Positions 1-55,124 of a stretch of DNA of 55,124 nucleotides are shown here, piece by piece. The stretch's first letter is position 1; each line of letters starts with the position of its first letter. Under the pieces are notes generated by a model. That model saw only the letters and a list, made by a program, of their open reading frames with translations. It did not search any database and had not been told where the DNA came from. The translations under genes were made by a program, and so were the position numbers. Source of the DNA: a virus (taxonomy: Duplodnaviria; Caudoviricetes); IMG/VR virus record IMGVR_UViG_3300030104_000130, positions 1-55,124 of that record, one strand, 5' to 3'.

Positions 1-161
1 GCTGTACGTGCTAGTGATTCCATGTATTAAGTCTGTGCTAAGTTTTGTGTTCTTCCAATCTCTTGCCAAACACTACCGTTGTATCTAAAGCTAAAGATAT
101 CAGTCTTATTAGCTGTAGCAGTTACGGTAGGTGCTGTTGAAGCTGCAAACTCAAATACAGT
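1..161. repeat. Terminal direct repeat / circular assembly overlap, copy 1
   Basis: Matches 54964-55124 except g78/a55041 and t123/c55086. Confidence 0.95.
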
Positions 162-503
162 ATTAAAAGCTACTGTACGAGCTGTACCGCCTTGTGCAAG
201 TTCTAAAGTTATAATAGCTCCTTCGACTGCATTACTAGGTGCAGCAAAGGTTGTATTTTCTGTAGTTACGTGAAAAGCATTAGCTGCTGCTGCTGCATCC
301 CAAGCTACTGAATTAGAACTTGAGGTTAAAGCTACCTGTGTAATACGTGCACTTGTTGTTGCAACCATTAACGGTGATGTAGCCGATGTAGCAATTGTTA
401 CAGCATTTTCGATCTTTGCTCCTGTAACTGCATCATCCGCAATTTTAGCTGTAGCAACTGCATCGTCTGCTAGAAGCTCACTTGGTATTTTAGTTGTTGC
501 CAT
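27..503 (-). CDS. Short tail-fibre-like protein, paralog of the C-terminus of the long fibre (3028-6228)
   Basis: IADDAVTGAKIENAVT...DIFSFRYNGSVWQE.GR.QNLAQT nearly identical to the last ~150 aa of the 1066-aa fibre; GGAG RBS. Confidence 0.8.
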   Translation of the reverse strand: MATTKIPSELLADDAVATAKIADDAVTGAKIENAVTIATSATSPLMVATTSARITQVALTSSSNSVAWDAAAAANAFHVTTENTTFAAPSNAVEGAIITLELAQGGTARTVAFNTVFEFAASTAPTVTATANKTDIFSFRYNGSVWQEIGRTQNLAQT

Positions 504-520
504 GTTTTATATTTCTCCTA

Positions 521-1585
521 CTATCGGGCTGTACCCATAATTCCTGTTGATGTTACGAATGGATTTTCTGCAAATGCCATGTAGATGTATGTATGAGTAT
601 TTTGATTTACCCAACCAAAACTTGAACGCAGTTTAAAGCCATTGCTTAATATATCTAAGTTTGCATTTGCATTGTCATATTCTGCTGCACTTGAGTTTGG
701 ATGTAAGGCTTGGTCAGTTACATTAAATCCAGGTCTTTTGTTATCATACATCATCCAGTTATCACCACTATCACTTGATTTTTTAAAAAGTATAAAAGCA
801 GGTTTAAATCCTGTATACACAAACGGACCATCTGCATTTCCATTGCCGGTGTACTTGCCGAACTTACTGTAGCCTTGTTTTTCTGCGAAACAATAGACTA
901 CATAATCTTCAGTATTTGTATTAACATCACCCGAAGTGTTTTTTATACTAAAAACTGTAGATGTTGGAGATGTTGCATTCCAGTAACCAACTGAGTTACT
1001 TTGTGCCGATGTGTCGTTTAAATATAAGCTATAAGCATTAGATGTTAAATCTTTATGAAAAACAGTCCAGTTAGTTCCTGTTTGATCTCTGTTTTTAATT
1101 ATATACATCGCAGGAGCAACACCTAATCCATGCCCTATTGTTGCTGCTGTACCTGTTCCAGTATATTGAACAATGCTAAATCCAGCATCAGTATTGGCTT
1201 GTACTGTAGAGGTTATTGAGCCATTGCTGTTGGAAGCTGTCGTGCCACCATTGGCTTTCCATAACCAAGAACATTGAGCAGTGCTACTAGAGTTCATGGA
1301 ACTATCACCTGAACCTGCTGTAAAACCGTTAGAATCAAAAGAACTTAAATAATTTGCAAAAGTGCCTTCAGCAGCATTTGAGTTAGATGCTAAATATTTC
1401 GTTACGCCTCTACTACTATCAAATTGATGCCAACCATTTGTATCATTTTGTTCTTTATGCCACATAAAATCTGGTTGCATATCTGAGTTACCATCAAGAG
1501 TGATAGCATTTGTTCCACCATTACCAGTCCATTTTTTAACTTGAAAATGTGCTGATGGATCGTCTATTGCTGTGTACTTACCCAT
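521..1585 (-). CDS. Tail-tip / receptor-binding accessory protein, copy A
   Basis: G/S/T/N-rich beta protein with YTGNG-type repeats, GFKPAF and YIYMAFAENPF motifs typical of marine phage tail proteins; paralog of 52510-53583. Confidence 0.7.
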   Translation of the reverse strand: MGKYTAIDDPSAHFQVKKWTGNGGTNAITLDGNSDMQPDFMWHKEQNDTNGWHQFDSSRGVTKYLASNSNAAEGTFANYLSSFDSNGFTAGSGDSSMNSSSTAQCSWLWKANGGTTASNSNGSITSTVQANTDAGFSIVQYTGTGTAATIGHGLGVAPAMYIIKNRDQTGTNWTVFHKDLTSNAYSLYLNDTSAQSNSVGYWNATSPTSTVFSIKNTSGDVNTNTEDYVVYCFAEKQGYSKFGKYTGNGNADGPFVYTGFKPAFILFKKSSDSGDNWMMYDNKRPGFNVTDQALHPNSSAAEYDNANANLDILSNGFKLRSSFGWVNQNTHTYIYMAFAENPFVTSTGIMGTAR

Positions 1586-3021
1586 TAGGCTGTACCTCCA
1601 TATTCTGCTAAGTTTTTACCACATAATGCGTAGTACCCAGAAGGTGGTGCGTGTTCAAAAGTTCCGTAACCATTGGCATCTGATTGTGCTGAAGATATTG
1701 TTGCACCTGTATAACCCCCAAAATTTACTGTTTGGATACTGCCTTTAGTTTGAACAACAGGTATTGCAAAAATACCATCATCAGTCTGACTTCCCATGTT
1801 ATACAAAGATAAATTTGTTCCATTGGTAACTGCACTACCATCATAATAAAAACTTATTTGGTTATCATCTAAATTTAAAGCAATCCCAACAAACTTACCT
1901 GCTCCACTAGAGTCAACAGTTCCTAAACTACCCGTAATTGACCTGCTTCCACCATTCCATGCAACATAATTACCAGCATCCATTTGCCATACAGCAAGTG
2001 CATTTCCGTTAGTACTTGCTCCTACTTGAACATTATCATAATCTTGTTGAAATGTGTGAAAACCTACATAAATTCTTGCACCATATGTTGCTACTACTTC
2101 ATTGATATAATTTTCAAAATACCATTTACCTTTTGTTACTCCCATAGTTCCTGCATATGAAAGGTCTTGGTTGCCCCCACTTAATCCATATTGAGTTGCA
2201 CCATTTGTAGGTAATTGTACGCTGCTATTAAATCCTGTAAAAAGTGCATTAAGCGTACAAAAATTATTAGTAGGTGTGTCAGTTGATTGATCGGCTGCTG
2301 TTAAATTTACTTTAGTCCAATTAGTATCATCGCCTTTTGCATTTGCTCCTAAATCTGATGCAGTTTTAAAATCTAAGTATGCACTTTGACCGGGGTAACT
2401 ACCTGTGTATTCTTTGGGAATCCATATACCACTATCATCATCATATTCTCCAAACTCTGTGGGTGCTACTGCTAAACCATCTAAATAATTAAATTCTGCC
2501 ATATAACCACTAAAGCCATGATAAGTTGAATCATAAGAACCTATCCTTGCTAATGTGCCAGAATAGACTGCAGTTTCAAAATTTTGTGGTGGATATTGCC
2601 TAGATGCCCAATCTGTGATTTCTGCTCCATTTACATAAACTCTAAATCTATCTGCTTCTGTGCTTTGAGTTGTATCTACTTTCCAAACAATATGATACCA
2701 AGCTGATGTATCTCTAAACTGTTGTGTCGTTGTGCTTCTATATTGAGCAGTTTTACCTATATCTAACCACAGTTCATCTGATGACAAACCAAAACCAATT
2801 CTTACAGCTTCTGAATGAACTCCACCATCCCAAAGCTCTTGTGTACCTCCAAGCTTACTTCTTTTACACCAAAAACTTACTGTAAAAGTTTTATCGTTAG
2901 TGCCTGAAGCATTGGTTCTTGTAAAATACTCGTCATTAGCATCTTCAAATTTTACAGAGTTATCAATATCATACCCAGTCGAGACACTGCCACGATTCAT
3001 TGTGCGTTGTAAAAAAGCCAT
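1585..3021 (-). CDS. LamG/concanavalin-like plus SPRY-like tail receptor-binding protein, copy A
   Basis: FTVSFWCKR, WYHIV, YVNG, GYMAEF (LamG-like); GKWYFE, VGIALNLD (SPRY-like); paralog of 53583-54986. Confidence 0.75.
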   Translation of the reverse strand: MAFLQRTMNRGSVSTGYDIDNSVKFEDANDEYFTRTNASGTNDKTFTVSFWCKRSKLGGTQELWDGGVHSEAVRIGFGLSSDELWLDIGKTAQYRSTTTQQFRDTSAWYHIVWKVDTTQSTEADRFRVYVNGAEITDWASRQYPPQNFETAVYSGTLARIGSYDSTYHGFSGYMAEFNYLDGLAVAPTEFGEYDDDSGIWIPKEYTGSYPGQSAYLDFKTASDLGANAKGDDTNWTKVNLTAADQSTDTPTNNFCTLNALFTGFNSSVQLPTNGATQYGLSGGNQDLSYAGTMGVTKGKWYFENYINEVVATYGARIYVGFHTFQQDYDNVQVGASTNGNALAVWQMDAGNYVAWNGGSRSITGSLGTVDSSGAGKFVGIALNLDDNQISFYYDGSAVTNGTNLSLYNMGSQTDDGIFAIPVVQTKGSIQTVNFGGYTGATISSAQSDANGYGTFEHAPPSGYYALCGKNLAEYGGTA

Positions 3022-3027
3022 ATAGTA

Positions 3028-6000
3028 TTAAGTTTGTGCTAAGTTCTGTACTCTTCCTACTTCTTGCCATACAGAGCCATTGTATCTGAATGAGAAGATA
3101 TCTGTTTTGTTAGCTGTTGCTGTAATTGTTGGTGCTGTACTTGCAGCAAATTCAAAAGCTGTATTCCATGCAACAGTTCTTGGAGTTCCTCCTTGAGCTA
3201 TTTCTATGGAAATAATAGCACCTTCAGTATTATTAGTTGGTGCTGAAATTGTAGTGTTTTCTGTTGTAAGATGAAAAGCATTTGATTTTGCAGCAGCATC
3301 CCAAGCTACAGCATTTGAACTAGATGTTAAAGCTTGTTGAGTTACATTAGCTGCAGCAGTTGCTGTAACAGCCGGAGCTGTTGCTGACGTTGCAAAAGTT
3401 ACAGCGTTTTCAATTTTAGCACCTGTAACTTGATCGTCTCCAATGTGTGCAGTATCAATACTACCATCAGTATAATGTTCACTATCAATTGCATCATCGG
3501 CTATTTTAGCACCAGTTACTGCATCAGCAGCTATTTTAGCAGTTGAAACTGAGTTATCACTTGGAGTTCCTATTGCGACTTCTTCAGCATTATAAGCTGT
3601 AATAACTCTACCATTTAAAGGAGCTTCAGATAATGTTAAAGTAGTTCCTGAAACACTATAACTGTTATGTGCTTGGAATACACCATCAATAAAGACCATT
3701 AAGTTATTTTCACTTGATGGAGCTGAAGACAATGTAAAGGCTGTAGTACTATCATCACCTGTAAAGATGTTAGTAGAAAAAGAACCACTTCCTCCTCCAA
3801 TGCTACCCCAAGCATCTGTATAACCTTCAAACTCTCCTGTAGTTGAGTTATATCTAAAATAACCTGCTGCCGGACTTCCCGGTCTTTGTGCTGTTGTACC
3901 TACTGGTATATGTATTGAGTCTGTATTAGAACCTAAGTCTAATGAAACATCCGGAGATGCATTACCAATACCTACACGATTGTTTGAGCTATCAACTTTT
4001 AGAGTTGATGTATCTACAGCAAGGTCTCCAGAAATTGTTAAACTTGATAAAGTTCCAACACTTGTAATATTTGTTTGAGCTGCTGTAGCTATTGTACCTG
4101 TTAAATTATTAACAATTAAATTACCAGCAGCATATCCTGTAGCACTAGTATTTACAGTTGTTGAAGGTACAGTTTGAGTATCACAGAATAATCTAAATGT
4201 ATTATCTGTAGAAGCATCATAATATAATCCAGCATACTTAGTAGTACTAGATTCTACATACTTACCATAAAAACCAAAGTCTGTAGTGTTTCCTGTATTC
4301 TCATCTGTTAAACCTGTAAAATTAGAATCACTAACAACTGAACCTGTTTGTGTAGTTGTACCAGTAACAGTTAGGTTTCCGGCTACACTTAAGTTATTTG
4401 CAATTGTAATATCATTAGCTAACTTGTCACCTGTAACTTGGTCGTCAGCAATATGAACTGTGTCAATTGCACCATCAGCTATTTGAGCTGAATCAATAGC
4501 ATCGTCTGCTATCATAGAATTTACAATGACATCAGAACCTATAACTAAATCTATTGTACCATCACCATCTTCGTATGTTGCTGCAATACCTGTTTCAGTA
4601 TTACTTGAAAACATAGCACCAACAGTGTCTTGTACAACTTCTGAAAGGTCTATATTTGCTGTACCATCAAAAGACACACCATGTATAGTTCTTGCAGTTT
4701 CTAAAGCTGTAGCAGTAGCTGCGTTACCTGTAGTACTTTGATTAAGTGTACCAACTGTTAAATCAATTGTACCATCACTATCTTCATATGTAACGGTAAT
4801 ACCTGACTCAGTGTTAGAACTAAACATAGCTCCAACAGTATCTTGAACAACTTCAGTTAAATCTATATTAGCTGTACCGTCAAATGATACTCCATGAATT
4901 GTACGTGCTGTTGCTAATGCTGTAGCTGTTGCCACATTACCAGTTGTTAAAGCTATAGTACCTGCAGTAGAAGGTAAAGTTACAGTTGGATTACCACTAA
5001 AACTAGCATGTGCAGGTGCTTGTAGTCTTAAATAGTGAGCATTATTTGATTCACAATAAAAATCTACATAAGACTGAGTACCACCATTTTTAATTTTAAT
5101 ACCGCCTTGTTGAATAACTACACCATTTGTAGAGCCACCTCCGACTCCAATAGAAGTAGTAATTTCTAATGATGCTGGTAAAACAAAGTCTAATGTATTA
5201 TCTGAATCATCATAAGTTACTGTAATGTTTGTTTCTGTGTTAGAGCTAACCATAGCTCCTACAGTATCACTAATTGTTTCTGCTAGTGTTGTACCGTTCA
5301 CTGTAATTGCATCAGCTTCTAAAGTACCATCAATGTCTACATCTCCTGAAATATCAAGTGTAGCTGCATCTAACTCACCACTAATAGTTATGTTTCTACC
5401 ACCAGTTATATCTTTGTTTGAATCTGTAACAATAGCTTTAGAAGCTTCTACAGTTCCTGCTGTTGAAACATCTACATAGTTAAGTTCTGTTGTAGTGGCT
5501 GTAACACCATCAAGTAAATTTAATTCTGTAGCTGTGCTTGTAACACCATCAAGAATATTTAATTCAGCAGCAGTAGATGTTACTCCGTCTAATATATTTA
5601 GTTCTGCTGCAGTTGATGTAATTGTTGTTCCATTAAAGTCTATTGCATCTAAGTAAGCTACACCATCAATATAAATATCTTTCCATTGTTGTGAAGAACT
5701 ACCTAAATCATAAGTATTATCATCATCAGGAATAATGTTAGAATCAACATCAGCACCAAATACTACGTTATCAGTAGCTGCATCACCCATAGTGATTGTA
5801 CCACCGTTAAAAGTTGTAGTACCAGTTACTGTAAGATTACCTCCAACTGCTACGTTCCCAGTTGTAGTAATAGAATCTATATACGCATCTTTAAAATATA
5901 ATGAGCTTGTACCTAAATCAACATCACTGTCTGTTATAGGAATAACTGCTCCGTCTTGTATTCTTATTTGTTGTACAGGACTACTAGAGACTTCTACATA

Positions 6001-6228
6001 AAATTCAATATGATTATTTGTAGTATCAATTAATACTTTATTGTTTGGAGAAGTTTCTCCTGCATCTCCAATTAATCCTATAACTGGACCTTCGGCTGTA
6101 GTGCCATCGTGTTTGTGTCCTGTTGAATTATGAAAAGCGTTTACGAGTTGGTTAAATTCATTATTGAATAACGCTGCAGTGATTGTATCACCGTCTGCAA
6201 ACGAACTCTGTCTAGTGTAACTTGCCAT
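3028..6228 (-). CDS. Long tail fibre
   Basis: 1066 aa directly after tail tube genes; repeats TSTAAELNILDGV, ATALxTARTIHGVSFDGTANIDL (x2), IADDAI/VT; VFIDGVFQ module. Confidence 0.85.
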   Translation of the reverse strand: MASYTRQSSFADGDTITAALFNNEFNQLVNAFHNSTGHKHDGTTAEGPVIGLIGDAGETSPNNKVLIDTTNNHIEFYVEVSSSPVQQIRIQDGAVIPITDSDVDLGTSSLYFKDAYIDSITTTGNVAVGGNLTVTGTTTFNGGTITMGDAATDNVVFGADVDSNIIPDDDNTYDLGSSSQQWKDIYIDGVAYLDAIDFNGTTITSTAAELNILDGVTSTAAELNILDGVTSTATELNLLDGVTATTTELNYVDVSTAGTVEASKAIVTDSNKDITGGRNITISGELDAATLDISGDVDIDGTLEADAITVNGTTLAETISDTVGAMVSSNTETNITVTYDDSDNTLDFVLPASLEITTSIGVGGGSTNGVVIQQGGIKIKNGGTQSYVDFYCESNNAHYLRLQAPAHASFSGNPTVTLPSTAGTIALTTGNVATATALATARTIHGVSFDGTANIDLTEVVQDTVGAMFSSNTESGITVTYEDSDGTIDLTVGTLNQSTTGNAATATALETARTIHGVSFDGTANIDLSEVVQDTVGAMFSSNTETGIAATYEDGDGTIDLVIGSDVIVNSMIADDAIDSAQIADGAIDTVHIADDQVTGDKLANDITIANNLSVAGNLTVTGTTTQTGSVVSDSNFTGLTDENTGNTTDFGFYGKYVESSTTKYAGLYYDASTDNTFRLFCDTQTVPSTTVNTSATGYAAGNLIVNNLTGTIATAAQTNITSVGTLSSLTISGDLAVDTSTLKVDSSNNRVGIGNASPDVSLDLGSNTDSIHIPVGTTAQRPGSPAAGYFRYNSTTGEFEGYTDAWGSIGGGSGSFSTNIFTGDDSTTAFTLSSAPSSENNLMVFIDGVFQAHNSYSVSGTTLTLSEAPLNGRVITAYNAEEVAIGTPSDNSVSTAKIAADAVTGAKIADDAIDSEHYTDGSIDTAHIGDDQVTGAKIENAVTFATSATAPAVTATAAANVTQQALTSSSNAVAWDAAAKSNAFHLTTENTTISAPTNNTEGAIISIEIAQGGTPRTVAWNTAFEFAASTAPTITATANKTDIFSFRYNGSVWQEVGRVQNLAQT

Positions 6229-6234
6229 GTTTGT

Positions 6235-7830
6235 TTATCTCCTGCCTGAAGGTATAAAGTCTACGTAAAGACCATTAATTGTATAAGGTGGTTTTGTATC
6301 ATCACTTATAAATGTAAAATTATTACTGTGTCCACTGCCCTGTAGTGGCACTCTAATTAAAGGATTATTACCGCCACCAAATACTGTTGTAGCAAATATA
6401 CCATCTCCAAAGATAGCTGGTGGATTAATAACTCCTAAATTAAAAGGGTTAGGTGGTTGAGGTGTATCTGTATTACCATAATCAAATCTAACTTGAACAT
6501 CTGGTTCTACAACACCTTCAGCACTTGCAGATACTTTTACAAAGTGTAAAGTTTTTAAAGTACCTAAATCACCATAATCATAGTTTGGTGTAGCATATCT
6601 TGCTAAAATGGAAGAGCCATCAAAGTTATTACCTGTATCGTGATTATACACGTAACCTGTAGTAGAACCATGAAAATACTTTTCAACACCATTTTGATTA
6701 AACCCCGAGCCAATCTCAGTAACTTCTATTCCTCTTGTTTCTCCCCACTCAAATCCGTTGGGTCTTAATGTTCCTATAATACCTCTTTGTTGATTTCCAG
6801 ACACTGAAGTATCTGTATAAAATAATCTATATTGTGATTTCTCACGTATAACAACACTACTAATAATAAAACTATTAATGTTGTTGGCAAGGTCTGTAAG
6901 TAAAGGTTGGATAGCTTTACTAACTGTACCCAACTCAACGTCTCCAATCCTTGCAGTACCAGCGACTGTTCTCAGTCCATCTGGTGCTAAAAAGAGTAGG
7001 TCACCGCCTATCTCTTGAATACTATAACCACTTAAACATCCAATGTTTTTGGCTACAGGTATAACTACCGGTGTGCCATTTATATCTTGTAACTTAAATA
7101 TACTATTTTCACAAAATATAAACAGTTCATTACGGAAGCTTTTTAATCCTACTATCTGGTCTGATAAGGTTATAGAACCTGAACCAGTACCACTAAAGTC
7201 GGTGGGGTCTAAAAGTTTACTATAAAATACTGTGCTAAGATTATCTTCTACACCTGCAACAACTAAATGTTTATCGTGTATCTCACCATGTGTTGCAAAC
7301 TTAGTTCCTGTTACAGTAACTTCACCACCAAAGAATGTTCTTGTATTAATGTTAGCACCTGTACCTTCCATTCTAAAAAAGTAAGGCTTGTTAGCTCCAT
7401 CACAAATTACAAGCAATCCATAATCAAAGTCTGCTCCTTCAAATAAAGAAAAGCTAACTTGCCCTTGTGATGTACGTGTTAATGTACTTCTGCCTGTAAA
7501 GGCTGTGTGGTCATCACCACTACTTGCTACAGAACTTCTACTTACATTTAACCAATTGTTTCCATCTTGACTAAAAAATATTCCTGTTCCTGCACAGGCT
7601 ATAACACCATCAGCATAAGGTATAACTCCTAATACATTTGTTGTGCTACCTGTAACTTTAGCACTACCAAACTGACTAAAACCATTTATACGTCTATATC
7701 CACCTTCGATAGAGACTTCAAAGTTTCGCAGTTCTTGAGCAACTCCGGGACTTTTAAGTAAATCAATCGCATTAGAAGATTTAACTAAGCCACCAGAACA
7801 GGCTACTGTATAAGGTTGTGATGCTGCCAT
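6235..7830 (-). CDS. Tail nozzle / tail tubular protein B-like
   Basis: 531-aa beta-rich protein; NIGC..SIQEIGGDLLFLAPDGLR motif; position after adaptor. Confidence 0.7.
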   Translation of the reverse strand: MAASQPYTVACSGGLVKSSNAIDLLKSPGVAQELRNFEVSIEGGYRRINGFSQFGSAKVTGSTTNVLGVIPYADGVIACAGTGIFFSQDGNNWLNVSRSSVASSGDDHTAFTGRSTLTRTSQGQVSFSLFEGADFDYGLLVICDGANKPYFFRMEGTGANINTRTFFGGEVTVTGTKFATHGEIHDKHLVVAGVEDNLSTVFYSKLLDPTDFSGTGSGSITLSDQIVGLKSFRNELFIFCENSIFKLQDINGTPVVIPVAKNIGCLSGYSIQEIGGDLLFLAPDGLRTVAGTARIGDVELGTVSKAIQPLLTDLANNINSFIISSVVIREKSQYRLFYTDTSVSGNQQRGIIGTLRPNGFEWGETRGIEVTEIGSGFNQNGVEKYFHGSTTGYVYNHDTGNNFDGSSILARYATPNYDYGDLGTLKTLHFVKVSASAEGVVEPDVQVRFDYGNTDTPQPPNPFNLGVINPPAIFGDGIFATTVFGGGNNPLIRVPLQGSGHSNNFTFISDDTKPPYTINGLYVDFIPSGRR

Positions 7831-7833
7831 ATA

Positions 7834-8601
7834 TTAAAAATATCTTCTATCGTCTGTCATAGTACGAGGAGTAGGATTAATCAAATTAGATTTCATACTT
7901 CTCAATGACTTTTTATAATCATCCATAGCAAAAGCTGCTTGTTGTGGAGATTCTTTAAACTGCCAAACATAATATCTTGTTTTAGCTGTTATGACATTCG
8001 TATATTGTTCTGGAAATACAACTGTATCTCCATGTGCTGTAAGTTTTGTTGGCTTATCAAAAGCATAAAAATGTACATTGTAAACTTTATCAGGGATTGG
8101 ACTCAATCCAAACTTTCTAGAATCAGGAGATTTAATTACAAATTTAGGTTCTCCAAAAGATTGTGACCCTGCATCATCTGCATTTTCACTATCTCTATAA
8201 TATCTTTTCCAGTCTGCTAAGTTTAAAAACATTAACCCTTTTGATATAAAGGGAGCTGATTCACCACTAACATTAATTGTAGTTAAATAAAAATCATCCC
8301 AGTCTATAGAACCAAAATCATCTTGAACGCTTGAGCTACTAGCTTTTAGTTCGTACCACCTAGTACCAGCTACTGTAGCTACTGTTACGTTTCCATAGAA
8401 GGGATCAGTTGCACCACTTTCACCTACTGCAAAAAATGGTAACTGTGGTTCTTCATTTGCTATATCAAATATAGATTTATTAATAGCATCCTTGACAAAC
8501 TGTTGAAGTCCTACAGCACTTGAAAAGTTTGCAGAAGTCAATGGTATTTCATTGAGTTCTCTTAGTACTTCATTAGTTAAATCAAGATATGTTGTTGCCA
8601 T
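7834..8601 (-). CDS. Head-tail adaptor / tail tubular protein A-like
   Basis: TYLDLTNEVLREL N-terminus, LSPIPDKVY motif; position downstream of capsid. Confidence 0.7.
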   Translation of the reverse strand: MATTYLDLTNEVLRELNEIPLTSANFSSAVGLQQFVKDAINKSIFDIANEEPQLPFFAVGESGATDPFYGNVTVATVAGTRWYELKASSSSVQDDFGSIDWDDFYLTTINVSGESAPFISKGLMFLNLADWKRYYRDSENADDAGSQSFGEPKFVIKSPDSRKFGLSPIPDKVYNVHFYAFDKPTKLTAHGDTVVFPEQYTNVITAKTRYYVWQFKESPQQAAFAMDDYKKSLRSMKSNLINPTPRTMTDDRRYF

Positions 8602-8777
8602 TATTTTCTGCCTTTAGCTTTTAGTTTTGCTTTTTTGCTTAAATCTTTAAAGTGAAAAAGTCTTTCACTTGTTTTACCATGAGTTAGTCCTGTATGTAAT
8701 TGTCCATTAGGCATTTTATGAGTATTGCCTGTCCATTTAGTTCCATCTCTTTTAAAATGTGGTACGCCTTTAGCCAT
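8601..8777 (-). CDS. Small basic His-containing protein, 58 aa (not in ORF track)
   Basis: MAKGVPHFKRDG...HKMPNGQLHTG...; TAATG coupling to next gene. Confidence 0.65.
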   Translation of the reverse strand: MAKGVPHFKRDGTKWTGNTHKMPNGQLHTGLTHGKTSERLFHFKDLSKKAKLKAKGRK

Positions 8778-8779
8778 GA

Positions 8780-8929
8780 TTAATTAGGTTTTGCTGGTGT
8801 CATACCACCATCTCTGTACATCGTTCTACCCATATTAGCTGGTTTTCTTTTAGGCATTTTACCGTCCATCATTCCTTGACGTTTAGCTTTCCCACCTGTT
8901 CCCATTTTTTTCTTTTTAGGTCCGTACAT
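8780..8929 (-). CDS. Basic microprotein of tandem [RK]xx[MY]xxG[GK]-like units, 49 aa (not in ORF track)
   Basis: MYGPKKKKMGTGGKAKRQGMMDGKMPKRKPANMGRTMYRDGGMTPAKPN; AGGAG RBS. Confidence 0.65.
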   Translation of the reverse strand: MYGPKKKKMGTGGKAKRQGMMDGKMPKRKPANMGRTMYRDGGMTPAKPN

Positions 8930-8931
8930 AA

Positions 8932-9090
8932 TTATCTCCTATCTTCTTTATTAAGTTCACGGTAATAGCTAGGCTTTAAACTTTCATTGTATCCTGCCAT
9001 TTCTCTACACTTCTGAACTTTTTCTTCAATAGAGTTATAGTTAGAAATGTTTCCACTTGGTTGTCTTTGATTTCCTTTTTGTTCTTCCAT
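8932..9090 (-). CDS. Hypothetical protein, 52 aa (not in ORF track)
   Basis: MEEQKGNQRQ...; AGGA RBS; fills gap after capsid terminator. Confidence 0.6.
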   Translation of the reverse strand: MEEQKGNQRQPSGNISNYNSIEEKVQKCREMAGYNESLKPSYYRELNKEDRR

Positions 9091-9101
9091 TTTATTTCCT
9101 A

Positions 9102-9130
9102 TAAAAGTGGAGGAGTCCGAAGACTCCCCC
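9102..9130 (-). terminator. Intrinsic terminator after capsid gene
   Basis: GGGGGAGUC-UUCG-GACUCCUCC hairpin with C(UUCG)G loop followed by ACUUUU. Confidence 0.75.
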
Positions 9131-9140
9131 GAGTTTGGTA

Positions 9141-10112
9141 TTAGTCAATACCGTAGAAAGCACCTACAATTGCTTCGTCTCTTAGTACTTTCGCACCATA
9201 GACATGCAATCCTCTAACGATATCACCGAAAGAACTTGGGTCTCTTAAGACTTCAGTTGAGATGATAGTTTGAGCAGTAGCTGTAGATGAGATATGTCCA
9301 GCCAAACATTTACCAGCAGCATTAGATGTTGCAGCAATATTGTTTGATTTGTACATGTCAAATCCACGTAGTTTTCCACTTGATACTAAACCATTTCTAA
9401 TTGAACCTTGACCTGCGTTGAAGTCTACAGATAGCAATTTAGAAGATGATTGTCCTAAAACTTCGTAGAAGTCAGGACTTGCAACAAACCAACGACCTTC
9501 TTCAGGTACGTTCTGTTCGTCTAATAGTCTTGCCATTCTAGCCATAAGGTCTAGTGGGTCTGTTTCGCCAGACTGACCTAAGTCAGCAGCACCAGAACCA
9601 TCATATACTCCAGCACCTAAGTCTGTCGCACTGTCAGCACCTAACACGTGGTTGGGTGAAGAAGCAGACAAACCAGCAAACATGACAGCAAGAACAGCAG
9701 CATCATATGAATCTTTCAATGCATATGCAGCAGAGCTTGAAGCTACTTCTTTGAAGTTGACGTGTGACATTTTAGTCTCAATATCATCTACGATGAATTT
9801 GAAAGCTTTAGCACTGTCAACAACCAAAGTAAGTTCTTGGTCTGTTAGTTTAGTTGCAGTAGTATCGCTACCTCTTGTGTAATCTGACACAGAGATAACA
9901 GGTTCTTTGATAATCTTTACAGAGTCTCCAAAAGCAGAAATTTCACCAGTATAATCGGTGTTTGTAATAGCTTCTACAACCGAGGACTTTCTGAAAAAGT
10001 TTAAAACCTTTTTAGAATAAATCGAAGGTAAGAAGAAACTATTATTCTGTCCACTTACAGAGTTTGCAAAGTTAGCATCGGTATCAGTTGAGGGTTCAAA
10101 AAATTGAGCCAT
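9141..10112 (-). CDS. Major capsid protein
   Basis: 323 aa after scaffold; FLPSIYSKKVL, ITNTDYTGEI..GDSVKI, VPEEGRW, DIVRGLHVYGAKV motifs of podoviral coat proteins. Confidence 0.9.
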   Translation of the reverse strand: MAQFFEPSTDTDANFANSVSGQNNSFFLPSIYSKKVLNFFRKSSVVEAITNTDYTGEISAFGDSVKIIKEPVISVSDYTRGSDTTATKLTDQELTLVVDSAKAFKFIVDDIETKMSHVNFKEVASSSAAYALKDSYDAAVLAVMFAGLSASSPNHVLGADSATDLGAGVYDGSGAADLGQSGETDPLDLMARMARLLDEQNVPEEGRWFVASPDFYEVLGQSSSKLLSVDFNAGQGSIRNGLVSSGKLRGFDMYKSNNIAATSNAAGKCLAGHISSTATAQTIISTEVLRDPSSFGDIVRGLHVYGAKVLRDEAIVGAFYGID

Positions 10113-10143
10113 TTGATATTCTCCTAAGTTTGTAAATTAATAG

Positions 10144-11010
10144 TTATGATTTTGCAATCCTGCCTTGTTGCATGGCTTCACTTATCTCGGCTTCATACCG
10201 ATCAAATTCATCCATAGACATTTTTGCAATCTCCTTCTCTGTCCAAACTTTCTGTTGCACTGGTTCAACTGTTGTTGTTTTAGTCGAGACCATATCAGCA
10301 GCAGACTTCTTGGACTTTTTAGAATTTGACTTCTTCGGTTCAACATCCATACCAATATCTTTCTTAAATAAATCTAAAGCTCTTGAAGCTAGATCAGCAT
10401 CGTCAGCATTGTTGTATACCCAATCTTGGATAGACTTAGGCTGCTCTTTTGCCCAACCATGAAAATCATCACTATTGCGAATATCTTCAAAATCAGGATG
10501 CTTATCCATCAATCGCTTTTCAGCATCTTTACGAACTAATTCTTGTTCACGTTGCTGTAGTCTTTCAAGTTTCTCTTTTAAGTCTTTAGATTTCTCTTCA
10601 GCCTGTAAGTGAGAAACAGTTTCTACAACTTCGTATACATCAGGATACTCTTCTCTAAACTTTTCAAGTTCCTCTGGAGATTTAGGAGCTACATAGTTAG
10701 GTCTGTTTTCAGCAGCCTTTTCTAATAACTCTTGTTCTCTAGACTTAAATTCGTTTAGTTTAGAGTCATAATGCTTTTTCAAGTCATCGTAACGTTTCTT
10801 GTAGTCTGGTCGCTTATAAGGTTCGTCTTTTGGAGTCTCCTCTTCAGCTACCTGTTCTACAGGTTCACTAGTTGTTGCTTCTTTCTTCTTAGCTTTTGGC
10901 TTCTCAAAAAAGAGTCCGTCAGCAGTATCAAAGTTTTCTTCAACATTTGTGTGCCATGATTTTTTCATATTGTAAGGATTGGCATTTTCCTCTTGTACTT
11001 CAGTAGTCAT
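10144..11010 (-). CDS. Capsid scaffolding protein
   Basis: Charged helical protein, YKKRYDDLKKH and HPDFEDI motifs, directly upstream of capsid. Confidence 0.75.
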   Translation of the reverse strand: MTTEVQEENANPYNMKKSWHTNVEENFDTADGLFFEKPKAKKKEATTSEPVEQVAEEETPKDEPYKRPDYKKRYDDLKKHYDSKLNEFKSREQELLEKAAENRPNYVAPKSPEELEKFREEYPDVYEVVETVSHLQAEEKSKDLKEKLERLQQREQELVRKDAEKRLMDKHPDFEDIRNSDDFHGWAKEQPKSIQDWVYNNADDADLASRALDLFKKDIGMDVEPKKSNSKKSKKSAADMVSTKTTTVEPVQQKVWTEKEIAKMSMDEFDRYEAEISEAMQQGRIAKS

Positions 11011-11019
11011 ATTCTTCTC

Positions 11020-11135
11020 CTACGGGGGCTTCGTTTAACAAGGTAGCTGCTTGTGCACTGCAGGGCTTGTCTTGTAAAGGTAGCCTTTCGGTTTATAAAA
11101 TGATAGGGTGCTTATGACATAAGGTAGCCCTACCG
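11020..11135 (-). promoter_or_regulatory. Structured leader of scaffold gene with three GCUACCUU..AAGC elements
   Basis: AAGGTAGC on + strand at 11040, 11077 and 11121. Confidence 0.55.
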
Positions 11136-11145
11136 TTAAGTTTGT

Positions 11146-11880
11146 TTAGCTTCTAACGTATTTTTTAGAAGGGTCTTGCATATCTCTTCGTAATGCAATA
11201 CTTATTTCTTTTTCTCCTGTATCCATTATAGGACGAGAAGAACTGTCAGTTGTTTGTTTTTCTACAATAATTTTCTGCGTAGCAGGTTCATCAGTAGATT
11301 CTACAACTACATTTTCTTCTTCTTCAGGTTCACCGCCAACCGCTAAACCTTGTCTTTCATCTGCTCTAGCTTCAGCATCTTTCATCATTGACATTAATTT
11401 GTCACTTCCGATTTCTTCTACAGCTTTTGCAGTAAAGACAAATTCTCCATCAGATAACCTTGCGGGTATACTGTCAGAGACTCCTGAACCCGGTCCTTCA
11501 ACAGGACCAGACCCAGCAAATTCTTGTGCAACGTCTATGACTTTATCAAATATCATTGATAGTCTATCGTTGCCTTGTAACGCATCCATTAGAAAATCTT
11601 CTTCTTCGCTATCTAATGCTTCGTCCAATATAAAATCTAAATATTCATCTTCCATTTCATCATCTGGAAGCATGTCTTCTTCTTGTTCTTCAGGCATTGA
11701 ATCTTTTTTCATTTCTTTTTTTGGTGCAATCATAATAGCTACACCGCCTTCTTCATAGCCCATACGTTCAACAACTTCAGGTGCAACTTTTTTTAAAGCT
11801 TCTAAACCTTCATTTGGCATTTCTACTTCAGTGCCATCTTTGTATTTAATTCTTATTTTGTCGTCTTGTAATAAACTCAT
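11146..11880 (-). CDS. Acidic head-region protein with GPGSGVSDSIPARLSDGEFV domain (candidate maturation factor)
   Basis: Motif usually seen in tape-measure protein C-termini; lies between portal and scaffold. Confidence 0.6.
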   Translation of the reverse strand: MSLLQDDKIRIKYKDGTEVEMPNEGLEALKKVAPEVVERMGYEEGGVAIMIAPKKEMKKDSMPEEQEEDMLPDDEMEDEYLDFILDEALDSEEEDFLMDALQGNDRLSMIFDKVIDVAQEFAGSGPVEGPGSGVSDSIPARLSDGEFVFTAKAVEEIGSDKLMSMMKDAEARADERQGLAVGGEPEEEENVVVESTDEPATQKIIVEKQTTDSSSRPIMDTGEKEISIALRRDMQDPSKKYVRS

Positions 11881-12110
11881 GTTTCCTCTTTTCTATTGAT
11901 TGCTTCTTTAACCTGCTCCGGTAGCTGCTCTAAGCGTACCAGAGAATTGATCTTCCCCTGCAACCGGAACATTTCCGATTCCGATGTTGCCACCACCAGT
12001 GCCTGTAACTCCAAGGTCTTGAGGTTGTGCAGGTGTTCCTTGAAGGCTTCCCATACCAGTTGGTTGCCCGTTAGGGCTTTGAGCTTCAGGGCTAATTGTT
12101 TGTCCAGCAT
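11877..12110 (-). CDS. Small helical protein overlapping the portal 3' end
   Basis: AGGA RBS; amphipathic RLQGKINSL helix; ATGA coupling to next gene. Confidence 0.6.
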   Translation of the reverse strand: MLDKQLALKLKALTGNQLVWEAFKEHLHNLKTLELQALVVATSESEMFRLQGKINSLVRLEQLPEQVKEAINRKEET

Positions 12111-14109
12111 TTTGCATTCCTATAATTTGTGCCATAATTGCAGCTTCTTCAGGATCGTTGAGTATTTCATCAGGGTCTAAGTCTAAGCTGTAGGCAAGTT
12201 CACTTACAAGTTTAGAAATTTTAACAAATGGAGCTATAGCAGGATTTTGTGCAGTTTGTAAGAATGTAGTTAATCTTTGACTACGTACTTCTTTTTGCAT
12301 CAAGCTATTAGTTCCAGTAGCTTTAACTTCTAAATCACCATTGACATCTAACCCACCTTCAAAGAACTGCATGTTCCATTGGAAGAAAGCTTCTCCAAGA
12401 GGTCTTAATAAAAAGTCGTCAAGGTTTTTAACGACTGTTTTAATATTTAAACTTGATGCACCTAACAACATAGACATACCCGAAGCAGTCCGTGTCATAC
12501 TTTGTACACCTGTTTGTCCGTGTGAATAACTAGGAATACCTGTTTGTTCATCTGCAAGTTGTCTAAACTTGTCAAACATCATCATATTTTCAGGTGCTGT
12601 ATTAGGAAACTTCAAACCATGTATAGCTTGTCCGGGCATACCAGCTTGTCTTCTAAATATCTTACCCGGATATATTTCCATAGATTGTCCACCAACTAAC
12701 GCAGACTCATCTACATCAAACACCAAAGACCCAGCCATTGCTAGGTTATCTACAGCCATACGTGCATGACCATTCATAATTTGTTGGCTATCATCCATGT
12801 TTTCAGCTACACCAATACCAAAGAAGTTATAAGGATTTCTTTCGTATGGGAAAGCGTGGTAAGGTATTCTGTAAGGAGTAAATGGATTAATTACTGCTCT
12901 TAATACATTATCACCACATATCCACGCATTAATTTGAACTTCATCTAGATCATCAATATCATCTGCAAGTTCTATACCGACTTCACGTGCATACTCTGCA
13001 TCCATGATTCCCCAGTATTCAAGAACTTCAAAGTTTGTTTGATAGTCTTCATCAGCTCTTGCATCATCTTTTAAATGTGACTCAAAGCTTTTCTCTTCGT
13101 AGTTAGCTCCCATCTGTAAACAATTACGGATAGCATCCTCATCAAAGTAAGGCATGTTACGAAGTTGTCTAAGTTGAGATTTGTTTAGTTTGTGTCTATG
13201 GATAACATACTCACACTCTTCAATGCTAGTAGCTCCGGGGTCAGGATAAAAATCCCAACAACTAACAAACTCAATTCTAGGTACTCTAACTTCTAATGGA
13301 TTATAATTTCTTTCACCATCTTCACCAGTTTCCCACTTGTGAAGTTTTTTATTAAAATTAAATGGTCCTTTTACAATCCCTGTACCAAGTAAAGAAGATT
13401 CTAAAAGAGCATTTCTAATTTCTGATGAACCTTTAGATTCATCTATTTGATCATGAATAAGTTTTTCCATTCTCCTTGCAGCTTTTTGTGCTGGAGAAAT
13501 TTCTAAAGCTTGAGGGTTAGGACTTAAACCTTCGACTAATTGATCTTCTACTTGATCTTCTAAAGGTGTTTCAAATACTCCTTTGTTAAGTGTAGCTCCG
13601 GGTTTTAAAACTTTACCGTCACCTTCGTAACCAACATCATATGGGTTATCTATTCTATTACCAATATCGTCTGGTAATTCACCTCCACCCATAGGACTTT
13701 CTAATCCGGGTGCACCTGTTTGAGTATCTAAATGTGCGTTAGCTAATTCGCCTTCAGGTATTTTAGTTTCAGCAATACCAATTGGAAACTTACCTGTACC
13801 AAAGATTACATCAACAAGTTGACCAAAAGCAGCAAGTACTTTTGTTTTAGTAATCTTTACAAAAATACGAGACTTTTCTGAGTCTCTAAACTTAACAGAC
13901 TTGTTATAAAGTCCTCTGTAGTTTTCGTATGATTTAATCCAACGTAATTCATCTGAACGTCTAGCATCTTCAGATACAGTAAATCTTGATTTTATAATAC
14001 CAACAAGATTATTTTTTTGTTCTATTTCAAGAGCAAGTTCTTTACCAGCTTCACCTTCTACTTCTTCATAAAGATTATCAGCGTTTAAAAATGTATTTTC
14101 TTTTTCCAT
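11908..14109 (-). CDS. Portal protein
   Basis: 733 aa after terL; LLGTGIVKGP, WDFYPDP, PYNFFGIGV, RTASGMSML motifs. Confidence 0.9.
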   Translation of the reverse strand: MEKENTFLNADNLYEEVEGEAGKELALEIEQKNNLVGIIKSRFTVSEDARRSDELRWIKSYENYRGLYNKSVKFRDSEKSRIFVKITKTKVLAAFGQLVDVIFGTGKFPIGIAETKIPEGELANAHLDTQTGAPGLESPMGGGELPDDIGNRIDNPYDVGYEGDGKVLKPGATLNKGVFETPLEDQVEDQLVEGLSPNPQALEISPAQKAARRMEKLIHDQIDESKGSSEIRNALLESSLLGTGIVKGPFNFNKKLHKWETGEDGERNYNPLEVRVPRIEFVSCWDFYPDPGATSIEECEYVIHRHKLNKSQLRQLRNMPYFDEDAIRNCLQMGANYEEKSFESHLKDDARADEDYQTNFEVLEYWGIMDAEYAREVGIELADDIDDLDEVQINAWICGDNVLRAVINPFTPYRIPYHAFPYERNPYNFFGIGVAENMDDSQQIMNGHARMAVDNLAMAGSLVFDVDESALVGGQSMEIYPGKIFRRQAGMPGQAIHGLKFPNTAPENMMMFDKFRQLADEQTGIPSYSHGQTGVQSMTRTASGMSMLLGASSLNIKTVVKNLDDFLLRPLGEAFFQWNMQFFEGGLDVNGDLEVKATGTNSLMQKEVRSQRLTTFLQTAQNPAIAPFVKISKLVSELAYSLDLDPDEILNDPEEAAIMAQIIGMQNAGQTISPEAQSPNGQPTGMGSLQGTPAQPQDLGVTGTGGGNIGIGNVPVAGEDQFSGTLRAATGAG

Positions 14110-14115
14110 ATATTA

Positions 14116-15762
14116 CTAATAACCAAATGTAGAATCAGTAGGTCTGTATATATCCGACTTAATTCTAAGCATTCGTTGATGAGGATGGTCCATTCTTGGT
14201 CTACTCATAATCATGTATCTTAACGCATCATATGCGTGATCTGCAGCATGAGTATCCACATCCTCCGGATTACTCTTTGATAATGGTAGTCCTTGCAATT
14301 CTTTAATCAGATTTGGACAAGTATTAAAGATTTGCACCTTTGGTCTTCCAGTATCTCTATTAGGTCTTAAATACTCATGTATTTGTACCTTACCAGCTTG
14401 TCGATTCTTATCAGCTCTACGAAGTTTATGACCTTTTTGAATCAATAACTCACCTATGGTAGGACCAGTATAACCAGTCCTTGACCAAGCTGCTGTATCT
14501 AACACACCAGTTATGGATTTAATTTCTGACTCTTCCATTTGAGTCAAAGTGTCTCCTAGTGCTTCACCTGTAAGACCTTTTTTGTATAGTTCTCTATATA
14601 TAATGAGGGTCTTATCCTCGGGGTCTATTGCACCCCAGAGACAGCAACTTTCAGAAGCGTAACCATAGTCAATACCTTTTAACCTTTCCCACCATGACGG
14701 TAAGTCAAAGGGTGGTATTACATGTATGGACGTATCAAATTCTGCGAATGCTGCACCTTCTGAAATATCCCAGTTACCTTCCAACAACTGTTTACGTTGT
14801 ATGGCTGGTAAGGATTGCAACATCCTTTCGTATTCACCGTCTTCAGCAAGAAAAGGATTGTCCTGTAATCTTGCTGGTATAAACTTTCTTGTTAGACCGT
14901 CAGTACCACGAAAAGTTTTGTTTTCTTCTGCTGGTTCTACGTATCTTTTCTTTACCCATTGTGCTCCTACTCCACCCGGGTTAGCTGTACATCTTAAATA
15001 AGTTTTTAACTCAGGGTTGGTGGTTCTTAGCCTTGATGCTAAATAGTTCCATCCAAACTCTGTAGGTAAGTGAGTTATCTCATCAAAACCTATCCAACTG
15101 TACGCTTGTCCTTGGTAACGATATACATCTGCATCTCGTTCCAAAAACCCAAACTCTATCTTTGCTCCACTTGGGAACTGCCATAACTTTTCTACTTCTT
15201 TAAACTTAGCACCTTTAAAAGCTCTAGGATAAAGTTCTCGAGACTTATCTATAAGTTCTCTTAGTTCTGGCATAGACCTTCTAAGTATCAAAGCTCTGTG
15301 CTCTGAAATATGGCAGTAACGCAATGGGTCTATTAACATTGCAAAACTTTTACCACCACCTGCTGCTCCACCGTAAAGAACATCTTTTTCGGATGCAGCT
15401 AAGAAATCTGTTTGAGGTCCTTCGTTAGGCATAAATGCCACATGAGAACCTGTAGTATCTAAATGTTTTTGTATCGGGTCAGGAAGTGTTTTACTTTCTT
15501 CCTTAGTGATAACATTAGATGTTAAAACTTTTTCTTCTTTGTCAAGTTCTTTCTTGACTCTTGCTAAACTTCTTGTTAGCTTCTGAACTTTCTTTGACTT
15601 TTTAGTTAATTTATTTTTAGCTCTTATTGCTAATTGTAAATCTGAAAGCTCGGAATTCTTTGGTCTACCGGGTTTTTTTTTCGGAGTACCATCTTTCTTT
15701 AGTATATAGCTCCCATCAGGGTTTGTCAAGTAATTTTTAGGATTTTTTTCCCAATCTTCCAT
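14116..15762 (-). CDS. terL: Terminase large subunit
   Basis: Walker A YGGAAGGGKS, Walker B IGFDE, TANPGG, nuclease GIDYG...DHAYDALRY. Confidence 0.95.
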   Translation of the reverse strand: MEDWEKNPKNYLTNPDGSYILKKDGTPKKKPGRPKNSELSDLQLAIRAKNKLTKKSKKVQKLTRSLARVKKELDKEEKVLTSNVITKEESKTLPDPIQKHLDTTGSHVAFMPNEGPQTDFLAASEKDVLYGGAAGGGKSFAMLIDPLRYCHISEHRALILRRSMPELRELIDKSRELYPRAFKGAKFKEVEKLWQFPSGAKIEFGFLERDADVYRYQGQAYSWIGFDEITHLPTEFGWNYLASRLRTTNPELKTYLRCTANPGGVGAQWVKKRYVEPAEENKTFRGTDGLTRKFIPARLQDNPFLAEDGEYERMLQSLPAIQRKQLLEGNWDISEGAAFAEFDTSIHVIPPFDLPSWWERLKGIDYGYASESCCLWGAIDPEDKTLIIYRELYKKGLTGEALGDTLTQMEESEIKSITGVLDTAAWSRTGYTGPTIGELLIQKGHKLRRADKNRQAGKVQIHEYLRPNRDTGRPKVQIFNTCPNLIKELQGLPLSKSNPEDVDTHAADHAYDALRYMIMSRPRMDHPHQRMLRIKSDIYRPTDSTFGY

Positions 15763-16003
15763 ATGTCTTATCCACGTACTTTTTTAAACCGGGTCTTGAC
15801 ATGCCTTTACCTGTTTCAGCTTCTAGCCAATCAACACCTATTCCTAGGCTAATTTCTTGGTGAAAAACAGACTCAGCCACTTCCTTAAGCACAGCCAAGT
15901 CTGATTCCACGGGTTTTAGATAACCATCAAAGTTTTCATCAAGCTCATAACCAAAAGGTATGGTTGAAGAAGTTCTTTTGATATAGTTATCAGGGACAAA
16001 CAT
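15737..16003 (-). CDS. Small putative DNA-binding protein
   Basis: IPFGY motif plus HTH-like WLEAETGKGMSRPGL. Confidence 0.55.
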   Translation of the reverse strand: MFVPDNYIKRTSSTIPFGYELDENFDGYLKPVESDLAVLKEVAESVFHQEISLGIGVDWLEAETGKGMSRPGLKKYVDKTYGRLGKKS

Positions 16004-16099
16004 TTAGATTATCCACATAATTATTAAAGCTGATATAAATCCTATACCACACATAACACCCCAGACTTGCATGTCTGTTAGGTCATTAGTTTCAATCAT
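16004..16099 (-). CDS. Membrane microprotein, 31 aa (not in ORF track)
   Basis: MIETNDLTDMQVWGVMCGIGFISALIIMWII; exactly fills gap between neighbouring genes. Confidence 0.55.
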   Translation of the reverse strand: MIETNDLTDMQVWGVMCGIGFISALIIMWII

Positions 16100-16100
16100 A

Positions 16101-16214
16101 CTATTTACTTTTTTTTCTAGTAGTTCTTTTAACATTTGTTTTCCTCTTGGTTGTTTGTTTTTTTGGAGCTAGAAAGTTTTTTATTGCTTCTAACCATTTC
16201 TTAATCATTGTCAT
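16101..16214 (-). CDS. Small basic protein
   Basis: GAGGAG RBS before ATG at 16214. Confidence 0.55.
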   Translation of the reverse strand: MTMIKKWLEAIKNFLAPKKQTTKRKTNVKRTTRKKSK

Positions 16215-16383
16215 TGTTATTCTCCTCGGTTTTCTTTTTACCGAATATTCGATCCCAGTTATCTCTATAGTCTTGTGTATAAAATCCTGGTCTAGGATTA
16301 GCACCTTTACTTCCGTGTGTATTTTTATAAATTGGTGATCTAAAAGTTACTGGCTTTTCGTCACTGCCTATTTGTTTACCCAT
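16201..16383 (-). CDS. Small hypothetical protein
   Basis: HGSKG..RP...Y.DNWDRIF pattern familiar from marine phages; overlap coupling. Confidence 0.55.
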   Translation of the reverse strand: MGKQIGSDEKPVTFRSPIYKNTHGSKGANPRPGFYTQDYRDNWDRIFGKKKTEENNNDND

Positions 16384-16582
16384 ACTCTTTTTCGTCCATA
16401 CATTTTCGCCATTCATCTAAGATTATCTCTTCAGGATAAGGAGCATAATGAATGGCTTTACATTTTTCAAATTGTTTTCGCCACTCGTTAGGATCGTATC
16501 TATCGTTCCATTCTTTTTGTTTTACTTCAGGTGTATGCACACAACCTGTTAACAAACACAAGACTATTAACTTTTTTACCAT
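16376..16582 (-). CDS. Small lipoprotein
   Basis: MVKKLIVLCLLTGC: basic N-region, hydrophobic core, LTG-C lipobox. Confidence 0.65.
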   Translation of the reverse strand: MVKKLIVLCLLTGCVHTPEVKQKEWNDRYDPNEWRKQFEKCKAIHYAPYPEEIILDEWRKCMDEKEYG

Positions 16583-17106
16583 TTAACTCTGTTAGCCCAA
16601 TAAGCTGCCGACATTTTGCCTTTGGCAATGTTCTTTCTGTGTCTAGCTTTAAAAGACTTTCTTTTCATTTTTGTTTTACGAGACTCTCCTGCTTTAGGTT
16701 TACCTGCAGTCTTAGCACCTTGTTGTCCAAATCGTATTGTTTTGATTTTTGTACCTTCTTTTGCAACAACAATATGTGACTTAGTAGGATGATTGGGAGT
16801 ACGCTTGGGTTTGTTGTAACCACTGACTCCTGCTCGTTTTAATCTGCTGTCAGCTTTACCACCTTTAGCCATTCTAAACTTAGCAGTTTTTTCTGCAATC
16901 TTTTTAGGTTGAGGTGAGTGTTGCTTACCGGCAGCTTTATCTGCTTTTTTCTTTGCTGATGTTCTTGAATATTCTTCTGAAGTTAAAGTTTCTCTAGCTT
17001 TCTTTGGTAAATATCTTTCACCTGTTTCGCTAGACTTTTTACCAGACTTAGTTCCCCAGTCTTGTTCACCCCATTTCTTTAGAGACTCTTGTGGTTTCTT
17101 TAACAT
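16576..17106 (-). CDS. Very basic two-domain protein
   Basis: QESLKKWGEQDW..GERYLPKKA domain, MAKGG linker, then GYNKPKRTP..IRFGQQG..SAAYWA domain. Confidence 0.7.
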   Translation of the reverse strand: MLKKPQESLKKWGEQDWGTKSGKKSSETGERYLPKKARETLTSEEYSRTSAKKKADKAAGKQHSPQPKKIAEKTAKFRMAKGGKADSRLKRAGVSGYNKPKRTPNHPTKSHIVVAKEGTKIKTIRFGQQGAKTAGKPKAGESRKTKMKRKSFKARHRKNIAKGKMSAAYWANRVKW

Positions 17107-17333
17107 TACTTGTATCCTCCACCAGCTTTCTTGTAAGCCTTGGCTAGGGCTTGGGCTTTACGGGCAGACCATTGACCGGCTGCAGTACCGTGTGAAGCTT
17201 GTGATTTTATGCGTTGAAATATTCTTTTACGTAGTCCGGGCTTAGTATAGTTACCTGCTTCGTTGACTCGTGACTTAGACTTTTTCTTTTTAGCCTTACC
17301 ACCTTTTCTAAGTTGTAATCTTTCTAATAACAT
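17106..17333 (-). CDS. Basic protein, DUF5872-like N-half
   Basis: NYTKPGLR...GQWSARKAQ.LAK.YKKAGGGY. Confidence 0.65.
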   Translation of the reverse strand: MLLERLQLRKGGKAKKKKSKSRVNEAGNYTKPGLRKRIFQRIKSQASHGTAAGQWSARKAQALAKAYKKAGGGYK

Positions 17334-17539
17334 TAGTGTACTATCCTGTCGTCTTCTTTGGGTAAAGTGTTTAAATGTTTTTCTGCTTCATCATCAATGT
17401 ATATACTATCTAGCTCACCCACAACTATTAAATGATTTTGAGCTGCTGCTAATTCAGCTTGTTCAAAAGATGAAGCAATAATGTTTGGACCAGCAAAGGT
17501 TGTCCCATAGGCTTCGATCTCAGTCAGAAATATCTTCAT
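17333..17539 (-). CDS. Hypothetical protein
   Basis: MKIFLTEIE..FAGPNI.A...AE; coupled to neighbours. Confidence 0.55.
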   Translation of the reverse strand: MKIFLTEIEAYGTTFAGPNIIASSFEQAELAAAQNHLIVVGELDSIYIDDEAEKHLNTLPKEDDRIVH

Positions 17540-17954
17540 ATTCTCCATCTTCAATATCTAGTGGGGCTTTATCCGGCATTAAAAAAATACCACCTGCATT
17601 CATGTTATGTGTTACATCGACTTTATCTACTTTAGTAACACCTACTCTATCTAAAAGAGTCTGTGCTGCTGTAAGCTTATTGTTTGCTTGGATAATAGGT
17701 TTCTTAGAATCCATAATCTCTACAAGCTTAAAAGCTGCTTTAGGTGCTGAGTTTGCTAAAATCTCTTGAGTTATTTCTAGTATCTCAGACTTTAAAGTCT
17801 TTACAACATGATGGTGGTGGCTTTTGTACCCTGCAAGTTCTGCAGCCTTTTTAGCATCACCTTGACAATCAATTAGATGCTCAAGAAAAGACTCTTGTTT
17901 GGGTGTTAGCTCACGTTTTGTTTGGGCACTGTCAATGCTTGGTAATATAGCCAT
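17520..17954 (-). CDS. terS: Terminase small subunit (likely start ATG 17954, leaderless)
   Basis: LTPKQESFL...AKKAAELAGY HTH; AAQTLLDRVG; promoter lies inside the longer ORF call. Confidence 0.8.
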   Translation of the reverse strand: MAILPSIDSAQTKRELTPKQESFLEHLIDCQGDAKKAAELAGYKSHHHHVVKTLKSEILEITQEILANSAPKAAFKLVEIMDSKKPIIQANNKLTAAQTLLDRVGVTKVDKVDVTHNMNAGGIFLMPDKAPLDIEDGEYEDISD

Positions 17955-17961
17955 GTTCTTT

Positions 17962-17990
17962 ATTATAGCTGCACCTGAGAAATTTGTCAA
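17962..17990 (-). promoter_or_regulatory. Perfect sigma70 promoter for terS / late arm
   Basis: TTGACA-17 nt-TATAAT; ATG follows the -10 box after 7 nt. Confidence 0.85.
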
Positions 17991-18016
17991 GCTTTTAAAG
18001 TTTTTTTCTTTAAGAC

Positions 18017-18045
18017 TTGACAAAAGTGAATTGAGGATGTATAAT
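18017..18045 (+). promoter_or_regulatory. Perfect sigma70 promoter firing into non-coding structured region
   Basis: TTGACA(18017)-17 nt-TATAAT(18040). Confidence 0.85.
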
Positions 18046-18997
18046 AACTTTAGTGCCCCCCGGGTTAAAGCATACCTCAGAGCTCCCTGCTCACATGCTA
18101 AAACAACCTCAATCACCCTTCAACTTATCCTCAAAATAATACCTGTGTACTATAAAGATTTTAAAGTCTTTATGTCTCGGGTTGTAAACTAGATATAGAG
18201 TTATCTGGTTAATGGGGTATTTGCTGTAAAATGTATAATCATGCTATAGATATATAGGTATAGGGCTATGGTCTCCTGCCTACCCTTAGAGTTAAGCCCT
18301 ACCAAAACTAACAGCATAGGTGCATTGCAATGTAATCCTAAAACTACAAAGGCTTAAAAGATTATCATTAGTTTCCTAAGTTTAAGTAAAGCAATAGCAA
18401 CCTTGAAGTCTTTGGAGAGTCTTTACTAGAATCAAATCTTTGGCTTGAACTTAGGAAACTTATTAGATTTATAAGTCCACATAATCATCAATGGCTTCAT
18501 TGTTGCCTTTCCAATCCACCTTATCCCTCAGGTTTTCCTAAACTTCCAAGTCAATGCAATGCACTGCGAAAAGTTACAAAGCACTCCCAAGTCACACTCT
18601 GTCAAAGGTTAATATCAACGTCTTCCCCACAACATACTCCCTTTAGTTTAAGAGCATGGAGTGCTAAAGTGTCTAGAATGTTTAGCCCTCTATCAGCTTA
18701 AAGTCCTCGTATTACGGTTAGCGTATCCCTACAACATAAAAATCTCATAGCTGTTGCAAATCTCTTAAATAAACAGGTCGATCCATAAAAACTAACACAA
18801 ACTCTAATAGTTTCAGCTATCTGTAAAGTCTTTAAAATCTACAAGATACTCCTTTTTAACTGGTTTACGAATACATAAAGATTTCAAAGTATCAAGGAGT
18901 ATTAAAAATTTATCCGAAGCCAAGTAAATTTTGAATACTTAAGAGACCTTGACACTTCAAAATCTTTATGACTTAATGGTATTTTAAGGAGTATCTT

Positions 18998-19180
18998 ATG
19001 ATTTTAATAGACTTTACAAACAACGAAACTATTGAGTTTCCATCAGTTCTTATGGCTCAAATGTTCATTAGAGATTTGACATCTATGGACATTTATGTCG
19101 CAGGAATCCACTGCAGTAATGCAGAGGACTTTAAACCGCTAGAAGACTACATTCTAGCACTTTACCAATCCATAAACTAA
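18998..19180 (+). CDS. Hypothetical early protein
   Basis: AAGGAG RBS; RBS and ATG lie in a long hairpin arm. Confidence 0.7.
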   Translation: MILIDFTNNETIEFPSVLMAQMFIRDLTSMDIYVAGIHCSNAEDFKPLEDYILALYQSIN

Positions 19181-19192
19181 AAGGAGTACATT

Positions 19193-19462
19193 ATGGAAAA
19201 TACGTTTGATATTAACAGCTTTGACAAAGAGCAACTTAGCAGTCCAGCAACTTTTAAGCAGTGCAGAGCATTGTCTTACAAGTTTGCAAAAACTGGAGAT
19301 AAAATGAACTGGAAAGTCCACAAGCAAGTCCAAGGTTGCTTATATGGACTAGCCAAAGATAATAAGTTTTCTTTTAAACAAGCCAATGATTTGTTTTCAA
19401 AGAAGACTCTTCCAAAGAAATATAAAGATGCTATTGCTTTATATTTAAAAGAAAACTCTTAA
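19193..19462 (+). CDS. Hypothetical early protein
   Basis: AAGGAG RBS; PATFKQ motif; followed by terminator. Confidence 0.75.
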   Translation: MENTFDINSFDKEQLSSPATFKQCRALSYKFAKTGDKMNWKVHKQVQGCLYGLAKDNKFSFKQANDLFSKKTLPKKYKDAIALYLKENS

Positions 19463-19468
19463 TCTTTT

Positions 19469-19506
19469 AAGCCTTTGTAATTTAAAACATTGCAAAGGCT
19501 TTTTTT
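19469..19506 (+). terminator. Intrinsic terminator
   Basis: AAGCCUUUGUAA / UUGCAAAGGCUU stem plus U-run right after the stop codon. Confidence 0.75.
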
Positions 19507-19762
19507 AACTGTTAGTTTTGGTAAACTTCTGATCGCTTAAGATTCCTGGTGCATATGTCTTCTTAGCTCTAAGAATCACTAATTCATACCTGAAGCACCA
19601 GTGTTTTAAAAAGCGATCAGAAGTTTTTAACAGGCTTAACTCTAAGATTTTATAATTACCTCGAAGACTCGGTAGCTTTTTATCTTTGCATACGACCATA
19701 GCAAAGAATTAAGTTTAAATAATTTTAAATTTAATTAGCTTTCGAGTTTAAAGTTTAAAATT

Positions 19763-19975
19763 GGGCAGGAAGTTGAGGGATTTTTTATATAGGGGCAGGA
19801 AGTTGAGGGAAATGTTGCACAAATGTTTCTAAATTGTCACATAAAATTCACAAAATGTTTCTAAATTGTCACATAAATGACACAAAAGACACAAAAAAAA
19901 TACAATAATTTTTAAATATTTTAAAATTGTATTTAATTTTATAATTATTTTTAATATTAATTTTTAAGTTTTATA
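19763..19975. repeat. Direct repeats plus AT-rich tract (candidate origin or regulator-binding array)
   Basis: GGGCAGGAAGTTGAGGGA at 19763 and 19793; AAATGTTTCTAAATTGTCACATAAA at 19821 and 19853; near-pure A/T ~19900-19975. Confidence 0.7.
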
Positions 19976-19978
19976 TGC

Positions 19979-20007
19979 TTGACATCTGCTGATCTTGTCG
20001 CTATAAT
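19979..20007 (+). promoter_or_regulatory. Early sigma70 promoter 1
   Basis: TTGACA-17-TATAAT with upstream TTTTAAGTTTTATATGC. Confidence 0.9.
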
Positions 20008-20049
20008 ACACCCCGACACAGCAACCATGCTTTATTTTAGGAGATAGAT

Positions 20050-20274
20050 ATGGAAAAACCAAAACTTAAAAAGTTTAACAGTAATGAAAAAGCTTTACGC
20101 TATATCAGAGAGTTAGGCTTTAGTTTAAAAGATCGTCATTGTTTTAAAGAAGACAGATCGTATTTATACACCAAGAAGTTTTCAAAACAACAGGTGTATC
20201 TAAGATCAACGTTCGATTATCTAAACGATAACACTATAGAAATGGGGACTGTATGGACAGTACAACAATTTTAA
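20050..20274 (+). CDS. Hypothetical early protein
   Basis: AGGAG RBS, own promoter. Confidence 0.75.
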   Translation: MEKPKLKKFNSNEKALRYIRELGFSLKDRHCFKEDRSYLYTKKFSKQQVYLRSTFDYLNDNTIEMGTVWTVQQF

Positions 20275-20285
20275 GCTTTATACGC

Positions 20286-20314
20286 TTGACATCTGCCGAA
20301 GATGTCGGTATAAT
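20286..20314 (+). promoter_or_regulatory. Early sigma70 promoter 2
   Basis: TTGACA-17-TATAAT, near-identical upstream box. Confidence 0.9.
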
Positions 20315-20370
20315 TATCGGGCTTGGCAGGGTTCAAGCATTTAAAAATTCATAAACTTAAAGGAGATATT

Positions 20371-20667
20371 ATGAAAGAAGGGCATTTAATAAATAAAATC
20401 AACAGGTTAATTCCTATTGCAAACGCAACACCTATGTCAGAATTCTATGATGATGACAGCACAGGTATTTGGATTAGAGGTAGTGAGTATTCATACAAAG
20501 GAACGCTATCTTATGAAAGATTATTATATGAGCACTACCTAGCATATGAAGAAGGTTGTTCAGAAGATGATTGTGTACACCCAGACCTATTAAAAATAAT
20601 AGAAGATGCAGGGTGGTTTTATGAACCTTATGATGCAGGTACACTCATGTTGTACCCTAATTATTAA
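20371..20667 (+). CDS. Hypothetical early protein
   Basis: AAGGAG RBS before ATG 20371; GIW...HP...GW..EPYDAGT. Confidence 0.75.
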   Translation: MKEGHLINKINRLIPIANATPMSEFYDDDSTGIWIRGSEYSYKGTLSYERLLYEHYLAYEEGCSEDDCVHPDLLKIIEDAGWFYEPYDAGTLMLYPNY

Positions 20668-20684
20668 TTTTACAGGAGAAACTT

Positions 20685-20804
20685 ATGGAAGAACGAGATC
20701 ACTTTGATATGATAGAGTTTATAGAGTCTATCATTGAGCCACAAGAAGCTGTTAAAGAAGCTGACGATAGTATCGAAGACGACATCGAGCCTATTAGTTT
20801 TTAA
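20685..20804 (+). CDS. Acidic microprotein, 39 aa (not in ORF track)
   Basis: AGGAG RBS; MEERDHF...EDDIEPISF. Confidence 0.6.
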   Translation: MEERDHFDMIEFIESIIEPQEAVKEADDSIEDDIEPISF

Positions 20805-20815
20805 GTTTTATATGC

Positions 20816-20844
20816 TTGACAGCGTGGCAAGATCGGGGTATAAT
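20816..20844 (+). promoter_or_regulatory. Early sigma70 promoter 3
   Basis: TTGACA-17-TATAAT, same upstream box. Confidence 0.9.
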
Positions 20845-21089
20845 TATCCCCACAGAACGAACGGACATTATGTAAAAGAGTCCTTAAAATTATAAGGAAT
20901 TAAATAATATGACATAATGTCAAGGGAACATAGAGAAACACCAGCGTAAGATTATACAAAATAACCTGCATGTACTCTCCCGACTTAGACATTCGCTATA
21001 GATTTGTCTTTGAAAATCCTCTTTGTTAGTTTCGAGCAGTAGTAAACTAACACCTTTATTAACCTTAATAAACTATGGAGATAGTAAAT

Positions 21090-21515
21090 ATGTCAAAATT
21101 GATATACAGCAGAAATGGTAGTGCAACTACCGAAAGCATTGATAATGCTTCACCTACAGTCCGAGCAATATGGAATAAAGCACATAGATTTGGTGCTAAT
21201 ATTGTAAGGGTTAGAGCAGAGAAGAATAGATTTGGTGCTGACACAGGTCGTACTTTTAATTCTTTTCATCATGGAAAAGTGTCAGTCTACAAGCAAAAAG
21301 ACCAAGTACATCAAGATGATGCCTTATACTTTGCTAGAAAGATACCTCTTACCAAAGCAAACAAGGGTATGCAAATTCTTGAGATACATACTAACATAGA
21401 TGTTCAAGATACTCTTGATACTATTGGAGGTATTAAATATTATTCAGAGACTTCTTTCTTTGAAAGACTTTGGAATCGTATTAGATATGGTACTCCCATG
21501 TCAATCACTTCCTAG
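21090..21515 (+). CDS. Hypothetical early protein
   Basis: GGAG RBS before MSKLIY. Confidence 0.7.
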   Translation: MSKLIYSRNGSATTESIDNASPTVRAIWNKAHRFGANIVRVRAEKNRFGADTGRTFNSFHHGKVSVYKQKDQVHQDDALYFARKIPLTKANKGMQILEIHTNIDVQDTLDTIGGIKYYSETSFFERLWNRIRYGTPMSITS

Positions 21516-21687
21516 TTTGTGTAAGGAAAAACTAGGTGGTTTGGTAGTCTTCCAAATATACAAAGACTACCGAAGTAGCGTAACATACTAATAGCTACTC
21601 AAAAATATATAAAGGTAGGTGGTTTGCTAGTAGTCCATGCCAAAAAAACTAGCACTATTTTAACGCTATTATTTATGGAGATATATT

Positions 21688-22137
21688 ATGGCACAGATGA
21701 GAGTAAAAGACCAAGACCTAGTTGTAGAACAGGTTGTAAGTAAAATTGAAGCTACTGAACTTGAAAAGCTCAATGCTAGAAAAGATGTTCAAACAGTTCT
21801 AGCTGATGCTGAAGCAAGGATTGAAGTAATTTCAAGACTTGTGGAACAATACAATGAACTTGAAGAAACTATCAAAGCTGAAAAGAAAGAACTAGAAACT
21901 ATAGTTAAAGCTTTTCAAAAAGCTAATGATTTTTCAGCAAAATACGGAAGCACTACTCAAGGCATTAAGTTGACTGATGGATATAGTTGTAATACAATTC
22001 CATCATGTGAAACTGTATGGGACATGGGTTGGCGAACAAAGGGTGAAGTATCTACTAAACTCAGACTTCAAACTATGGGTGGAGACTTTGATGTTTACAA
22101 ACTCATTGAGGAGTTGACAGCAGAGTTTAGTTCGTAG
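21688..22137 (+). CDS. Hypothetical coiled-coil protein
   Basis: GGAG RBS; heptad-like helix. Confidence 0.75.
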   Translation: MAQMRVKDQDLVVEQVVSKIEATELEKLNARKDVQTVLADAEARIEVISRLVEQYNELEETIKAEKKELETIVKAFQKANDFSAKYGSTTQGIKLTDGYSCNTIPSCETVWDMGWRTKGEVSTKLRLQTMGGDFDVYKLIEELTAEFSS

Positions 22138-22143
22138 TATAAT
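22114..22143 (+). promoter_or_regulatory. Sigma70 promoter 4
   Basis: TTGACA-18-TATAAT. Confidence 0.7.
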
Positions 22144-22306
22144 AATTTTGTAGTTAGGAGTGAGCCTTTGTAAAAACCTTTCTGTATCAATTCGGTTGGC
22201 TTGAAGAGGTTAAGGCTAAAAGTAAATAAGAACTAAACCACCATGCACTAACTACAAACAGTTGCTAGACCTGTAAAACTAGCACTTAATTTTATAGGAG
22301 ATAGAT

Positions 22307-22522
22307 ATGGAATTTACATTACAGGGTGAAGATCAAATGTTAGGTGCAAGGCTTTTAACTATGAGAGCAGGATTGCAGTTAGAACTTAAAGGATTACGAA
22401 TGACACGAGGTCGTAGCTGTTATGCTTTAATTAAAGAAGAGACAGGCTTGAAAGGTAGTAAGCAAAAGGTTTACGATCAGTTTGAAGTTATGTTAAAAGA
22501 AGCAGGGATACTGCAGGAGTAG
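22307..22522 (+). CDS. Hypothetical protein
   Basis: AGGAG RBS. Confidence 0.7.
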   Translation: MEFTLQGEDQMLGARLLTMRAGLQLELKGLRMTRGRSCYALIKEETGLKGSKQKVYDQFEVMLKEAGILQE

Positions 22523-22529
22523 AAATATA

Positions 22530-22775
22530 ATGCAAACTATATATCAAATTGTTGAGGAAGTATGTGCAAGAGACTTTCCAATCCTTACAAGACTATCTGA
22601 AACACAACAGAAAAAATTTATAGATATCATCTATGAAGATGTATTAGCAGGAGATAATCCTACTGAGATTGCAGAGCATAAACTTTATGATTACATTGAA
22701 GAGTTTATTGCAAAAGCTATTAGTGTTTCTATTGATGATGTCGTTGATTTTTATGAGGATAATACTAATGCCTAA
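22530..22775 (+). CDS. Hypothetical acidic protein
   Basis: GGAG RBS; operon packing. Confidence 0.65.
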   Translation: MQTIYQIVEEVCARDFPILTRLSETQQKKFIDIIYEDVLAGDNPTEIAEHKLYDYIEEFIAKAISVSIDDVVDFYEDNTNA

Positions 22776-22917
22776 ATATAAATATGTTGTATGGGTTGGT
22801 GGTTGTGATAATTACTATACTGAATACGAGAGAGCCAAAGAACATTATGATGAATGGATTGAGCAAGGATATGATGATGTTCATTTATTAAAACTAGAGG
22901 AGAAAGCTAATGCCTAA
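22768..22917 (+). CDS. Small protein (Y.VWVGG...GYDDV pattern)
   Basis: GAGG RBS before MPKYKY. Confidence 0.65.
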   Translation: MPKYKYVVWVGGCDNYYTEYERAKEHYDEWIEQGYDDVHLLKLEEKANA

Positions 22918-23635
22918 ATATAATTTGCTATCAAGTGGTAGCACCAAGATTGAAAAGAGCAACAAGCTATCTGACGAATGGTTTAGTCGGATAATTTATT
23001 TAGCACCTGATGATTTAGCAGATGGCAAGAGAACTTTATGTCCATATGCAAAAGTTGCCAAGTGTAGTGAAGCCTGTTTGAACACAGCAGGTATGGGTAA
23101 ATTCTCTAATGTTCAGCAGTCAAGAATTAGAAAATCTCTACTGTTCTTAAACGACCAACAGGAGTTCATGAGACAGCTTGTAGAGGACGCAAATAAATTC
23201 TTGAAGGAGTGTGATAGGTTGGGTAAAAAACCTGCCCTACGGCTTAATGGTACAAGTGATATTCAGTGGGAAAATATTGAGGTTGATGGGTACAAAAATA
23301 TATTTGAAATGTACCCACAGATACAGTTTTATGACTATACAAAAATCCCTACAAGGAAGGTAGAGCACATACCTAATTATCATTTGACTTGGAGTTATTC
23401 CGAAGCTAATGATAAGTATGCTACTCTGTTCGACAAAGTATCGAACAATATAGCAGTAGTCTTTCGTGATGCTCTACCTAAGATGTTCAAGGGTTTGAAA
23501 GTAATTGATGGAGACGAACACGACATGAGATTCTTAGATGAAACTCAAGTGGTGGTTGGACTTATCGAAAAGGGTGAAGCCAAGAAGGATACTTCAGGCT
23601 TTGTAATTGATTTAATAAATGCGAGGGCAATATAA
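22910..23635 (+). CDS. Gp88-like protein with Cys triad
   Basis: CPYAKVAKCSEAC, LRLNGTSD, FYDYTK, YHLTWS, DGDEHDMRFLD. Confidence 0.75.
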   Translation: MPKYNLLSSGSTKIEKSNKLSDEWFSRIIYLAPDDLADGKRTLCPYAKVAKCSEACLNTAGMGKFSNVQQSRIRKSLLFLNDQQEFMRQLVEDANKFLKECDRLGKKPALRLNGTSDIQWENIEVDGYKNIFEMYPQIQFYDYTKIPTRKVEHIPNYHLTWSYSEANDKYATLFDKVSNNIAVVFRDALPKMFKGLKVIDGDEHDMRFLDETQVVVGLIEKGEAKKDTSGFVIDLINARAI

Positions 23636-23911
23636 ATGAACTTAACAAATGAAATAAGACTACACGATAGTCTAAAAAACTTAACAGATACTATGGTTGA
23701 AGAAGTTTCTGATACTGTATGTGAAAATGTAGATGATAAGCTGTGTGATTTTGAAGCTAAAGTAGATGATTTAGAAAGCATAGTTGACAATCAATCATCT
23801 GAAATTGCTGAGTTAGAAAACACTCTCTCTTATCTTGAGGGTACAGTAGAAGATTTAACAAGCAGACTAGATGAACTAGAAGCTAAACTAGAGGAACTAA
23901 ACAATGAATGA
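23636..23911 (+). CDS. Acidic coiled-coil protein
   Basis: Strong heptad pattern in C-half. Confidence 0.65.
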   Translation: MNLTNEIRLHDSLKNLTDTMVEEVSDTVCENVDDKLCDFEAKVDDLESIVDNQSSEIAELENTLSYLEGTVEDLTSRLDELEAKLEELNNE

Positions 23912-24209
23912 ATACTATAACAAAGAAGACTCTGATAAAAGAGTAGAAGACTTTAAAAAAGCTGTTAACATTATGGAAAAAGCAATATCAAAAGCATTCT
24001 TTAATGGCTATGGTTTAATGTTTAAGTACCACAAGATTGAAACAGGTGAGCATCAACAACGAATGCTATTGACTGTATCAGATATTAAATACAACTCTGA
24101 TGATGAGATATTAGTAGGTGGTTGTATCAATACTGATGGGGATTACAGACAATTCTTCATGGAAAACATGATGTCTGTTAAACCTTTTAAGTATGTGTCT
24201 ATTGACTAA
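23904..24209 (+). CDS. Possible stand-alone WYL-like domain protein
   Basis: FKY...R....V...LVGGC....YRQF pattern. Confidence 0.45.
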   Translation: MNEYYNKEDSDKRVEDFKKAVNIMEKAISKAFFNGYGLMFKYHKIETGEHQQRMLLTVSDIKYNSDDEILVGGCINTDGDYRQFFMENMMSVKPFKYVSID

Positions 24210-24220
24210 AGGAAATTTTT

Positions 24221-24475
24221 ATGATACAATACAACAAGATTAAGGTGTCAGCTAAAGTAAAAGCTAAACATACAATATCAGATTATCTGATGAAGGTGTT
24301 TGATGGGTTGAAACATAATCCATTAGACTTTATAGAGGATTGGGAAACCATGACAACAAAAGAACAAGAAGCAGTAATAGATCAAGTCAGCTTGTTTGAG
24401 GACAGGATACACAAACTGCTTGGAGTTAAATTTAAGGAGATAATAAGTGCGAGTAATTTTAATAAATCCATTTGA
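24221..24475 (+). CDS. Hypothetical protein
   Basis: AGGA RBS; operon packing. Confidence 0.65.
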   Translation: MIQYNKIKVSAKVKAKHTISDYLMKVFDGLKHNPLDFIEDWETMTTKEQEAVIDQVSLFEDRIHKLLGVKFKEIISASNFNKSI

Positions 24476-24800
24476 CGAGACAGTCAAAGAAGCAGTATAT
24501 GGTGGGGACTATAGAGAAATCTATGACCTCATTGAGTGTAGAACCTTTACAGTTCAGATGATTGATGAAAACAATGATTTGTTTTTAGATGATGAAGGAC
24601 TGTTGGTTGAGGGTGAGCAAAGATATTTTGAATACAAAGGTCTTGGAACTTTTGCAGGTAAAGGATTGATCATGGCTCATGATGATGCAGGAGATTCAAT
24701 AGCTACAACTCTTGACCTCATGGAAGTATCATCAATAATAGAGTTCAAGCCCGAAGGCTACAGTCAAGAACCATACATGGAGTTCAAAGCTTGGCAATAA
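24447..24800 (+). CDS. DUF3846-like protein
   Basis: ILINP...IY.LIEC...LFLDDEGLL...FAGKGLI; AAGGAG RBS before GTG. Confidence 0.65.
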   Translation: MRVILINPFDETVKEAVYGGDYREIYDLIECRTFTVQMIDENNDLFLDDEGLLVEGEQRYFEYKGLGTFAGKGLIMAHDDAGDSIATTLDLMEVSSIIEFKPEGYSQEPYMEFKAWQ

Positions 24801-25087
24801 ACAGTAAACAATTAAAGAAACTTCGTAAGCTAGTCAAACCTTTACAGGTTGAGTGGCTTCAATCTATATTGCCCGAAGATCAAGGCAAGGCAATTACTGT
24901 GGATAATGTTGAGGAACTAATGCCTGATCAAACTCATGCCTTCGGTAATCGTCAAATGCATTTATCTTTTATGTCTGACAAGTGGATTATGAAAATATTA
25001 AAAGCTAATCCACATATTACAACATACAAAGAACTTGAAAAAGTAAATGAACAACAACAACATAAATATTTAGATAGGAGATTTTAA
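24791..25087 (+). CDS. Hypothetical protein
   Basis: GGAG before TTG start; operon packing. Confidence 0.6.
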   Translation: MAINSKQLKKLRKLVKPLQVEWLQSILPEDQGKAITVDNVEELMPDQTHAFGNRQMHLSFMSDKWIMKILKANPHITTYKELEKVNEQQQHKYLDRRF

Positions 25088-25338
25088 TGGAAGAATATTT
25101 AGTAGATGTTTTGTTTGCTGGTAAGAAAGAACAGCTTAAAACTTTTAGTGCTTCACCTTTAGAAGCATTAGATAGTATGATAAACTTTGAAGATGTTGAA
25201 GCTGTATATAAAATTACTAGACAAACAGATAAAAAAAACTGGTCTTTTGACAATAAACACCTCACAAGATTGAGGGAGTTGAGGGGCTTAATAAATAACG
25301 AAGGTGCTATCCTTCAAGAGTTGAGGAGGTCTCATTAA
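25087..25338 (+). CDS. Hypothetical protein
   Basis: AGGAG RBS, TAATG coupling. Confidence 0.65.
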   Translation: MEEYLVDVLFAGKKEQLKTFSASPLEALDSMINFEDVEAVYKITRQTDKKNWSFDNKHLTRLRELRGLINNEGAILQELRRSH

Positions 25339-25341
25339 TTA

Positions 25342-25554
25342 ATGGAAATTATATTAGTAGTGGTGGTTGGTGTATCTTTAATTGCTATGACAGGATTGTA
25401 TATGTATCTTGTTGACAAAGATAAGATAGAACCTTATATACCACCAAGAGTACAGCGTGGAAACTTTTGGGATGCAGAGACCAAGAAGTTTTACAAATGG
25501 GATGAGTTGATGAAACTTAAAAAGTTGAGGGAAAAAAATGACACAGTACAGTGA
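25342..25554 (+). CDS. Small membrane protein
   Basis: N-terminal TM helix; GGAGG RBS. Confidence 0.65.
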   Translation: MEIILVVVVGVSLIAMTGLYMYLVDKDKIEPYIPPRVQRGNFWDAETKKFYKWDELMKLKKLREKNDTVQ

Positions 25555-25744
25555 ACAAGTAGAAAAACAAAAAGAGTTTCTTGAAATGGAAAAAAAAGCC
25601 AAATCTATTACAGCTATTGACACGAGGTTCAAGGATGGGTTATGGTATAAACAAACTGTTGACTATGCAGATGGTCGAAGGGTGACAGAGTACAGAGACA
25701 AACGTAAATCAAAAGTAGTGGAGAATAGATATGGGTTGGACTAA
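25538..25744 (+). CDS. Hypothetical protein
   Basis: GAGG RBS; overlap coupling. Confidence 0.6.
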   Translation: MTQYSEQVEKQKEFLEMEKKAKSITAIDTRFKDGLWYKQTVDYADGRRVTEYRDKRKSKVVENRYGLD

Positions 25745-25868
25745 ACACTTAATTTATGTAGTTATTATAATACTATTACAGTTAATAAACTTTCATGCAG
25801 TTGGTTATACCAAACACAAGTCAGACTGGTGTGATGGGTTTTACAAACAATATGTTGAGGAGTTATAA
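25731..25868 (+). CDS. Membrane microprotein, 45 aa (not in ORF track)
   Basis: MGWTKHLIYVVIIILLQLINF...; GGAG RBS. Confidence 0.55.
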   Translation: MGWTKHLIYVVIIILLQLINFHAVGYTKHKSDWCDGFYKQYVEEL

Positions 25869-26017
25869 TGGCGAAGACGTGGAATAAATCTGCTCATGTA
25901 TCTGCTACACAAGGCAGAGGTAAGAAGACAAGTCAAGGTAGAGGTAATGTTGGCACATCTACCATGAATAAGAATAAGAAAGCCAACTTAAAAAAATATC
26001 GAGGGCAAGGTAAATGA
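25868..26017 (+). CDS. Basic microprotein ending KKYRGQGK, 49 aa (not in ORF track)
   Basis: GAGGAG RBS; C-terminal motif familiar from marine phages. Confidence 0.65.
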   Translation: MAKTWNKSAHVSATQGRGKKTSQGRGNVGTSTMNKNKKANLKKYRGQGK

Positions 26018-26127
26018 TTGAGATAGATAAAGAATGGCAAGATGCATTACAACAAGCAGCCGAAGAGGGTTGGGAAGAAGAAGCATTGGCAAGTAGAGCA
26101 CAACAAATATATAATGGAGAAGTCTAA
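26014..26127 (+). CDS. Acidic microprotein, 37 aa (not in ORF track)
   Basis: ATGA and TAATG coupling on both sides. Confidence 0.5.
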   Translation: MIEIDKEWQDALQQAAEEGWEEEALASRAQQIYNGEV

Positions 26128-26315
26128 TGAAAGAGAAGATGATAACAATTAAAGTTCCAGAGTCTAGACTTAAATGGATTAAGGAAGAATACAAACTAGC
26201 CAAGTGGGGAGTCAATGGTTTATTTGAGTATGGTGGTATGGATATCAAAGAAGCACATGCACTAGCAGATATTCTTTGTCATGTTAATGAAGTGTTTCAG
26301 ATTGAGGATGAGTAA
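26127..26315 (+). CDS. Hypothetical protein
   Basis: GGAG RBS. Confidence 0.6.
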   Translation: MKEKMITIKVPESRLKWIKEEYKLAKWGVNGLFEYGGMDIKEAHALADILCHVNEVFQIEDE

Positions 26316-26510
26316 ATGACAGTACAAGATTTAATAGATAATCTAAACACTATCACTGACAAAACTTTAAATGTTCGTGTGTTAGAAAACAATCCTAATA
26401 ACTCTGATTATAATTTAGAAAATTATTGGGTAGATAAAATTGATGTAGCTAACACAGGACAAAGTGGATACGAACTACAAGGTGAAGTTGTTTTAGTTGG
26501 AGAAGCTTAA
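26316..26510 (+). CDS. Hypothetical protein
   Basis: MTVQDLIDNL N-terminus typical of small phage proteins. Confidence 0.6.
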   Translation: MTVQDLIDNLNTITDKTLNVRVLENNPNNSDYNLENYWVDKIDVANTGQSGYELQGEVVLVGEA

Positions 26511-27007
26511 TGAACATATTTTATTTTGATGAGTGTCCTATTATATCAGCAGAAGCACAGCCAGATAAAATGCTAGTCAAGATGCCACTAGAAACAGCAC
26601 AGATGTTATGCACAGCACACCGAGAACTAGATGGTGATGAGTACGCAGATGCTAATGGACTTTACAAACGTGCCTACTGGAATCACCCATGTACTATATG
26701 GGCTAGAGAATCTAGCTCTAACTACTCATGGTTGTATCGACACTTCCTAGCACTAGGTTTGGAGTATGAGTATAGGTATGGTAGGAAACATGCAAGTGTT
26801 GTCAAGCTAGAAGAACCATTGAGTAAGATGCCTGACAACATTACACATACAAGTCTTACACCACTAGCACAGGCTATGCCTGAGGAGTATAAGAATGAGG
26901 ATGCTATTGTTGCTTATCGTGATTACTGCATTAACGAAAAACACTATGCCAAATGGGAACGAGGTAGAACTAAGCCTATATGGTGGACAACACAGGAGGT
27001 TGCATGA
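26510..27007 (+). CDS. Pyrimidine-dimer DNA glycosylase / endonuclease V family
   Basis: MNIFY..., VKMPLETAQML.TAH, HPCTIWA, EY.YRYG..H. Confidence 0.8.
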   Translation: MNIFYFDECPIISAEAQPDKMLVKMPLETAQMLCTAHRELDGDEYADANGLYKRAYWNHPCTIWARESSSNYSWLYRHFLALGLEYEYRYGRKHASVVKLEEPLSKMPDNITHTSLTPLAQAMPEEYKNEDAIVAYRDYCINEKHYAKWERGRTKPIWWTTQEVA

Positions 27008-27225
27008 ATTATATATACGAAAGAATGATGGCTGAAGGAGAGACAGCTATCTTTGATAAGGATGATCTACGTAAGTTTGAAAGTTATGTAGCTGATCATT
27101 ACACAGAATTCTATGAGGGTAAAGCTTCTTATGAAGTAAAGAAAGATGGTGATAAGTTTTTAGTTACTTTATTTGAAAACCCTGTGATAAGTATGGAAGA
27201 AATATTGCTTGACATTCAAGACTAA
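27004..27225 (+). CDS. Hypothetical protein
   Basis: AGGAGG RBS before MNYIY. Confidence 0.65.
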   Translation: MNYIYERMMAEGETAIFDKDDLRKFESYVADHYTEFYEGKASYEVKKDGDKFLVTLFENPVISMEEILLDIQD

Positions 27226-27237
27226 TTCTGTTATACT
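27209..27237 (+). promoter_or_regulatory. Sigma70 promoter for replication module
   Basis: TTGACA-17-TATACT. Confidence 0.8.
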
Positions 27238-27381
27238 TTGTATCACAATGAGCAACCAAACATATCAAGCCCTCTATCTCCAATTGAACAGATGGTTTGG
27301 TGCAGTTAATGCTGTGGCTTCTAGGGTAGCTACTCACAACCCTTCCAACTTCACAACAACGCTATAAAGGAGGAAACGCAT

Positions 27382-27798
27382 ATGGCAATATTAGAAGGAA
27401 CAGCGTATTGGGCTAGTATAACGACACCTAATACGACATTTGAACCCGTGTACACAGTCAACCTAGTAGTTGATGATGAGACTGCAAATGACTTTGCATC
27501 TCGTGGACACAAAGTAAAGCAGATGGATGAAGGTCCAGCTTTAATTATCAAACGAAAAGTAAATGGTCCTAACGGAATGGTTAGACCTGCACCTCGTTTG
27601 ATGAACACTGATAAGCAGGAAGTCACAACTGCTGTTGGTAATGGATCAAAAATTAAAGTCCAGTACAACGAATATAGTGGCGAAGGTAAGTTTGGTCCTT
27701 ATCAAGGATTAGATTTACAGGCAGTAATGATTACCGATCTTGTGCCTTACAAGAATGGTGATGGTGATGAGTTCTTATCCGATGGAGAGGAATTCTAA
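27382..27798 (+). CDS. Single-stranded DNA-binding protein (T7 gp2.5-like)
   Basis: VGNGSKIKV, LQAVMI; acidic tail ending in Phe; AGGAGG RBS. Confidence 0.8.
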   Translation: MAILEGTAYWASITTPNTTFEPVYTVNLVVDDETANDFASRGHKVKQMDEGPALIIKRKVNGPNGMVRPAPRLMNTDKQEVTTAVGNGSKIKVQYNEYSGEGKFGPYQGLDLQAVMITDLVPYKNGDGDEFLSDGEEF

Positions 27799-28040
27799 TG
27801 ATTATTACTATCAACAATGATGATGGTACTACCAACTTTGATGTCAATAATATTAGTGACGATGCTGTAAAGCAAGAAGCAACTGTTATTGTGCAGAAGG
27901 TTGGTAACCTACAGGTTGTCATTGAAGCCTTAGACTTTGCTAGTCGTACTCACAGAGCTAACTTAGAAGAGTTACTCAAGGGTAGAGACGAAGCTATAGT
28001 CGAACCAGCCGAAGAGACTGATAAAGAATCTTCAAAATAA
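27798..28040 (+). CDS. Hypothetical protein
   Basis: GAGG RBS, TAATG coupling. Confidence 0.7.
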   Translation: MIITINNDDGTTNFDVNNISDDAVKQEATVIVQKVGNLQVVIEALDFASRTHRANLEELLKGRDEAIVEPAEETDKESSK

Positions 28041-28089
28041 ATAACTCGGCTAGGTGTAAAAGCCTAGCCACATTTCTAAAGGAGATAGA

Positions 28090-29751
28090 ATGCAAGAACA
28101 AAGTAAATTCGTACGACACAAATTACCCTGCCCATCATGTGGTGGCTCTGACCCTGTGTCTATGAACGAGGACAAGTCTGCTCATTGCTTTAGCTGTGAG
28201 ACACACTTCCCTAATTATATTGATGCTTGTGATGGTAAAATTATGGACACAAATCCTAAACCTAAAGTAAGTAATACTTTTCTTAACACATATACTGGTA
28301 GCTTTGGTGCTCTTACAGACAGATGTATTTCTGAAGACACAGCTAAGAAGTATGGAGTAAGAAGAGTAGTAAGTACAGATAATAAAGTATCTCAACATAT
28401 ATATCCATTCTTCAATGGTAACGAAGTGGTTGGGACTAAGACACGTTTTGTAGACAACAAGAACTTTGCATTTGCAGGTACATATGAAGGCACTGGTTTA
28501 TTTGGGGAACAGTTGTTCCGAAATACTGGTGGTAAATACTTGACAATTGTCGAAGGTGAGTGTGATGCTATGGCTGCTTATGAATTGATGCAGTCAAAGT
28601 GGGCATGTGTCTCGTTAAAGCGTGGTGCATCAGGTGCTGTTAAAGATATACGAGAAAGCATTGAGTTTGTTGAATCATTTGAGAACGTAGTATTATGTTT
28701 TGATAATGACAAGGCAGGTAAAGAAGCAGCTAGAAAAGTTGCTCGTATATTAAAACCCGGCAAGGCTAAGATAGTTACACTACCTACAGGATGTAAAGAT
28801 GCTAACGATATGCTTAGACAAAAGAAGTTTCAAGACTTCATGTCTGCATGGTGGGAAGCTAGAACTTACACACCATCAGGTATTATGGACTTGTCTGCTA
28901 AAAAGTCTGAGTGGTTACACCGAGAGACTAAGGAGAGCATTGCTTATCCTTGGGAAGGTCTTAACAAGAAACTATTTGGTATGCGTAAAGGTGAGCTAGT
29001 AACTCTTACAGGTGGTACAGGACTAGGTAAGTCTAGTGTGACTCGTGAGCTAGAACACTGGCTGATCAAGAACACCGAAGACAACGTGGGTATCGTAGCT
29101 CTTGAAGAAAACTGGTTACGAACTGCTGATGGTATTATATCTATTGAAGCTAATGATCGAGTGTATCTTAACGAGAGACGAGAACAGTATAGTGAAGAAC
29201 AACTAACTAATCTATTTGATAAAGTCATACCCAAAGGTCGTGTATTTATTCATGCCCATCTTGGAGTCACAGATATTGATGAAGTATTTTCTAAGCTACG
29301 TTATATTATTGTGGGCTGTGAATGTAAGTGGGTGGTTGTAGATCATCTACATATGCTAGTCAATGTCATGGGTGAAGGTGATGAACGTAGAGGTATTGAT
29401 TCACTGATGAATAGATTACGTAGTCTTGTTGAAGAAACAGGAGTAGGTATGATACTTGTATCTCATTTACGTAGAGCATCAGGTGATAAAGGACATGAGC
29501 AAGGGATTGAAGTATCTCTTTCACACCTCAAAGGTTCAGCAGGTATAGCACAACTATCTGATTGTGTGATTGCATTAGAACGTAATCAACAAGCAGAGAA
29601 TCAAGACGAAGCTAACACTACGAAGGTACGTGTACTTAAATCAAGATACACAGGTGATACTGGATTAGCCTGTAGCTTACGATACAACAACGAAACCGGC
29701 AGACTGTTTGAATTAACAGAGGAGGAAACATTTGACAACACAGAATTCTAA
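28090..29751 (+). CDS. Primase-helicase (T7 gp4-like)
   Basis: CPSC..CFSC zinc finger, TOPRIM EGECD/FDND, GGTGLGKS, VVDHL, VSHL. Confidence 0.95.
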   Translation: MQEQSKFVRHKLPCPSCGGSDPVSMNEDKSAHCFSCETHFPNYIDACDGKIMDTNPKPKVSNTFLNTYTGSFGALTDRCISEDTAKKYGVRRVVSTDNKVSQHIYPFFNGNEVVGTKTRFVDNKNFAFAGTYEGTGLFGEQLFRNTGGKYLTIVEGECDAMAAYELMQSKWACVSLKRGASGAVKDIRESIEFVESFENVVLCFDNDKAGKEAARKVARILKPGKAKIVTLPTGCKDANDMLRQKKFQDFMSAWWEARTYTPSGIMDLSAKKSEWLHRETKESIAYPWEGLNKKLFGMRKGELVTLTGGTGLGKSSVTRELEHWLIKNTEDNVGIVALEENWLRTADGIISIEANDRVYLNERREQYSEEQLTNLFDKVIPKGRVFIHAHLGVTDIDEVFSKLRYIIVGCECKWVVVDHLHMLVNVMGEGDERRGIDSLMNRLRSLVEETGVGMILVSHLRRASGDKGHEQGIEVSLSHLKGSAGIAQLSDCVIALERNQQAENQDEANTTKVRVLKSRYTGDTGLACSLRYNNETGRLFELTEEETFDNTEF

Positions 29752-31477
29752 AATTATATTTGACATAGAATGCGATGGTCTAAAACCAACTAAACTACAT
29801 TGTATTGTAGCAAAAGAATTAGGTGGTCAGGTACATGAGTTTCCACCCAACAGACTTGCAGAAGGTTTAGCCTTTCTTAGTACTGCCGATACATTAATCG
29901 GACACAACATCTTACGCTTTGATTTAGATGTTATTAAAAAATTAACTGGTGTAGATTTATATACTAAAAATATTGAAGATACTCTTGTTATGTCTAGGTT
30001 GTTTAAACCTATTAGAGAAAATGGACATAGTTTAAAAACATGGGGATATCGTGTAAACTTTACAAAACAAGAACAACCTCTTAACTTTGATGAGTACACA
30101 CCACAAATGCTAGAGTATTGTGTGAATGATGTAAAACTTAATGAGTTAGTTTACTATAGATTACTTCAAGAAAAAACTGGATTTAGTCAACAATCAATTG
30201 ATCTTGAACATAGGGTTGCTCAAATAATATCTGATCAAGAAAATAATGGCTTTAAGTTTGATGAAAGAAAAGCTACGATATTACTTGCTGATCTTCAAGC
30301 TAAGATGTATGAAGTAACCAGTGAAGTACAAACCACATTTAAACCTAAAATGACTGATGTAAAATTAGTTACACCTAAAATTAAAAAAGATGGTGGATTA
30401 TCTAAATCAGGTTTGACTGCTGAAGAATATGAAAGATTAATTAAAAGTGGTGATCGTAAACCATTTATGAGACAAGAACTAAAACCTTTTAATCTTGGTA
30501 GTCGTAAACAGATCGGTGAATATTTAGTAGAATTTGGTTGGAAACCAAAAAGATTTACTGCAACTGGTCAAGCTATTGTAGACGAAGGTACGCTTAAAAA
30601 GATTACTCACATACACGAAGCTAAACTGATTGCAGACTTCTTGTTGTATCAAAAGCGTATAGCTCAAATACAATCATGGTTAGATGCACTCGAAGATGAT
30701 GGTAGAGTACATGGTTCAGTCATTCCTAACGGAACTATTACTGGTCGTATGTCTCACAACCATCCAAACATGGCTCAGATACCAGCAGTATACAGTCCTT
30801 TTGGTAAAGATTGTAGAGCTTGTTGGACCGTAGATGAAGGTAATGTTTTACTTGGAGTGGATGCTTCAGGACTAGAACTTAGAATGTTAGCACACTATAT
30901 GAACGATAAGGAGTACATACATGAAGTGGTCAACGGAGACATACACACAACTAATCAAAAACTTGCAGGACTTGAATCAAGAGATACAGCAAAGACTTTC
31001 ATCTATGCCCTCGTATACGGAGCAGGAGATGAAAAGATTGGGAGTGTGGTTGGAGGATCAAGAAAGCAGGGTAAAGAACTTAAAGAACGCTTTCTTAGTA
31101 ATCTCCCCACATTTAAAACTCTTAAGGAAAAAGTACAAGGAGCTGCAAGGAGAGGATATTTAATGGGAATAGATGGTCGTAAGATTTATATACGACATGA
31201 ACACGCTGCATTAAATAGTTTACTACAAGGTGGTGGTGCTATTGTAATGAAGAAAGCATTAGCTATACTTGCAAATAGATTAGAGTTAAGCAGTACAGCA
31301 TTTAAGTTTGTTGCTAATATTCATGATGAATGGCAAATAGAAGTTGCTGAATGTAGAGCTAATAAAGTCGGACAACTTGCAGTACAAAGTATTATTGATG
31401 CAGGAGAACATTTTAATATGAGATGTCCTCTTGATGGTGAATATAAAATAGGAGGAGATTGGAGTGAAACACACTAA
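29732..31477 (+). CDS. DNA polymerase family A (T7 gp5-like)
   Basis: Exo DIE, GHN..FD; motif A DASGLELR, motif B KTFIYALVYG, motif C HDE. Confidence 0.95.
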   Translation: MTTQNSKIIFDIECDGLKPTKLHCIVAKELGGQVHEFPPNRLAEGLAFLSTADTLIGHNILRFDLDVIKKLTGVDLYTKNIEDTLVMSRLFKPIRENGHSLKTWGYRVNFTKQEQPLNFDEYTPQMLEYCVNDVKLNELVYYRLLQEKTGFSQQSIDLEHRVAQIISDQENNGFKFDERKATILLADLQAKMYEVTSEVQTTFKPKMTDVKLVTPKIKKDGGLSKSGLTAEEYERLIKSGDRKPFMRQELKPFNLGSRKQIGEYLVEFGWKPKRFTATGQAIVDEGTLKKITHIHEAKLIADFLLYQKRIAQIQSWLDALEDDGRVHGSVIPNGTITGRMSHNHPNMAQIPAVYSPFGKDCRACWTVDEGNVLLGVDASGLELRMLAHYMNDKEYIHEVVNGDIHTTNQKLAGLESRDTAKTFIYALVYGAGDEKIGSVVGGSRKQGKELKERFLSNLPTFKTLKEKVQGAARRGYLMGIDGRKIYIRHEHAALNSLLQGGGAIVMKKALAILANRLELSSTAFKFVANIHDEWQIEVAECRANKVGQLAVQSIIDAGEHFNMRCPLDGEYKIGGDWSETH

Positions 31478-31778
31478 AGAACATTCAACAAATAGAAAGG
31501 GAGACCTTGCAGAATATTATGCTGTAACTTGGTTATGGGATAATGGATACGAAGTATTTAAAAATTGTGGGTGTGATGGATTTATTGACTTGGTTGTCAG
31601 AGACCCTAAAGGAAAAATTACACTTGTAGATGTTAAGAGTGCTCGTAAAGATAATCGAAAAGAAAATTGCTGGACATCTAGAACTACAAGAACAAAAGAA
31701 CAAATAAAAGCAGACGTAAAATATCTTTTGTTTATGCCTGAAACAAGAAAATTAAGGTGGGTAAATCATGACAAATAA
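31464..31778 (+). CDS. Small PD-(D/E)xK endonuclease
   Basis: KGDLAE...GYEVF...IDLV...VDVKS. Confidence 0.7.
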   Translation: MKHTKEHSTNRKGDLAEYYAVTWLWDNGYEVFKNCGCDGFIDLVVRDPKGKITLVDVKSARKDNRKENCWTSRTTRTKEQIKADVKYLLFMPETRKLRWVNHDK

Positions 31779-32574
31779 AAAAGAACTTGACAACTTGGTG
31801 ACGGACAACTATAATAAGTTTAAGTCTGAATCAGGACACTGGTATACCCAAGAAGGTGAGCCTATGTACACTATCATAGGTGCTAATGGTAAAGAAAGAA
31901 ACACTACACTTCGAGATGCAAAGTCTTTAGGCTTAGTTCCGTCTGTTACAACCATCATGGGTATTGTAGCTAAACCATCTTTAGAAACTTGGAAACAAAA
32001 ACAATTACTGAATTCTTTTCTAAAATTAAAAAGAGGAGAAGACGAAACTGTTGAGTCTTTTTATTACAGATGTCAAACAGATTCTAAACAAGTAGGTATT
32101 CAAGCTGCCCAGCAAGGGACAAAAATACATGGTATGATTGAGAAAGGATTTTTAGGTAAGTCTAAAAGCAAACCTTACAAAGCAATCAAGAAATACTTGG
32201 ATGAAACTTTTCCTAATGAAGAGTGGATAGCAGAAGATTCTTTCTGTGCTGATGAGGGTTATGGTGGTAAGATAGACTTGTATTCTAAGTCAGGAATATT
32301 CATAGATTTTAAAACAAAAGATAACTTAAAAGGAAAAGAACCATCTAGATTAGTTTTTGATGAACATGGAATGCAGTTGTCAGCTTATGCTCAAGGTTGT
32401 GGCTTCGATGATGTTGAACGAGTATCTATTTTTGTAGACAGAAAAGATACCGGTCTTATTGTTCCGTTTATTTGGGACAAAGAATCACACACTAAACACT
32501 TAGGAATGTTTAATGCTATGCTAACTTATTGGAAGTTAGTCAAGAACTATGACTCATCTAGGCTTGTATTATAA
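31768..32574 (+). CDS. PD-(D/E)xK exonuclease (RecB/Cas4-like fold)
   Basis: PSVTT, GTKIH, YGGKIDL, IDFKT, QLSAYA. Confidence 0.8.
   Translation: MTNKKELDNLVTDNYNKFKSESGHWYTQEGEPMYTIIGANGKERNTTLRDAKSLGLVPSVTTIMGIVAKPSLETWKQKQLLNSFLKLKRGEDETVESFYYRCQTDSKQVGIQAAQQGTKIHGMIEKGFLGKSKSKPYKAIKKYLDETFPNEEWIAEDSFCADEGYGGKIDLYSKSGIFIDFKTKDNLKGKEPSRLVFDEHGMQLSAYAQGCGFDDVERVSIFVDRKDTGLIVPFIWDKESHTKHLGMFNAMLTYWKLVKNYDSSRLVL
31787..31815 (+). promoter_or_regulatory. Perfect sigma70 promoter inside 5' end of exonuclease ORF
   Basis: TTGACA-17-TATAAT. Confidence 0.65.
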
Positions 32575-33023
32575 TGGTAGGATTTAGAAAACCTCGTAAA
32601 CCAAGACCTAAAAAAACAGGTGTTCCTAAAGGCTACGATAGTTTATGGGAAGTTAAACTACACGAGACAGTTCTAAAAGATTGGAAACATCATTGGGAAC
32701 TGTTTGACTACATTGTTAAACATAAATATGAGCCGGACTTTGTTAAAGTAATTAATGGTCAAACTATATTATTAGAAGCAAAAGGAAGGTTTTGGGATTA
32801 TGCTGAGTACAGTAAATATATTTGGATAAGAGAAGCTTTATCAGAACAAGTAGGAGAGTTTGAATTAGTATTTTTATTTCAAAAACCTTTTGCACCTATG
32901 CCCGGAGCAAAGGTAAGAAAAGATGGAACAAAAAGAACCCATGCTGAGTGGGCTGAAACAAATAATTTTAGATGGTATCGTGAAGAAACTTTACCGAAGG
33001 AGTGGAGAACAGATGGATTATAA
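32574..33023 (+). CDS. Endonuclease I / Holliday-junction resolvase (T7 gp3-like)
   Basis: YDSLWE, YEPDF, LEAKGRF, WAE.NNF.W. Confidence 0.8.
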   Translation: MVGFRKPRKPRPKKTGVPKGYDSLWEVKLHETVLKDWKHHWELFDYIVKHKYEPDFVKVINGQTILLEAKGRFWDYAEYSKYIWIREALSEQVGEFELVFLFQKPFAPMPGAKVRKDGTKRTHAEWAETNNFRWYREETLPKEWRTDGL

Positions 33024-33285
33024 ATTTAATGAACGTAGACATATAATTGAACTAAAAGAATACATTGATGGTACATATGGTGAGCATTATGCTTCTGATA
33101 AGTATCAGGCTACTGATGTAATCATTGACTCAGGTCATGGTGAAGGTTTTTGTATGGGTAATATTTTAAAATATGCAAAAAGGTATGGTAATAAAGAAGG
33201 AAAGAACAGAAAAGACTTGCTAAAAATATTACATTATGCTATAATAATGCTTGACATTCATGATAAGGAGTCACAGAATGGTTGA
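33013..33285 (+). CDS. DUF3310-like protein
   Basis: HY...GFCMGNILKY..RY..K...DLLK..HY; GGAG RBS before MDYKF. Confidence 0.7.
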   Translation: MDYKFNERRHIIELKEYIDGTYGEHYASDKYQATDVIIDSGHGEGFCMGNILKYAKRYGNKEGKNRKDLLKILHYAIIMLDIHDKESQNG

Positions 33286-35173
33286 TGATAAAGTAGGTAT
33301 CAAGGAATATCTTGGTATAAAAATTAATTACAGTAATGAAAAACTATTAGATAAGTTTAGCCTTGACACACTCAAGGATAGATACTTATGGGAGAATGAA
33401 ACACATGCACAAGAAGCCTTCGCAAGAGCATCAGTCTTCGCAGCTACATATAAAGGTCACACAGACTTTGAATTGGCTCAAAGGCTTTATCACTACAGTT
33501 CCAATTTGTGGTTCATGTTTAGCACTCCTATACTTAGTAACGGGGGAACAAGTCGTGGGCTTCCTATTAGCTGTTTCCTTAATTATGTACCTGATAGCAG
33601 GAATGGTTTATCAGATCACTATGATGAAAATATATGGTTGGCATCTTCGGGTGGAGGTATTGGTGGATATTGGGGTGACGTTAGGAGTAACGGTATATCT
33701 ACTACTCACGGGAGTCGTTCTACTGGTTCAATTCCTTTCATTCATGTCGTAGACTCACAGATGTTAGCATTCAATCAAGGCACTACAAGACGTGGTTCTT
33801 ATGCTGCATATATGGACATATCTCATCCGGAGATTGAAGAGTTTATTAACATGCGTAAAGAATCAGGTGGAGATATTAATCGTAAGAATCTTAATCTTCA
33901 CAACGGTATTAACATTACCAATGAGTTCTTGAAAGCTGTTGAAGAAGATGCAGACTTTAGATTGATTGACCCTAAGACTAACGAGCCTACTAAAATTGTA
34001 AATGCTCGAGACTTATGGTGGCAGATTATCAATGCAAGAGCAGAGACAGGTGAGCCTTACATGATCAACATAGATACATGTAATGAAGCTTTACCTAAAG
34101 AACAAAAAGATTTAGGATTAGAAATTAAACAGAGCAACCTATGTTCTGAAATTACTTTACCTACTAACGAAGAACGAACAGCAGTGTGTTGTTTGTCTTC
34201 TGTAAACTTAGAATACTTTGATGATTGGAGTGAGAACCCTTTGTTCATTGAAGACTTAATAACTATGTTGGACAATGTACTTCAACATTATATAGATCAT
34301 GCAGTAGACACAGACAGTCTAGGAGAATACAATGCAAATTTTAAAAGGTTTCAAAAACACATTAAGCCGGGTAAAGAAGGGTTTCTTAAATCTGCCTACT
34401 CAGCATATAGAGAAAGGTCGTTGGGTCTTGGTGCGATGGGTTTCCACTCTTACCTCCAGTCTAGAAGTATTCCATTTGAAGGCATCTTTGCTACGGGGTT
34501 TAATTACAAAGCATTTAAACACATTAAGAGACATTCGCTTAGAGCAACTGAAAGACTTGCTGACGAACGTGGTGAGTCACCTGATATCAGTGGTAGTGGT
34601 AAGCGTAATGCTCATCTACTCGCTGTTGCTCCTAACGCTTCTTCTAGCATCATATGTGGTGGGACATCTCCTTCGATTGAGCCATACAGGGCTAACGTTT
34701 ATACGCACAAGACTCTCTCAGGTTCGTTCCAAGTTAAGAACAAATACTTAGAAGAGGTTTTAAATAACAAAGGATTAAAAAAAGATGAACTAACAGCACT
34801 ATGGAAAGACATTGCAGGTCATGATGGTTCGGTACAGCACTTAGATATTCTTACAGATGATGAAAAAGAAATATTTAAAACTGCTACTGAAATAGATCAG
34901 ATATGGATTATTGAACATGCAGCTAAAAGACAAGAGTTTATTTGTCAAGCACAATCAGTTAATCTTTTCTTTACACTCCCAAAAGCTACAGAGCCACAAG
35001 AAGTACACGATGAGTATATGCAGTATGTTAATGATGTGCACTGGTATGGTATGAACAAACTTAAATCTTTATATTACTTTAGAACTAATGCTGCTCGTAA
35101 TGCAGAGAATGTAAATACTAAAGTACAACGTATAAAATTAGACGATGCTGAATGTATCGCATGTGAGGGATAG
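33278..35173 (+). CDS. nrdA: Ribonucleotide reductase class Ia alpha subunit
   Basis: PISCFL, SNLCSEI, APNASSS, SLYY, C-terminal CIACEG. Confidence 0.95.
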   Translation: MVDDKVGIKEYLGIKINYSNEKLLDKFSLDTLKDRYLWENETHAQEAFARASVFAATYKGHTDFELAQRLYHYSSNLWFMFSTPILSNGGTSRGLPISCFLNYVPDSRNGLSDHYDENIWLASSGGGIGGYWGDVRSNGISTTHGSRSTGSIPFIHVVDSQMLAFNQGTTRRGSYAAYMDISHPEIEEFINMRKESGGDINRKNLNLHNGINITNEFLKAVEEDADFRLIDPKTNEPTKIVNARDLWWQIINARAETGEPYMINIDTCNEALPKEQKDLGLEIKQSNLCSEITLPTNEERTAVCCLSSVNLEYFDDWSENPLFIEDLITMLDNVLQHYIDHAVDTDSLGEYNANFKRFQKHIKPGKEGFLKSAYSAYRERSLGLGAMGFHSYLQSRSIPFEGIFATGFNYKAFKHIKRHSLRATERLADERGESPDISGSGKRNAHLLAVAPNASSSIICGGTSPSIEPYRANVYTHKTLSGSFQVKNKYLEEVLNNKGLKKDELTALWKDIAGHDGSVQHLDILTDDEKEIFKTATEIDQIWIIEHAAKRQEFICQAQSVNLFFTLPKATEPQEVHDEYMQYVNDVHWYGMNKLKSLYYFRTNAARNAENVNTKVQRIKLDDAECIACEG

Positions 35174-35174
35174 T

Positions 35175-35330
35175 ATGGGTTGTTGGCACTGTGGAACAGA
35201 ATTAATATGGGGTGGAGATCACGACATAGAAGATGAGAACGATGAATACATGATAGTAACCAATCTTAGTTGCCCAAACTGTAATAGTTATATAGAAGTT
35301 TATTACCCAAAAGAAAAGGACAAAGAATGA
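35175..35330 (+). CDS. Small CxxC...CxxC zinc-ribbon protein
   Basis: CWHC...LIWGGD...CPNC. Confidence 0.7.
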   Translation: MGCWHCGTELIWGGDHDIEDENDEYMIVTNLSCPNCNSYIEVYYPKEKDKE

Positions 35331-35506
35331 AACAATCAGAATTTAAATATATATTCAGACCTGAATTTGAAGGCTTTACAATTAGAATGTGGTTAGATTA
35401 TTGTGATGAACACAGAGACCCATTCTCAAAAACAAAAGATTACGCAGGATACGTAATTGAAAATTTAAAATATTTAGTTAAGAGATTTAACAAGGAGAAA
35501 AAATGA
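35327..35506 (+). CDS. Hypothetical protein, 59 aa (not in ORF track)
   Basis: MKQSEF..RMWLDYCDE; ATGA overlaps on both sides. Confidence 0.6.
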   Translation: MKQSEFKYIFRPEFEGFTIRMWLDYCDEHRDPFSKTKDYAGYVIENLKYLVKRFNKEKK

Positions 35507-35700
35507 GTTGTTTATTATACCAAGCTTTAGAAATAAAATATCAAGCAGAAAAAGCAGAAGCAAAAGCTAATCTTGAAGTATACTTTCAAAACAAAGTAGG
35601 TGTTGCAGAACACCCTAATGTTATTGAATCTATGGATAAACTTATAGAGCAATACGCAAACGCTGACGAAAAATTAAAAACATTACAAGAGGAATTTTAA
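35503..35700 (+). CDS. Small conserved-looking phage protein
   Basis: VGVAEHP motif; AAGGAG RBS. Confidence 0.7.
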   Translation: MSCLLYQALEIKYQAEKAEAKANLEVYFQNKVGVAEHPNVIESMDKLIEQYANADEKLKTLQEEF

Positions 35701-35701
35701 C

Positions 35702-36682
35702 ATGAGTTTATTAGATACAAGAGATTACTACAAACCTTTTGACAACCCGTGGATGTTTGACTACTATGTGTTACAAAATCAAATGCATTGGATGCCGGAG
35801 TCAGTACCATTACACACAGATGTAAAAGACTGGCAAGAGTTAGACTCTAAAGAAAAGAATTTACTTACTCAAATTTTTAGATTGTTTACTCAATCTGATG
35901 TAGATGTTGGTGCAGGTTATATTGATAGATACATGCGTATCTTTAGAAAGCCTGAAGCTAGAATGATGATGGGGTCTTTTGCTAACATGGAGTCTATTCA
36001 TCAACACGCTTACAGCTTGTTACTTGATACTGTTGGTATGCCTGAGATAGAGTACAAAGCTTTTGCAGAGTACGAAGAGATGGCAGATAAACATGAGTAT
36101 GTTCGTAAACTTAAAACAACTAAGTCTGATAAGAAAAGTATTGCAAAAACTTTAGCAGTCTATTCAGCTTTTACAGAAGGACTACAGTTGTTTAGTAGCT
36201 TTGCAATCTTATTAAACTTTCCAAGGTTTGGTAAAATGAAAGGTATGGGACAGATTGTTACCTATTCTATACGTGATGAGTCTATGCACGTTGAAGCTAT
36301 GACTAAACTATTTAGAGAGTTTATTCAAGAAAACTTAGATATCTGGACAGATGATTTTAAAGCAGAACTTTATGATATATGTCGAACAATGGTAGTATTA
36401 GAAGATAAGTTCTTAGACTTAGTGTTTGATATGGGAGACCTCGAAGGTCTTACCAAGAAAGATATGTATGCTTACAATAGATACATAGCTGACAGAAGAT
36501 TACTCCAGCTTGGTCTTAAAACAAACTATGACCAACGAGAGAATCCGTTAGAATGGTTGGATGAAGTGATGGGTGTTGAACATCAGAACTTCTTTGAAGG
36601 TCGTGCTACTTCTTATATGAAAGCAGGACTACGTGGTAGACAGGATAAAGTAAATTTTGCAAGGATTGGTGATGAGAACTAA
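35702..36682 (+). CDS. nrdB: Ribonucleotide reductase class Ia beta subunit
   Basis: FTQSD, ESIHQHAY, EGLQLFSSF, DESMH, NFFE...SY. Confidence 0.95.
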   Translation: MSLLDTRDYYKPFDNPWMFDYYVLQNQMHWMPESVPLHTDVKDWQELDSKEKNLLTQIFRLFTQSDVDVGAGYIDRYMRIFRKPEARMMMGSFANMESIHQHAYSLLLDTVGMPEIEYKAFAEYEEMADKHEYVRKLKTTKSDKKSIAKTLAVYSAFTEGLQLFSSFAILLNFPRFGKMKGMGQIVTYSIRDESMHVEAMTKLFREFIQENLDIWTDDFKAELYDICRTMVVLEDKFLDLVFDMGDLEGLTKKDMYAYNRYIADRRLLQLGLKTNYDQRENPLEWLDEVMGVEHQNFFEGRATSYMKAGLRGRQDKVNFARIGDEN

Positions 36683-36902
36683 ACGCACCGAAGCAAAGCT
36701 TGTAGGTTACAATTTGTTTTACGACTTGACAGGTAAGCTGGTCACCGAAAGAACCAGCACAGATATAAAAGAACTTAAAAAGTTTTTTACACCTGAAGAA
36801 TATAATACCCTATCTACTGTAGTTAGAGAGATTACAGCTAAATTAGATAAGATTCACAACGAAGTTGAAGCTCATTTAAACGCTAGGATATTAAAAGATT
36901 AA
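36657..36902 (+). CDS. Hypothetical protein (start possibly 36672)
   Basis: Last gene of + arm; stop overlaps stop of convergent gene. Confidence 0.6.
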   Translation: MQGLVMRTKRTEAKLVGYNLFYDLTGKLVTERTSTDIKELKKFFTPEEYNTLSTVVREITAKLDKIHNEVEAHLNARILKD

Positions 36903-37267
36903 CCAGCTAAAGGATTCTTATTTTCTTCCTTAAATATTTTAATATCAGTCTTAACACTTTCGATATCAGCTTTCATAGCTGACATATCAGACTTGATGGC
37001 TTCGACTTTGTTAGACTGATTATCAATCTTAATTAAAATAGTTTCATCAATCGTCTTGTTCATGTAAGACACAGAAGTTTCTAACGCTTCTATTCTTTTT
37101 TCAATCTCACCTAAACCATCATCAGTTTCTTTAGCTTGTTGAGCTTTTGATTCTAAGTTCTCAATCCTATTGACATAGGTTGCACCAGTATATCCAAACC
37201 CTGCAAGAGTTCCAATGATACCCATCAACGCAATAAACTGTGTTGTTTTATTTTGTAACCAATCCAT
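36899..37267 (-). CDS. Membrane-anchored coiled-coil protein (i-spanin-like architecture)
   Basis: N-terminal TM then long heptad repeat; GGAG RBS. Confidence 0.65.
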   Translation of the reverse strand: MDWLQNKTTQFIALMGIIGTLAGFGYTGATYVNRIENLESKAQQAKETDDGLGEIEKRIEALETSVSYMNKTIDETILIKIDNQSNKVEAIKSDMSAMKADIESVKTDIKIFKEENKNPLAG

Positions 37268-37278
37268 ATTATTCTCCG

Positions 37279-37680
37279 TTATTTACTTTGCCAATCCTCA
37301 ATGGCTTTTTTTATACTTTCTTCTGCTAACACACTACAATGTAATTTTATAGGTGGTAACTCTAATGAATCTGCTATGTCTTTATCTTTAATTGCCATAG
37401 CTTCTTCAATTGTTTTGCCCTTTAACATATCAACAAACATTGTGCTTGATGCTATTGCTGATCCACAGCCATAAGTTTTAAACTTAACATCATCAATGAT
37501 ATGTCTGTTGCCCTGCAACTTACATTTAATTTGTAATTTCATTACATCTCCACATGCAGGAGCACCTACAAGACCAGTGCCAACATTTAAATCTTTAGGG
37601 TCAAATCTACCTACTGAATATTTATCAGGATTATTTAAAACTCCTTCAAACCTATCTACAACTTTACTTGAGTATGCCAT
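37279..37680 (-). CDS. iscU: Fe-S cluster scaffold protein IscU
   Basis: MAYSSKV, GAPACGDVMKL, FKTYGCGSAIAS, LPPIKLHCS. Confidence 0.95.
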   Translation of the reverse strand: MAYSSKVVDRFEGVLNNPDKYSVGRFDPKDLNVGTGLVGAPACGDVMKLQIKCKLQGNRHIIDDVKFKTYGCGSAIASSTMFVDMLKGKTIEEAMAIKDKDIADSLELPPIKLHCSVLAEESIKKAIEDWQSK

Positions 37681-37880
37681 TAAAATACCTTTGAATTTAC
37701 ATAAAAAACTAATAACATTAAACCAAAAACTACAACTTGTACCACAGACATAATAGCTACAATATTCATTTGTCTATCTGCCCACCAGTTTAGTTCAGTT
37801 TCTTGCCACTTTAAAAACTCTTCAGGCGATGCTTCATTTGGTTTGTTTAATAATAAACTTTGTTGTTGTGGTATTTTCAT
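37680..37880 (-). CDS. Small membrane protein
   Basis: C-terminal TM helix; TAATG coupling. Confidence 0.6.
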   Translation of the reverse strand: MKIPQQQSLLLNKPNEASPEEFLKWQETELNWWADRQMNIVAIMSVVQVVVFGLMLLVFYVNSKVF

Positions 37881-37881
37881 T

Positions 37882-39858
37882 TTATAATGGTGGCTGCATT
37901 TTTCTCATTTCAACTAAGGTATCTAAACTTTGTCCTGCCATTTGATAAAAACCTTCGATGTTATCTGACAACATATTGTTAGCATATATATCTGTAGACT
38001 CATACCACATATCTTGATCGGGTAATGTAACTAATCTATAATTATTAAAGTTAGGAACAAACCCCATGTAAGCTATGATAGTATTCTCTGACCCATACTC
38101 TCCTGTCTCTTCTTGTTTAGCCTGTACATCTTCTTGTGCATCTTGTAAGTTTTGAGCTATAACATTAGCCACAGTTTGTTCAGCTTCGGTAGCTGATGCA
38201 TCATTAGATACTGAAACATCTATTTGACTTTGTAAAGTTTGAGTAGGTGTTGTACCCACAGCAACACTTGTTGTCTCAACTGATTCAACTTCAACACTTG
38301 TTGAGTTTGTAGAGTCTGTGACATTTGTACTCATGCTTAATACTTGATTGTTTTGTGCAGTAGAAGATGCAAATTGTTCAGATATACTAGGAGAGTTACT
38401 AATACTTACACCGCCACCAGAATTAGATGATGATACGCTAGAAGCTCCTGTCGTGCCACCTGTAGCATGTATAGAGTTTCCTGATGTAGTTCCACTAACA
38501 CTAGCCTTAGCTGTGCTTAGAGTGGACGAGACGACACGTAACGCTGTTTCTTTGCTAATCGAGCTTTCACTTTCTGAAACTTCAGCAACTAGTTCTTCTT
38601 CTATCTCTTCCTCTATAACCTCATCTTCTTCTTCAACAAGTTCTTCAATGAGTTCTTCCTCCGGCTCCTCTGCATACGCAAGTTCTTCTTCCACAATTGT
38701 CTCTTCCTCAAACCATTCCTCCACTTCTTCAATAAATGTTTCTTGAAATACAAATTCTTCAATCATTAAATCTTCAATGGGTACAAAGACTTCTTCATCT
38801 CTTATAAATGGTAGAGGTTCTATAAATTCTTCTAGTGGTTGTAGCTGTTCAAATATTATCATTTCTTCAAACACAAACTCTGGTTCTTCAAACAGCTCGT
38901 ACTCAGGTTCAAAGATATATTCTTCAAATATTTCTGGCTCTTCAAAAGTGTCATACAAAGTGTCATACTCTTCATAACCAAAGTCAAACATTTCTTCTTC
39001 ATATCCGTAGTCAAAATATTCTTCTTCTTGATAGTAACCTATATCTTCTTCTTGTCTGTAGCCTTGACAGAAAGGTCCATACTGGGGGTCTAGATCACAC
39101 TGTAAATCATCATACGCATCCCAATATCCTGCACAGCTTACATCATTCAAAGGATTACTACAGTCAATAGTTTCACTTGTACCATATAATGAACCACCAT
39201 TTTCTAGTAAAGTATTTGCTGCAGTATTATTCCAATCAGTACTCACACACGAGCTAGTATTAGTTGTACCTGTATTACATTCATCGTGAAACAAGTATTG
39301 ATAGTAAGTATCTGAATCTTTTTGTTGACCTATTAATACATCGTGTTGTATAATATCTAATGCACCATATCTAAAATCAAATGTAGAGTTTGTCCAAAGT
39401 ATAACTTCAAAACTGTTATCAGTATTACTACGATTGTACTCTCGCATATTATACCAACCAAAAACTGTTTTATCACTAAAGTTTTTAGCTAACATCTTAG
39501 ACTGATTATCTCTAATTAGGTCAGTCCAAAATGGAAACAGTGTATAGTTGTATTGTGGAAGTGGGTCAGGTGTATAATCACCACAGTAATTATTATAGTT
39601 TACGTTACCTGTACCTAACCCAAAATGCAGACAGCCATTCGTAGCCATACGAGCAGATGTAAATTGTTGGTCGTAAAAGTTAAACGTAAAATCTAAATTA
39701 AAAGCAGACGAAAGCTGATCGTCTCCTGAGTTTAGACTGGTGGTGTTTGATTCGTTTGTAAGGTCTATTAAAGGTTGATTACCTTCAGGTATGTATTCAC
39801 TAAATACATTAAGACTTAATAGACACGCTACTGCGTAGCATAAAATTCTTTTTTGCAT
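37882..39858 (-). CDS. Exported protein: NIDO-like domain, Cys repeats, long Glu-rich tract, Ser/Thr linker
   Basis: Signal peptide MQKRILCYAVACLLSLNVFS; DD...F.FNFY...TNG.L.F...PFWTDL. Confidence 0.7.
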   Translation of the reverse strand: MQKRILCYAVACLLSLNVFSEYIPEGNQPLIDLTNESNTTSLNSGDDQLSSAFNLDFTFNFYDQQFTSARMATNGCLHFGLGTGNVNYNNYCGDYTPDPLPQYNYTLFPFWTDLIRDNQSKMLAKNFSDKTVFGWYNMREYNRSNTDNSFEVILWTNSTFDFRYGALDIIQHDVLIGQQKDSDTYYQYLFHDECNTGTTNTSSCVSTDWNNTAANTLLENGGSLYGTSETIDCSNPLNDVSCAGYWDAYDDLQCDLDPQYGPFCQGYRQEEDIGYYQEEEYFDYGYEEEMFDFGYEEYDTLYDTFEEPEIFEEYIFEPEYELFEEPEFVFEEMIIFEQLQPLEEFIEPLPFIRDEEVFVPIEDLMIEEFVFQETFIEEVEEWFEEETIVEEELAYAEEPEEELIEELVEEEDEVIEEEIEEELVAEVSESESSISKETALRVVSSTLSTAKASVSGTTSGNSIHATGGTTGASSVSSSNSGGGVSISNSPSISEQFASSTAQNNQVLSMSTNVTDSTNSTSVEVESVETTSVAVGTTPTQTLQSQIDVSVSNDASATEAEQTVANVIAQNLQDAQEDVQAKQEETGEYGSENTIIAYMGFVPNFNNYRLVTLPDQDMWYESTDIYANNMLSDNIEGFYQMAGQSLDTLVEMRKMQPPL

Positions 39859-40919
39859 TGCCTTTTAGTTTTAGTTTTTCTTGTATATATAACTTTAACC
39901 GCCCCAACAACATCTTTGTTAATCTTATCTCTGTTAGGGTTTCTATCGTGTGTGCATTGCTGTATAAAAAGTTTCTCTTGCTCTTTAGCATCGGGTCTTT
40001 TAGATTTGTTTTCTGCCCAAGCAACTGTAGCTTCTTTACCTATCTTACCTTGGTAAGGGCAAGGAGTACCAGCCATTTCCATAGCTTTAAATACTCTTGG
40101 GTCTTGACAAAGTATAGATACTGAAGCGACTTTCATACCGGTATCATAGAGATACTTGGAAAGTTTTAAGCGTTCACAGTTCTCGTCAGTCACAGTTGCT
40201 CCTGTAGAGAACCCAAATACTTGCCCTTGAAACGCACCAGAACGACCTACCGTACATAAGTCTTGTGAATAAGACATTATAGATGGGGCAATAGCAGAAG
40301 CAGGAGGTGCCTTGCTTTTGACATTCTGATTAATTGTTTGGGTAGAGTTAGACTCATTAATATTTCTGTTCGTATTATCAGATGTAGTGTTATTATTATT
40401 GTTGTTAGTATTTTCAGTAGTAACATTAGAGTCTGATGTAGATTGATTAATGTTTGTGTTAGTATTTGTATTAGTATTATTACTTGTAGAATTACTTGTA
40501 TTGTTTACATTTTGATTTACTGTAGAATTTACAGTAGAGTTTGATGTAGACGTAGAAGTATTTATATTTGTATTAGTATTATTATTGTTATTAGTATTCG
40601 TAGAGGTAGAGGTATTAATGTTATTATTGGTTGATGTATTAACATTAGTATTATTATTGGTAGAAGTATTAGTGTTTGTATTTACATTAGTATTACTATT
40701 AGTATTAGTATTAGTGTTAGTATTATTATTAGTATTATTATTAGTATTAGTATTCGTAGTTACTGTAGTATTAATAGTAGTCAAACCATTGTCTTCACAA
40801 TACTGTGTACCTGAAGTACAGTCTCCTGTTTGGTCGGCACTTACACTAAATGAAAGTAAAAACAAACCTATTAAAATTAACGGTCCAAAAAATCCTCTAT
40901 TTATATCCCCTCTTGACAC
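39828..40919 (-). CDS. Exported Asn/Thr-rich protein with Cys-rich C-terminal domain (start GTG 40919)
   Basis: GGAGG RBS; signal peptide ending SVSA; ~150 aa N/T/S tract; SAIAP..DLC..NCERLK..LCQD..TPCP. Confidence 0.75.
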   Translation of the reverse strand: MSRGDINRGFFGPLILIGLFLLSFSVSADQTGDCTSGTQYCEDNGLTTINTTVTTNTNTNNNTNNNTNTNTNTNSNTNVNTNTNTSTNNNTNVNTSTNNNINTSTSTNTNNNNNTNTNINTSTSTSNSTVNSTVNQNVNNTSNSTSNNTNTNTNTNINQSTSDSNVTTENTNNNNNNTTSDNTNRNINESNSTQTINQNVKSKAPPASAIAPSIMSYSQDLCTVGRSGAFQGQVFGFSTGATVTDENCERLKLSKYLYDTGMKVASVSILCQDPRVFKAMEMAGTPCPYQGKIGKEATVAWAENKSKRPDAKEQEKLFIQQCTHDRNPNRDKINKDVVGAVKVIYTRKTKTKRQCKKEFYATQ

Positions 40920-40920
40920 T

Positions 40921-41295
40921 TTATTTATCTCCTCCCGGTTTTTTAGATGTGCTAGTATAAAGACCAAACCATGCAGCTCCTGCACCTACAACAACAGATA
41001 TTAAACCTGATTGTTCCATTGTAGGATTGTCTAGTCCCATAAACCAAAATGTTGTATAATATAATAAATACATGTAGACACCTAAAAATGCTCTAGGTAT
41101 TATTCTCCAACTGTCTACAGCTTGTGCTACAAATATTAATTTTTGATAAGGGTTATCATTTTTAGTATCTTCTAACTCTCTTATCCTATCTTTTAATTCT
41201 GACTTTTCTTGTAACAAAGCCATGAATTTATTAAGGTCTATCTCAACCTCGTTCCTGTCCATGTCGCCACTAAAGCCACCCATATTGTTTTGCAT
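40921..41295 (-). CDS. Membrane protein, holin-like
   Basis: Coiled coil then WRIIPR and two TM helices. Confidence 0.55.
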   Translation of the reverse strand: MQNNMGGFSGDMDRNEVEIDLNKFMALLQEKSELKDRIRELEDTKNDNPYQKLIFVAQAVDSWRIIPRAFLGVYMYLLYYTTFWFMGLDNPTMEQSGLISVVVGAGAAWFGLYTSTSKKPGGDK

Positions 41296-41304
41296 AATAT
41301 CCTC

Positions 41305-41736
41305 TTACTTTTTAACTAAGCTACCACCAAAATACATACCGATAATAGCTGATACAAGGTTTGTATCTAATTGTGTTATTACCAAGCCTTGAAAAGTTAT
41401 CCATTCAAATATCTCTCTATCATCTGAGAAGAATAAAAAGCCCGGTTGAAATAGTGTGTATCCTACTGTTACATCTACATCTGGATAGTAAACAGCTACC
41501 AGTTTAGGTAGTATAACAATTGCAAAAACAGATGATAGTGCAATTATACGTCTGGTCCACTGGAATCCTTTGTCTTGTACGTTACGTGCAGACTCTACAG
41601 CTTTAAGTTGAAACTCACCTCTTGTAATCAACATCTTTTGCTCATCTTGTTTAGCCTTCATACGTTGAGACCATAGACTTAACACACTACTAAGAAGTGT
41701 TGAGCCAAGCATTGTTATAATTTCAAAAGGGAACAT
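41305..41736 (-). CDS. Holin-like membrane protein
   Basis: Hydrophobic N-helix, WTRRII TM, C-terminal IIGMYFG. Confidence 0.55.
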   Translation of the reverse strand: MFPFEIITMLGSTLLSSVLSLWSQRMKAKQDEQKMLITRGEFQLKAVESARNVQDKGFQWTRRIIALSSVFAIVILPKLVAVYYPDVDVTVGYTLFQPGFLFFSDDREIFEWITFQGLVITQLDTNLVSAIIGMYFGGSLVKK

Positions 41737-41737
41737 A

Positions 41738-41974
41738 TTATTTATCCAGTGTTAAAGTTGTTTCAAGTAAATCGTTTATAGAATCTAATAAATACTCTGG
41801 TACATCTTTACCAAGTATATCATCTTCGTTGTATGCAACCATGTAAGACTCTATAAGGTCTTCATACAATGGTCTAAAATCTTCTCGCTTTATCCAAGGC
41901 TCGTTACAAATTGTACGAGCTTTACAATCTATACGATAAGCTTTGTCTAATTGTTTCTCTGTGTAAAGTAGCAT
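41738..41974 (-). CDS. Hypothetical protein
   Basis: TAATG coupling; operon packing. Confidence 0.6.
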   Translation of the reverse strand: MLLYTEKQLDKAYRIDCKARTICNEPWIKREDFRPLYEDLIESYMVAYNEDDILGKDVPEYLLDSINDLLETTLTLDK

Positions 41975-44900
41975 TAGTCAATTATATTTAATAATTTATT
42001 TGTTGTTTCAATTCTTCTGTCTAAATGTGGCTCACTTGGTTTTTCATATTTTTCTGAAAATTGAATTGCTACTTCATCTGGTGTGCCTTCTTTAAAAATC
42101 CTTTGAAGTTCTTGTCTATCATCTGTATTAAATCCCATTGCTTCCTCATTGCCTTTTAAAACTTCGTGCATAAATTGAATTTGAGATTCCGGTGTATCAT
42201 TTAATTTATTTTTATCTCGCCAATCATCATAATATTTTTTTTGAAAATCAAATTGGAATAAACCATATCCATTACCATTACGTTGTTTAGTTGTATGATC
42301 GTAAGTATACGCTGTTTCAACACCTATGTTGCCTAAGATTCCAGCCCTAGCATTTTTAGAATAGCCTAATTTTTTTAGATAATTATTTATTTTTTGTATT
42401 CGTGCTTGAGATTCATTACCACCATTATTAAATCCTAACCTATTCATTTGTTCTGCATAACTCATACCACCCAAATCATCGCTTTCTCTGTCTTTTGGGT
42501 CTTTCTTTACAAACGATACAGGGTATTCGTCTTGAACTTCTCCACCTTCATCAAAAGGTCTGCGTAATTTTTCAAATTCTGTTCGTCTTACAATGTTAGG
42601 TTCATCACTTAATTCTTCTAAATGAATACCATATTCCGTATCATTAACTACTGGAATAATCAATCTATTATAAACATTAATAAATTCTCTAGCAGGAGTA
42701 GGTTTTAATACAGACACTACAGCACCCTCATAATCACTAGCTTCTAAATTTTTACTAACTTTCATAGGAACTTTTGTTAAAGAGTCTACCTGTGATAAAA
42801 TAGGAGATAGATTTACAATTGGACTTTTACTACCAGAACCAGTCCAGTATTGAAAAGTTCTTAAAAATTTCTCAGCTCTCCAATCCGCAGCTCCAGATAA
42901 GTTTACAGCTTCAGCCCACCATTTTTCACTAAATCTATCTGGTGCGTTTTTTTCATAATACTCTTGAGCTGGACTTGCCATAATTTGTAACTCTCTTATA
43001 CCACCATAAATAGCTGTACTACCTAAAAGTTTAATAGCAAGTTTCATGTCTCCGTCTTCAACTCTTCTAATTAACGTGTTCATCTGAACTGATTTTGCTT
43101 GTGCCCAAGATAAAAATAATCCCATAGATTTAACATAAGGATTTTTACTTTGGTTAAATAACATTCTATTTCCTGCTGTTGGAACTAGAACATCCCTATT
43201 CATTGTTTTGTTTCCAGCCTTAACCAAAATACTTTGACCAATAGAATCATCAAAAGCATCAGTAATCGTATCAAACTTATTAAGATAAGTTAGTTCTTTT
43301 TTAGTTAATCCTTTGGAGTTCAATTGATTTGCTACAGCTTTTGAAACTTTTTTACTTGTAGCATATCTTTTTGCTAATTTAAAACCATCCTCAATACCTG
43401 TGTTAAATGCCCATCTTGCAGCAGCATCGGTAAGTGGTATCATACCATTATATCTAAAAAATTTTTGTGTTGCATCTACAACACCTTGTTCAAAGTTTGT
43501 TGTTGGATGATTACCAGATGCTAATAACGCATCTATTTCTTTAGATTTCATAGAGGTTCGATCAGTAGCAATACCAAGTTTTCTAGCAAAATCTCTATCT
43601 CCTCTCCATCTTGCAAGTAATGCTGTAGAAGCTGACCCAATACTAGAGTTTGTAAATGGTTGGACTAAATCTCCAAGCTGCGAAATAACAGCACGAGGTA
43701 AGAAAGTTGTATTGGCTAAAAATGTAAGTAATGCCATAGAATTTTTAGACATATCTGACACAGGGCTTGTTGCTCCGTGTACTCCAAAGTAAGCATTCGT
43801 AGAATCAATAATTAATTTTCGTTTTTCTTTATATGCTTTTTCACTTATTTTTCCTAGCTCTTTTTGCTTGTATAAATCTTGGAAAAATACTTTCATTCGG
43901 TCACCACGCTGCCCAAACTTACGTGCAAATTCTACACCCCGGGTTGTATTACTTACCCATTTATCTAAAACTTGAACCAAGTTTGTTTCTAAATAAGGTT
44001 CTAATATCTTAATAGCTTTTGGGTCTTTAAAAAATCTTTCTCTTTCAAAGTTTTTAAGATATGGAACTCCTTTAAAAATTGGCTGTGCTCCTTCTATATC
44101 AAACAAAGTTTTTTGAGACTGACCAGTCATATTTTCATAAATTTCTTCTACTTGTGCGTTTAGTTTATTACCTTTTAATTTAGGCTTTTCTACTTTTAAA
44201 GCTTGGCGAATTGCTTTTTTAAATCCTGTGGGATTTGACATAATTTCTCTACTATAAATTTGTGGTAATCCATAGTTAGCAATTTGTTCAAAATCAATTC
44301 CAGCTTGTTTGGCATATTTAACAACATCAGCTTTAAACACTTCAACATTTGCTACAAGTTGTCTAACATTTTTAATATTTTCGGGAGTTAAATTAAATTC
44401 TTTAATTAAATTTTTCTCTGTATCTAATTGTCTTACAATTTTAAAAGCTGCATTCATTTCATTTTCGTTTGCATTTTTTAAAACTTTTGCAATTCTACCA
44501 GAGAACCAAACATTAAAAGAATCTGTTGCTTGTTCTGCACTTATAATTGATTTTTTTCTTCCGTCTAAAACAGTAAATAATGTTCTAGCAAAAGTTTCAT
44601 TTGGTCCACCATGTGCAATGTTTCTAGTTGTTATATTACCGGATGTCCAAACTTTTAAAAAGTTATGAAGCCCAACCGCAGCAGAATTATTTAAAAATCC
44701 AAATGCTTTTTCTTTAGAATCTTTTGTTAAGTATGGAGTTTTTTCAATCATTCTACTCATTCCACCTAACGCTAAACCAGCAGCCATAAAAGAATATTGT
44801 GAAGTATTATCATCTTCGTCACCAACAAACGTACCAATACTATAACCTAAACCACCACCAAACAATGGTCGAACAAATCCATCCATAATGTTAAGTAACA

Positions 44901-46239
44901 TGCTTTCACTTATAGGAATATTGTTTTGTCTAAGACCTTTTAGAGTAGATTCAACTAATTCAACTTGACCATCTGCCATTTGTCTCATTAAATTTGGTAA
45001 CTTATTTTTAAGAAAATCAGTTGCTTCTTTATCTTTCTTTTTAAGATTTGAAAATTTTTGTGCAGATATACCAGCTAACCTATATTGTTCTGCTTTACTT
45101 ACTTTGGTTCCTTTTACAACAACATCAAGTTGGGACATAACTCTATAACCATCTTCATCTACAACGTCAGCTAATAATTTTTTAGCGTTATTAAAATTAT
45201 CTACGTCAATTTGATATTTTTTAACAATTTGATTTAGATAAGTAGAACTTTCAAGTTGTTTTAAAAGTGGTGCAACATCGGCACTAATTTCAGGAACAAC
45301 AGAAGCAAGCTGTTCAACTTCTTCATTTGTTAATTTTGGAGCCTGTGTATCTTTTGCAGAACTTTGTACAATAACATCTTCTCCAGAATCATCAACTTTA
45401 CCAAGATTTATATTTTTATCTTTTGGACCATACATCTTATTAGCAAGTACAGTACCTCCTAATGTTGACAGACCACCCAAACCTGCAGCAAAAAATACAT
45501 TGCTTGGACTAACTTCTCCGTGATTTGCATATTCATATATAGATATGTCTACAGCACCAATTCCAGCACCTATTCCCGTTGCTCCAGCTTTACCAACTTT
45601 TGCAATCTTTGCCCAAGGAATTAAAAATGTTAGAGGGTCTACTAGTGCAGTTGATACACTACCAGCTATAACTTCTGCATCCCTACTAAACTTTGTAAAG
45701 TCTTTACCATACTTTGTTTTCATTAAATTATAAACTTTATCAACTCTTTCTTTAGCTAAATCTTCTACATTTTGTTGATAACTTTTATTATTACTTAACG
45801 TTAATCCACCAGCCTTAATTAATCTAAAAATATTACCAGCAGTCCATGTTTCTAAACGTGTACCTAATTCAAATTTTTCTGCAGATGTTGGTTCAATCGA
45901 AGTAGGTGTTGTATTATCAATAACAATCCTATCATCATCATATGTATTAATAGCGATAGATTTTTTAAAGGCAGCATAAATTCGATTGACATCTTGAATT
46001 TGCTGCTCTTTTGTTTGAGGTATAATTTCTGGAGAAAGAGGTTCTTCTTTTACTGAGACTGTAGGAATAGTTGCTTCTTCTTCAATAGATTCAATAGGAG
46101 TTTCTTGAACATCTTGTTGCATTTGTTCAAGTTTTTCTTTTTCTAATCGTCTACGTCTTTCTTCTTCTGTTTCAAAAACATCAGGGTCTTTAGACGTAAC
46201 CGTTTGTTTAAATATATCATATATTCGATTAGATTCCAT
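41974..46239 (-). CDS. Large internal virion (ejection) protein with C-terminal phage tail lysozyme domain
   Basis: 1421 aa; hydrophobic Gly-rich helices; AGILGNIGVE..GYGLFQF..QIQF..FSEKYEKP. Confidence 0.75.
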   Translation of the reverse strand: MESNRIYDIFKQTVTSKDPDVFETEEERRRRLEKEKLEQMQQDVQETPIESIEEEATIPTVSVKEEPLSPEIIPQTKEQQIQDVNRIYAAFKKSIAINTYDDDRIVIDNTTPTSIEPTSAEKFELGTRLETWTAGNIFRLIKAGGLTLSNNKSYQQNVEDLAKERVDKVYNLMKTKYGKDFTKFSRDAEVIAGSVSTALVDPLTFLIPWAKIAKVGKAGATGIGAGIGAVDISIYEYANHGEVSPSNVFFAAGLGGLSTLGGTVLANKMYGPKDKNINLGKVDDSGEDVIVQSSAKDTQAPKLTNEEVEQLASVVPEISADVAPLLKQLESSTYLNQIVKKYQIDVDNFNNAKKLLADVVDEDGYRVMSQLDVVVKGTKVSKAEQYRLAGISAQKFSNLKKKDKEATDFLKNKLPNLMRQMADGQVELVESTLKGLRQNNIPISESMLLNIMDGFVRPLFGGGLGYSIGTFVGDEDDNTSQYSFMAAGLALGGMSRMIEKTPYLTKDSKEKAFGFLNNSAAVGLHNFLKVWTSGNITTRNIAHGGPNETFARTLFTVLDGRKKSIISAEQATDSFNVWFSGRIAKVLKNANENEMNAAFKIVRQLDTEKNLIKEFNLTPENIKNVRQLVANVEVFKADVVKYAKQAGIDFEQIANYGLPQIYSREIMSNPTGFKKAIRQALKVEKPKLKGNKLNAQVEEIYENMTGQSQKTLFDIEGAQPIFKGVPYLKNFERERFFKDPKAIKILEPYLETNLVQVLDKWVSNTTRGVEFARKFGQRGDRMKVFFQDLYKQKELGKISEKAYKEKRKLIIDSTNAYFGVHGATSPVSDMSKNSMALLTFLANTTFLPRAVISQLGDLVQPFTNSSIGSASTALLARWRGDRDFARKLGIATDRTSMKSKEIDALLASGNHPTTNFEQGVVDATQKFFRYNGMIPLTDAAARWAFNTGIEDGFKLAKRYATSKKVSKAVANQLNSKGLTKKELTYLNKFDTITDAFDDSIGQSILVKAGNKTMNRDVLVPTAGNRMLFNQSKNPYVKSMGLFLSWAQAKSVQMNTLIRRVEDGDMKLAIKLLGSTAIYGGIRELQIMASPAQEYYEKNAPDRFSEKWWAEAVNLSGAADWRAEKFLRTFQYWTGSGSKSPIVNLSPILSQVDSLTKVPMKVSKNLEASDYEGAVVSVLKPTPAREFINVYNRLIIPVVNDTEYGIHLEELSDEPNIVRRTEFEKLRRPFDEGGEVQDEYPVSFVKKDPKDRESDDLGGMSYAEQMNRLGFNNGGNESQARIQKINNYLKKLGYSKNARAGILGNIGVETAYTYDHTTKQRNGNGYGLFQFDFQKKYYDDWRDKNKLNDTPESQIQFMHEVLKGNEEAMGFNTDDRQELQRIFKEGTPDEVAIQFSEKYEKPSEPHLDRRIETTNKLLNIID

Positions 46240-46248
46240 AGAGAAGTC

Positions 46249-48045
46249 CTAAGATTGTAAAGTTATAAATTCTTCTAATAAATCTGTAATATTAGGAAGT
46301 TTAGCAAGTTTTGTAGTTTTGATATCTCTTTCTTTTAAAAATTCTCTAAACATTTTACTTCGTGTAATTCCAGAAATTCCTAATGCTCGGTTAATATTTC
46401 CATCTTCTTCAATATAACTCAAGGCATTTTCAGCTCGTTTCACACTTCTTTCTTTTTGAGATTCTTTATCCATTCCTAGTAAACTAGGTATAGATGGCAT
46501 TTCTTTAATAGGTTCTCCACGTGCATTATAAAGACCGGACATTATTGGATCTTTTTTCTTTTCTTCTAAAGATTTTCTTAGTTCATTAAGTTTTAAATCT
46601 AACTCTTTATTTTTAGACCCACCATATGTTTCTTGGGCACGAATAATAAAATCTAATTTATCTTTAACTGTTGCTTTTTTATCAGCTATAGCTTGATTAA
46701 TACCCTGAAGAATTTCTTCGTCTGATGCATCACTTGGGAATAAATCTTTATTTGGTATATCGTTATCTGCTTTATCTACAGCGTTTTTAAATTCATCATA
46801 TTTAAAATGAAATTCTTGGATAGGCTTGTTATGCCTATCATACTGATCTGTATCTCTCATAACAAATAACCCCCTTTCACCAAAGCTACTTAGTGCTTCT
46901 TGAGTAGATACTTGTATATTTTTATCTATTGCAGATTTTGATGCTTCAATTCTTGTTGCTTCATAAGCCAAAGCACTCATAAAGTTTTCTTTGTTACTTG
47001 GACCAGTTGTACCATTAGTTTGTTTTGTAGGTGCATAACTTAACATATTTGCTATATCATATAGAGGAATCCCACCTTTGTCATCATCCGGAATATCTAA
47101 ACTAGGTAATCTATCTTTCCAATTTTTTCCATATTGAGATTTAAGAATATCTTTCTGTGTAGTGCTGTTTGGATTTATATCTATCATACTTACAATATAT
47201 GAATCAATAGCTTTATTACGAGTAAAGTCAGGTTGTTTATCTTTAAATATTGCTTGAATTTCTGGTGGCTGTTTATACAATGGAGTTACACCAGACTCGT
47301 CTTTAATTAATTCAACACCTGTGTTAGTTCGTTGCACACTTTCTAAGTATGCAGCTAATCTAGTCATAGCTTCAGACTCTTCAACACCTCTAGGAATTAA
47401 TACTGTTCTACCACCAAGCTCTGCTTCAACAAGTTGTCCGGTTTTACCTTGCATATATGCCATCATAGCACCGCCAGTTTTTGATGTTCTCGCTAAAGTT
47501 TTTTGAGTATCAACAATAATTTTTTGTAATTGTGGTGGTAGCTTTTTAACATCTTTTACATCTGATAAATTAAATGATTTTAAATCAATGCCTAAATTTC
47601 CAGCTTTATATTGTGGTAAATATTGTAAATATAATTTATTTTTTTCTTGGTCAGCTTCGTATTTTTTCTCTACCAAAGAGTCTAAATATTTAGAATATTC
47701 AATTGTATCCGTAGGAGCTTTATATTCTTGACTTGCTTTTAATTTAGCATCTTCTTGTAATCTTAAAGCAGTTTTATAATCTTGTGTATTATATTTTGTA
47801 AGTAACTTATCCCTCTCTGAAAAATATTGGTTAGCTTCATTTAAGTTTCCAGCAACGTTTTGAATAACAGGCATTAAACTATTATTAAATTCCTGCATTC
47901 TAGATGCTGCTTTTTTTCTTAAATAATAATTTTTAGCTTTTAATCCTAGTAATAGTCCTGTAAAAGCATAAGCCTTTTTCTTTTCTTTTTTACTTTTTTT
48001 ACGTGCTTGAGCTAATAGTGATTCGCCTAGTTGTTCAATTGCCAT
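46249..48045 (-). CDS. Probable internal virion protein
   Basis: 598 aa in ejection-protein block. Confidence 0.55.
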   Translation of the reverse strand: MAIEQLGESLLAQARKKSKKEKKKAYAFTGLLLGLKAKNYYLRKKAASRMQEFNNSLMPVIQNVAGNLNEANQYFSERDKLLTKYNTQDYKTALRLQEDAKLKASQEYKAPTDTIEYSKYLDSLVEKKYEADQEKNKLYLQYLPQYKAGNLGIDLKSFNLSDVKDVKKLPPQLQKIIVDTQKTLARTSKTGGAMMAYMQGKTGQLVEAELGGRTVLIPRGVEESEAMTRLAAYLESVQRTNTGVELIKDESGVTPLYKQPPEIQAIFKDKQPDFTRNKAIDSYIVSMIDINPNSTTQKDILKSQYGKNWKDRLPSLDIPDDDKGGIPLYDIANMLSYAPTKQTNGTTGPSNKENFMSALAYEATRIEASKSAIDKNIQVSTQEALSSFGERGLFVMRDTDQYDRHNKPIQEFHFKYDEFKNAVDKADNDIPNKDLFPSDASDEEILQGINQAIADKKATVKDKLDFIIRAQETYGGSKNKELDLKLNELRKSLEEKKKDPIMSGLYNARGEPIKEMPSIPSLLGMDKESQKERSVKRAENALSYIEEDGNINRALGISGITRSKMFREFLKERDIKTTKLAKLPNITDLLEEFITLQS

Positions 48046-48644
48046 TATAATTCTCTCTTAGTTAATAATCCTTGTTCGGGTTGTGCTAGTAAACTTTCTG
48101 GAACTTCTACTTCTTTAATTTGTTCCATAATATCTGACGGTAAAACTCCTGAAGGTATTTGTCCTTTTGTAGGCTCTTTAATTTTTTCCTTTGCAGTTTC
48201 CATAACTTTTTCCATCGCTGACAATTGCTCTTCATCATCATCAAAATCTTCTTCTTCTTCACCTCTATAAATTGTATAATCAAGTACACCAGCTCTTTCA
48301 ACCAATGCCATGATTAAATACATAGTAGGCTCAATTAATAACATCATTAAATCTGGATTCCAGCTACCTTCTTGAAATCCAGAATATAAAATAAACTGCG
48401 TAATATCAGAAATAGGAGTACCTCTTCTTGCCATTTCAACAATACCACTATAAGATTCAGGTTCAGTCATATCAATAAACAAAGCATCAATAGCTGGTTG
48501 AAGTTCTGTAAACTGTGGCGGTTGCTCCCAAGGATAAGGATTATCTGGATTGTTTGTTAATGATTGACCGGGAATAGGTCTTTGCATACTTCCCAAAAAG
48601 TTTAATCCTTCTTGATCGTAATTTTTATAATTTTTTTCTATCAT
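48045..48644 (-). CDS. Virion-associated hypothetical protein
   Basis: RPIPGQSLT..YPWEQPP motif; acidic. Confidence 0.55.
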   Translation of the reverse strand: MIEKNYKNYDQEGLNFLGSMQRPIPGQSLTNNPDNPYPWEQPPQFTELQPAIDALFIDMTEPESYSGIVEMARRGTPISDITQFILYSGFQEGSWNPDLMMLLIEPTMYLIMALVERAGVLDYTIYRGEEEEDFDDDEEQLSAMEKVMETAKEKIKEPTKGQIPSGVLPSDIMEQIKEVEVPESLLAQPEQGLLTKREL

Positions 48645-48647
48645 TAT

Positions 48648-49508
48648 TTAATTCCTGTTAATACCTTGAGTAAACCAAGCGTTCCATTCATTACCACGAT
48701 ACGTTGTTTCTGCTCCTTGTAAAATTGCTGCTGGTGTATTATAATAAAGACCATTAGAATTATATATGTTTTCCTCTTTATTTATTCTTGAAGGCTCTGA
48801 TATGTTACTAAAATCTGCAACATAAGGAGATGAATAACCATATTCATTTTCATCTCTATCAAACAGATAGTCTATACCTGCACTTGTAATTTTTTCTGCA
48901 ATTTTTGTAGGTGCTTCAGTTATTTCTGTTTTTAATTTATCAGGTATCTCTTTTGCAGCATCTACAGCAGTTTCAAAAAATGTTTTATTTTCAGCTTCTT
49001 TTTTTACTGTATCTTTTACTACTTCTGTAGGAACATCTTTAGTAGAAATAACTTCGGTTTTTGGCACGTCTTGTGTAATATTCATTGGATCTTTTTCAAC
49101 ATTACCTTTTATCCAATCTCCAAAGTCTCCAATTTTTTCACCTACATAATCAAATGCACCATTAATAGCACCACTAACAGTATTGTAAGCTCCTTTAATT
49201 CCATTAGCTGCCATTTGAATGCCTTGAAAAGTATAACCTACAGCCTTTTGAAATATGTTTGCACCGGGTCCTGTTAATCCTGCAATAGTAGAACTAAATG
49301 CACTACCTGTTAAGTAACTAAATGTAGACCCAATTGCCCAAGGCATAATAAAGCCTAACGCAAGTTGACCAACAATACCAAGTTTTTGAAAAGGTTTTGC
49401 AATTTTACCAATAACTTTACCTACTTTTTTGGCAATCTTTTTAATACCCCTTCCTACTTTTTTTACAATCTTTTTAAAAGATTTTCCTATTTTACTTAAT
49501 ATTCCCAT
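48648..49508 (-). CDS. Probable ejection protein with cationic amphipathic N-terminus
   Basis: MGILSKIGKSFKKIVKKVGRGIKKIAKKVG then hydrophobic helix. Confidence 0.6.
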   Translation of the reverse strand: MGILSKIGKSFKKIVKKVGRGIKKIAKKVGKVIGKIAKPFQKLGIVGQLALGFIMPWAIGSTFSYLTGSAFSSTIAGLTGPGANIFQKAVGYTFQGIQMAANGIKGAYNTVSGAINGAFDYVGEKIGDFGDWIKGNVEKDPMNITQDVPKTEVISTKDVPTEVVKDTVKKEAENKTFFETAVDAAKEIPDKLKTEITEAPTKIAEKITSAGIDYLFDRDENEYGYSSPYVADFSNISEPSRINKEENIYNSNGLYYNTPAAILQGAETTYRGNEWNAWFTQGINRN

Positions 49509-49519
49509 ATAATCTCCAA

Positions 49520-51604
49520 TTAACCTTTACCAAACATAGTATTCCATATCTGTGACACATTTGTCATTGTTGCACCCCAGTCTTTTGCTGACTCTCCTTC
49601 ATTAGCGAGAGCCTGTGCATATAGTTGAGCTTTTCTATTTTCTTCATTTTCATAAGCTCTAAAATCATAATCAGCTTGATCTCTCAATTCTTGCCATAAA
49701 AATGCCTGTGCTTGTGCAGATAAATTAAATGCATTCTGTGCGTTCTGCATAGATACTTGATTTGCAGCAGCAGTGTTAATAGTATTAGCTTGTCTTCGCC
49801 ATGCTAAGTTTGCTTGTTCAACTGCTTGTGCATTAGCTACATTAAACTTTTCTCTATCAAACTCTACCTGAGAATTAAATTGATTTATTTGATTAACCAT
49901 TGCAGCATTAGCCTTTTCTAAATCTGCTTCAACTTGAAACTCTAACGCTTGTCTAGCATTAATTTGTTGTGTGTTAAACTGCGACATAGCGTTAGCTTGT
50001 TGTGTATTAAACTGTTCGACTTGAGTTGCTAGGCTTGTCATAAACTGCTGTGTTTGATTCTCACTAGCAGCATTAAATTGTCTTGCAGCATTTTGTGAAG
50101 ACTGATTACTTAATAAAGTTTGTTGAGCTTGTTGAGCTTTTAATATATTAGCTTGTTGCTCATTATTAAGATTTGTTAAATCCATTTGTAAAAAAGACCT
50201 TGCATTATTTATTTGTGCTTGTTGATTAAAATCTGCTTCAGCTAAATTAGCCTGTGACATAAGCATAGCATTTTGTATAGTGCTTTGTTGTGTCATATTG
50301 GCTTCCGTAATTCCTACAGTTTGTAAAAATTTACTGTTAGATAACGCTATTTGTTGGTCAGCACTAAACTGAGCCATGTCTAATTGAAAAACTTTACCAG
50401 CGTTATCAAGTGCTGTTTGTTGTCTAAACTGAGCATTTTGTATTTCAGCTTGAGCTTCAATAGCTTTCTGTTGTCCTACACTTTGCTGAATTGCTTGTGC
50501 ATTAGCTTGTGCTAAAGGAACAGCAGATTGAATAATAGCATTGAGCAAAGCATCTCTACCCACTGTTGAAGCTTCCATACCACGTTGTGCTAATAATTTT
50601 TCTACACTAGCAACAGCAGGTCTAGCCCAAACAGGTATCTCACCTTCTTCAATACCACTTAGTAAACTGTCTAACTGATTAGATACTAAAGCTTCTTCAG
50701 GTAGACCAGCGATAACTCCACGTTCAGCTTCTGTTAAATCCATCAACCTAGCTTCTAGGTCTTCAGGGTCGTTACCTAATATAGCTATATCTTCAGCACT
50801 AACACCAGCGTTAGCTAACTGTTTCTTAGCCCTTGTAACACGTGCTAGAGTAGTACCTGCTACTTGAGCAGCTTCTGCCATAGCATTAGGACTCATAGTT
50901 CCTATAACTCTTTCAGTTAATGCACCGGGAATAATTTCTACTTCAGCAGCTTCAATAGGAGCCACACGTTCTACTTCTGCAGCTTCTGCTAATGCTTCAG
51001 GTCTTACCTCACCTTCTGCAACATCTACTTCTGGAGCTTCTGTAATTTGAGCTGCTTCCATTTGTGCAGCAGTAAGTGGTTCAGGAGCAGACACTGCTGG
51101 TGCAGCTTCTGCAGTTACAGCTTCTGGAGCTGTTGGCATATCAGCAGTTTCAGCTACTAAATCTTCTCGAGGTGCTACTTCTTTAGCTACACCCATCTCA
51201 CCTACTTCTACTTGTTGAGGTGCTTGAACTTGAGGAACACCTGTCATGTCTCCAGCAGCTAATTGTTCTGCTCTTCTTTTAGGATTTGTAATTCTTGTTT
51301 TAACAGGTTTTGGTTTATCTACTGGTTTAGTTTCTAAAAGACCTCCAGAAACAGAACCTGCTCCACCCATTCCCGGATCGGGTCTGTCTACGGATACAGT
51401 TTTAACCACGTCTCCAGTGCCACCACCATTAATGTCAGGTCTATCAACTAAATCATTTCTAGTATTTTGACGTTCTTGTTCTTCACGAAGTCTTTCTAAT
51501 TCTTCTATTTGAGGAACACCACCAATTTGTTTTGCAACTCTACCACCTTGACGATAGTCTTCTCTTTTACTAGAACTTCTTTTTCTATCTTTTCTTTTTG
51601 ACAT
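49520..51604 (-). CDS. Probable internal virion protein, Gln/Ala/Asn-rich helical
   Basis: Long QFN/NAQ-rich helical C-half typical of DNA-ejection proteins. Confidence 0.6.
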   Translation of the reverse strand: MSKRKDRKRSSSKREDYRQGGRVAKQIGGVPQIEELERLREEQERQNTRNDLVDRPDINGGGTGDVVKTVSVDRPDPGMGGAGSVSGGLLETKPVDKPKPVKTRITNPKRRAEQLAAGDMTGVPQVQAPQQVEVGEMGVAKEVAPREDLVAETADMPTAPEAVTAEAAPAVSAPEPLTAAQMEAAQITEAPEVDVAEGEVRPEALAEAAEVERVAPIEAAEVEIIPGALTERVIGTMSPNAMAEAAQVAGTTLARVTRAKKQLANAGVSAEDIAILGNDPEDLEARLMDLTEAERGVIAGLPEEALVSNQLDSLLSGIEEGEIPVWARPAVASVEKLLAQRGMEASTVGRDALLNAIIQSAVPLAQANAQAIQQSVGQQKAIEAQAEIQNAQFRQQTALDNAGKVFQLDMAQFSADQQIALSNSKFLQTVGITEANMTQQSTIQNAMLMSQANLAEADFNQQAQINNARSFLQMDLTNLNNEQQANILKAQQAQQTLLSNQSSQNAARQFNAASENQTQQFMTSLATQVEQFNTQQANAMSQFNTQQINARQALEFQVEADLEKANAAMVNQINQFNSQVEFDREKFNVANAQAVEQANLAWRRQANTINTAAANQVSMQNAQNAFNLSAQAQAFLWQELRDQADYDFRAYENEENRKAQLYAQALANEGESAKDWGATMTNVSQIWNTMFGKG

Positions 51605-51626
51605 TATTATTTCCTATATACCTATT

Positions 51627-51872
51627 TTACTTAACTTCAAACAGTTTGTCAAGCTTTTCACTGATTTTATCCATCCTATCCATGATGGCATTCATATCAT
51701 CTCTTAATTCATTCTTAGTAACATACTCTTTCGCAATCTCTTCACGTGTCTTATTTAAAAGTATGTCTTGTCTTTTTAACTCTGCTGCGTTTTGTCTAAT
51801 CTGAAACCAGATAGGAGCAAGTACCAAAGTTATAAGAACATTCCAAACAATGTAAGGTGATACCATTTCCAT
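51627..51872 (-). CDS. Small TM plus coiled-coil protein
   Basis: N-terminal TM; TREEIAKEYVTK..MDRMDKISEKLD. Confidence 0.6.
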   Translation of the reverse strand: MEMVSPYIVWNVLITLVLAPIWFQIRQNAAELKRQDILLNKTREEIAKEYVTKNELRDDMNAIMDRMDKISEKLDKLFEVK

Positions 51873-51873
51873 G

Positions 51874-52473
51874 TTATTCTACTGTTGGTAATTCGCCAAG
51901 AGGTCTGACGGGTGGTGTTGCATCGTTGTATACATACAAAGCTGCTAAAGCATCTACGTCTGCAGCATTTGTAATCTGTGTACACATAGCGTTAGCCTTA
52001 GTTCTTACTGCAGCTCTTTTAGTTGTAATAGAACTAGGTACTGCTGTACCGCCTTCTGCAGCTCTAACAACCATCCAGTCTGTAGGTGCTAACATATTAC
52101 CAGCTTGTGCGTTGATAGTATCTATATGACCTTGACGAATACCCGGTTGCTTAACTTCACCTTCAGTACCAAGACCATCTGTTTCGTCTTGTGCTGTAAA
52201 GAGTACATCATCCATTGGTTTAGCTGTAGCTGTACCATAACTTGCAGTGACTGTGCCACTTGCGAAGTTAAACGATTGATTAGTATTTACATAATACTTT
52301 TCATCTTTAAGATTTGTATTGTCAAAAACGACACTATAAATCCCCAATGCTTCTAGTTCAGAAGCTGACCAAAGCATAAATATATTAGCAGGATAATTAA
52401 CATCTCCCACTACTATAGCTTTGGGTCTTGTGTAAATTTGGGTTACACTTCCCGATTCTACTAATGCCCACAT
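51874..52473 (-). CDS. Tail fibre assembly / accessory protein
   Basis: YPANIF..W, LAPTDWMVVR..E motifs; follows tail-tip genes. Confidence 0.55.
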   Translation of the reverse strand: MWALVESGSVTQIYTRPKAIVVGDVNYPANIFMLWSASELEALGIYSVVFDNTNLKDEKYYVNTNQSFNFASGTVTASYGTATAKPMDDVLFTAQDETDGLGTEGEVKQPGIRQGHIDTINAQAGNMLAPTDWMVVRAAEGGTAVPSSITTKRAAVRTKANAMCTQITNAADVDALAALYVYNDATPPVRPLGELPTVE

Positions 52474-52509
52474 AATTTTTCTCCTATAATAAAGTGGTTA
52501 GTTAAATGT

Positions 52510-53583
52510 TTAACGTGCTGTACACGGGACACCGGTTGATGTCGTAAAAGGATTTTCTGCAAATGCCATATAGATGTATGATGCACCTGATGCGTTAGCA
52601 GAAGCTGCTGTGCTTCTAAACTTAAAACCATTGCTTAATAAATCTACATTATCTCCTGCACTTCCTTCAGCAGAAGAAGCATTTGGTTTAATTCTTGGTA
52701 TAGCTCCATTTACACCTCTTTTTGTATCTACTAGTCTCCAATCTCCAGTTGTGCTTGTTATTTTCCACAAAAGAAAAGCAGGTTTAAATCCTGTATAAAC
52801 AAACGAACCATTTGCATTTCCATTACCGACATACTTGCCAAACTTGCTGTAGCCTTGTTTTTGTGCAAAGACGTAGGCTACATATGTGCTACCTGAACCC
52901 CCAATAGTTGCATCACCTGCTATTCTCATTACATTACTATTTGCAGGTGAAGAACCCCAAAAATTATTATATGTTGATGTTGCTCCCGTGCTTTGTAAAA
53001 TTAAATAATCGCTTGTGCCACCTAAGATGCTAGAGTCATTAAAACCCACCGCCCAAGAGCCTGTACCACTTCTTCTTTTTATAATCCACATATCAGGTGC
53101 TACGCCTAAATTATGTCCTAGTGTTTCACCTCCACCTGTTCCTGTGTAAGTAATAATATTAAAACCAGCAGTACTATTAGATTGCACTGTAGTATTTATA
53201 GAACCATCTGTATTTGAAGCTGTCGTACCACCATTGGCTTTCCAACTCCAACTAACCATGCTTGTTCCACTGCCTTGAAAGCCTGAATCTCCAACACCAT
53301 CTAATGTAAAACCATCAGAATCAAAATCCATCCTGTAATTAGTATATGTGCTTTCAGCAGCAGTTGAATTAGAAACTAAATGTTGGTCATTGTTTGATGT
53401 TCCACCTCTTGAAGTGTCTTTTAATATATGGCTATATCCAACATCTCGTCTTTTTGACCACACAAAATCAGGTTGCATATCTGAGTTACCATCAAAAGTA
53501 ACTGCATTTCCTGCTGTCGCATTACCAGTCCAAAGAGCAGTCTGAAAATGTGCTGATGGATCGTCTATATTTGTATAAGCCAT
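52510..53583 (-). CDS. Tail-tip accessory protein, copy B
   Basis: Paralog of 521-1585. Confidence 0.7.
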   Translation of the reverse strand: MAYTNIDDPSAHFQTALWTGNATAGNAVTFDGNSDMQPDFVWSKRRDVGYSHILKDTSRGGTSNNDQHLVSNSTAAESTYTNYRMDFDSDGFTLDGVGDSGFQGSGTSMVSWSWKANGGTTASNTDGSINTTVQSNSTAGFNIITYTGTGGGETLGHNLGVAPDMWIIKRRSGTGSWAVGFNDSSILGGTSDYLILQSTGATSTYNNFWGSSPANSNVMRIAGDATIGGSGSTYVAYVFAQKQGYSKFGKYVGNGNANGSFVYTGFKPAFLLWKITSTTGDWRLVDTKRGVNGAIPRIKPNASSAEGSAGDNVDLLSNGFKFRSTAASANASGASYIYMAFAENPFTTSTGVPCTAR

Positions 53584-54986
53584 TATCCGTACTCCGCTAA
53601 ATTTTTAGTGCATAAGGCGTAGTAGCCTGTAGGTGGTGCATACTCGAATGTTCCATATCCGTTAGCATCACTTGCTGCACTTGATGGTGTGTTTGTTGTA
53701 TAGCCACCTATATTAAATGGATATTCTTGATTTGGAGCATAAGTTGCGGTTGCAAAAATATATTCTTTATCTAAAATTGAGAACCCATTAGTGCCATTAG
53801 CAGGATCAGCACTATTTACATAAGTGCCATTTACTGAAACATAACACTTGTTATTATCCATGTCTAAAGCAAAGCCAACTATATCATCTGTTGATAAACC
53901 GCCACTTACATAATTAGTATATCCAGTGTGGTAAAACAAATTACCATCAGAGAATTGAAAACCTATTGTGCCATCAGTTCCTTGTCCTAAATACGAAGCA
54001 CTATTAGTAGCTCCTATAATTGCATCTACTGGAGAAGCACCTATCATACAATTTTTTTGAGCTATTACTTTAGCTTCGTAATACCATTTACCATTATTAA
54101 CCGCTTGTGTGGCATGTGCTGTTATCCATTGAGTATTAACATTTCTTTTTATAACTGTTCCACCTTCTTTTGTAGTAACTGAATCGTTTGTTCCATTAAA
54201 AAATGTTCCATCACTAAGCCAAGTACAAAAATTATTAGTAGGTGTGTCAGTCGCTTGATCTGCGGCTGTGAGGTTTGTTTCTGCAAAGTCATTGCCATTA
54301 CCACTTTCATCATCACCTAAGTCTGAAGCATCTGCAAAATCTAAATAGAAGCCATTAGTTCCATAAGAGCCTGAATATTCTTTAGGAATCCAAATACCAG
54401 TATCACTATCAAACTCACCAAAACTATCAGAGGTTAATGCAGAGCCATCAACTGAATGAACTTCTGCCATGTAGCCACAAGACTGAAAAGTGGTTGAACC
54501 ATTTTGTCCACCTATTGATTGTGCAACAGTATTATTCCAATGTGTGCTATCACCACTGTCCATATTTTGATAAGTATTTAATTGATAATCTGTCTCTCTT
54601 ACACCATTGACATAAAACCTACCTCTATCTGCGGCAGTTCCATTGGTTGCATCACATACAACTACAAAATGATAAAAGGCGGCAGTATCCCTAAATACTC
54701 TATTGGTGGCTAAAAAGAAGTTTGTACCAGCACCACGATAGTTTATATACATTTTATCGTCATTCCCTAAATACATATAAGTATCTGAGGAGCCAAATAA
54801 CATTTGATATATGCCAAGTTCTGTAAACTTAAACCACATACTTACAGTCCAAGTTTGTCTATTACCAGCAGAGCTAGGTGTTCTTAAAAGTTCTTCTTGA
54901 TTGTCTGCTTCAAACTTACATGAAAAATCAATATCATATCCTGTAGATATGCTACCTCTATTGGCTGTACGTGCTAGTGATTCCAT
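53583..54986 (-). CDS. LamG plus SPRY-like tail receptor-binding protein, copy B
   Basis: Paralog of 1585-3021. Confidence 0.75.
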   Translation of the reverse strand: MESLARTANRGSISTGYDIDFSCKFEADNQEELLRTPSSAGNRQTWTVSMWFKFTELGIYQMLFGSSDTYMYLGNDDKMYINYRGAGTNFFLATNRVFRDTAAFYHFVVVCDATNGTAADRGRFYVNGVRETDYQLNTYQNMDSGDSTHWNNTVAQSIGGQNGSTTFQSCGYMAEVHSVDGSALTSDSFGEFDSDTGIWIPKEYSGSYGTNGFYLDFADASDLGDDESGNGNDFAETNLTAADQATDTPTNNFCTWLSDGTFFNGTNDSVTTKEGGTVIKRNVNTQWITAHATQAVNNGKWYYEAKVIAQKNCMIGASPVDAIIGATNSASYLGQGTDGTIGFQFSDGNLFYHTGYTNYVSGGLSTDDIVGFALDMDNNKCYVSVNGTYVNSADPANGTNGFSILDKEYIFATATYAPNQEYPFNIGGYTTNTPSSAASDANGYGTFEYAPPTGYYALCTKNLAEYG

Positions 54987-55124
54987 GTATTAAGTCTGTG
55001 CTAAGTTTTGTGTTCTTCCAATCTCTTGCCAAACACTACCATTGTATCTAAAGCTAAAGATATCAGTCTTATTAGCTGTAGCAGTCACGGTAGGTGCTGT
55101 TGAAGCTGCAAACTCAAATACAGT
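54964..55124. repeat. Terminal direct repeat / circular assembly overlap, copy 2
   Basis: 159/161 identity to 1-161. Confidence 0.95.

Follow-up and report, generated by a model that had tools for sequence, protein, structure and literature searches.

A short motif, [RK]xx[YFML]xxGG, recurs in several late proteins of the phage genome analysed here, and the initial annotation read it as a phage-wide tag for loading internal proteins into the head, for processing them, or both. We asked whether this recurrence exceeds chance, and whether the motif is best understood as an address, a cleavage site or something else. The window is the whole 55,124-nucleotide stretch of IMG/VR record IMGVR_UViG_3300030104_000130. 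The genome is that of an HMO-2011-type podophage, with Pelagibacter phages as the closest named relatives. Its portal and adaptor are of the SU10 type (Pfam), and from these matches the phage appears to be short-tailed.

Distribution of the motif in the window

The 76-ORF set was scanned with the strict motif ([RK]xx[YFML]xxGG). The scan gave nine matches in six late proteins and no match in the remaining ORFs, early ORFs included. These nine matches and two variants lay where the initial annotation had placed them, and the six proteins (A to F) fell into different BLAST clusters, in agreement with its statement that they are otherwise unrelated. All six genes and the features within them are on the minus strand.

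Protein A (8780..8929) is a very basic, Met-rich protein of 49 aa with two motif units, KKKMGTGG (8891-8914) and RTMYRDGG (8804-8827). The acidic protein B (11146..11880, 244 aa), encoded directly after the portal gene, contains RMGYEEGG (11743-11766), RQGLAVGG (11332-11355) and the variant RIKYKDGT (11833-11856). Protein C (16576..17106, 176 aa, basic) consists of two small genes fused, with KFRMAKGG (16858-16881) on the seam, and protein D (17106..17333, 75 aa, basic) carries RLQLRKGG (17298-17321) in its leader. Protein E (41974..46239, 1421 aa) is a probable internal virion protein of PHROG 684 (virion structural protein) with a first site at RRPFDEGG (42541-42564) and a second site at RLGFNNGG (42418-42441). 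Protein F (49520..51604, 694 aa) is a late protein of no known family, and its leader holds REDYRQGG (51542-51565) and the variant RVAKQIGG (51518-51541).

The motif falls within the first 30 residues of F, D and A and at residue 39 of B; in C, E and the second site of B it is internal or near the C-terminus. This agrees with the placement first described, in leaders at the N-terminus and at joints between domains, one of them immediately ahead of the lysozyme domain. The core of R, a hydrophobic residue and GG was found in strongly basic and strongly acidic surroundings alike.

Chance expectation of the motif

Whole-protein shuffles gave 1.70 ± 1.30 matches compared with nine in the real proteome, with a maximum of 8 in 2000, and 20-aa block shuffles gave 1.80 ± 1.34 matches, with 0 of 2000 reaching nine; both tests treat the motif as pre-specified. 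When 2160 two-class patterns anchored on GG were compared in the real proteome, the motif itself came first (Poisson p = 3e-4); shuffled proteomes reached this value in 16% of 400 cases with whole-protein shuffling and in 17% of 400 with block shuffling. When all 400 anchor dipeptides were admitted, the median best p of the shuffled proteomes was 4e-6. The raw count therefore exceeded that of shuffled proteomes, but the enrichment within the window was not significant once the post hoc selection of the pattern was taken into account, and the window alone proves no more than chance. The contrast drawn between late and early proteins held to the extent that no strict motif was found in early proteins; however, only 0.52 were expected there (P(0) = 0.60), so the zero says little. 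Five more distant named relatives contained 12 strict motifs against 8.2 expected.

We consider the observation real because the motif is conserved in relatives for four of the six proteins. These four are F, B, A and E, whereas in C and D the motif appears in a small minority of close relatives. Most of the relative counts given below come from close relatives, so the events are not independent.

Conservation of the motif in relatives

Protein F has a basic N-terminal leader with motif repeats, followed by a variable linker and a conserved Q/N/A-rich C-terminal part. The leader (residues 1-29; 51518..51604) comprises a basic cluster with REDYRQGG and RVAKQIGG as tandem 8-residue units. Alignments with relatives mostly began at about residue 100, and the linker did not align. 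The strict motif was present in 49 of 53 unique complete N-termini, and the spacing from GG to GG was 8 in 38 of 50 cases. R14, D16, G20, G21, R22 and G28 were invariant in 30 sequences whose identity to the window copy over 60 aa was 20-81% (no more than 52% in 29 of the 30). Leaders of this family carry 2-3 motif units in tandem with no cargo between them. The AlphaFold2 model, of low confidence (pLDDT about 64-65), predicted no regular structure for the leader, and the leader profile gave no PDB match.

Protein B had 6638 homologues at E <= 0.001, and at least one strict motif occurred in 60 of 71 unique relatives, some of which had up to 5. E44, G45, G46, R176, G182 and G183 were invariant in alignment A1 and R39 was at least 90% conserved, with both GG pairs invariant and their flanks variable. 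In long forms of B, GG directly precedes SLL(Q/E)DD, with which the short forms begin. In B as in F, the motif is followed by a long variable linker. The model of B was of low confidence (pLDDT 43).

Residues 118-183 of B (11332..11529) form a tape-measure-like module that ends in the second motif, RQGLAVGG. This module matched eight PHROG tape measure families (best E 1.1e-10), the PDB tape measure chains 8zdo (1e-7) and 8rk3 (6e-4), and residues 754-782 of lambda gpH (E 3e-4), where KFHFATGG and MRGYATGG flank the matching module. Among the motif sites, only these residues of B matched the module seen in tape measure proteins, which runs from GG through a G-x-G-x-SD-S-I-P stretch to GEFV. 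No tape measure gene was identified among the late ORFs with PHROGs, which gave only local matches in B, E and a 286-aa ORF (48648-49508), and the module does not lie here within a long-tailed phage's tape measure protein. In profile-profile comparison of B, E and F the motif was the best local match, though weakly so (P 0.007-0.11), and the scores were far below any level that would indicate homology.

The two sites of E bound a conserved module of about 49 aa (42418..42564, from RRPFDEGG to RLGFNNGG). The motif was present in 21 of 28 relatives of E, and the module was carried by 233 cluster representatives. Its first GG was invariant, with V next, in 20 sequences (alignment A4), and R stood six residues before this GG in 65 of 92 representatives (50% identity clusters). 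The second GG (residues 1273-1274) lies 7 residues before the Phage_lysozyme2 domain (residues 1281-1418; 41986-42399; Pfam PF18013, E 1.2e-21) and forms the seam to it, so that E has a glycine-rich motif directly before the muralytic domain of a virion protein. Relatives with a further domain (tail of at least 60 aa) had the second GG in 21 of 25 cases compared with 0 of 10 that ended at the module (within 6 aa); in the local set the counts were 5/8 and 0/6. Domains downstream of the module were SLT and Phage_lysozyme, each in 2 of 25 scanned, and Phage_lysozyme2 in the window. The module profile had no PDB match. The presence of the second GG only when a domain follows fits a seam and not a tag.

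For protein A, all 16 unique BLAST relatives and all 23 proteins of a related cluster of small proteins had 1-4 motif units. Many of the listed members finish with lysine-rich residues such as MPKAKPC, and in some relatives A-like arrays form one protein with the family to which the adjacent 52-aa protein belongs.

Protein C joins PHROG 14910 (residues 2-78) to PHROG 7595 (residues 84-176). Among its relatives the N-domain alone occurred 35 times and the C-domain alone 35 times, as separate ORFs, and the fused form five times; the motif was present in all five fused forms and confined to those. In most proteins that consist of the C-domain alone, the start Met is followed by a short run rich in lysine and then by D(S/P)RL, frequently giving MAKKKD, so that the M of the motif aligns with their start Met. 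The N-domain had at least four different partners, with an R-x5-GG joint each time. The leader of D, MLLERLQLRKGG, contains RLQLRKGG and was present in 5 of 38 unique relatives. Many relatives lacking it start just before the conserved core, and some ORF calls have longer N-terminal extensions. The expectation of conservation in relatives was thus borne out for F, B, A and E but not for C and D.

Across 51 protein families of relatives the frequency of the strict motif was bimodal, with 5 to 7 families at 40-100% and about 40 at 0%; the summed shuffle expectation was about two families with a match. The families without it included the adaptor and nozzle as well as the portal (0/78), large terminase (0/105), capsid (0/65) and scaffold (0/69).

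Interpretation of the motif

Our preferred reading, held tentatively and with somewhat less than even confidence, is that the motif is a conserved architectural joint that marks module seams and not a head-loading address. It builds on the observed conservation, on the placement of the motif at seams and on the kinship of one module with tape measure proteins. In such a joint the basic and hydrophobic residues would close one element, Gly-Gly would break the chain, and a hydrophobic residue plus Val would often open the next. The borders so marked would be those of portable modules, namely leaders, small repeat units and swappable end domains. Tail tape measure proteins, with their [FY]xxGG joints, would have a joint of the same kind, and [FY]xxGG was found at borders with module gain, loss or swap in the E family, the C family fusions and the long B forms. 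From gene position and weak family matches, the proteins with the motif are probably carried within the particle and leave it by way of the tail at ejection. The main role would be that of a flexible, exposed hinge where evolution adds, drops and swaps modules, with cutting at the joint probably optional rather than obligatory. A plain hinge does not explain the conserved R six residues before GG, or the D four residues before GG in F. Neither does it explain the 2-3 cargo-free tandem units of F and the up to four of A, which would rather suggest that a partner or an enzyme recognises the motif.

The capsid targeting sequence of T4 is removed by the prohead protease, and a prohead-protease model had been proposed for the present motif. 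Searches of 39 late and 35 early ORFs with Pfam, of 39 late ORFs with PHROGs and of 15 late ORFs with NCBIfam gave no protease family, which told against this model and also counts against obligatory cleavage. The papers searched on HMO-2011-type phages yielded no virion proteomics or N-terminal sequences. Obligatory maturation cleavage at or near each joint, by a host protease, an unrecognised virion protease or self-cleavage, would remove the leaders, free the lysozyme and both halves of C, and perhaps chop A into basic peptides; we judge it somewhat unlikely. Orthologues without the leader or partner do start at the GG or a few residues from it (D, both C halves, short B and the 52-aa family), the second GG of E accompanies a following domain, and cutting at glycine-rich joints is reported for T5 pb2, lambda gpH and TP901-1 Tal. 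The reported T5 cut, however, is before GG and not after it, tandem sites 8 residues apart are unusual for processing, and removal of the leader in F and B would leave their long variable linker tethering nothing. That one protease, of the host or hidden in the virion, cuts all R-x-x-hydrophobic-x-x-G-G joints is improbable. If it did, the internal proteins of the present phages, which are very abundant in the ocean, would be polyproteins of interchangeable cargo, and so would the tape measure proteins of long-tailed phages. The 1421-aa protein would release its lysozyme, the fused small basic proteins would come apart, and the 49-aa repeat protein would be chopped to short basic peptides. The kind of site used in the cutting of lambda gpH, long unknown, would also have a name.

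The motif could also be a sorting or docking tag, a short linear peptide bound by a putative common partner (scaffold, inner capsid face, portal channel or chaperone) that recruits or anchors the motif proteins, with tandem copies adding avidity. The same core in basic and acidic surroundings suggests specific recognition and not a charge effect, and the tandem units of F and A, the F leader on its variable linker like an anchor on a leash, and motif regions predicted to lack regular structure alone, as docking peptides usually do, are consistent with this. The reported T4 targeting sequence is a precedent, and the B module corresponds to the predicted hook of JBD30 that would anchor the tape measure in the baseplate. 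We nevertheless regard a tag as unlikely, given that E drops the second unit whenever nothing follows, that in C and D the motif is restricted to few close relatives, and that the same joint occurs in tape measure proteins, where published accounts would place it in the tail lumen and not the head. The joint and one whole module in tail proteins, together with the behaviour of E, do not support a phage-wide head-loading tag. Quite unlikely, in our view, is a post hoc pattern with no shared function, kept within families by descent and local needs (a helix end or turn) and recurring across families through chance and a basic, glycine-rich composition. The equally extreme patterns in shuffled proteomes, the two families expected by shuffling, the modest excess in the five named relatives and the start Met behind the hydrophobic M of C all fit it. 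It sits poorly with motif columns in F that are invariant beside hypervariable sequence, with the R conserved across diverse E-module representatives, with repeated independent seams of R-x5-GG form and with the bimodal family frequencies.

Comparison with known systems

Adenovirus protease sites have the form (M/I/L)XGG-X, in which the fourth residue back from the cut is M, I or L. The present motif resembles them as a Gly-Gly site common to unrelated virion proteins, some very basic; the adenovirus proteins are DNA-associated precursors. However, the hydrophobic residue of the motif stands at the fifth instead of the fourth position back from the putative cut, and the adenovirus rule applied to 0 of 9 sites (fourth position back G, R, E, A, A, R, D, N and R). 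Pfam and NCBIfam searches gave no cysteine protease gene, and the proposed analogy with di-Gly proteases of the adenovirus type was not upheld.

For T4, a short, conserved capsid targeting sequence is described at the N-terminus of diverse internal proteins, where it works with the scaffolding core. Proteins F, D and A similarly carry the motif near the N-terminus, but half of the present sites lie inside the protein or close to its C-terminus, the motif is found also in tail tape measure proteins, and Pfam, PHROGs and NCBIfam gave no prohead protease.

In the Tal protein of TP901-1, processing is reported at a glycine-rich motif that immediately precedes the catalytic domain, with Gly-to-Arg changes blocking the processing, and in TP901-1 and Tuc2009 this processing is described as removing the lytic domain. 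In E, too, a glycine motif is directly before a cell-wall-degrading domain. The Tal motif differs in its longer glycine run (NGGGNSGGGD), which has no R or hydrophobic signature, and belongs to a long-tailed phage of a Gram-positive host.

T5 pb2 is reported to be cut after R1127, between FVPR and AEGGMMY and thus two residues before GG, at a site between a hydrophobic stretch and a muralytic motif; a 1973 title cited there names host involvement. Lambda gpH is cut in a glycine-rich region, and the account we draw on gives both site and enzyme as unknown. The authors of the JBD30 report predict that a tape measure hook provides anchoring in the baseplate, and this is the region to which the B module corresponds. 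The likeness to the tape measure joints and hook module of lambda gpH, T5 pb2, JBD30 gp46 and mycobacteriophage Douge gp16 lies in the matches of residues 118-183 of B, in the two lambda gpH motifs that flank the matching module, and in the cut sites of T5 pb2 and lambda gpH. Unlike the tape measure joints, the motif here is spread over six separate proteins and occurs in tandem arrays, and a conserved R usually stands six residues ahead of its GG.

Organization and relationships of the phage genome

Late genes occupied the minus strand (1-18116 and 36899-55124 of the 55,124 bases) and early genes the plus strand (18998-36902). Among the late genes were those for the capsid protein, the small and large terminases, tail fibres and a portal and adaptor of SU10 type, together with a likely scaffold gene; a further late gene (41974-46239) encoded a virion protein of 1421 aa whose C-terminal domain is a phage lysozyme. 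The early set included a primase-helicase, a family A DNA polymerase and a ribonucleotide reductase. The portal shared 54-61% identity with its counterparts in Pelagibacter phages HTVC115P, 104P, 103P and 033P and 46-50% with those in the Roseobacter CRP phages and Puniceispirillum phage HMO-2011. The window is an HMO-2011-type podophage and probably a pelagiphage. Published abstracts describe phages of the HMO-2011 type as a marine viral group that is both dominant and widespread.

A minus-strand ORF ran off the high end of the window (54990-55124 and 1-26); the record probably represents a circular or circularly permuted genome opened within a small gene. Tail-fibre genes included two paralogous cassettes of two genes each (53583-54986 with 52510-53583, and 1585-3021 with 521-1585). 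In each cassette a DUF7483 protein (PHROG 24898 / 19943) accompanied a SPRY or Laminin_G-like protein (PHROG 27411), which suggests two alternative or combined receptor-binding sets. The late strand also carried a NifU-like iron-sulfur cluster scaffold gene (37279-37680; Pfam NifU_N, E = 4.6e-37), likely an auxiliary metabolic gene.

Occurrence of the motif and expectation by chance

The initial annotation had described a recurrent motif, [RK]xx[YFML]xxGG in its strict form, in six late proteins. Translation of all six ORFs recovered every quoted motif string in its place: in A (8780-8929, 49 aa; KKKMGTGG and RTMYRDGG), B (11146-11880, 244 aa; RMGYEEGG and RQGLAVGG), C (16576-17106, 176 aa; KFRMAKGG), D (17106-17333, 75 aa; RLQLRKGG), E (the lysozyme-domain protein; RRPFDEGG and RLGFNNGG) and F (49520-51604, 694 aa; REDYRQGG). 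The variants RIKYKDGT (B) and RVAKQIGG (F) were likewise recovered. The six proteins fell into separate BLAST clusters, in line with their initial description as otherwise unrelated. In the set of 76 ORFs the strict pattern occurred nine times, in these six proteins only.

When the pattern was taken as pre-specified, the nine occurrences stood against an expectation of 1.70 ± 1.30 from shuffling whole proteins (at most 8 in 2000 shuffles) and of 1.80 ± 1.34 from shuffling inside 20-aa blocks, where 0 of 2000 reached nine. However, the pattern had been picked after looking, and it was tested against 2160 GG-anchored patterns with two residue classes. It was the best of the 2160 in the real proteome (Poisson p = 3e-4), a value equalled by 16% and 17% of 400 shuffled proteomes (whole-protein and block shuffles, respectively), and with all anchor dipeptides the median best p in shuffled proteomes was 4e-6. 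The excess over shuffles was no longer significant once the post hoc choice was counted, and the enrichment numbers alone would not carry the finding. The motif's absence from early proteins carries little information, with 0.52 matches expected there (P(0) = 0.60). Stretches of 50 kb from five named relatives contained the strict pattern 4, 3, 0, 3 and 2 times (12 against 8.2 expected); all 12 matches lay on the late strand, and plus-strand ORFs held 0 against 1.98 expected. An internal Shine-Dalgarno-like GGAGG was ruled out as a nucleotide-level cause, seven of the nine GG pairs being encoded by GGT GGT or GGC GGT, one by GGT GGG and one by GGT GGA.

Conservation in relatives

We assembled two sets of 80 loci, one centred on relatives of the portal (77-95% identity) and one on relatives of F (48-88%), with ORFs taken from the matched strand. 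Because the loci come from close relatives the counts are not independent events, and because every ORF was opened at its first start codon some N-termini extend too far. Conservation in orthologues was found for F, B, A and E, and in these four families the motif is real; in C and D it was confined to a small minority of close relatives.

In F, the strict motif lay within the first 80 residues of 49 of 53 unique complete N-termini, and GR or GK replaced GG in the four exceptions. Thirty leaders were aligned, sharing 20-81% identity over 60 aa with the window's copy (52% or less in 29 of them); in this alignment R14, D16, G20, G21, R22 and G28 were invariant and V23 was conserved in at least 90%. 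Successive GG pairs were 8 residues apart in 38 of 50 cases. The linker after the leader was often Pro/Thr-rich and did not align, and BLAST matches to F mostly started near residue 100. This stretch was hypervariable, with PAPTPAPT-like repeat runs in many relatives (loci L088-L167), and F proteins ranged from about 590 to 1200 aa across relatives. The F orthologues HMO-2011 gp25 (L004, 17222-19342) and CRP-207 gp44 (L005, 20939-22846) carried another leader type, KPEA..K....MGYSG followed by MAKGGM and KMQTGGS. Its resemblance to the first motif region of B hints that leaders may have been exchanged between families.

B had 6638 homologues in public data at E ≤ 0.001. In 28 aligned sequences E44, G45, G46, R176, G182 and G183 were invariant and R39 was at least 90% conserved, and in many of them K replaced Y at the hydrophobic position. 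Of 71 unique relatives, 60 had one strict motif or more, and some had up to five. One to four units were found in all 16 unique relatives of A and in 23/23 members of a related small-protein cluster, and many members of the A family ended in a lysine-rich tail such as MPKAKPC. The motif was present in 21 of 28 unique full-length relatives of E, and the leader of D in only 5 of 38. For C, it was found in 5/5 fused forms, 0/35 ORFs with the N-domain only and 1/35 with the C-domain only (starting MRDDYKKGG). Across 51 families with at least five members, 5 to 7 had the motif in 40-100% of members and about 40 had it in 0%; it was absent from all 78 portals, 105 large terminases, 65 capsid and 69 scaffold proteins.

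Anatomy of the motif units

The eight-residue motif is the recognizable border of larger units. F carried it within a basic leader made up of two or three units of 8 residues, and in A the units stood in tandem. Site 1 of B was preceded by a helix-like stretch with a free 54-aa counterpart in CRP-207 (53% identity over 38 aa). Residues 118-183 of B formed a module closed by the second site, which matched eight PHROG tape measure families (best E = 1.1e-10), the PDB tape measure chains 8zdo (1e-7, two copies) and 8rk3 (6e-4), and lambda gpH 754-782 (E = 3e-4).

In E, both sites bounded one module of about 49 aa, whose profile matched 233 cluster representatives among 1.84 billion at E ≤ 0.001. 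Among the 150 representatives listed, 92 fitted the core pattern: R stood six residues before the first GG in 65 of these, the residue three before it was K in 32, F in 25, Y in 12 and L in 6, and GG was followed by L or I in 77 and then by V or I in 90. Searching the PDB with profiles of the E module and the F leader gave no match up to E = 10, and tblastn of a 48-aa E module against named phages also gave none.

AlphaFold2 gave no regular structure at the motif in the F leader, in a weak model (pLDDT about 64-65) without strands, and a beta-meander for the 8-residue repeats was rejected. The B model placed the ends of helices 24-39 and 159-180 at the two GG pairs, at a pLDDT (43) too weak for support. 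A prion-like His/Met metal-binding repeat was rejected for the A arrays, in which many units had no H or M beside GG. A search for longer fused forms of A scored none, which is weak evidence. The loci search with a 598-aa neighbour as query returned one locus only, and the ESM Atlas search with F returned only unnamed viral clusters.

Position of the motif at module seams

The seam after the E module was counted in 35 representatives of at least 900 aa whose module ended in LG[FLM]. The sequence xxGG came next in 21 of the 25 whose chain continued in a tail of 60 aa or more and in 0 of the 10 that stopped within 6 residues; in the local loci the counts were 5/8 with a tail and 0/6 without. The 25 tails scanned contained SLT in two and Phage_lysozyme in two, with no Pfam domain in the other 21, and the window's own tail domain was Phage_lysozyme2.

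C was a fusion of two small genes, covered by PHROG 14910 and PHROG 7595; relatives comprised 35 N-domain-only, 35 C-domain-only and 5 fused forms. The N-domain had four different partners, each attached through an R-x5-GG joint. Separate C-domain proteins mostly opened with Met and then a brief run rich in lysine, often MAKKKD, so that the motif's M in C (MAKGGKAD in the window) aligns with the start Met. In long forms of B, GG adjoined SLL(Q/E)DD, the N-terminus of the short forms, and in some relatives A-like arrays were fused to the family of the adjacent 52-aa protein (8932-9090). The E seam counts and the C joints bear out the placement at domain joints proposed in the initial annotation. 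In profile-profile comparisons of the B, E and F alignments the motif was the best local match, weakly (P = 0.11, 0.018 and 0.0066).

Cleavage, docking and other possible explanations

We tentatively read the motif as a conserved joint between portable modules of proteins that are probably ejected, comparable to the joints of tape measure proteins. The initial annotation had instead proposed a phage-wide tag for loading internal proteins into the head and/or processing them. Sorting into the head is opposed by the kinship with tape measure proteins and by the lack of the second E unit in proteins that end at this point, and a docking tag appears unlikely. Cutting by a prohead protease or an adenovirus-like enzyme found no backing: no protease family was detected with Pfam (any ORF), PHROGs (late ORFs) or NCBIfam (15 late ORFs), and the adenovirus-type rule places M, I or L at the fourth position before the cut, where 0/9 sites had one. 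Cleavage by a host enzyme is possible. Obligatory cleavage at the joints would fit cuts reported in tape measure proteins but is rather unlikely, since the leaders of F and B precede long variable linkers, which are sensible only if the leader stays attached. That the sites share no function at all, as the post hoc statistics would permit, is quite improbable.

An RTX-type lysine acyltransferase modifying GG-K sites was rejected: K followed only three of the nine sites, and no such Pfam family was found in the window ORFs scanned. A 'toxin-activating lysine-acyltransferase' is annotated in HTVC115P (gp46; L001, 23691-24140) and HTVC104P (gp36; L002, 5471-5920), in HTVC115P immediately upstream of the F orthologue in transcription order. 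The 286-aa protein encoded between F and E (48648-49508) resembles an ejection protein of the membrane-inserting kind: a lysine-rich amphipathic stretch forms its N-terminus, and a hydrophobic segment comes next. The accessible parts of the phiRIO-1 proteomics paper and of an ejection-protein review held nothing on the motif, and no published description of it was found at the level of listings and abstracts.

Comparison with tape measure proteins

If such a joint is indeed common to proteins that probably exit the particle before the DNA, it would tie short- and long-tailed phages together mechanistically. It would also help to locate cargo domains and the borders of modules in virion proteins that lack annotation, and would offer a new system in which to ask how, and at which sites, tape measure and ejection proteins are processed. 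TP901-1 Tal is reported to be processed at a glycine-rich motif preceding the catalytic domain (PMC11409707), and the region matching B is predicted by the JBD30 authors to form a 'hook' anchoring the tape measure protein (PMC11445458). T5 pb2 is reported to be cut after R1127 (PMC10038345, whose reference list cites a 1973 title naming host involvement). The sequence around this cut is FVPR↓AEGGMMY (L168, 22122-25781), so the cut lies two residues before GG; it falls within a joint of this kind, before GG and not after it. Lambda gpH is described as cut in its glycine-rich C-terminal region, with both site and enzyme unknown (PMC12617516). Lambda gpH contains a module like residues 118-183 of B, and KFHFATGG and MRGYATGG flank it as GG joints on either side.

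Follow-up and report, generated by a model that had tools for sequence, protein, structure and literature searches.

A tape-measure-type module in a head-cassette protein of marine podoviruses, possibly a packaged minor head or ejection protein

What is a protein that resembles the C-terminal region of tape measure proteins (TMPs) doing between the portal and scaffold genes of a phage? The question is raised by an open reading frame of 244 aa, P0001, at positions 11146-11880 (minus strand) of a 55,124-base record that CheckV classifies as a complete virus genome; the window analysed here is this whole record. The first-pass annotation had recognised a stand-alone domain between portal and scaffold at this position, where a head protease might be expected, and had likened it to the C-terminal region of siphovirus TMPs such as lambda gpH. 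It further proposed that the domain reads or cuts a motif consisting of a hydrophobic residue, two variable positions and two glycines (h-x-x-GG), in cis in TMPs and in trans in this phage. The location is confirmed by our analysis, with the portal on one side and a scaffold-like gene on the other, and the quoted string corresponds to residues 121-183 of P0001.

The gene is located in a run of structural genes on the minus strand. The large terminase (14116-15762) is followed by the portal (11908-14109; Pfam SU10_portal, E 1.2e-26), which lies directly upstream of P0001, and a scaffold-like gene (10144-11010; phrog_13678, function not annotated) lies directly downstream. The major capsid gene (9141-10112, 323 aa) comes after the scaffold-like gene, and an SU10-type adaptor (7834-8601) follows, with nozzle-like and fibre genes next in order. 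The structural genes show about 70% DNA identity to those of Pelagibacter phages HTVC103P, HTVC104P and HTVC115P, and more distant kin are found in Puniceispirillum phage HMO-2011 and the roseophage CRP group. Synteny was inspected in the 80 best of 538 IMG/VR loci carrying P0001 relatives. The portal was directly upstream in 64 of the 66 loci of this sample with at least 800 nt of upstream sequence, and the scaffold-like gene was directly downstream in all 76 loci with at least 1200 nt of downstream sequence. The same position is held by gp81 of HTVC104P (433 aa), which carries the TMP-type module at its C-terminal end, and by gp49 of HMO-2011 (762 aa), which carries it at its N-terminal end. 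In marine podoviruses of the HMO-2011/HTVC103P type, the P0001 gene is a constant element of the head cassette. A small ORF of 77 aa (11877-12110, minus strand), homologous to HMO-2011 gp50 (BLASTP E 2e-7), is also present between portal and P0001; it shares the final ~200 nt of the portal ORF, read in a different frame, and terminates in the region of the P0001 start codon, and BLASTP detected no similarity to gp7, which occupies the same position in SU10.

P0001 is an acidic protein (pI 4.2; 63 Asp and Glu against 28 Lys and Arg). It contains no hydrophobic stretch of at least 12 residues, i.e. free of D, E, K, R, H, N and Q, whereas lambda gpH and JBD30 gp46 possess a hydrophobic segment before the C-terminal region. 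A first h-x-x-GG motif, G-Y-E-E-G-G, is found at residues 41-46 (11743-11760, minus strand); its E44, G45 and G46 do not vary among 33 aligned relatives. An acidic helical region (residues 63-120; 11521-11694, minus strand), nearly invariant across the family, leads into the module (residues 121-183; 11332-11520, minus strand), which is composed of F-A-G-S-G, a Gly-rich loop, a core, two helices and G-L-A-V-G-G. For the core (residues 135-148; 11437-11478, minus strand), which has G-E-F-V at its end, AlphaFold2 predicts a short beta-hairpin. The C-terminal tail (residues 184-244; 11149-11331, minus strand) has one short predicted helix at 226-233.

The family to which the protein belongs is large, with 6638 relatives of 134-427 aa matching at E ≤ 0.001 and 1131 further matches among proteins of 428-2000 aa. 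In the 33 aligned relatives, which are 64-89% identical overall, residues ~70-185 are almost invariant. The length of the relatives varies from 102 to 790 aa, and the N-terminal part ranges from nothing to more than 500 residues. Searches with P0001 gave no Pfam family at E ≤ 0.1, Phage_Mu_F included, no NCBIfam model and no protease PHROG, and the TMP core domains (Pfam TMP_2, TMP_3 and PhageMin_Tail) are absent from this protein of only 244 aa. Pfam searches with HMO-2011 gp49 and nine long relatives (611-790 aa) revealed nothing meaningful, and gp49 has no match in PHROGs. The P0001 family is without annotation in Pfam, NCBIfam or PHROGs. In the ESM Atlas the nearest clusters of P0001 are unnamed viral proteins; crAss cargo protein 1, the nearest cluster with a Pfam assignment, was rejected as a candidate on its score of 0.84, which is under the level of a usable lead.

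The likeness to TMPs can be established by different types of sequence comparison. Thirteen PHROG families match residues ~109-236 of P0001 (best E 1.1e-10). The annotation reads tail length tape measure protein for eight of them and endolysin for one, and the remaining four are listed as unknown. Only two PDB sequences match, namely Douge gp16 (E 1.7e-8), at residues 961-1002 and 1410-1451, and JBD30 gp46 (E 0.012), at 1019-1057. By BLASTP, P0001 residues 145-183 align with lambda gpH 754-782 (E 3e-4), and an HMM of the module built without lambda matches gpH 753-777 (E 1.9e-4); a second module HMM was trained with lambda included, and its match to lambda, which is circular, was left out of the evidence. 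An hhalign comparison of the P0001 family with a metagenomic TMP gave a probability of 96.8% over 51 columns, in which the module alone aligns. The resemblance to the TMP C-terminal region, lambda gpH included, that the first-pass annotation had put forward is thus upheld by PHROG, PDB, BLASTP, HMM and hhalign results, and the module likeness of P0001 to TMPs is real and not due to chance. In lambda gpH the module covers residues 733-782, a region other than the one described by Pfam Tape_meas_lam_C (gpH 627-701). No Pfam or NCBIfam model covers the module, and no family library describes it.

The aligned unit of about 65 aa consists of h-A-x-G-G, three residues, G-P-G-T-G-T-S-D-S-I-P-A-x-L-S-x-G-E-F-V, two successive helices and F-A-x-G-G. 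Only a Glu-aromatic-hydrophobic triplet is universal across the carriers of the module; lambda and HMO-2011 have other residues in place of the core Ser-Asp-Ser, and JBD30 has Asp instead of the Gly before the Glu. A module search of 1.84 billion cluster representatives yielded 5496 matches at E ≤ 0.001, including 942 at E ≤ 1e-10. Among the best 150 of these 5496 matches, 147 are proteins of 102-643 aa and three are giant TMPs (2334, 2766 and 3816 aa). Such giant metagenomic TMPs carry Pfam TMP_3 or PhageMin_Tail together with SLT or NlpC/P60 domains, and there are four module copies in each of the three, compared to two in Douge gp16. The modules of the giant TMPs adjoin the muralytic domains, with an SLT domain at 1599-1704 after a core at 1555, and an NlpC/P60 domain at 3627-3695 preceding a core at 3723. 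The module is also found in gp159 of the cyanomyophage S-SCSM1 (L086, 2165-5017), a virion protein annotated 'lysozym' that is encoded next to baseplate-hub genes, and in Bellamy gp12 (L087, 3008-5407), annotated only as hypothetical. With TMPs, the S-SCSM1 'lysozym' protein and Bellamy gp12 as carriers, the known carriers are tail-lumen or hub proteins, and every annotated one is a tail-lumen or hub protein expelled into the host envelope. In the T4-like cyanomyophages S-SCSM1 and Bellamy, the module protein measures 800-950 aa, and its gene adjoins that of the tape measure and comes after those of the baseplate hub.

The position of the module relative to the C-terminus is similar in P0001 and TMPs. 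The distance from core to C-terminus is 99 residues in P0001 and also 99 in lambda gpH, and it is 93, 94 and 101 in the three giant TMPs. In lambda and JBD30 a hydrophobic Gly/Ala-rich segment is followed by h-A-x-GG, the module, h-A-T-GG and 75-76 residues to the C-terminus, and in P0001 the number of residues after the second motif is 65, counted from A180. Lambda gpH (733-853), JBD30 gp46 (1019-1158) and Douge gp16 therefore share with P0001 the module itself, the flanking h-A-x-G-G motifs and a similar distance from core to C-terminus. The difference is that P0001, with its 244 aa, belongs to the head cassette of a podovirus and has no long tail to measure. When six TMPs were compared with a profile of 196 family tails, the scores were negative everywhere and the best local matches lay off the TMP C-termini, so that the visual alignment of the P0001 tail with TMP C-termini is only suggestive.

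Structure prediction yielded models of low to middling confidence. The pLDDT was 45 when whole P0001 was modelled with AlphaFold2 using 33 relatives, and 66 for the 91-residue module with 147 sequences. The latter model predicts for the module a helix and a Gly-rich loop, then a hairpin of two strands at the L-S-D-G-E-F-V turn and finally two helices. A Foldseek search of the PDB with this model gave no match at E ≤ 0.001, and VIA-align across the PDB reached at best a Z of 2.6. Against BFVD, Foldseek mainly retrieved TMPs and uncharacterised viral proteins; the top rows are at 30-50% sequence identity, and these matches therefore look sequence-driven. A complex prediction with three module copies scored 0.30, where the mark is 0.42, and speaks neither for nor against self-association. 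In none of the solved TMPs is the module region resolved, and the last 32-42 residues alone are visible. For JBD30 gp46, residues 1022-1066 were described as a hook, predicted to comprise a hairpin and two helices, and the authors proposed a role for it in holding the TMP in the baseplate (PMC11445458). These residues are the module, and our independent AlphaFold2 model predicts the same elements as present in the hook.

The h-x-x-GG motif brackets the module in general, as the first-pass annotation had noted for P0001 itself. In the 12 module copies of the giant TMPs it is present on the N side of all 12 and on the C side of 11, and lambda (F-A-T-G-G and Y-A-T-G-G) and JBD30 (F-A-S-G-G and H-A-T-G-G) have it on both sides as well. 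Within the P0001 family, the N-terminal part comprises 0-7 repeat units delimited by h-x-x-GG. The longest relatives (P0302, P0353, P0283, P0172 and P0129) contain three to six tandem units of ~100-130 aa, each with an x-x-x-G-G-L-L start, an acidic turn, a short conserved G-S-I-V-K-K-like stretch and then a helical segment. A set of 167 non-redundant N-terminal extensions contains 531 GG dipeptides, compared to 203 ± 13 after shuffling. Those with a hydrophobic residue at -3 number 252, against 58 ± 7.6 for shuffled sequences, and none of 500 shuffles reached 252, although these figures overstate independence since the 167 sequences are related to one another. The local pattern around GG is [K/Y/F/M]-[A/Q]-E-G-G-[L/S/I]-[L/I/M/V]-[D/S]-[D/E], and the starts of short family members coincide with the residues after GG in longer ones.

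It is tempting to explain a conserved domain at this place by a role as head protease, particularly since no prohead protease is recognisable elsewhere; for Pfam S78, S14/ClpP, S77 and S49 there were indeed no matches in the whole record. A head with a 323-aa capsid protein and a separate scaffold gene needs no protease, as in P22- and T7-type assembly, and the absence of a prohead protease is thus to be expected. With prohead proteases of the S78, S77, S14 and S49 families, P0001 shares only the gene position between portal and scaffold or capsid genes. The suggestion of a head protease acting in trans on the motif finds no substrate among the head proteins, since the GG dipeptide is absent from the major capsid, scaffold-like and adaptor proteins. 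This lack of the motif in capsid and scaffold proteins indicates that the module is not a head-maturation protease. Cutting by the module itself is not supported either: the AlphaFold2 models, of limited confidence, show no protease-like fold and have no Foldseek match in the PDB at the threshold given above, catalytic-type conservation is lacking, and two to four copies can occur in one TMP. A role of P0001 as prohead protease is thus not supported, in view of the absence of a family match, of conserved catalytic residues and of a substrate motif, and the notion that the module is a protease is likewise unsupported.

There is no TMP gene in the window, which agrees with the first-pass annotation, even though two putative ejection proteins match parts of TMP PHROG families. 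The putative ejection block is located at 37.9-51.6 kb. A protein of 1421 aa (41974-46239, minus strand) is probably the large ejection protein, and its residues 1261-1409 are matched by phrog_9570, a TMP family. It has two h-x-x-GG motifs just before its C-terminal domain, at residues 1229 and 1270 (F-D-E-G-G and G-F-N-N-G-G), the G-F-N-N-G-G being positioned directly before a lysozyme-like domain. The last ~150 residues of this protein resemble a tail-lysozyme-type domain. A GG motif is also present at the N-terminus of a 694-aa protein, and a 286-aa protein (48648-49508, minus strand) matches TMP phrog_167. The 286-aa protein has an amphipathic, very lysine-rich N-terminus followed by Gly-rich and hydrophobic segments, and in charge it is the opposite of the acidic P0001; the neighbouring 694-aa and 598-aa proteins likewise have basic N-termini.

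The presence of all annotated module carriers in the tail lumen or hub, the TMP pieces in the ejection proteins and the 99-residue spacing together suggest that P0001, packaged as a minor head or ejection protein, reuses the terminal module of TMPs in a non-enzymatic role. We favour this reading over the others, albeit tentatively and with somewhat less than even confidence. The protein would be assembled into the procapsid together with portal and scaffold, would stay within the head or the portal-tail channel, and may exit ahead of or with the DNA, like a TMP. The module could then be a small docking or 'hook' element in which the two Gly-Gly motifs enclose the Gly loop, the beta-hairpin and the pair of helices. 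This element might adopt its fold only in contact with a partner, for instance the cell envelope, the exit channel or another ejected protein. Its h-A-x-G-G motifs would serve as junctions and, in TMPs, possibly also as processing sites. That the monomer is predicted to be largely unstructured (by the pLDDT values of the whole protein and the module) is what may be expected for a protein that has to thread a narrow channel.

Several observations argue against a role in ejection. Pfam and PHROG searches revealed no similarity of P0001 to known ejection proteins, nor to minor head proteins of the SPP1 gp7/Mu F type. The P0001 gene is about 20 kb away from the putative ejection block if the record is circularly permuted. 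The P0001 tail has no profile similarity to TMP C-termini, and the hhalign match is confined to the module. The ejection or internal virion proteins of T7 (gp14-16) and P22 (gp7, gp20 and gp16) are packaged in the head and expelled via the tail to aid DNA entry. With these proteins and with SU10 gp20-24, P0001 would have the proposed life history in common; the Pfam and PHROG searches gave no match to a characterised ejection protein. SU10 is related to this phage in its portal and adaptor, but its genes for the ejection proteins gp20-24 come after those of the tail, whereas P0001 is encoded in the head cassette. Proteins of the SPP1 gp7/Mu gpF type are encoded right after the portal and probably enter the procapsid through the portal; P0001 shares only the position after the portal with them and lacks a Phage_Mu_F domain at the threshold given above.

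The position of the gene between portal (64/66) and scaffold-like gene (76/76) could also be explained if P0001 acts only in assembly, as an acidic accessory scaffold or a portal-incorporation protein that is expelled before or during DNA packaging, with the module and GG motifs mediating transient protein-protein contacts. The long acidic helical region, the low model confidence and the highly variable length of the relatives are compatible with such a role, and the N-terminal part of the SU10 scaffolding protein is likewise strongly acidic. On the other hand, the other annotated carriers of the module are tail-lumen or hub proteins instead of scaffolds, a separate scaffold-like gene is already present, and residues 70-185 are near-invariant, which is unusual for scaffolding proteins. 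We consider an assembly-only factor unlikely, yet it is the best of the alternatives to a packaged or ejected protein.

More doubtful, but with interesting consequences, is the possibility that module and h-A-x-G-G motifs form a self-contained processing cassette which directs cleavage just before A-x-G-G, either autocatalytically or by presenting the site to a protease. This would occur in cis in TMPs, and in P0001 in cis or on motif-bearing ejection proteins, which the stand-alone podoviral form would process or escort. The one TMP cleavage site that has been mapped by experiment is that of T5 pb2, for which a cut after R1127 was established by mass spectrometry (PMC10038345). In the T5 sequence A-E-G-G-M-M directly follows R1127, which fits the GG motif pattern, and there are 92 residues from the cut site to the C-terminus. 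For lambda gpH, processing near the C-terminus had been claimed by the first-pass annotation, and a 2025 paper places it in a Gly-rich region, i.e. near the module, with gpH* of ~78 kDa and with site and catalyst stated to be unknown (PMC12617516). A cut after F733, before A734 of the first A-T-G-G, would give computed fragments of 79.8 and 12.5 kDa; the second candidate, a cut after Y778, would give 84.6 and 7.7 kDa and fits the reported masses less well. The T5 site before A-E-G-G and the correspondence of 79.8 kDa to gpH* suggest that the motif may mark processing sites, and the idea that it represents a junction that can be a processing site is a lead worth testing. The proximity of modules to SLT and NlpC/P60 domains in giant TMPs, the G-F-N-N-G-G before the lysozyme-like domain of the 1421-aa protein and the start of short relatives at residues after GG of longer ones could be understood in the same way.

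The case for a processing cassette is weakened by the fact that T5 pb2 is missed by two local module HMMs and shows no BLASTP similarity to the lambda C-terminus. It was accordingly rejected as a member of the module family, and the link to T5, with its mapped cut at h-A-x-G-G and preceding residues that reportedly anchor the TMP in the opened hub, rests on a seven-residue motif alone because homology to the module is not statistically detectable. Furthermore, conservation is not of the catalytic type, the Glu-aromatic-hydrophobic triplet being the only universal element, Foldseek and VIA-align comparisons with the PDB gave no fold match to any peptidase, and the capsid and scaffold proteins are without the motif. 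If such a cassette did exist, it would turn giant TMPs into polyproteins that release muralytic and channel-forming pieces, and would explain the cleavage of both lambda gpH, with F733/A734 as predicted site, and T5 pb2. In T5 pb2, the segment anchoring in the opened hub (L004, residues 1085-1127) includes S-S-G-E-L-S-Y and reaches up to the A-E-G-G site. It loosely resembles a shortened module; the two module HMMs gave no statistical support for this resemblance.

Least probable of all is a module directed at the cell envelope, with binding or degradation of peptidoglycan or membrane of the kind proposed for T5 pb2C: the T5 fragment starting at the A-E-G-G site is reported, in work cited in PMC10038345, to have a metallopeptidase motif and muralytic activity, modules are associated with muralytic domains in TMPs and hub proteins, and one PHROG match of P0001 is annotated as endolysin, but P0001 has S-D-G-E where T5 has H-G-T-E and thus lacks both the H-x-x-E motif and a His for metal binding, module-bearing TMPs possess separate genuine SLT or NlpC/P60 domains, and the module, at ~65 residues and poorly predicted in its fold, is small for an enzyme.

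Regardless of the exact function of P0001, a defined module is common to TMPs and a podovirus head-cassette protein, and this sharing supports the view that common parts are used in building both the ejection proteins of short-tailed phages and the tape measures of long-tailed ones. With the thousands of relatives and module-bearing cluster representatives listed above, the protein family is very large, and a preprint ranks the phage groups that possess it within the top five by abundance in ocean viromes. A full-text literature search for the core strings gave no relevant paper, and a search for a conserved motif or cleavage in TMPs gave nothing specific beyond papers on lambda and DT57C. The JBD30 paper mentions the module region solely as the predicted hook (PMC11445458), and the podoviral form that stands alone, its constant location in the head cassette and the repeats delimited by the motif appear to be undescribed in the searchable literature. 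The occurrence of the motif at the mapped T5 site provides a concrete, testable prediction for the cut site of lambda gpH.

Two further features of the genome deserve mention. Upstream of the terminase region, at 16576-17333 (minus strand), there are two small, lysine-rich and very basic ORFs of 176 and 75 aa. Similar pairs of tail-fibre-type genes are found at both ends of the record, at 521-3021 and 52510-54986 (both minus strand). The products of these pairs (354/478 aa and 357/467 aa) match the same PHROGs (24898/19943 and 27411), and the two pairs would adjoin if the record is circularly permuted.

What the first reader, a model, noticed from the sequence alone, without database searches (positions are those of the whole stretch)
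18052..19810. Candidate ~1.75 kb structured RNA with kilobase-range pairing next to the terminase genes
Seen: nested perfect complements 18285-18298/19633-19646 (14 bp), 18300-18314/19509-19523 (15 bp), 18325-18333/19487-19495 (9 bp), 18345-18364/19460-19479 (20 bp). Between the first two, the right arm carries a self-contained domain (19524-19538/19611-19625, inner CTGGTGC/GCACCAG, TTCTTAG/CTAAGAA), giving a multiway junction rather than a plain inverted duplication. Further local stems: 18152-18173, 18188-18211, 18370-18386/18444-18460, 18580-18587/18658-18665, 18747-18753/18814-18820, 18822-19018, 19683-19707, 19708-19737. Most wobble positions read G-U on +, the strand of the promoter at 18017. 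Two small ORFs are looped inside. Inference: an undescribed large phage RNA (packaging, processing or regulatory role; loose analogies are phi29 pRNA and GOLLD/ROOL). Alternative: an ssDNA structure at the physical genome end.
Basis: partly seen in the sequence, partly recalled or inferred. Interest (0 to 1): 0.9.

Follow-up and report, generated by a model that had tools for sequence, protein, structure and literature searches.

The report
Kilobase fold-back around phage early genes
Next to the likely replication origin of an uncultured marine phage lies a 1.4-kb imperfect palindrome in which a non-coding arm mirrors two small early genes and has changed in step with them in dozens of related phages, which points to a fold-back function that nobody has described.

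Summary
They are not a multi-domain RNA. They are the best-kept runs of one imperfect palindrome, 18285-19646, extending to 18265-19702 with its outer elements. The right arm is an early cassette (ORF60, ORF89, terminator). The left arm is a non-coding mirror copy, 445 of 544 aligned positions Watson-Crick.

The window is a complete 55-kb HMO-2011-type phage record. The palindrome is present in 61 of 62 related loci. In 22 of 22 non-redundant lineages each left arm fits its own right arm far better than any other lineage's (mean score 369 vs 63). In 12 close genome pairs, paired positions changed together 201 times where 57 were expected.

Wobble pairs read G-U on the minus strand: 45 vs 6 in the window and 450 vs 153 overall. 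The minus strand folds more stably in 19 of 22 lineages. The "junction domain" is an insertion absent from 20 of 21 lineages compared.

Function is unproven. My best reading is a minus-strand fold-back, as RNA or as replication-fork ssDNA, that tracks its gene cargo. The scan holds overlapping notes on this window only and none on other DNA. No paper I searched describes this element.

The parts
17520..17955 (-). terS (small terminase), first gene of the leftward late arm
   Evidence: PHROG 51/2538 and Pfam Terminase_2 hits, weak. 49-55% identical to the annotated terS of Pelagibacter phages HTVC103P/104P/115P.
17962..17990 (-). Consensus sigma70-type promoter. Its -10 box ends 7 nt before the terS ATG, so the terS mRNA would be leaderless.
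   Evidence: 12/12 match. Both hexamers and the spacing to the ATG are kept in the aligned lineages. No transcript data.
18017..18045 (+). P_R: consensus promoter facing into the leader and the left arm
   Evidence: 12/12 match. The -35 block is conserved in all correctly anchored rows of the 22-lineage alignment; L044 was mis-anchored.
18052..18284 (+). Conserved non-coding leader. It holds the hairpin 18188-18211, whose stem is invariant and has a U-G pair on the + strand.
   Evidence: Alignment and RNAalifold of 23 sequences: stem columns 170-201 invariant, U-G in 20 of 23 and U-A in 3 of 23, loop length variable. The leader is also present in relatives that lack the palindrome.
18265..18273 (.). 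Core of the left outer element. It is the inverted partner of 19694-19702.
   Evidence: 9-nt perfect inverted repeat in the window (read). The variable positions differ between lineages but match left to right in several of them, e.g. L009, L043, L056 and L054 (read by eye, not counted).
18285..18912 (.). Left arm: a non-coding mirror copy of the right arm
   Evidence: No ATG-ORF longer than 71 aa on the - strand in 57 of 57 loci. It evolves faster than the right arm (87% vs 95% identity between the window and L005).
18913..18924 (.). Apex loop of the palindrome
   Evidence: Innermost aligned block is 18898-18912 / 18925-18939.
18949..18977 (+). Possible apex promoter for ORF60/ORF89 (perfect -35 box, 17-nt spacer, 4/6 -10 box)
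   Evidence: My reading. The scan tool did not list it. The apex region is well conserved in sequence between lineages.
18998..19180 (+). ORF60, a small conserved protein of unknown function, in the right arm
   Evidence: Intact in 22 of 22 lineages. AlphaFold model pLDDT 93. No PDB fold match at E<=0.001. No Pfam or PHROG hit.
19193..19462 (+). ORF89, a small conserved helical protein of unknown function, in the right arm
   Evidence: 62 homologous loci at 53-99% identity. Model pLDDT 84. No PDB fold match. No family hit. No homologue in 50,697 phage records.
19469..19508 (+). T1: intrinsic terminator of the cassette. Its 5' half is also the partner of 18345-18364.
   Evidence: 13-pair stem plus T run. 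A hairpin with different stem sequences and a T run is present in all 21 lineages aligned.
19524..19625 (+).
   Evidence: Perfect 16-nt arms. Absent in 20 of the 21 lineages aligned with the window.
19656..19684 (+). Putative second terminator T2 (short hairpin followed by a T run)
   Evidence: A conserved block at this position in relatives. The terminator scan did not call it in the window.
19694..19702 (.). Core of the right outer element. It is the inverted partner of 18265-18273.
19763..19810 (.). Two 18-nt direct repeats at a period of 30 nt (iteron-like)
   Evidence: family D6. Paired copies of a related 9-nt core sit at the same place in 12 of 22 lineages.
19821..19960 (.). Two 32-nt repeats, then an almost pure A/T tract. 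This is the likely origin of replication.
   Evidence: family D3. At this position 11 of 22 lineages carry 1-3 exact DnaA boxes; the window carries none. The cumulative GC skew minimum is here.
19979..20007 (+). First early promoter of the rightward arm
   Evidence: 12/12 match. Conserved in relatives.

Best explanation
What it is. The element is a conserved, kilobase-long fold-back in the control hub of an uncultured clade of HMO-2011-type marine phages. The hub lies between the leftward late genes, which start with terS, and the rightward early genes. It contains, in order: back-to-back consensus promoters, a conserved leader, the palindrome, two plus-strand terminators, and an origin-like stretch of repeats with an A/T tract. 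The right arm of the palindrome is a small early gene cassette (ORF60, ORF89, terminator). The left arm is a non-coding mirror image of that cassette.

Shown. The two arms change together. Different cassettes sitting in the same slot have their own mirror arms. The pairing constraint reads on the minus strand: G-U pairs and G-rich mismatches are tolerated there, while the same positions are A-C or C-C on the plus strand.

Inferred mechanism. The functional form is a minus-strand hairpin. My preferred version is RNA. Leftward transcripts that start near the origin and run toward terS must cross the early cassette in antisense. The mirror arm, which resembles the sense strand, would fold back on that antisense stretch and mask it. 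This would explain why the mirror always matches its cargo. A replication copy-correction process (template switching, right arm to left arm, on the leftward fork) probably helps keep the arms alike. The leftward transcript, its promoter and any effect on gene expression are not shown.
For: Palindrome and its extent.

Conservation: present in 61 of 62 ORF89 loci; the exception, L050, has only 37 nt of upstream DNA.

Co-evolution:
- Each left arm scores highest against its own right arm in 22 of 22 lineages (mean 369 vs 63). Right arms of different lineages are about 71% identical to each other, while the two arms of one genome are about 81% identical.
- In 12 independent close pairs, both partners of a pair changed 201 times where 56.6 were expected; 131 of these went from one Watson-Crick pair to another.
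- In a 15-sequence alignment, 168-171 of 552 pair columns carry double-sided changes. Slid controls give 53-78 and shuffles give about 105; 0 of 100 shuffles reach the observed value.

The left arm is non-coding in 57 of 57 loci. Both ORFs are intact in 22 of 22 lineages.

Minus-strand signature:
- A:C on + vs G:U on + is 45 vs 6 in the window and 450 vs 153 over 22 lineages (p 7e-35). A:C is the larger count in 16 lineages, equal in 2 and smaller in 4.
- Among other mismatches, CC outnumbers GG on + by 124 to 38.
- The minus-strand MFE is lower in 19 of 22 lineages. In the window it is -552.7 vs -412.6, or -657.9 vs -512.0 over 1451 nt.
- The bias is present in all six 100-nt bins along the arm.
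- It is due mainly to the left arm carrying C opposite a conserved A: 104 cases vs 6.
- Bulged left-arm residues show no A+C excess, and four-fold-site skews are small. Background mutation bias therefore does not explain it.

Cargo-specific mirrors: among 51 terS loci with at least 2 kb of upstream DNA, 25 have a large palindrome. 11 of the 25 pair an ORF60 homologue with no ORF89 homologue; an unrelated 113-aa or 133-aa second gene was read in five of these (L086/L089/L091/L094, L129). The same bias recurs there: 28-30 vs 7 in one type and 23 vs 3 in L125.

The pairing extends past the plus-strand terminators to covarying outer elements.

Weak hint: contigs from relatives in 3 RNA-library runs (2 studies) span both predicted transcription start sites, at 17904-18141, 17914-18109 and 17932-18285.
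Against: - No conserved sigma70-type promoter on the minus strand was found to the right of the palindrome. Only 8 of 22 lineages have a hit of 10/12 or better, at scattered positions, and the window has none.
- There is no strand-resolved transcript evidence. The RNA-library contigs come from relatives, carry no strand information, and could be DNA carry-over.
- The only strong promoter aimed at the element, P_R, faces the other way. The conserved leader hairpin has its wobble pair on the plus strand.
- 4 of 22 lineages show the opposite small excess, 2 show none, and the L129 cassette type shows none (15 vs 14).
- G-containing mismatches are also the most stable mismatches in DNA (recalled), so the signature does not separate RNA from ssDNA.
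- In the window vs L005, 10 of 17 right-arm changes are already matched in the left arm, while 44 left-arm-only changes are tolerated. That pattern fits a DNA copying process better than pure selection on RNA pairing.
- 24 of 51 related loci have no large palindrome, so the element is dispensable for the phage type.
Confidence: 0.4

Rival explanations
1. DNA-level element. The quasi-palindrome acts, or is merely maintained, as DNA next to the origin. It would form a minus-strand hairpin on the lagging-strand template of the leftward fork, or a cruciform. Polymerase template switching would repeatedly rewrite the left arm from the right arm. The function would be replication-related (fork control, priming, origin architecture), or there would be none beyond self-maintenance.
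For: - The palindrome adjoins iteron-like repeats, an A/T tract and, in 11 of 22 lineages, 1-3 exact DnaA boxes. The cumulative GC skew minimum is here.
- The palindrome ignores transcription-unit borders and includes outer elements beyond both plus-strand terminators.
- Coupled changes are far more frequent than expected even between 95%-identical genomes, and the coding arm is the conserved partner. That fits directional copy-correction.
- For a fork leaving the origin leftward, the minus strand is the exposed template. This matches the strand of the wobble signature (the fork geometry is inference).
- Template switching is reported to homogenise and extend imperfect inverted repeats (abstract starts of PMC8604942, PMC13100816 and PMC7202029 in the listing).
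Against: - Copy-correction alone predicts no preference among mismatch types. The strand-specific wobble excess, which is confined to paired positions, still needs selection on a folded single strand.
- It gives no reason why the folded length should track the cargo, other than as a by-product.
- Long palindromes are usually unstable in bacteria and their phages (recalled), yet this one persists in lineages whose right arms are only about 71% identical.
- The origin is predicted from sequence only. The window itself has no DnaA box.
Confidence: 0.3
2. The plus-strand transcript from P_R (about 18052 to the terminator at 19508) folds into a giant hairpin. Its untranslated 5' arm acts as a built-in antisense. 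It buries the ribosome-binding sites of ORF60 and ORF89, competes with the terminator stem, and may offer RNase III sites. Only transcripts from an apex promoter, or processed RNA, would then be translated.
For: - P_R is a perfect consensus promoter conserved in relatives, and no terminator is predicted before 19469.
- The ribosome-binding sites and start codons of both ORFs lie in long complementary blocks: 18822-18854/18986-19018 and 18617-18650/19173-19206.
- The 20-bp perfect block 18345-18364/19460-19479 covers the 5' half of the terminator stem.
- The plus strand still folds 27 sd below shuffles.
- A cargo-specific mirror is what a cis-antisense would need.
Against: - The wobble and mismatch spectra run the wrong way for a selected plus-strand helix (153 vs 450). 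Opposite a right-arm T, only 72 of 2749 left-arm bases are G. Opposite a right-arm A, 276 of 3555 are C.
- The plus-strand MFE is weaker in 19 of 22 lineages.
- The covarying outer elements lie beyond two plus-strand terminators.
- The left-arm RNA is C-rich and G-poor (125 C vs 84 G) and untranslated. That would favour Rho termination before the ORFs are reached (inference).
Confidence: 0.15
3. Neutral relic. A single old inverted duplication of the cassette occurred and one copy has simply decayed. It has no function and no ongoing process keeps it.
For: The left arm has lost its start codons and reading frames, carries many small indels, and evolves faster than the right arm. 24 of 51 related loci lack a large palindrome.
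Against: - A single old duplication predicts that a left arm fits every lineage's right arm equally well. Instead the own arm wins in 22 of 22 lineages, with six-fold higher mean scores.
- Paired positions change together 3.6 times more often than expected.
- Independent cassette types have their own mirrors.
- The strand-specific wobble excess is unexplained.
Confidence: 0.04

Closest known systems
Quasipalindromes kept alike by replication template switching (bacteria, yeast)
   Same: Imperfect inverted repeats whose arms become more alike and longer through copying of one arm from the other. Paired positions change together. Seen only as abstract starts in the listing (PMC7202029, PMC8604942, PMC13100816).
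   Different: The cases I recall are tens of bases long (recalled; the listings give no sizes). Here each arm is 600-800 nt, one arm is a working two-gene cassette and the other is non-coding. The arms stay near 80% rather than becoming perfect, and the surviving mismatches are strand-biased.
Hairpin RNAs born from inverted gene duplications in eukaryotes (e.g. maize Mu killer)
   Same: A partial inverted duplicate of a gene, read through from a flanking promoter, gives a kilobase hairpin RNA that is specific for that gene (abstract start of PMC3440606 in the listing).
   Different: Those hairpins act through the siRNA machinery, which bacteria lack. No transcript is shown here. The strand signature here points to the strand antisense to the genes.
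Phage T5 injection-stop (iss) non-coding region
   Same: A conserved non-coding region of more than 1 kb in a phage. It is full of inverted repeats and palindromes, combined with DnaA boxes, and is better conserved than the neighbouring ORFs (passages read in 10.1101/866236).
   Different: The T5 inverted repeats are 131 bp, about 3 kb apart, and do not mirror genes. No sequence similarity was sought or found. The window itself has no DnaA box. Genome ends and injection order are unknown here.
Cis-antisense and fold-back control of small phage or plasmid genes (hok/sok fold-back inhibition, P1 c4, P4 CI; all recalled)
   Same: RNA made upstream in the same region pairs with the message of nearby small genes. 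Long-range 5'-3' pairing locks a message.
   Different: Those pairings are tens of nucleotides and read on the mRNA strand. Here the complementarity covers the entire cassette and reads on the opposite strand. ORF60 and ORF89 are predicted to be soluble folded proteins, not membrane toxins.
Strand-specific ssDNA hairpin signals (plasmid single-strand origins, filamentous-phage minus-strand origin, F plasmid Frpo; recalled)
   Same: Imperfect hairpins that work on only one DNA strand and tolerate mismatches. They lie beside origins or leading regions.
   Different: Those are about 150-400 nt, have fixed sequences, and are not copies of neighbouring genes. This phage is a dsDNA podovirus type with its own primase-helicase.

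Membership tests
Any Rfam family (including GOLLD, ROOL, phi29 pRNA) | Covariance-model match at or near the family's gathering score | tested here: not met
   cmscan of 17000-21000 on both strands at E<=1 gave two chance-level hits (PsrR1 23.7 bits against 42 needed; Erse 14.2 against 138). Neither is related to the element.
Inverted duplication / quasi-palindrome | The two arms are reverse complements over their whole length, in collinear order | tested here: met
   570 aligned columns, 465 matches, 39 collinear blocks from 18300 to 19523. Minus-strand self-hit with E 5e-139.
Inverted duplication / quasi-palindrome | Arms homogenised by an ongoing copying process (template switch or gene conversion) | tested here: inconclusive
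   Coupled changes are 201 against 56.6 expected, and own-arm fit exceeds cross-lineage fit in 22 of 22 lineages. These tools cannot separate copying from compensatory selection. No long perfect tract is seen in the window; the longest run is 20 bp.
   Compensatory changes are present. G:U on + is the rare class, 153 against 450 A:C, and the plus-strand MFE is weaker in 19 of 22 lineages.
Structured RNA or ssDNA on the minus strand | Compensatory changes, with wobble tolerated on that strand and the bias confined to paired positions | tested here: met
Structured RNA or ssDNA on the minus strand | Existence of the single-stranded molecule (a transcript, or exposed template strand) | not testable with these tools
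   Only unstranded contigs from RNA libraries of relatives were available. No conserved leftward promoter was found.
Intrinsic terminator (T1, 19469-19508) | GC-containing hairpin followed by a T run, kept in relatives | tested here: met
   13-pair stem plus T run. All 21 lineages aligned have a hairpin with different stem sequences and a T run.
DnaA-dependent origin (oriC-like) | A cluster of DnaA boxes next to an A/T-rich unwinding tract | tested here: inconclusive
   1-3 exact boxes in 11 of 22 lineages, against 0-1 boxes with up to one mismatch in control stretches. The window has none; it has other repeats and the A/T tract instead. The box consensus is as quoted in the T5 preprint.
Invertible DNA segment (Mu G, Hin type) | Both orientations occur in populations, with a recombinase gene alongside | tested here: not met
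   The left outer element lies upstream of the apex, in the same orientation, in 21 of the 22 lineages; L044's true anchor lies further upstream in the same orientation. The genes face outward from the centre, so an outside promoter could not switch them. No recombinase was noticed among the 10 neighbouring ORFs scanned; the rest of the genome was not scanned.
Type I toxin-antitoxin | A small hydrophobic toxin peptide plus an antisense RNA | tested here: not met
   ORF60 is predicted as a beta-beta-alpha-beta-alpha fold (pLDDT 93) and ORF89 as a helical bundle (pLDDT 84). Neither is a single membrane helix. Toxicity was not tested.

The most novel reading that the evidence does not exclude
Phages of this clade carry a previously unknown kind of regulator: a kilobase-long, cargo-matched 'mirror arm' that folds back on the antisense copy of an early gene cassette within a long minus-strand RNA. 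That RNA may be the leader of replication-coupled late transcripts. The arm is rewritten whenever the cassette is exchanged. This would be the first kb-scale hairpin RNA with a function in a bacterial virus, kept in register with its target by replication template switching.
Probability: 0.25. Interest if true: 0.85.

Novelty: new variant of a known kind. Interest (0 to 1): 0.72.

Why it matters
HMO-2011-type phages are described as a dominant and broadly distributed marine viral group (abstract of PMC9038755). Their control regions have not been described: that paper's text contains none of six terms I searched, such as 'promoter', 'inverted' and 'origin of replication'.

This element shows that a streamlined phage keeps 600-800 nt of non-coding DNA as a co-evolving mirror of small early genes, and does so for several unrelated cassettes.

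If the fold-back is RNA, it is a new way to control or insulate hypervariable early genes, the class that often holds host-takeover and anti-defence functions.

If it is DNA, it is a natural, long-lived kilobase quasi-palindrome at an origin. It would be a ready-made system for studying template switching and palindrome tolerance.

Either way, the strand-specific wobble signature gives a clear, testable prediction about which strand is single-stranded in vivo.

Tried and rejected
- Known RNA families: no Rfam match.
- Known phages: no DNA match to 18000-20060 in 50,697 phage records in near or distant mode, and no ORF89 homologue there. The nearest named phages (HTVC115P, HTVC103P, HTVC033P, HMO-2011) have no comparable palindrome or slot. 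Only HTVC115P was scanned for repeats; the others were judged from their annotation.
- Function of the cargo: no Pfam, PHROG or PDB-fold assignment for ORF60 or ORF89.
- Expression: four RNA-library runs held only small shares. When laid, they covered only the conserved flanks, from relatives, and gave no cover over 18288-19397. This says nothing about transcription of the palindrome.
- Leftward promoter: a sigma70 scan of the right flank found nothing conserved.
- Mutation bias as the cause of the wobble asymmetry: rejected. Four-fold-site skews are small. Bulged left-arm residues are not A+C rich. The commonest change, C in the left arm opposite a conserved A, runs against the genome's A/T pressure. 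Transcription-associated deamination from rightward transcription predicts the opposite bias.
- Recent gene-conversion tracts in the window: the longest perfect run (20 bp) is about what random placement of mismatches gives (my estimate).
- Invertible segment, type I toxin-antitoxin, diversity-generating retroelement: considered. The first two failed their tests (see Membership tests). The third was set aside because the differences are A-to-G and C-to-T only; the genome was not scanned for a reverse transcriptase.
- Physical genome end: the positions at which related contigs end are scattered (my reading of the tables), so no terminus could be inferred.
- Literature: four searches and one term search in PMC9038755 found no description of this element. 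Supplementary files were not consulted.
- Unused tools: complex prediction, the search for homologous proteins, the search of protein representatives, the protein-atlas search and the metagenome and genome contig scans. The viral contigs already gave enough relatives.
Full report
1. Context

The window is a whole viral record of 55,124 bp, rated complete. Its large terminase is 65-66% identical to those of Pelagibacter phages HTVC115P, HTVC103P and HTVC104P, and 47-50% identical to those of the roseophage CRP group and Puniceispirillum phage HMO-2011. It is therefore an uncultured HMO-2011-type phage.

Genes run leftward from terS (17520-17955, minus strand) and rightward from about 20050; the rightward arm includes a primase-helicase. 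The finding lies in the 2.1-kb divergent gap between these two arms. The cumulative GC skew has its minimum here.

2. The observation

Taken together they form one structure. Positions 18300-18912 align, block after block and in collinear order, with the reverse complement of 18925-19523: 570 columns, 465 matches, many 1-6 nt indels. The genome tool reports the same self-match on the minus strand at E 5e-139.

The 14-bp outer stem and a 9-nt pair further out (18265-18273 / 19694-19702) extend the symmetry to about 1.45 kb. At about 80% identity, a 20-bp perfect run is roughly the longest that chance placement of mismatches gives (my estimate). The 'nested perfect complements' are therefore the peaks of a full-length imperfect palindrome.

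The two ORFs are not looped inside it; they form the right arm.

3. What the arms are

The right arm holds ORF60 (18998-19180) and ORF89 (19193-19462), each with a strong ribosome-binding site, followed by an intrinsic terminator at 19469-19508.

Both ORFs are intact and recognisably conserved in all 22 non-redundant lineages. Both give confident small folds, pLDDT 93 and 84. Neither has a family or PDB match.

The left arm is the mirror of this unit, but it has no comparable reading frame on the minus strand in 57 of 57 loci. It diverges faster than the right arm; between the window and L005 it is 87% identical against 95% for the right arm.

4. Relatives

A scan of viral contigs with ORF89 returned 62 loci at 53-99% protein identity. 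A self-complement of 339-1373 aligned nt centred 230-330 nt upstream of ORF89 is present in 61 of them. The remaining locus, L050, starts 37 nt before the ORF.

No cultured phage record has ORF89 or the DNA. The closest named pelagiphages have only 590-800 nt of non-coding DNA upstream of terS, and HTVC115P shows no large inverted repeat.

5. The arms co-evolve

I reduced 57 usable sequences to 22 lineages whose right arms are at most 90% identical.

Aligning every left arm with the reverse complement of every right arm gave a mean score of 369 for arms from the same genome and 63 for arms from different lineages. The own arm scored best in 22 of 22 rows. Right arms of different lineages are about 71% identical, while the two arms of one genome are about 81% identical. 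A single old duplication followed by independent decay predicts equal fits, so that reading is excluded.

In 12 independent pairs of closely related genomes (5,609 paired positions compared), both partners of a pair differ 201 times where 56.6 are expected from independence. 131 of these go from one Watson-Crick pair to another.

On a MAFFT alignment of 15 sequences (A4), using the pairing of one member, 168 (plus strand) or 171 (minus strand) of 552 pair columns carry double-sided changes. With the partner slid by 1-3 columns the figure is 53-78, and in shuffles it is about 105; 0 of 100 shuffles reach the observed value.

6. Which strand

- In the window, 445 of 544 aligned positions are Watson-Crick, 6 are G:U on the plus strand, 45 are A:C on the plus strand (G:U on the minus strand), and 48 are other mismatches.
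- Over 22 lineages the counts are 153 against 450 (binomial p 7e-35). A:C is the larger class in 16 lineages, equal in 2 and smaller in 4.
- Other mismatches lean the same way: C:C 124 against G:G 38 on the plus strand.
- The minus strand folds more stably in 19 of 22 lineages, with a mean difference of -67 kcal/mol. The window gives -552.7 against -412.6 over 1200 nt and -657.9 against -512.0 over 18255-19705.
- The bias is present in all six 100-nt bins from apex to base.

It is not explained by background mutation.
- Four-fold degenerate sites show only small skews, and G+C there is 11-14%.
- In six strongly biased lineages, the left arm carries C opposite an A that is the common base in other lineages in 104 cases, against 6 cases where the right arm looks changed (47 ambiguous). 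That change runs against the A/T pressure.
- Left-arm residues that are bulged out of the pairing show no A+C excess: A 25%, C 17%, G 19%, T 38%.

The constraint therefore behaves as pairing read on the minus strand, with wobble allowed. G-containing mismatches are also the mildest in DNA (recalled), so this does not separate RNA from single-stranded DNA.

7. Surroundings, from alignments of relatives

To the left:
- Two perfect consensus promoters stand back to back. One starts at or next to the terS ATG, giving a leaderless message. The other, P_R, faces the palindrome. Both are conserved.
- P_R is followed by a conserved leader of about 230 nt. It contains an invariant hairpin (18188-18211) whose wobble pair is on the plus strand in 20 of 23 sequences.
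- The leader ends in a strongly conserved element at 18234-18284.

To the right:
- T1 is present in all 21 lineages aligned, with differing stem sequences.
- A second terminator-like block follows.
- Next comes an inverted copy of the core of the left conserved element. Its variable positions match left to right in several lineages (read by eye).
- Then come paired iteron-like repeats.
- After these, 11 of 22 lineages carry 1-3 exact DnaA boxes. The window has two 32-nt repeats at that place instead.
- An A/T tract and the first early promoter close the region.

This looks like a replication origin, but that is a prediction from sequence only.

8. The slot is variable

Of 73 terS loci, 51 have at least 2 kb of upstream DNA. 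Among these, 25 hold a large palindrome, 2 a small one and 24 none.

Eleven of the 25 have an ORF60 homologue but no ORF89 homologue. In five of these that I examined (L086, L089, L091, L094 and L129) the right arm holds an unrelated second ORF of 113 or 133 aa, and the mirror arm covers that gene too, giving palindromes of 1265-1568 nt. The wobble bias recurs: 28-30 against 7 in one type and 23 against 3 in L125, but 15 against 14 in L129.

Phages whose terS is 92-97% identical to the window's can carry entirely different ORFs in the same slot. In those, only short inverted repeats remain at the outer ends and near the apex.

The mirror therefore follows the cargo, and cassettes are exchanged between otherwise near-identical phages.

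9. Expression data

Public RNA-library runs held only 5-7% of the sampled words. Their contigs come from relatives and cover the conserved flanks only.

Three contigs from three runs (two studies) span 17904-18141, 17914-18109 and 17932-18285. Each crosses both predicted transcription start sites, which transcripts from the two mapped promoters alone would not do. This is compatible with read-through RNA heading into terS, and equally with DNA carry-over. I treat it only as a weak hint.

10. Reading

Shown:
- a conserved, co-evolving, cargo-matched mirror arm;
- a pairing constraint on the minus strand;
- a position between a conserved promoter-leader module and an origin-like module.

Inferred: the functional form is a minus-strand hairpin. 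I prefer the RNA version. Leftward transcripts from near the origin toward terS would cross the cassette in antisense, and the mirror arm would mask that stretch. This is the only version that explains why the mirror must match the cargo.

The high share of already-matched changes between very close genomes (10 of 17 right-arm changes between the window and L005) suggests that a DNA copying process, template switching on the leftward fork, does much of the matching.

The main weakness is that no leftward promoter was found and no transcript is shown. The DNA-only reading is nearly as likely.

11. Comparison with what is known

- Nothing in Rfam matches.
- Four literature searches and a term search of the main HMO-2011-type paper found no description.
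- The nearest concepts are: short quasipalindromes homogenised by template switching (abstract starts); eukaryotic hairpin RNAs from inverted gene duplications such as Mu killer (abstract start); the T5 injection-stop region with inverted repeats and DnaA boxes (passages); and, from memory, short cis-antisense or fold-back controls (hok/sok, P1 c4) and strand-specific ssDNA origins.
- None of these combines kilobase length, one coding and one non-coding arm, cargo tracking and a strand-specific wobble signature.

12. Verdict

Its anatomy and strand were misread, and its function is open.

Earlier notes of this scan on the same window touch parts of it: the apex hairpin with its A-C mismatches, the terminator complement, the back-to-back promoters and the iterons. 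None describes the whole element, and no look-alike note exists on other DNA.

Noticed in passing
window 17955-18052: Back-to-back perfect consensus promoters. The -10 box of the leftward one ends 7 nt before the terS ATG and there is no Shine-Dalgarno sequence, so the first late gene would be translated from a leaderless mRNA. The arrangement is conserved across the aligned lineages.
   Followed up: partly
window 19763-19960; relatives e.g. L007, L019, L040, L044 right flank: Origin-like module: paired iteron-like repeats, then 1-3 exact DnaA boxes in 11 of 22 lineages (the window has two 32-nt repeats instead), then an A/T tract and the first early promoter. The repeat sequence differs between lineages, as if its binding protein co-varies.
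   Followed up: partly
window 18188-18211 and 18234-18284: Two strongly conserved non-coding elements in the P_R leader: an invariant hairpin with variable loop length and a U-G pair on the plus strand, and a block of about 50 nt ending in a G/C-rich element. Both are also present in relatives that lack the palindrome, so they have a function of their own (small RNA, packaging site or protein site?).
   Followed up: partly
L074, L076, L085 (terS 92-97% identical to the window), upstream of terS: The same slot holds unrelated small ORFs (about 65 aa and about 130 aa). There are only short inverted repeats at the outer ends (21 bp perfect in L074) and near the apex. The slot is thus a hot spot for exchange of early-gene cassettes between near-identical phages.
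   Followed up: partly
window 19979-20007 and 20286-20314: Two 46-nt blocks, 85% alike, each holding a perfect consensus promoter, sit 307 nt apart ahead of small early ORFs (direct-repeat family D1).
   Followed up: no
window 22910-23635: An early-arm ORF with a strong match to Pfam GP88 (PF17338, E 1e-43) and PHROG 1617. Its function is unknown.
   Followed up: no
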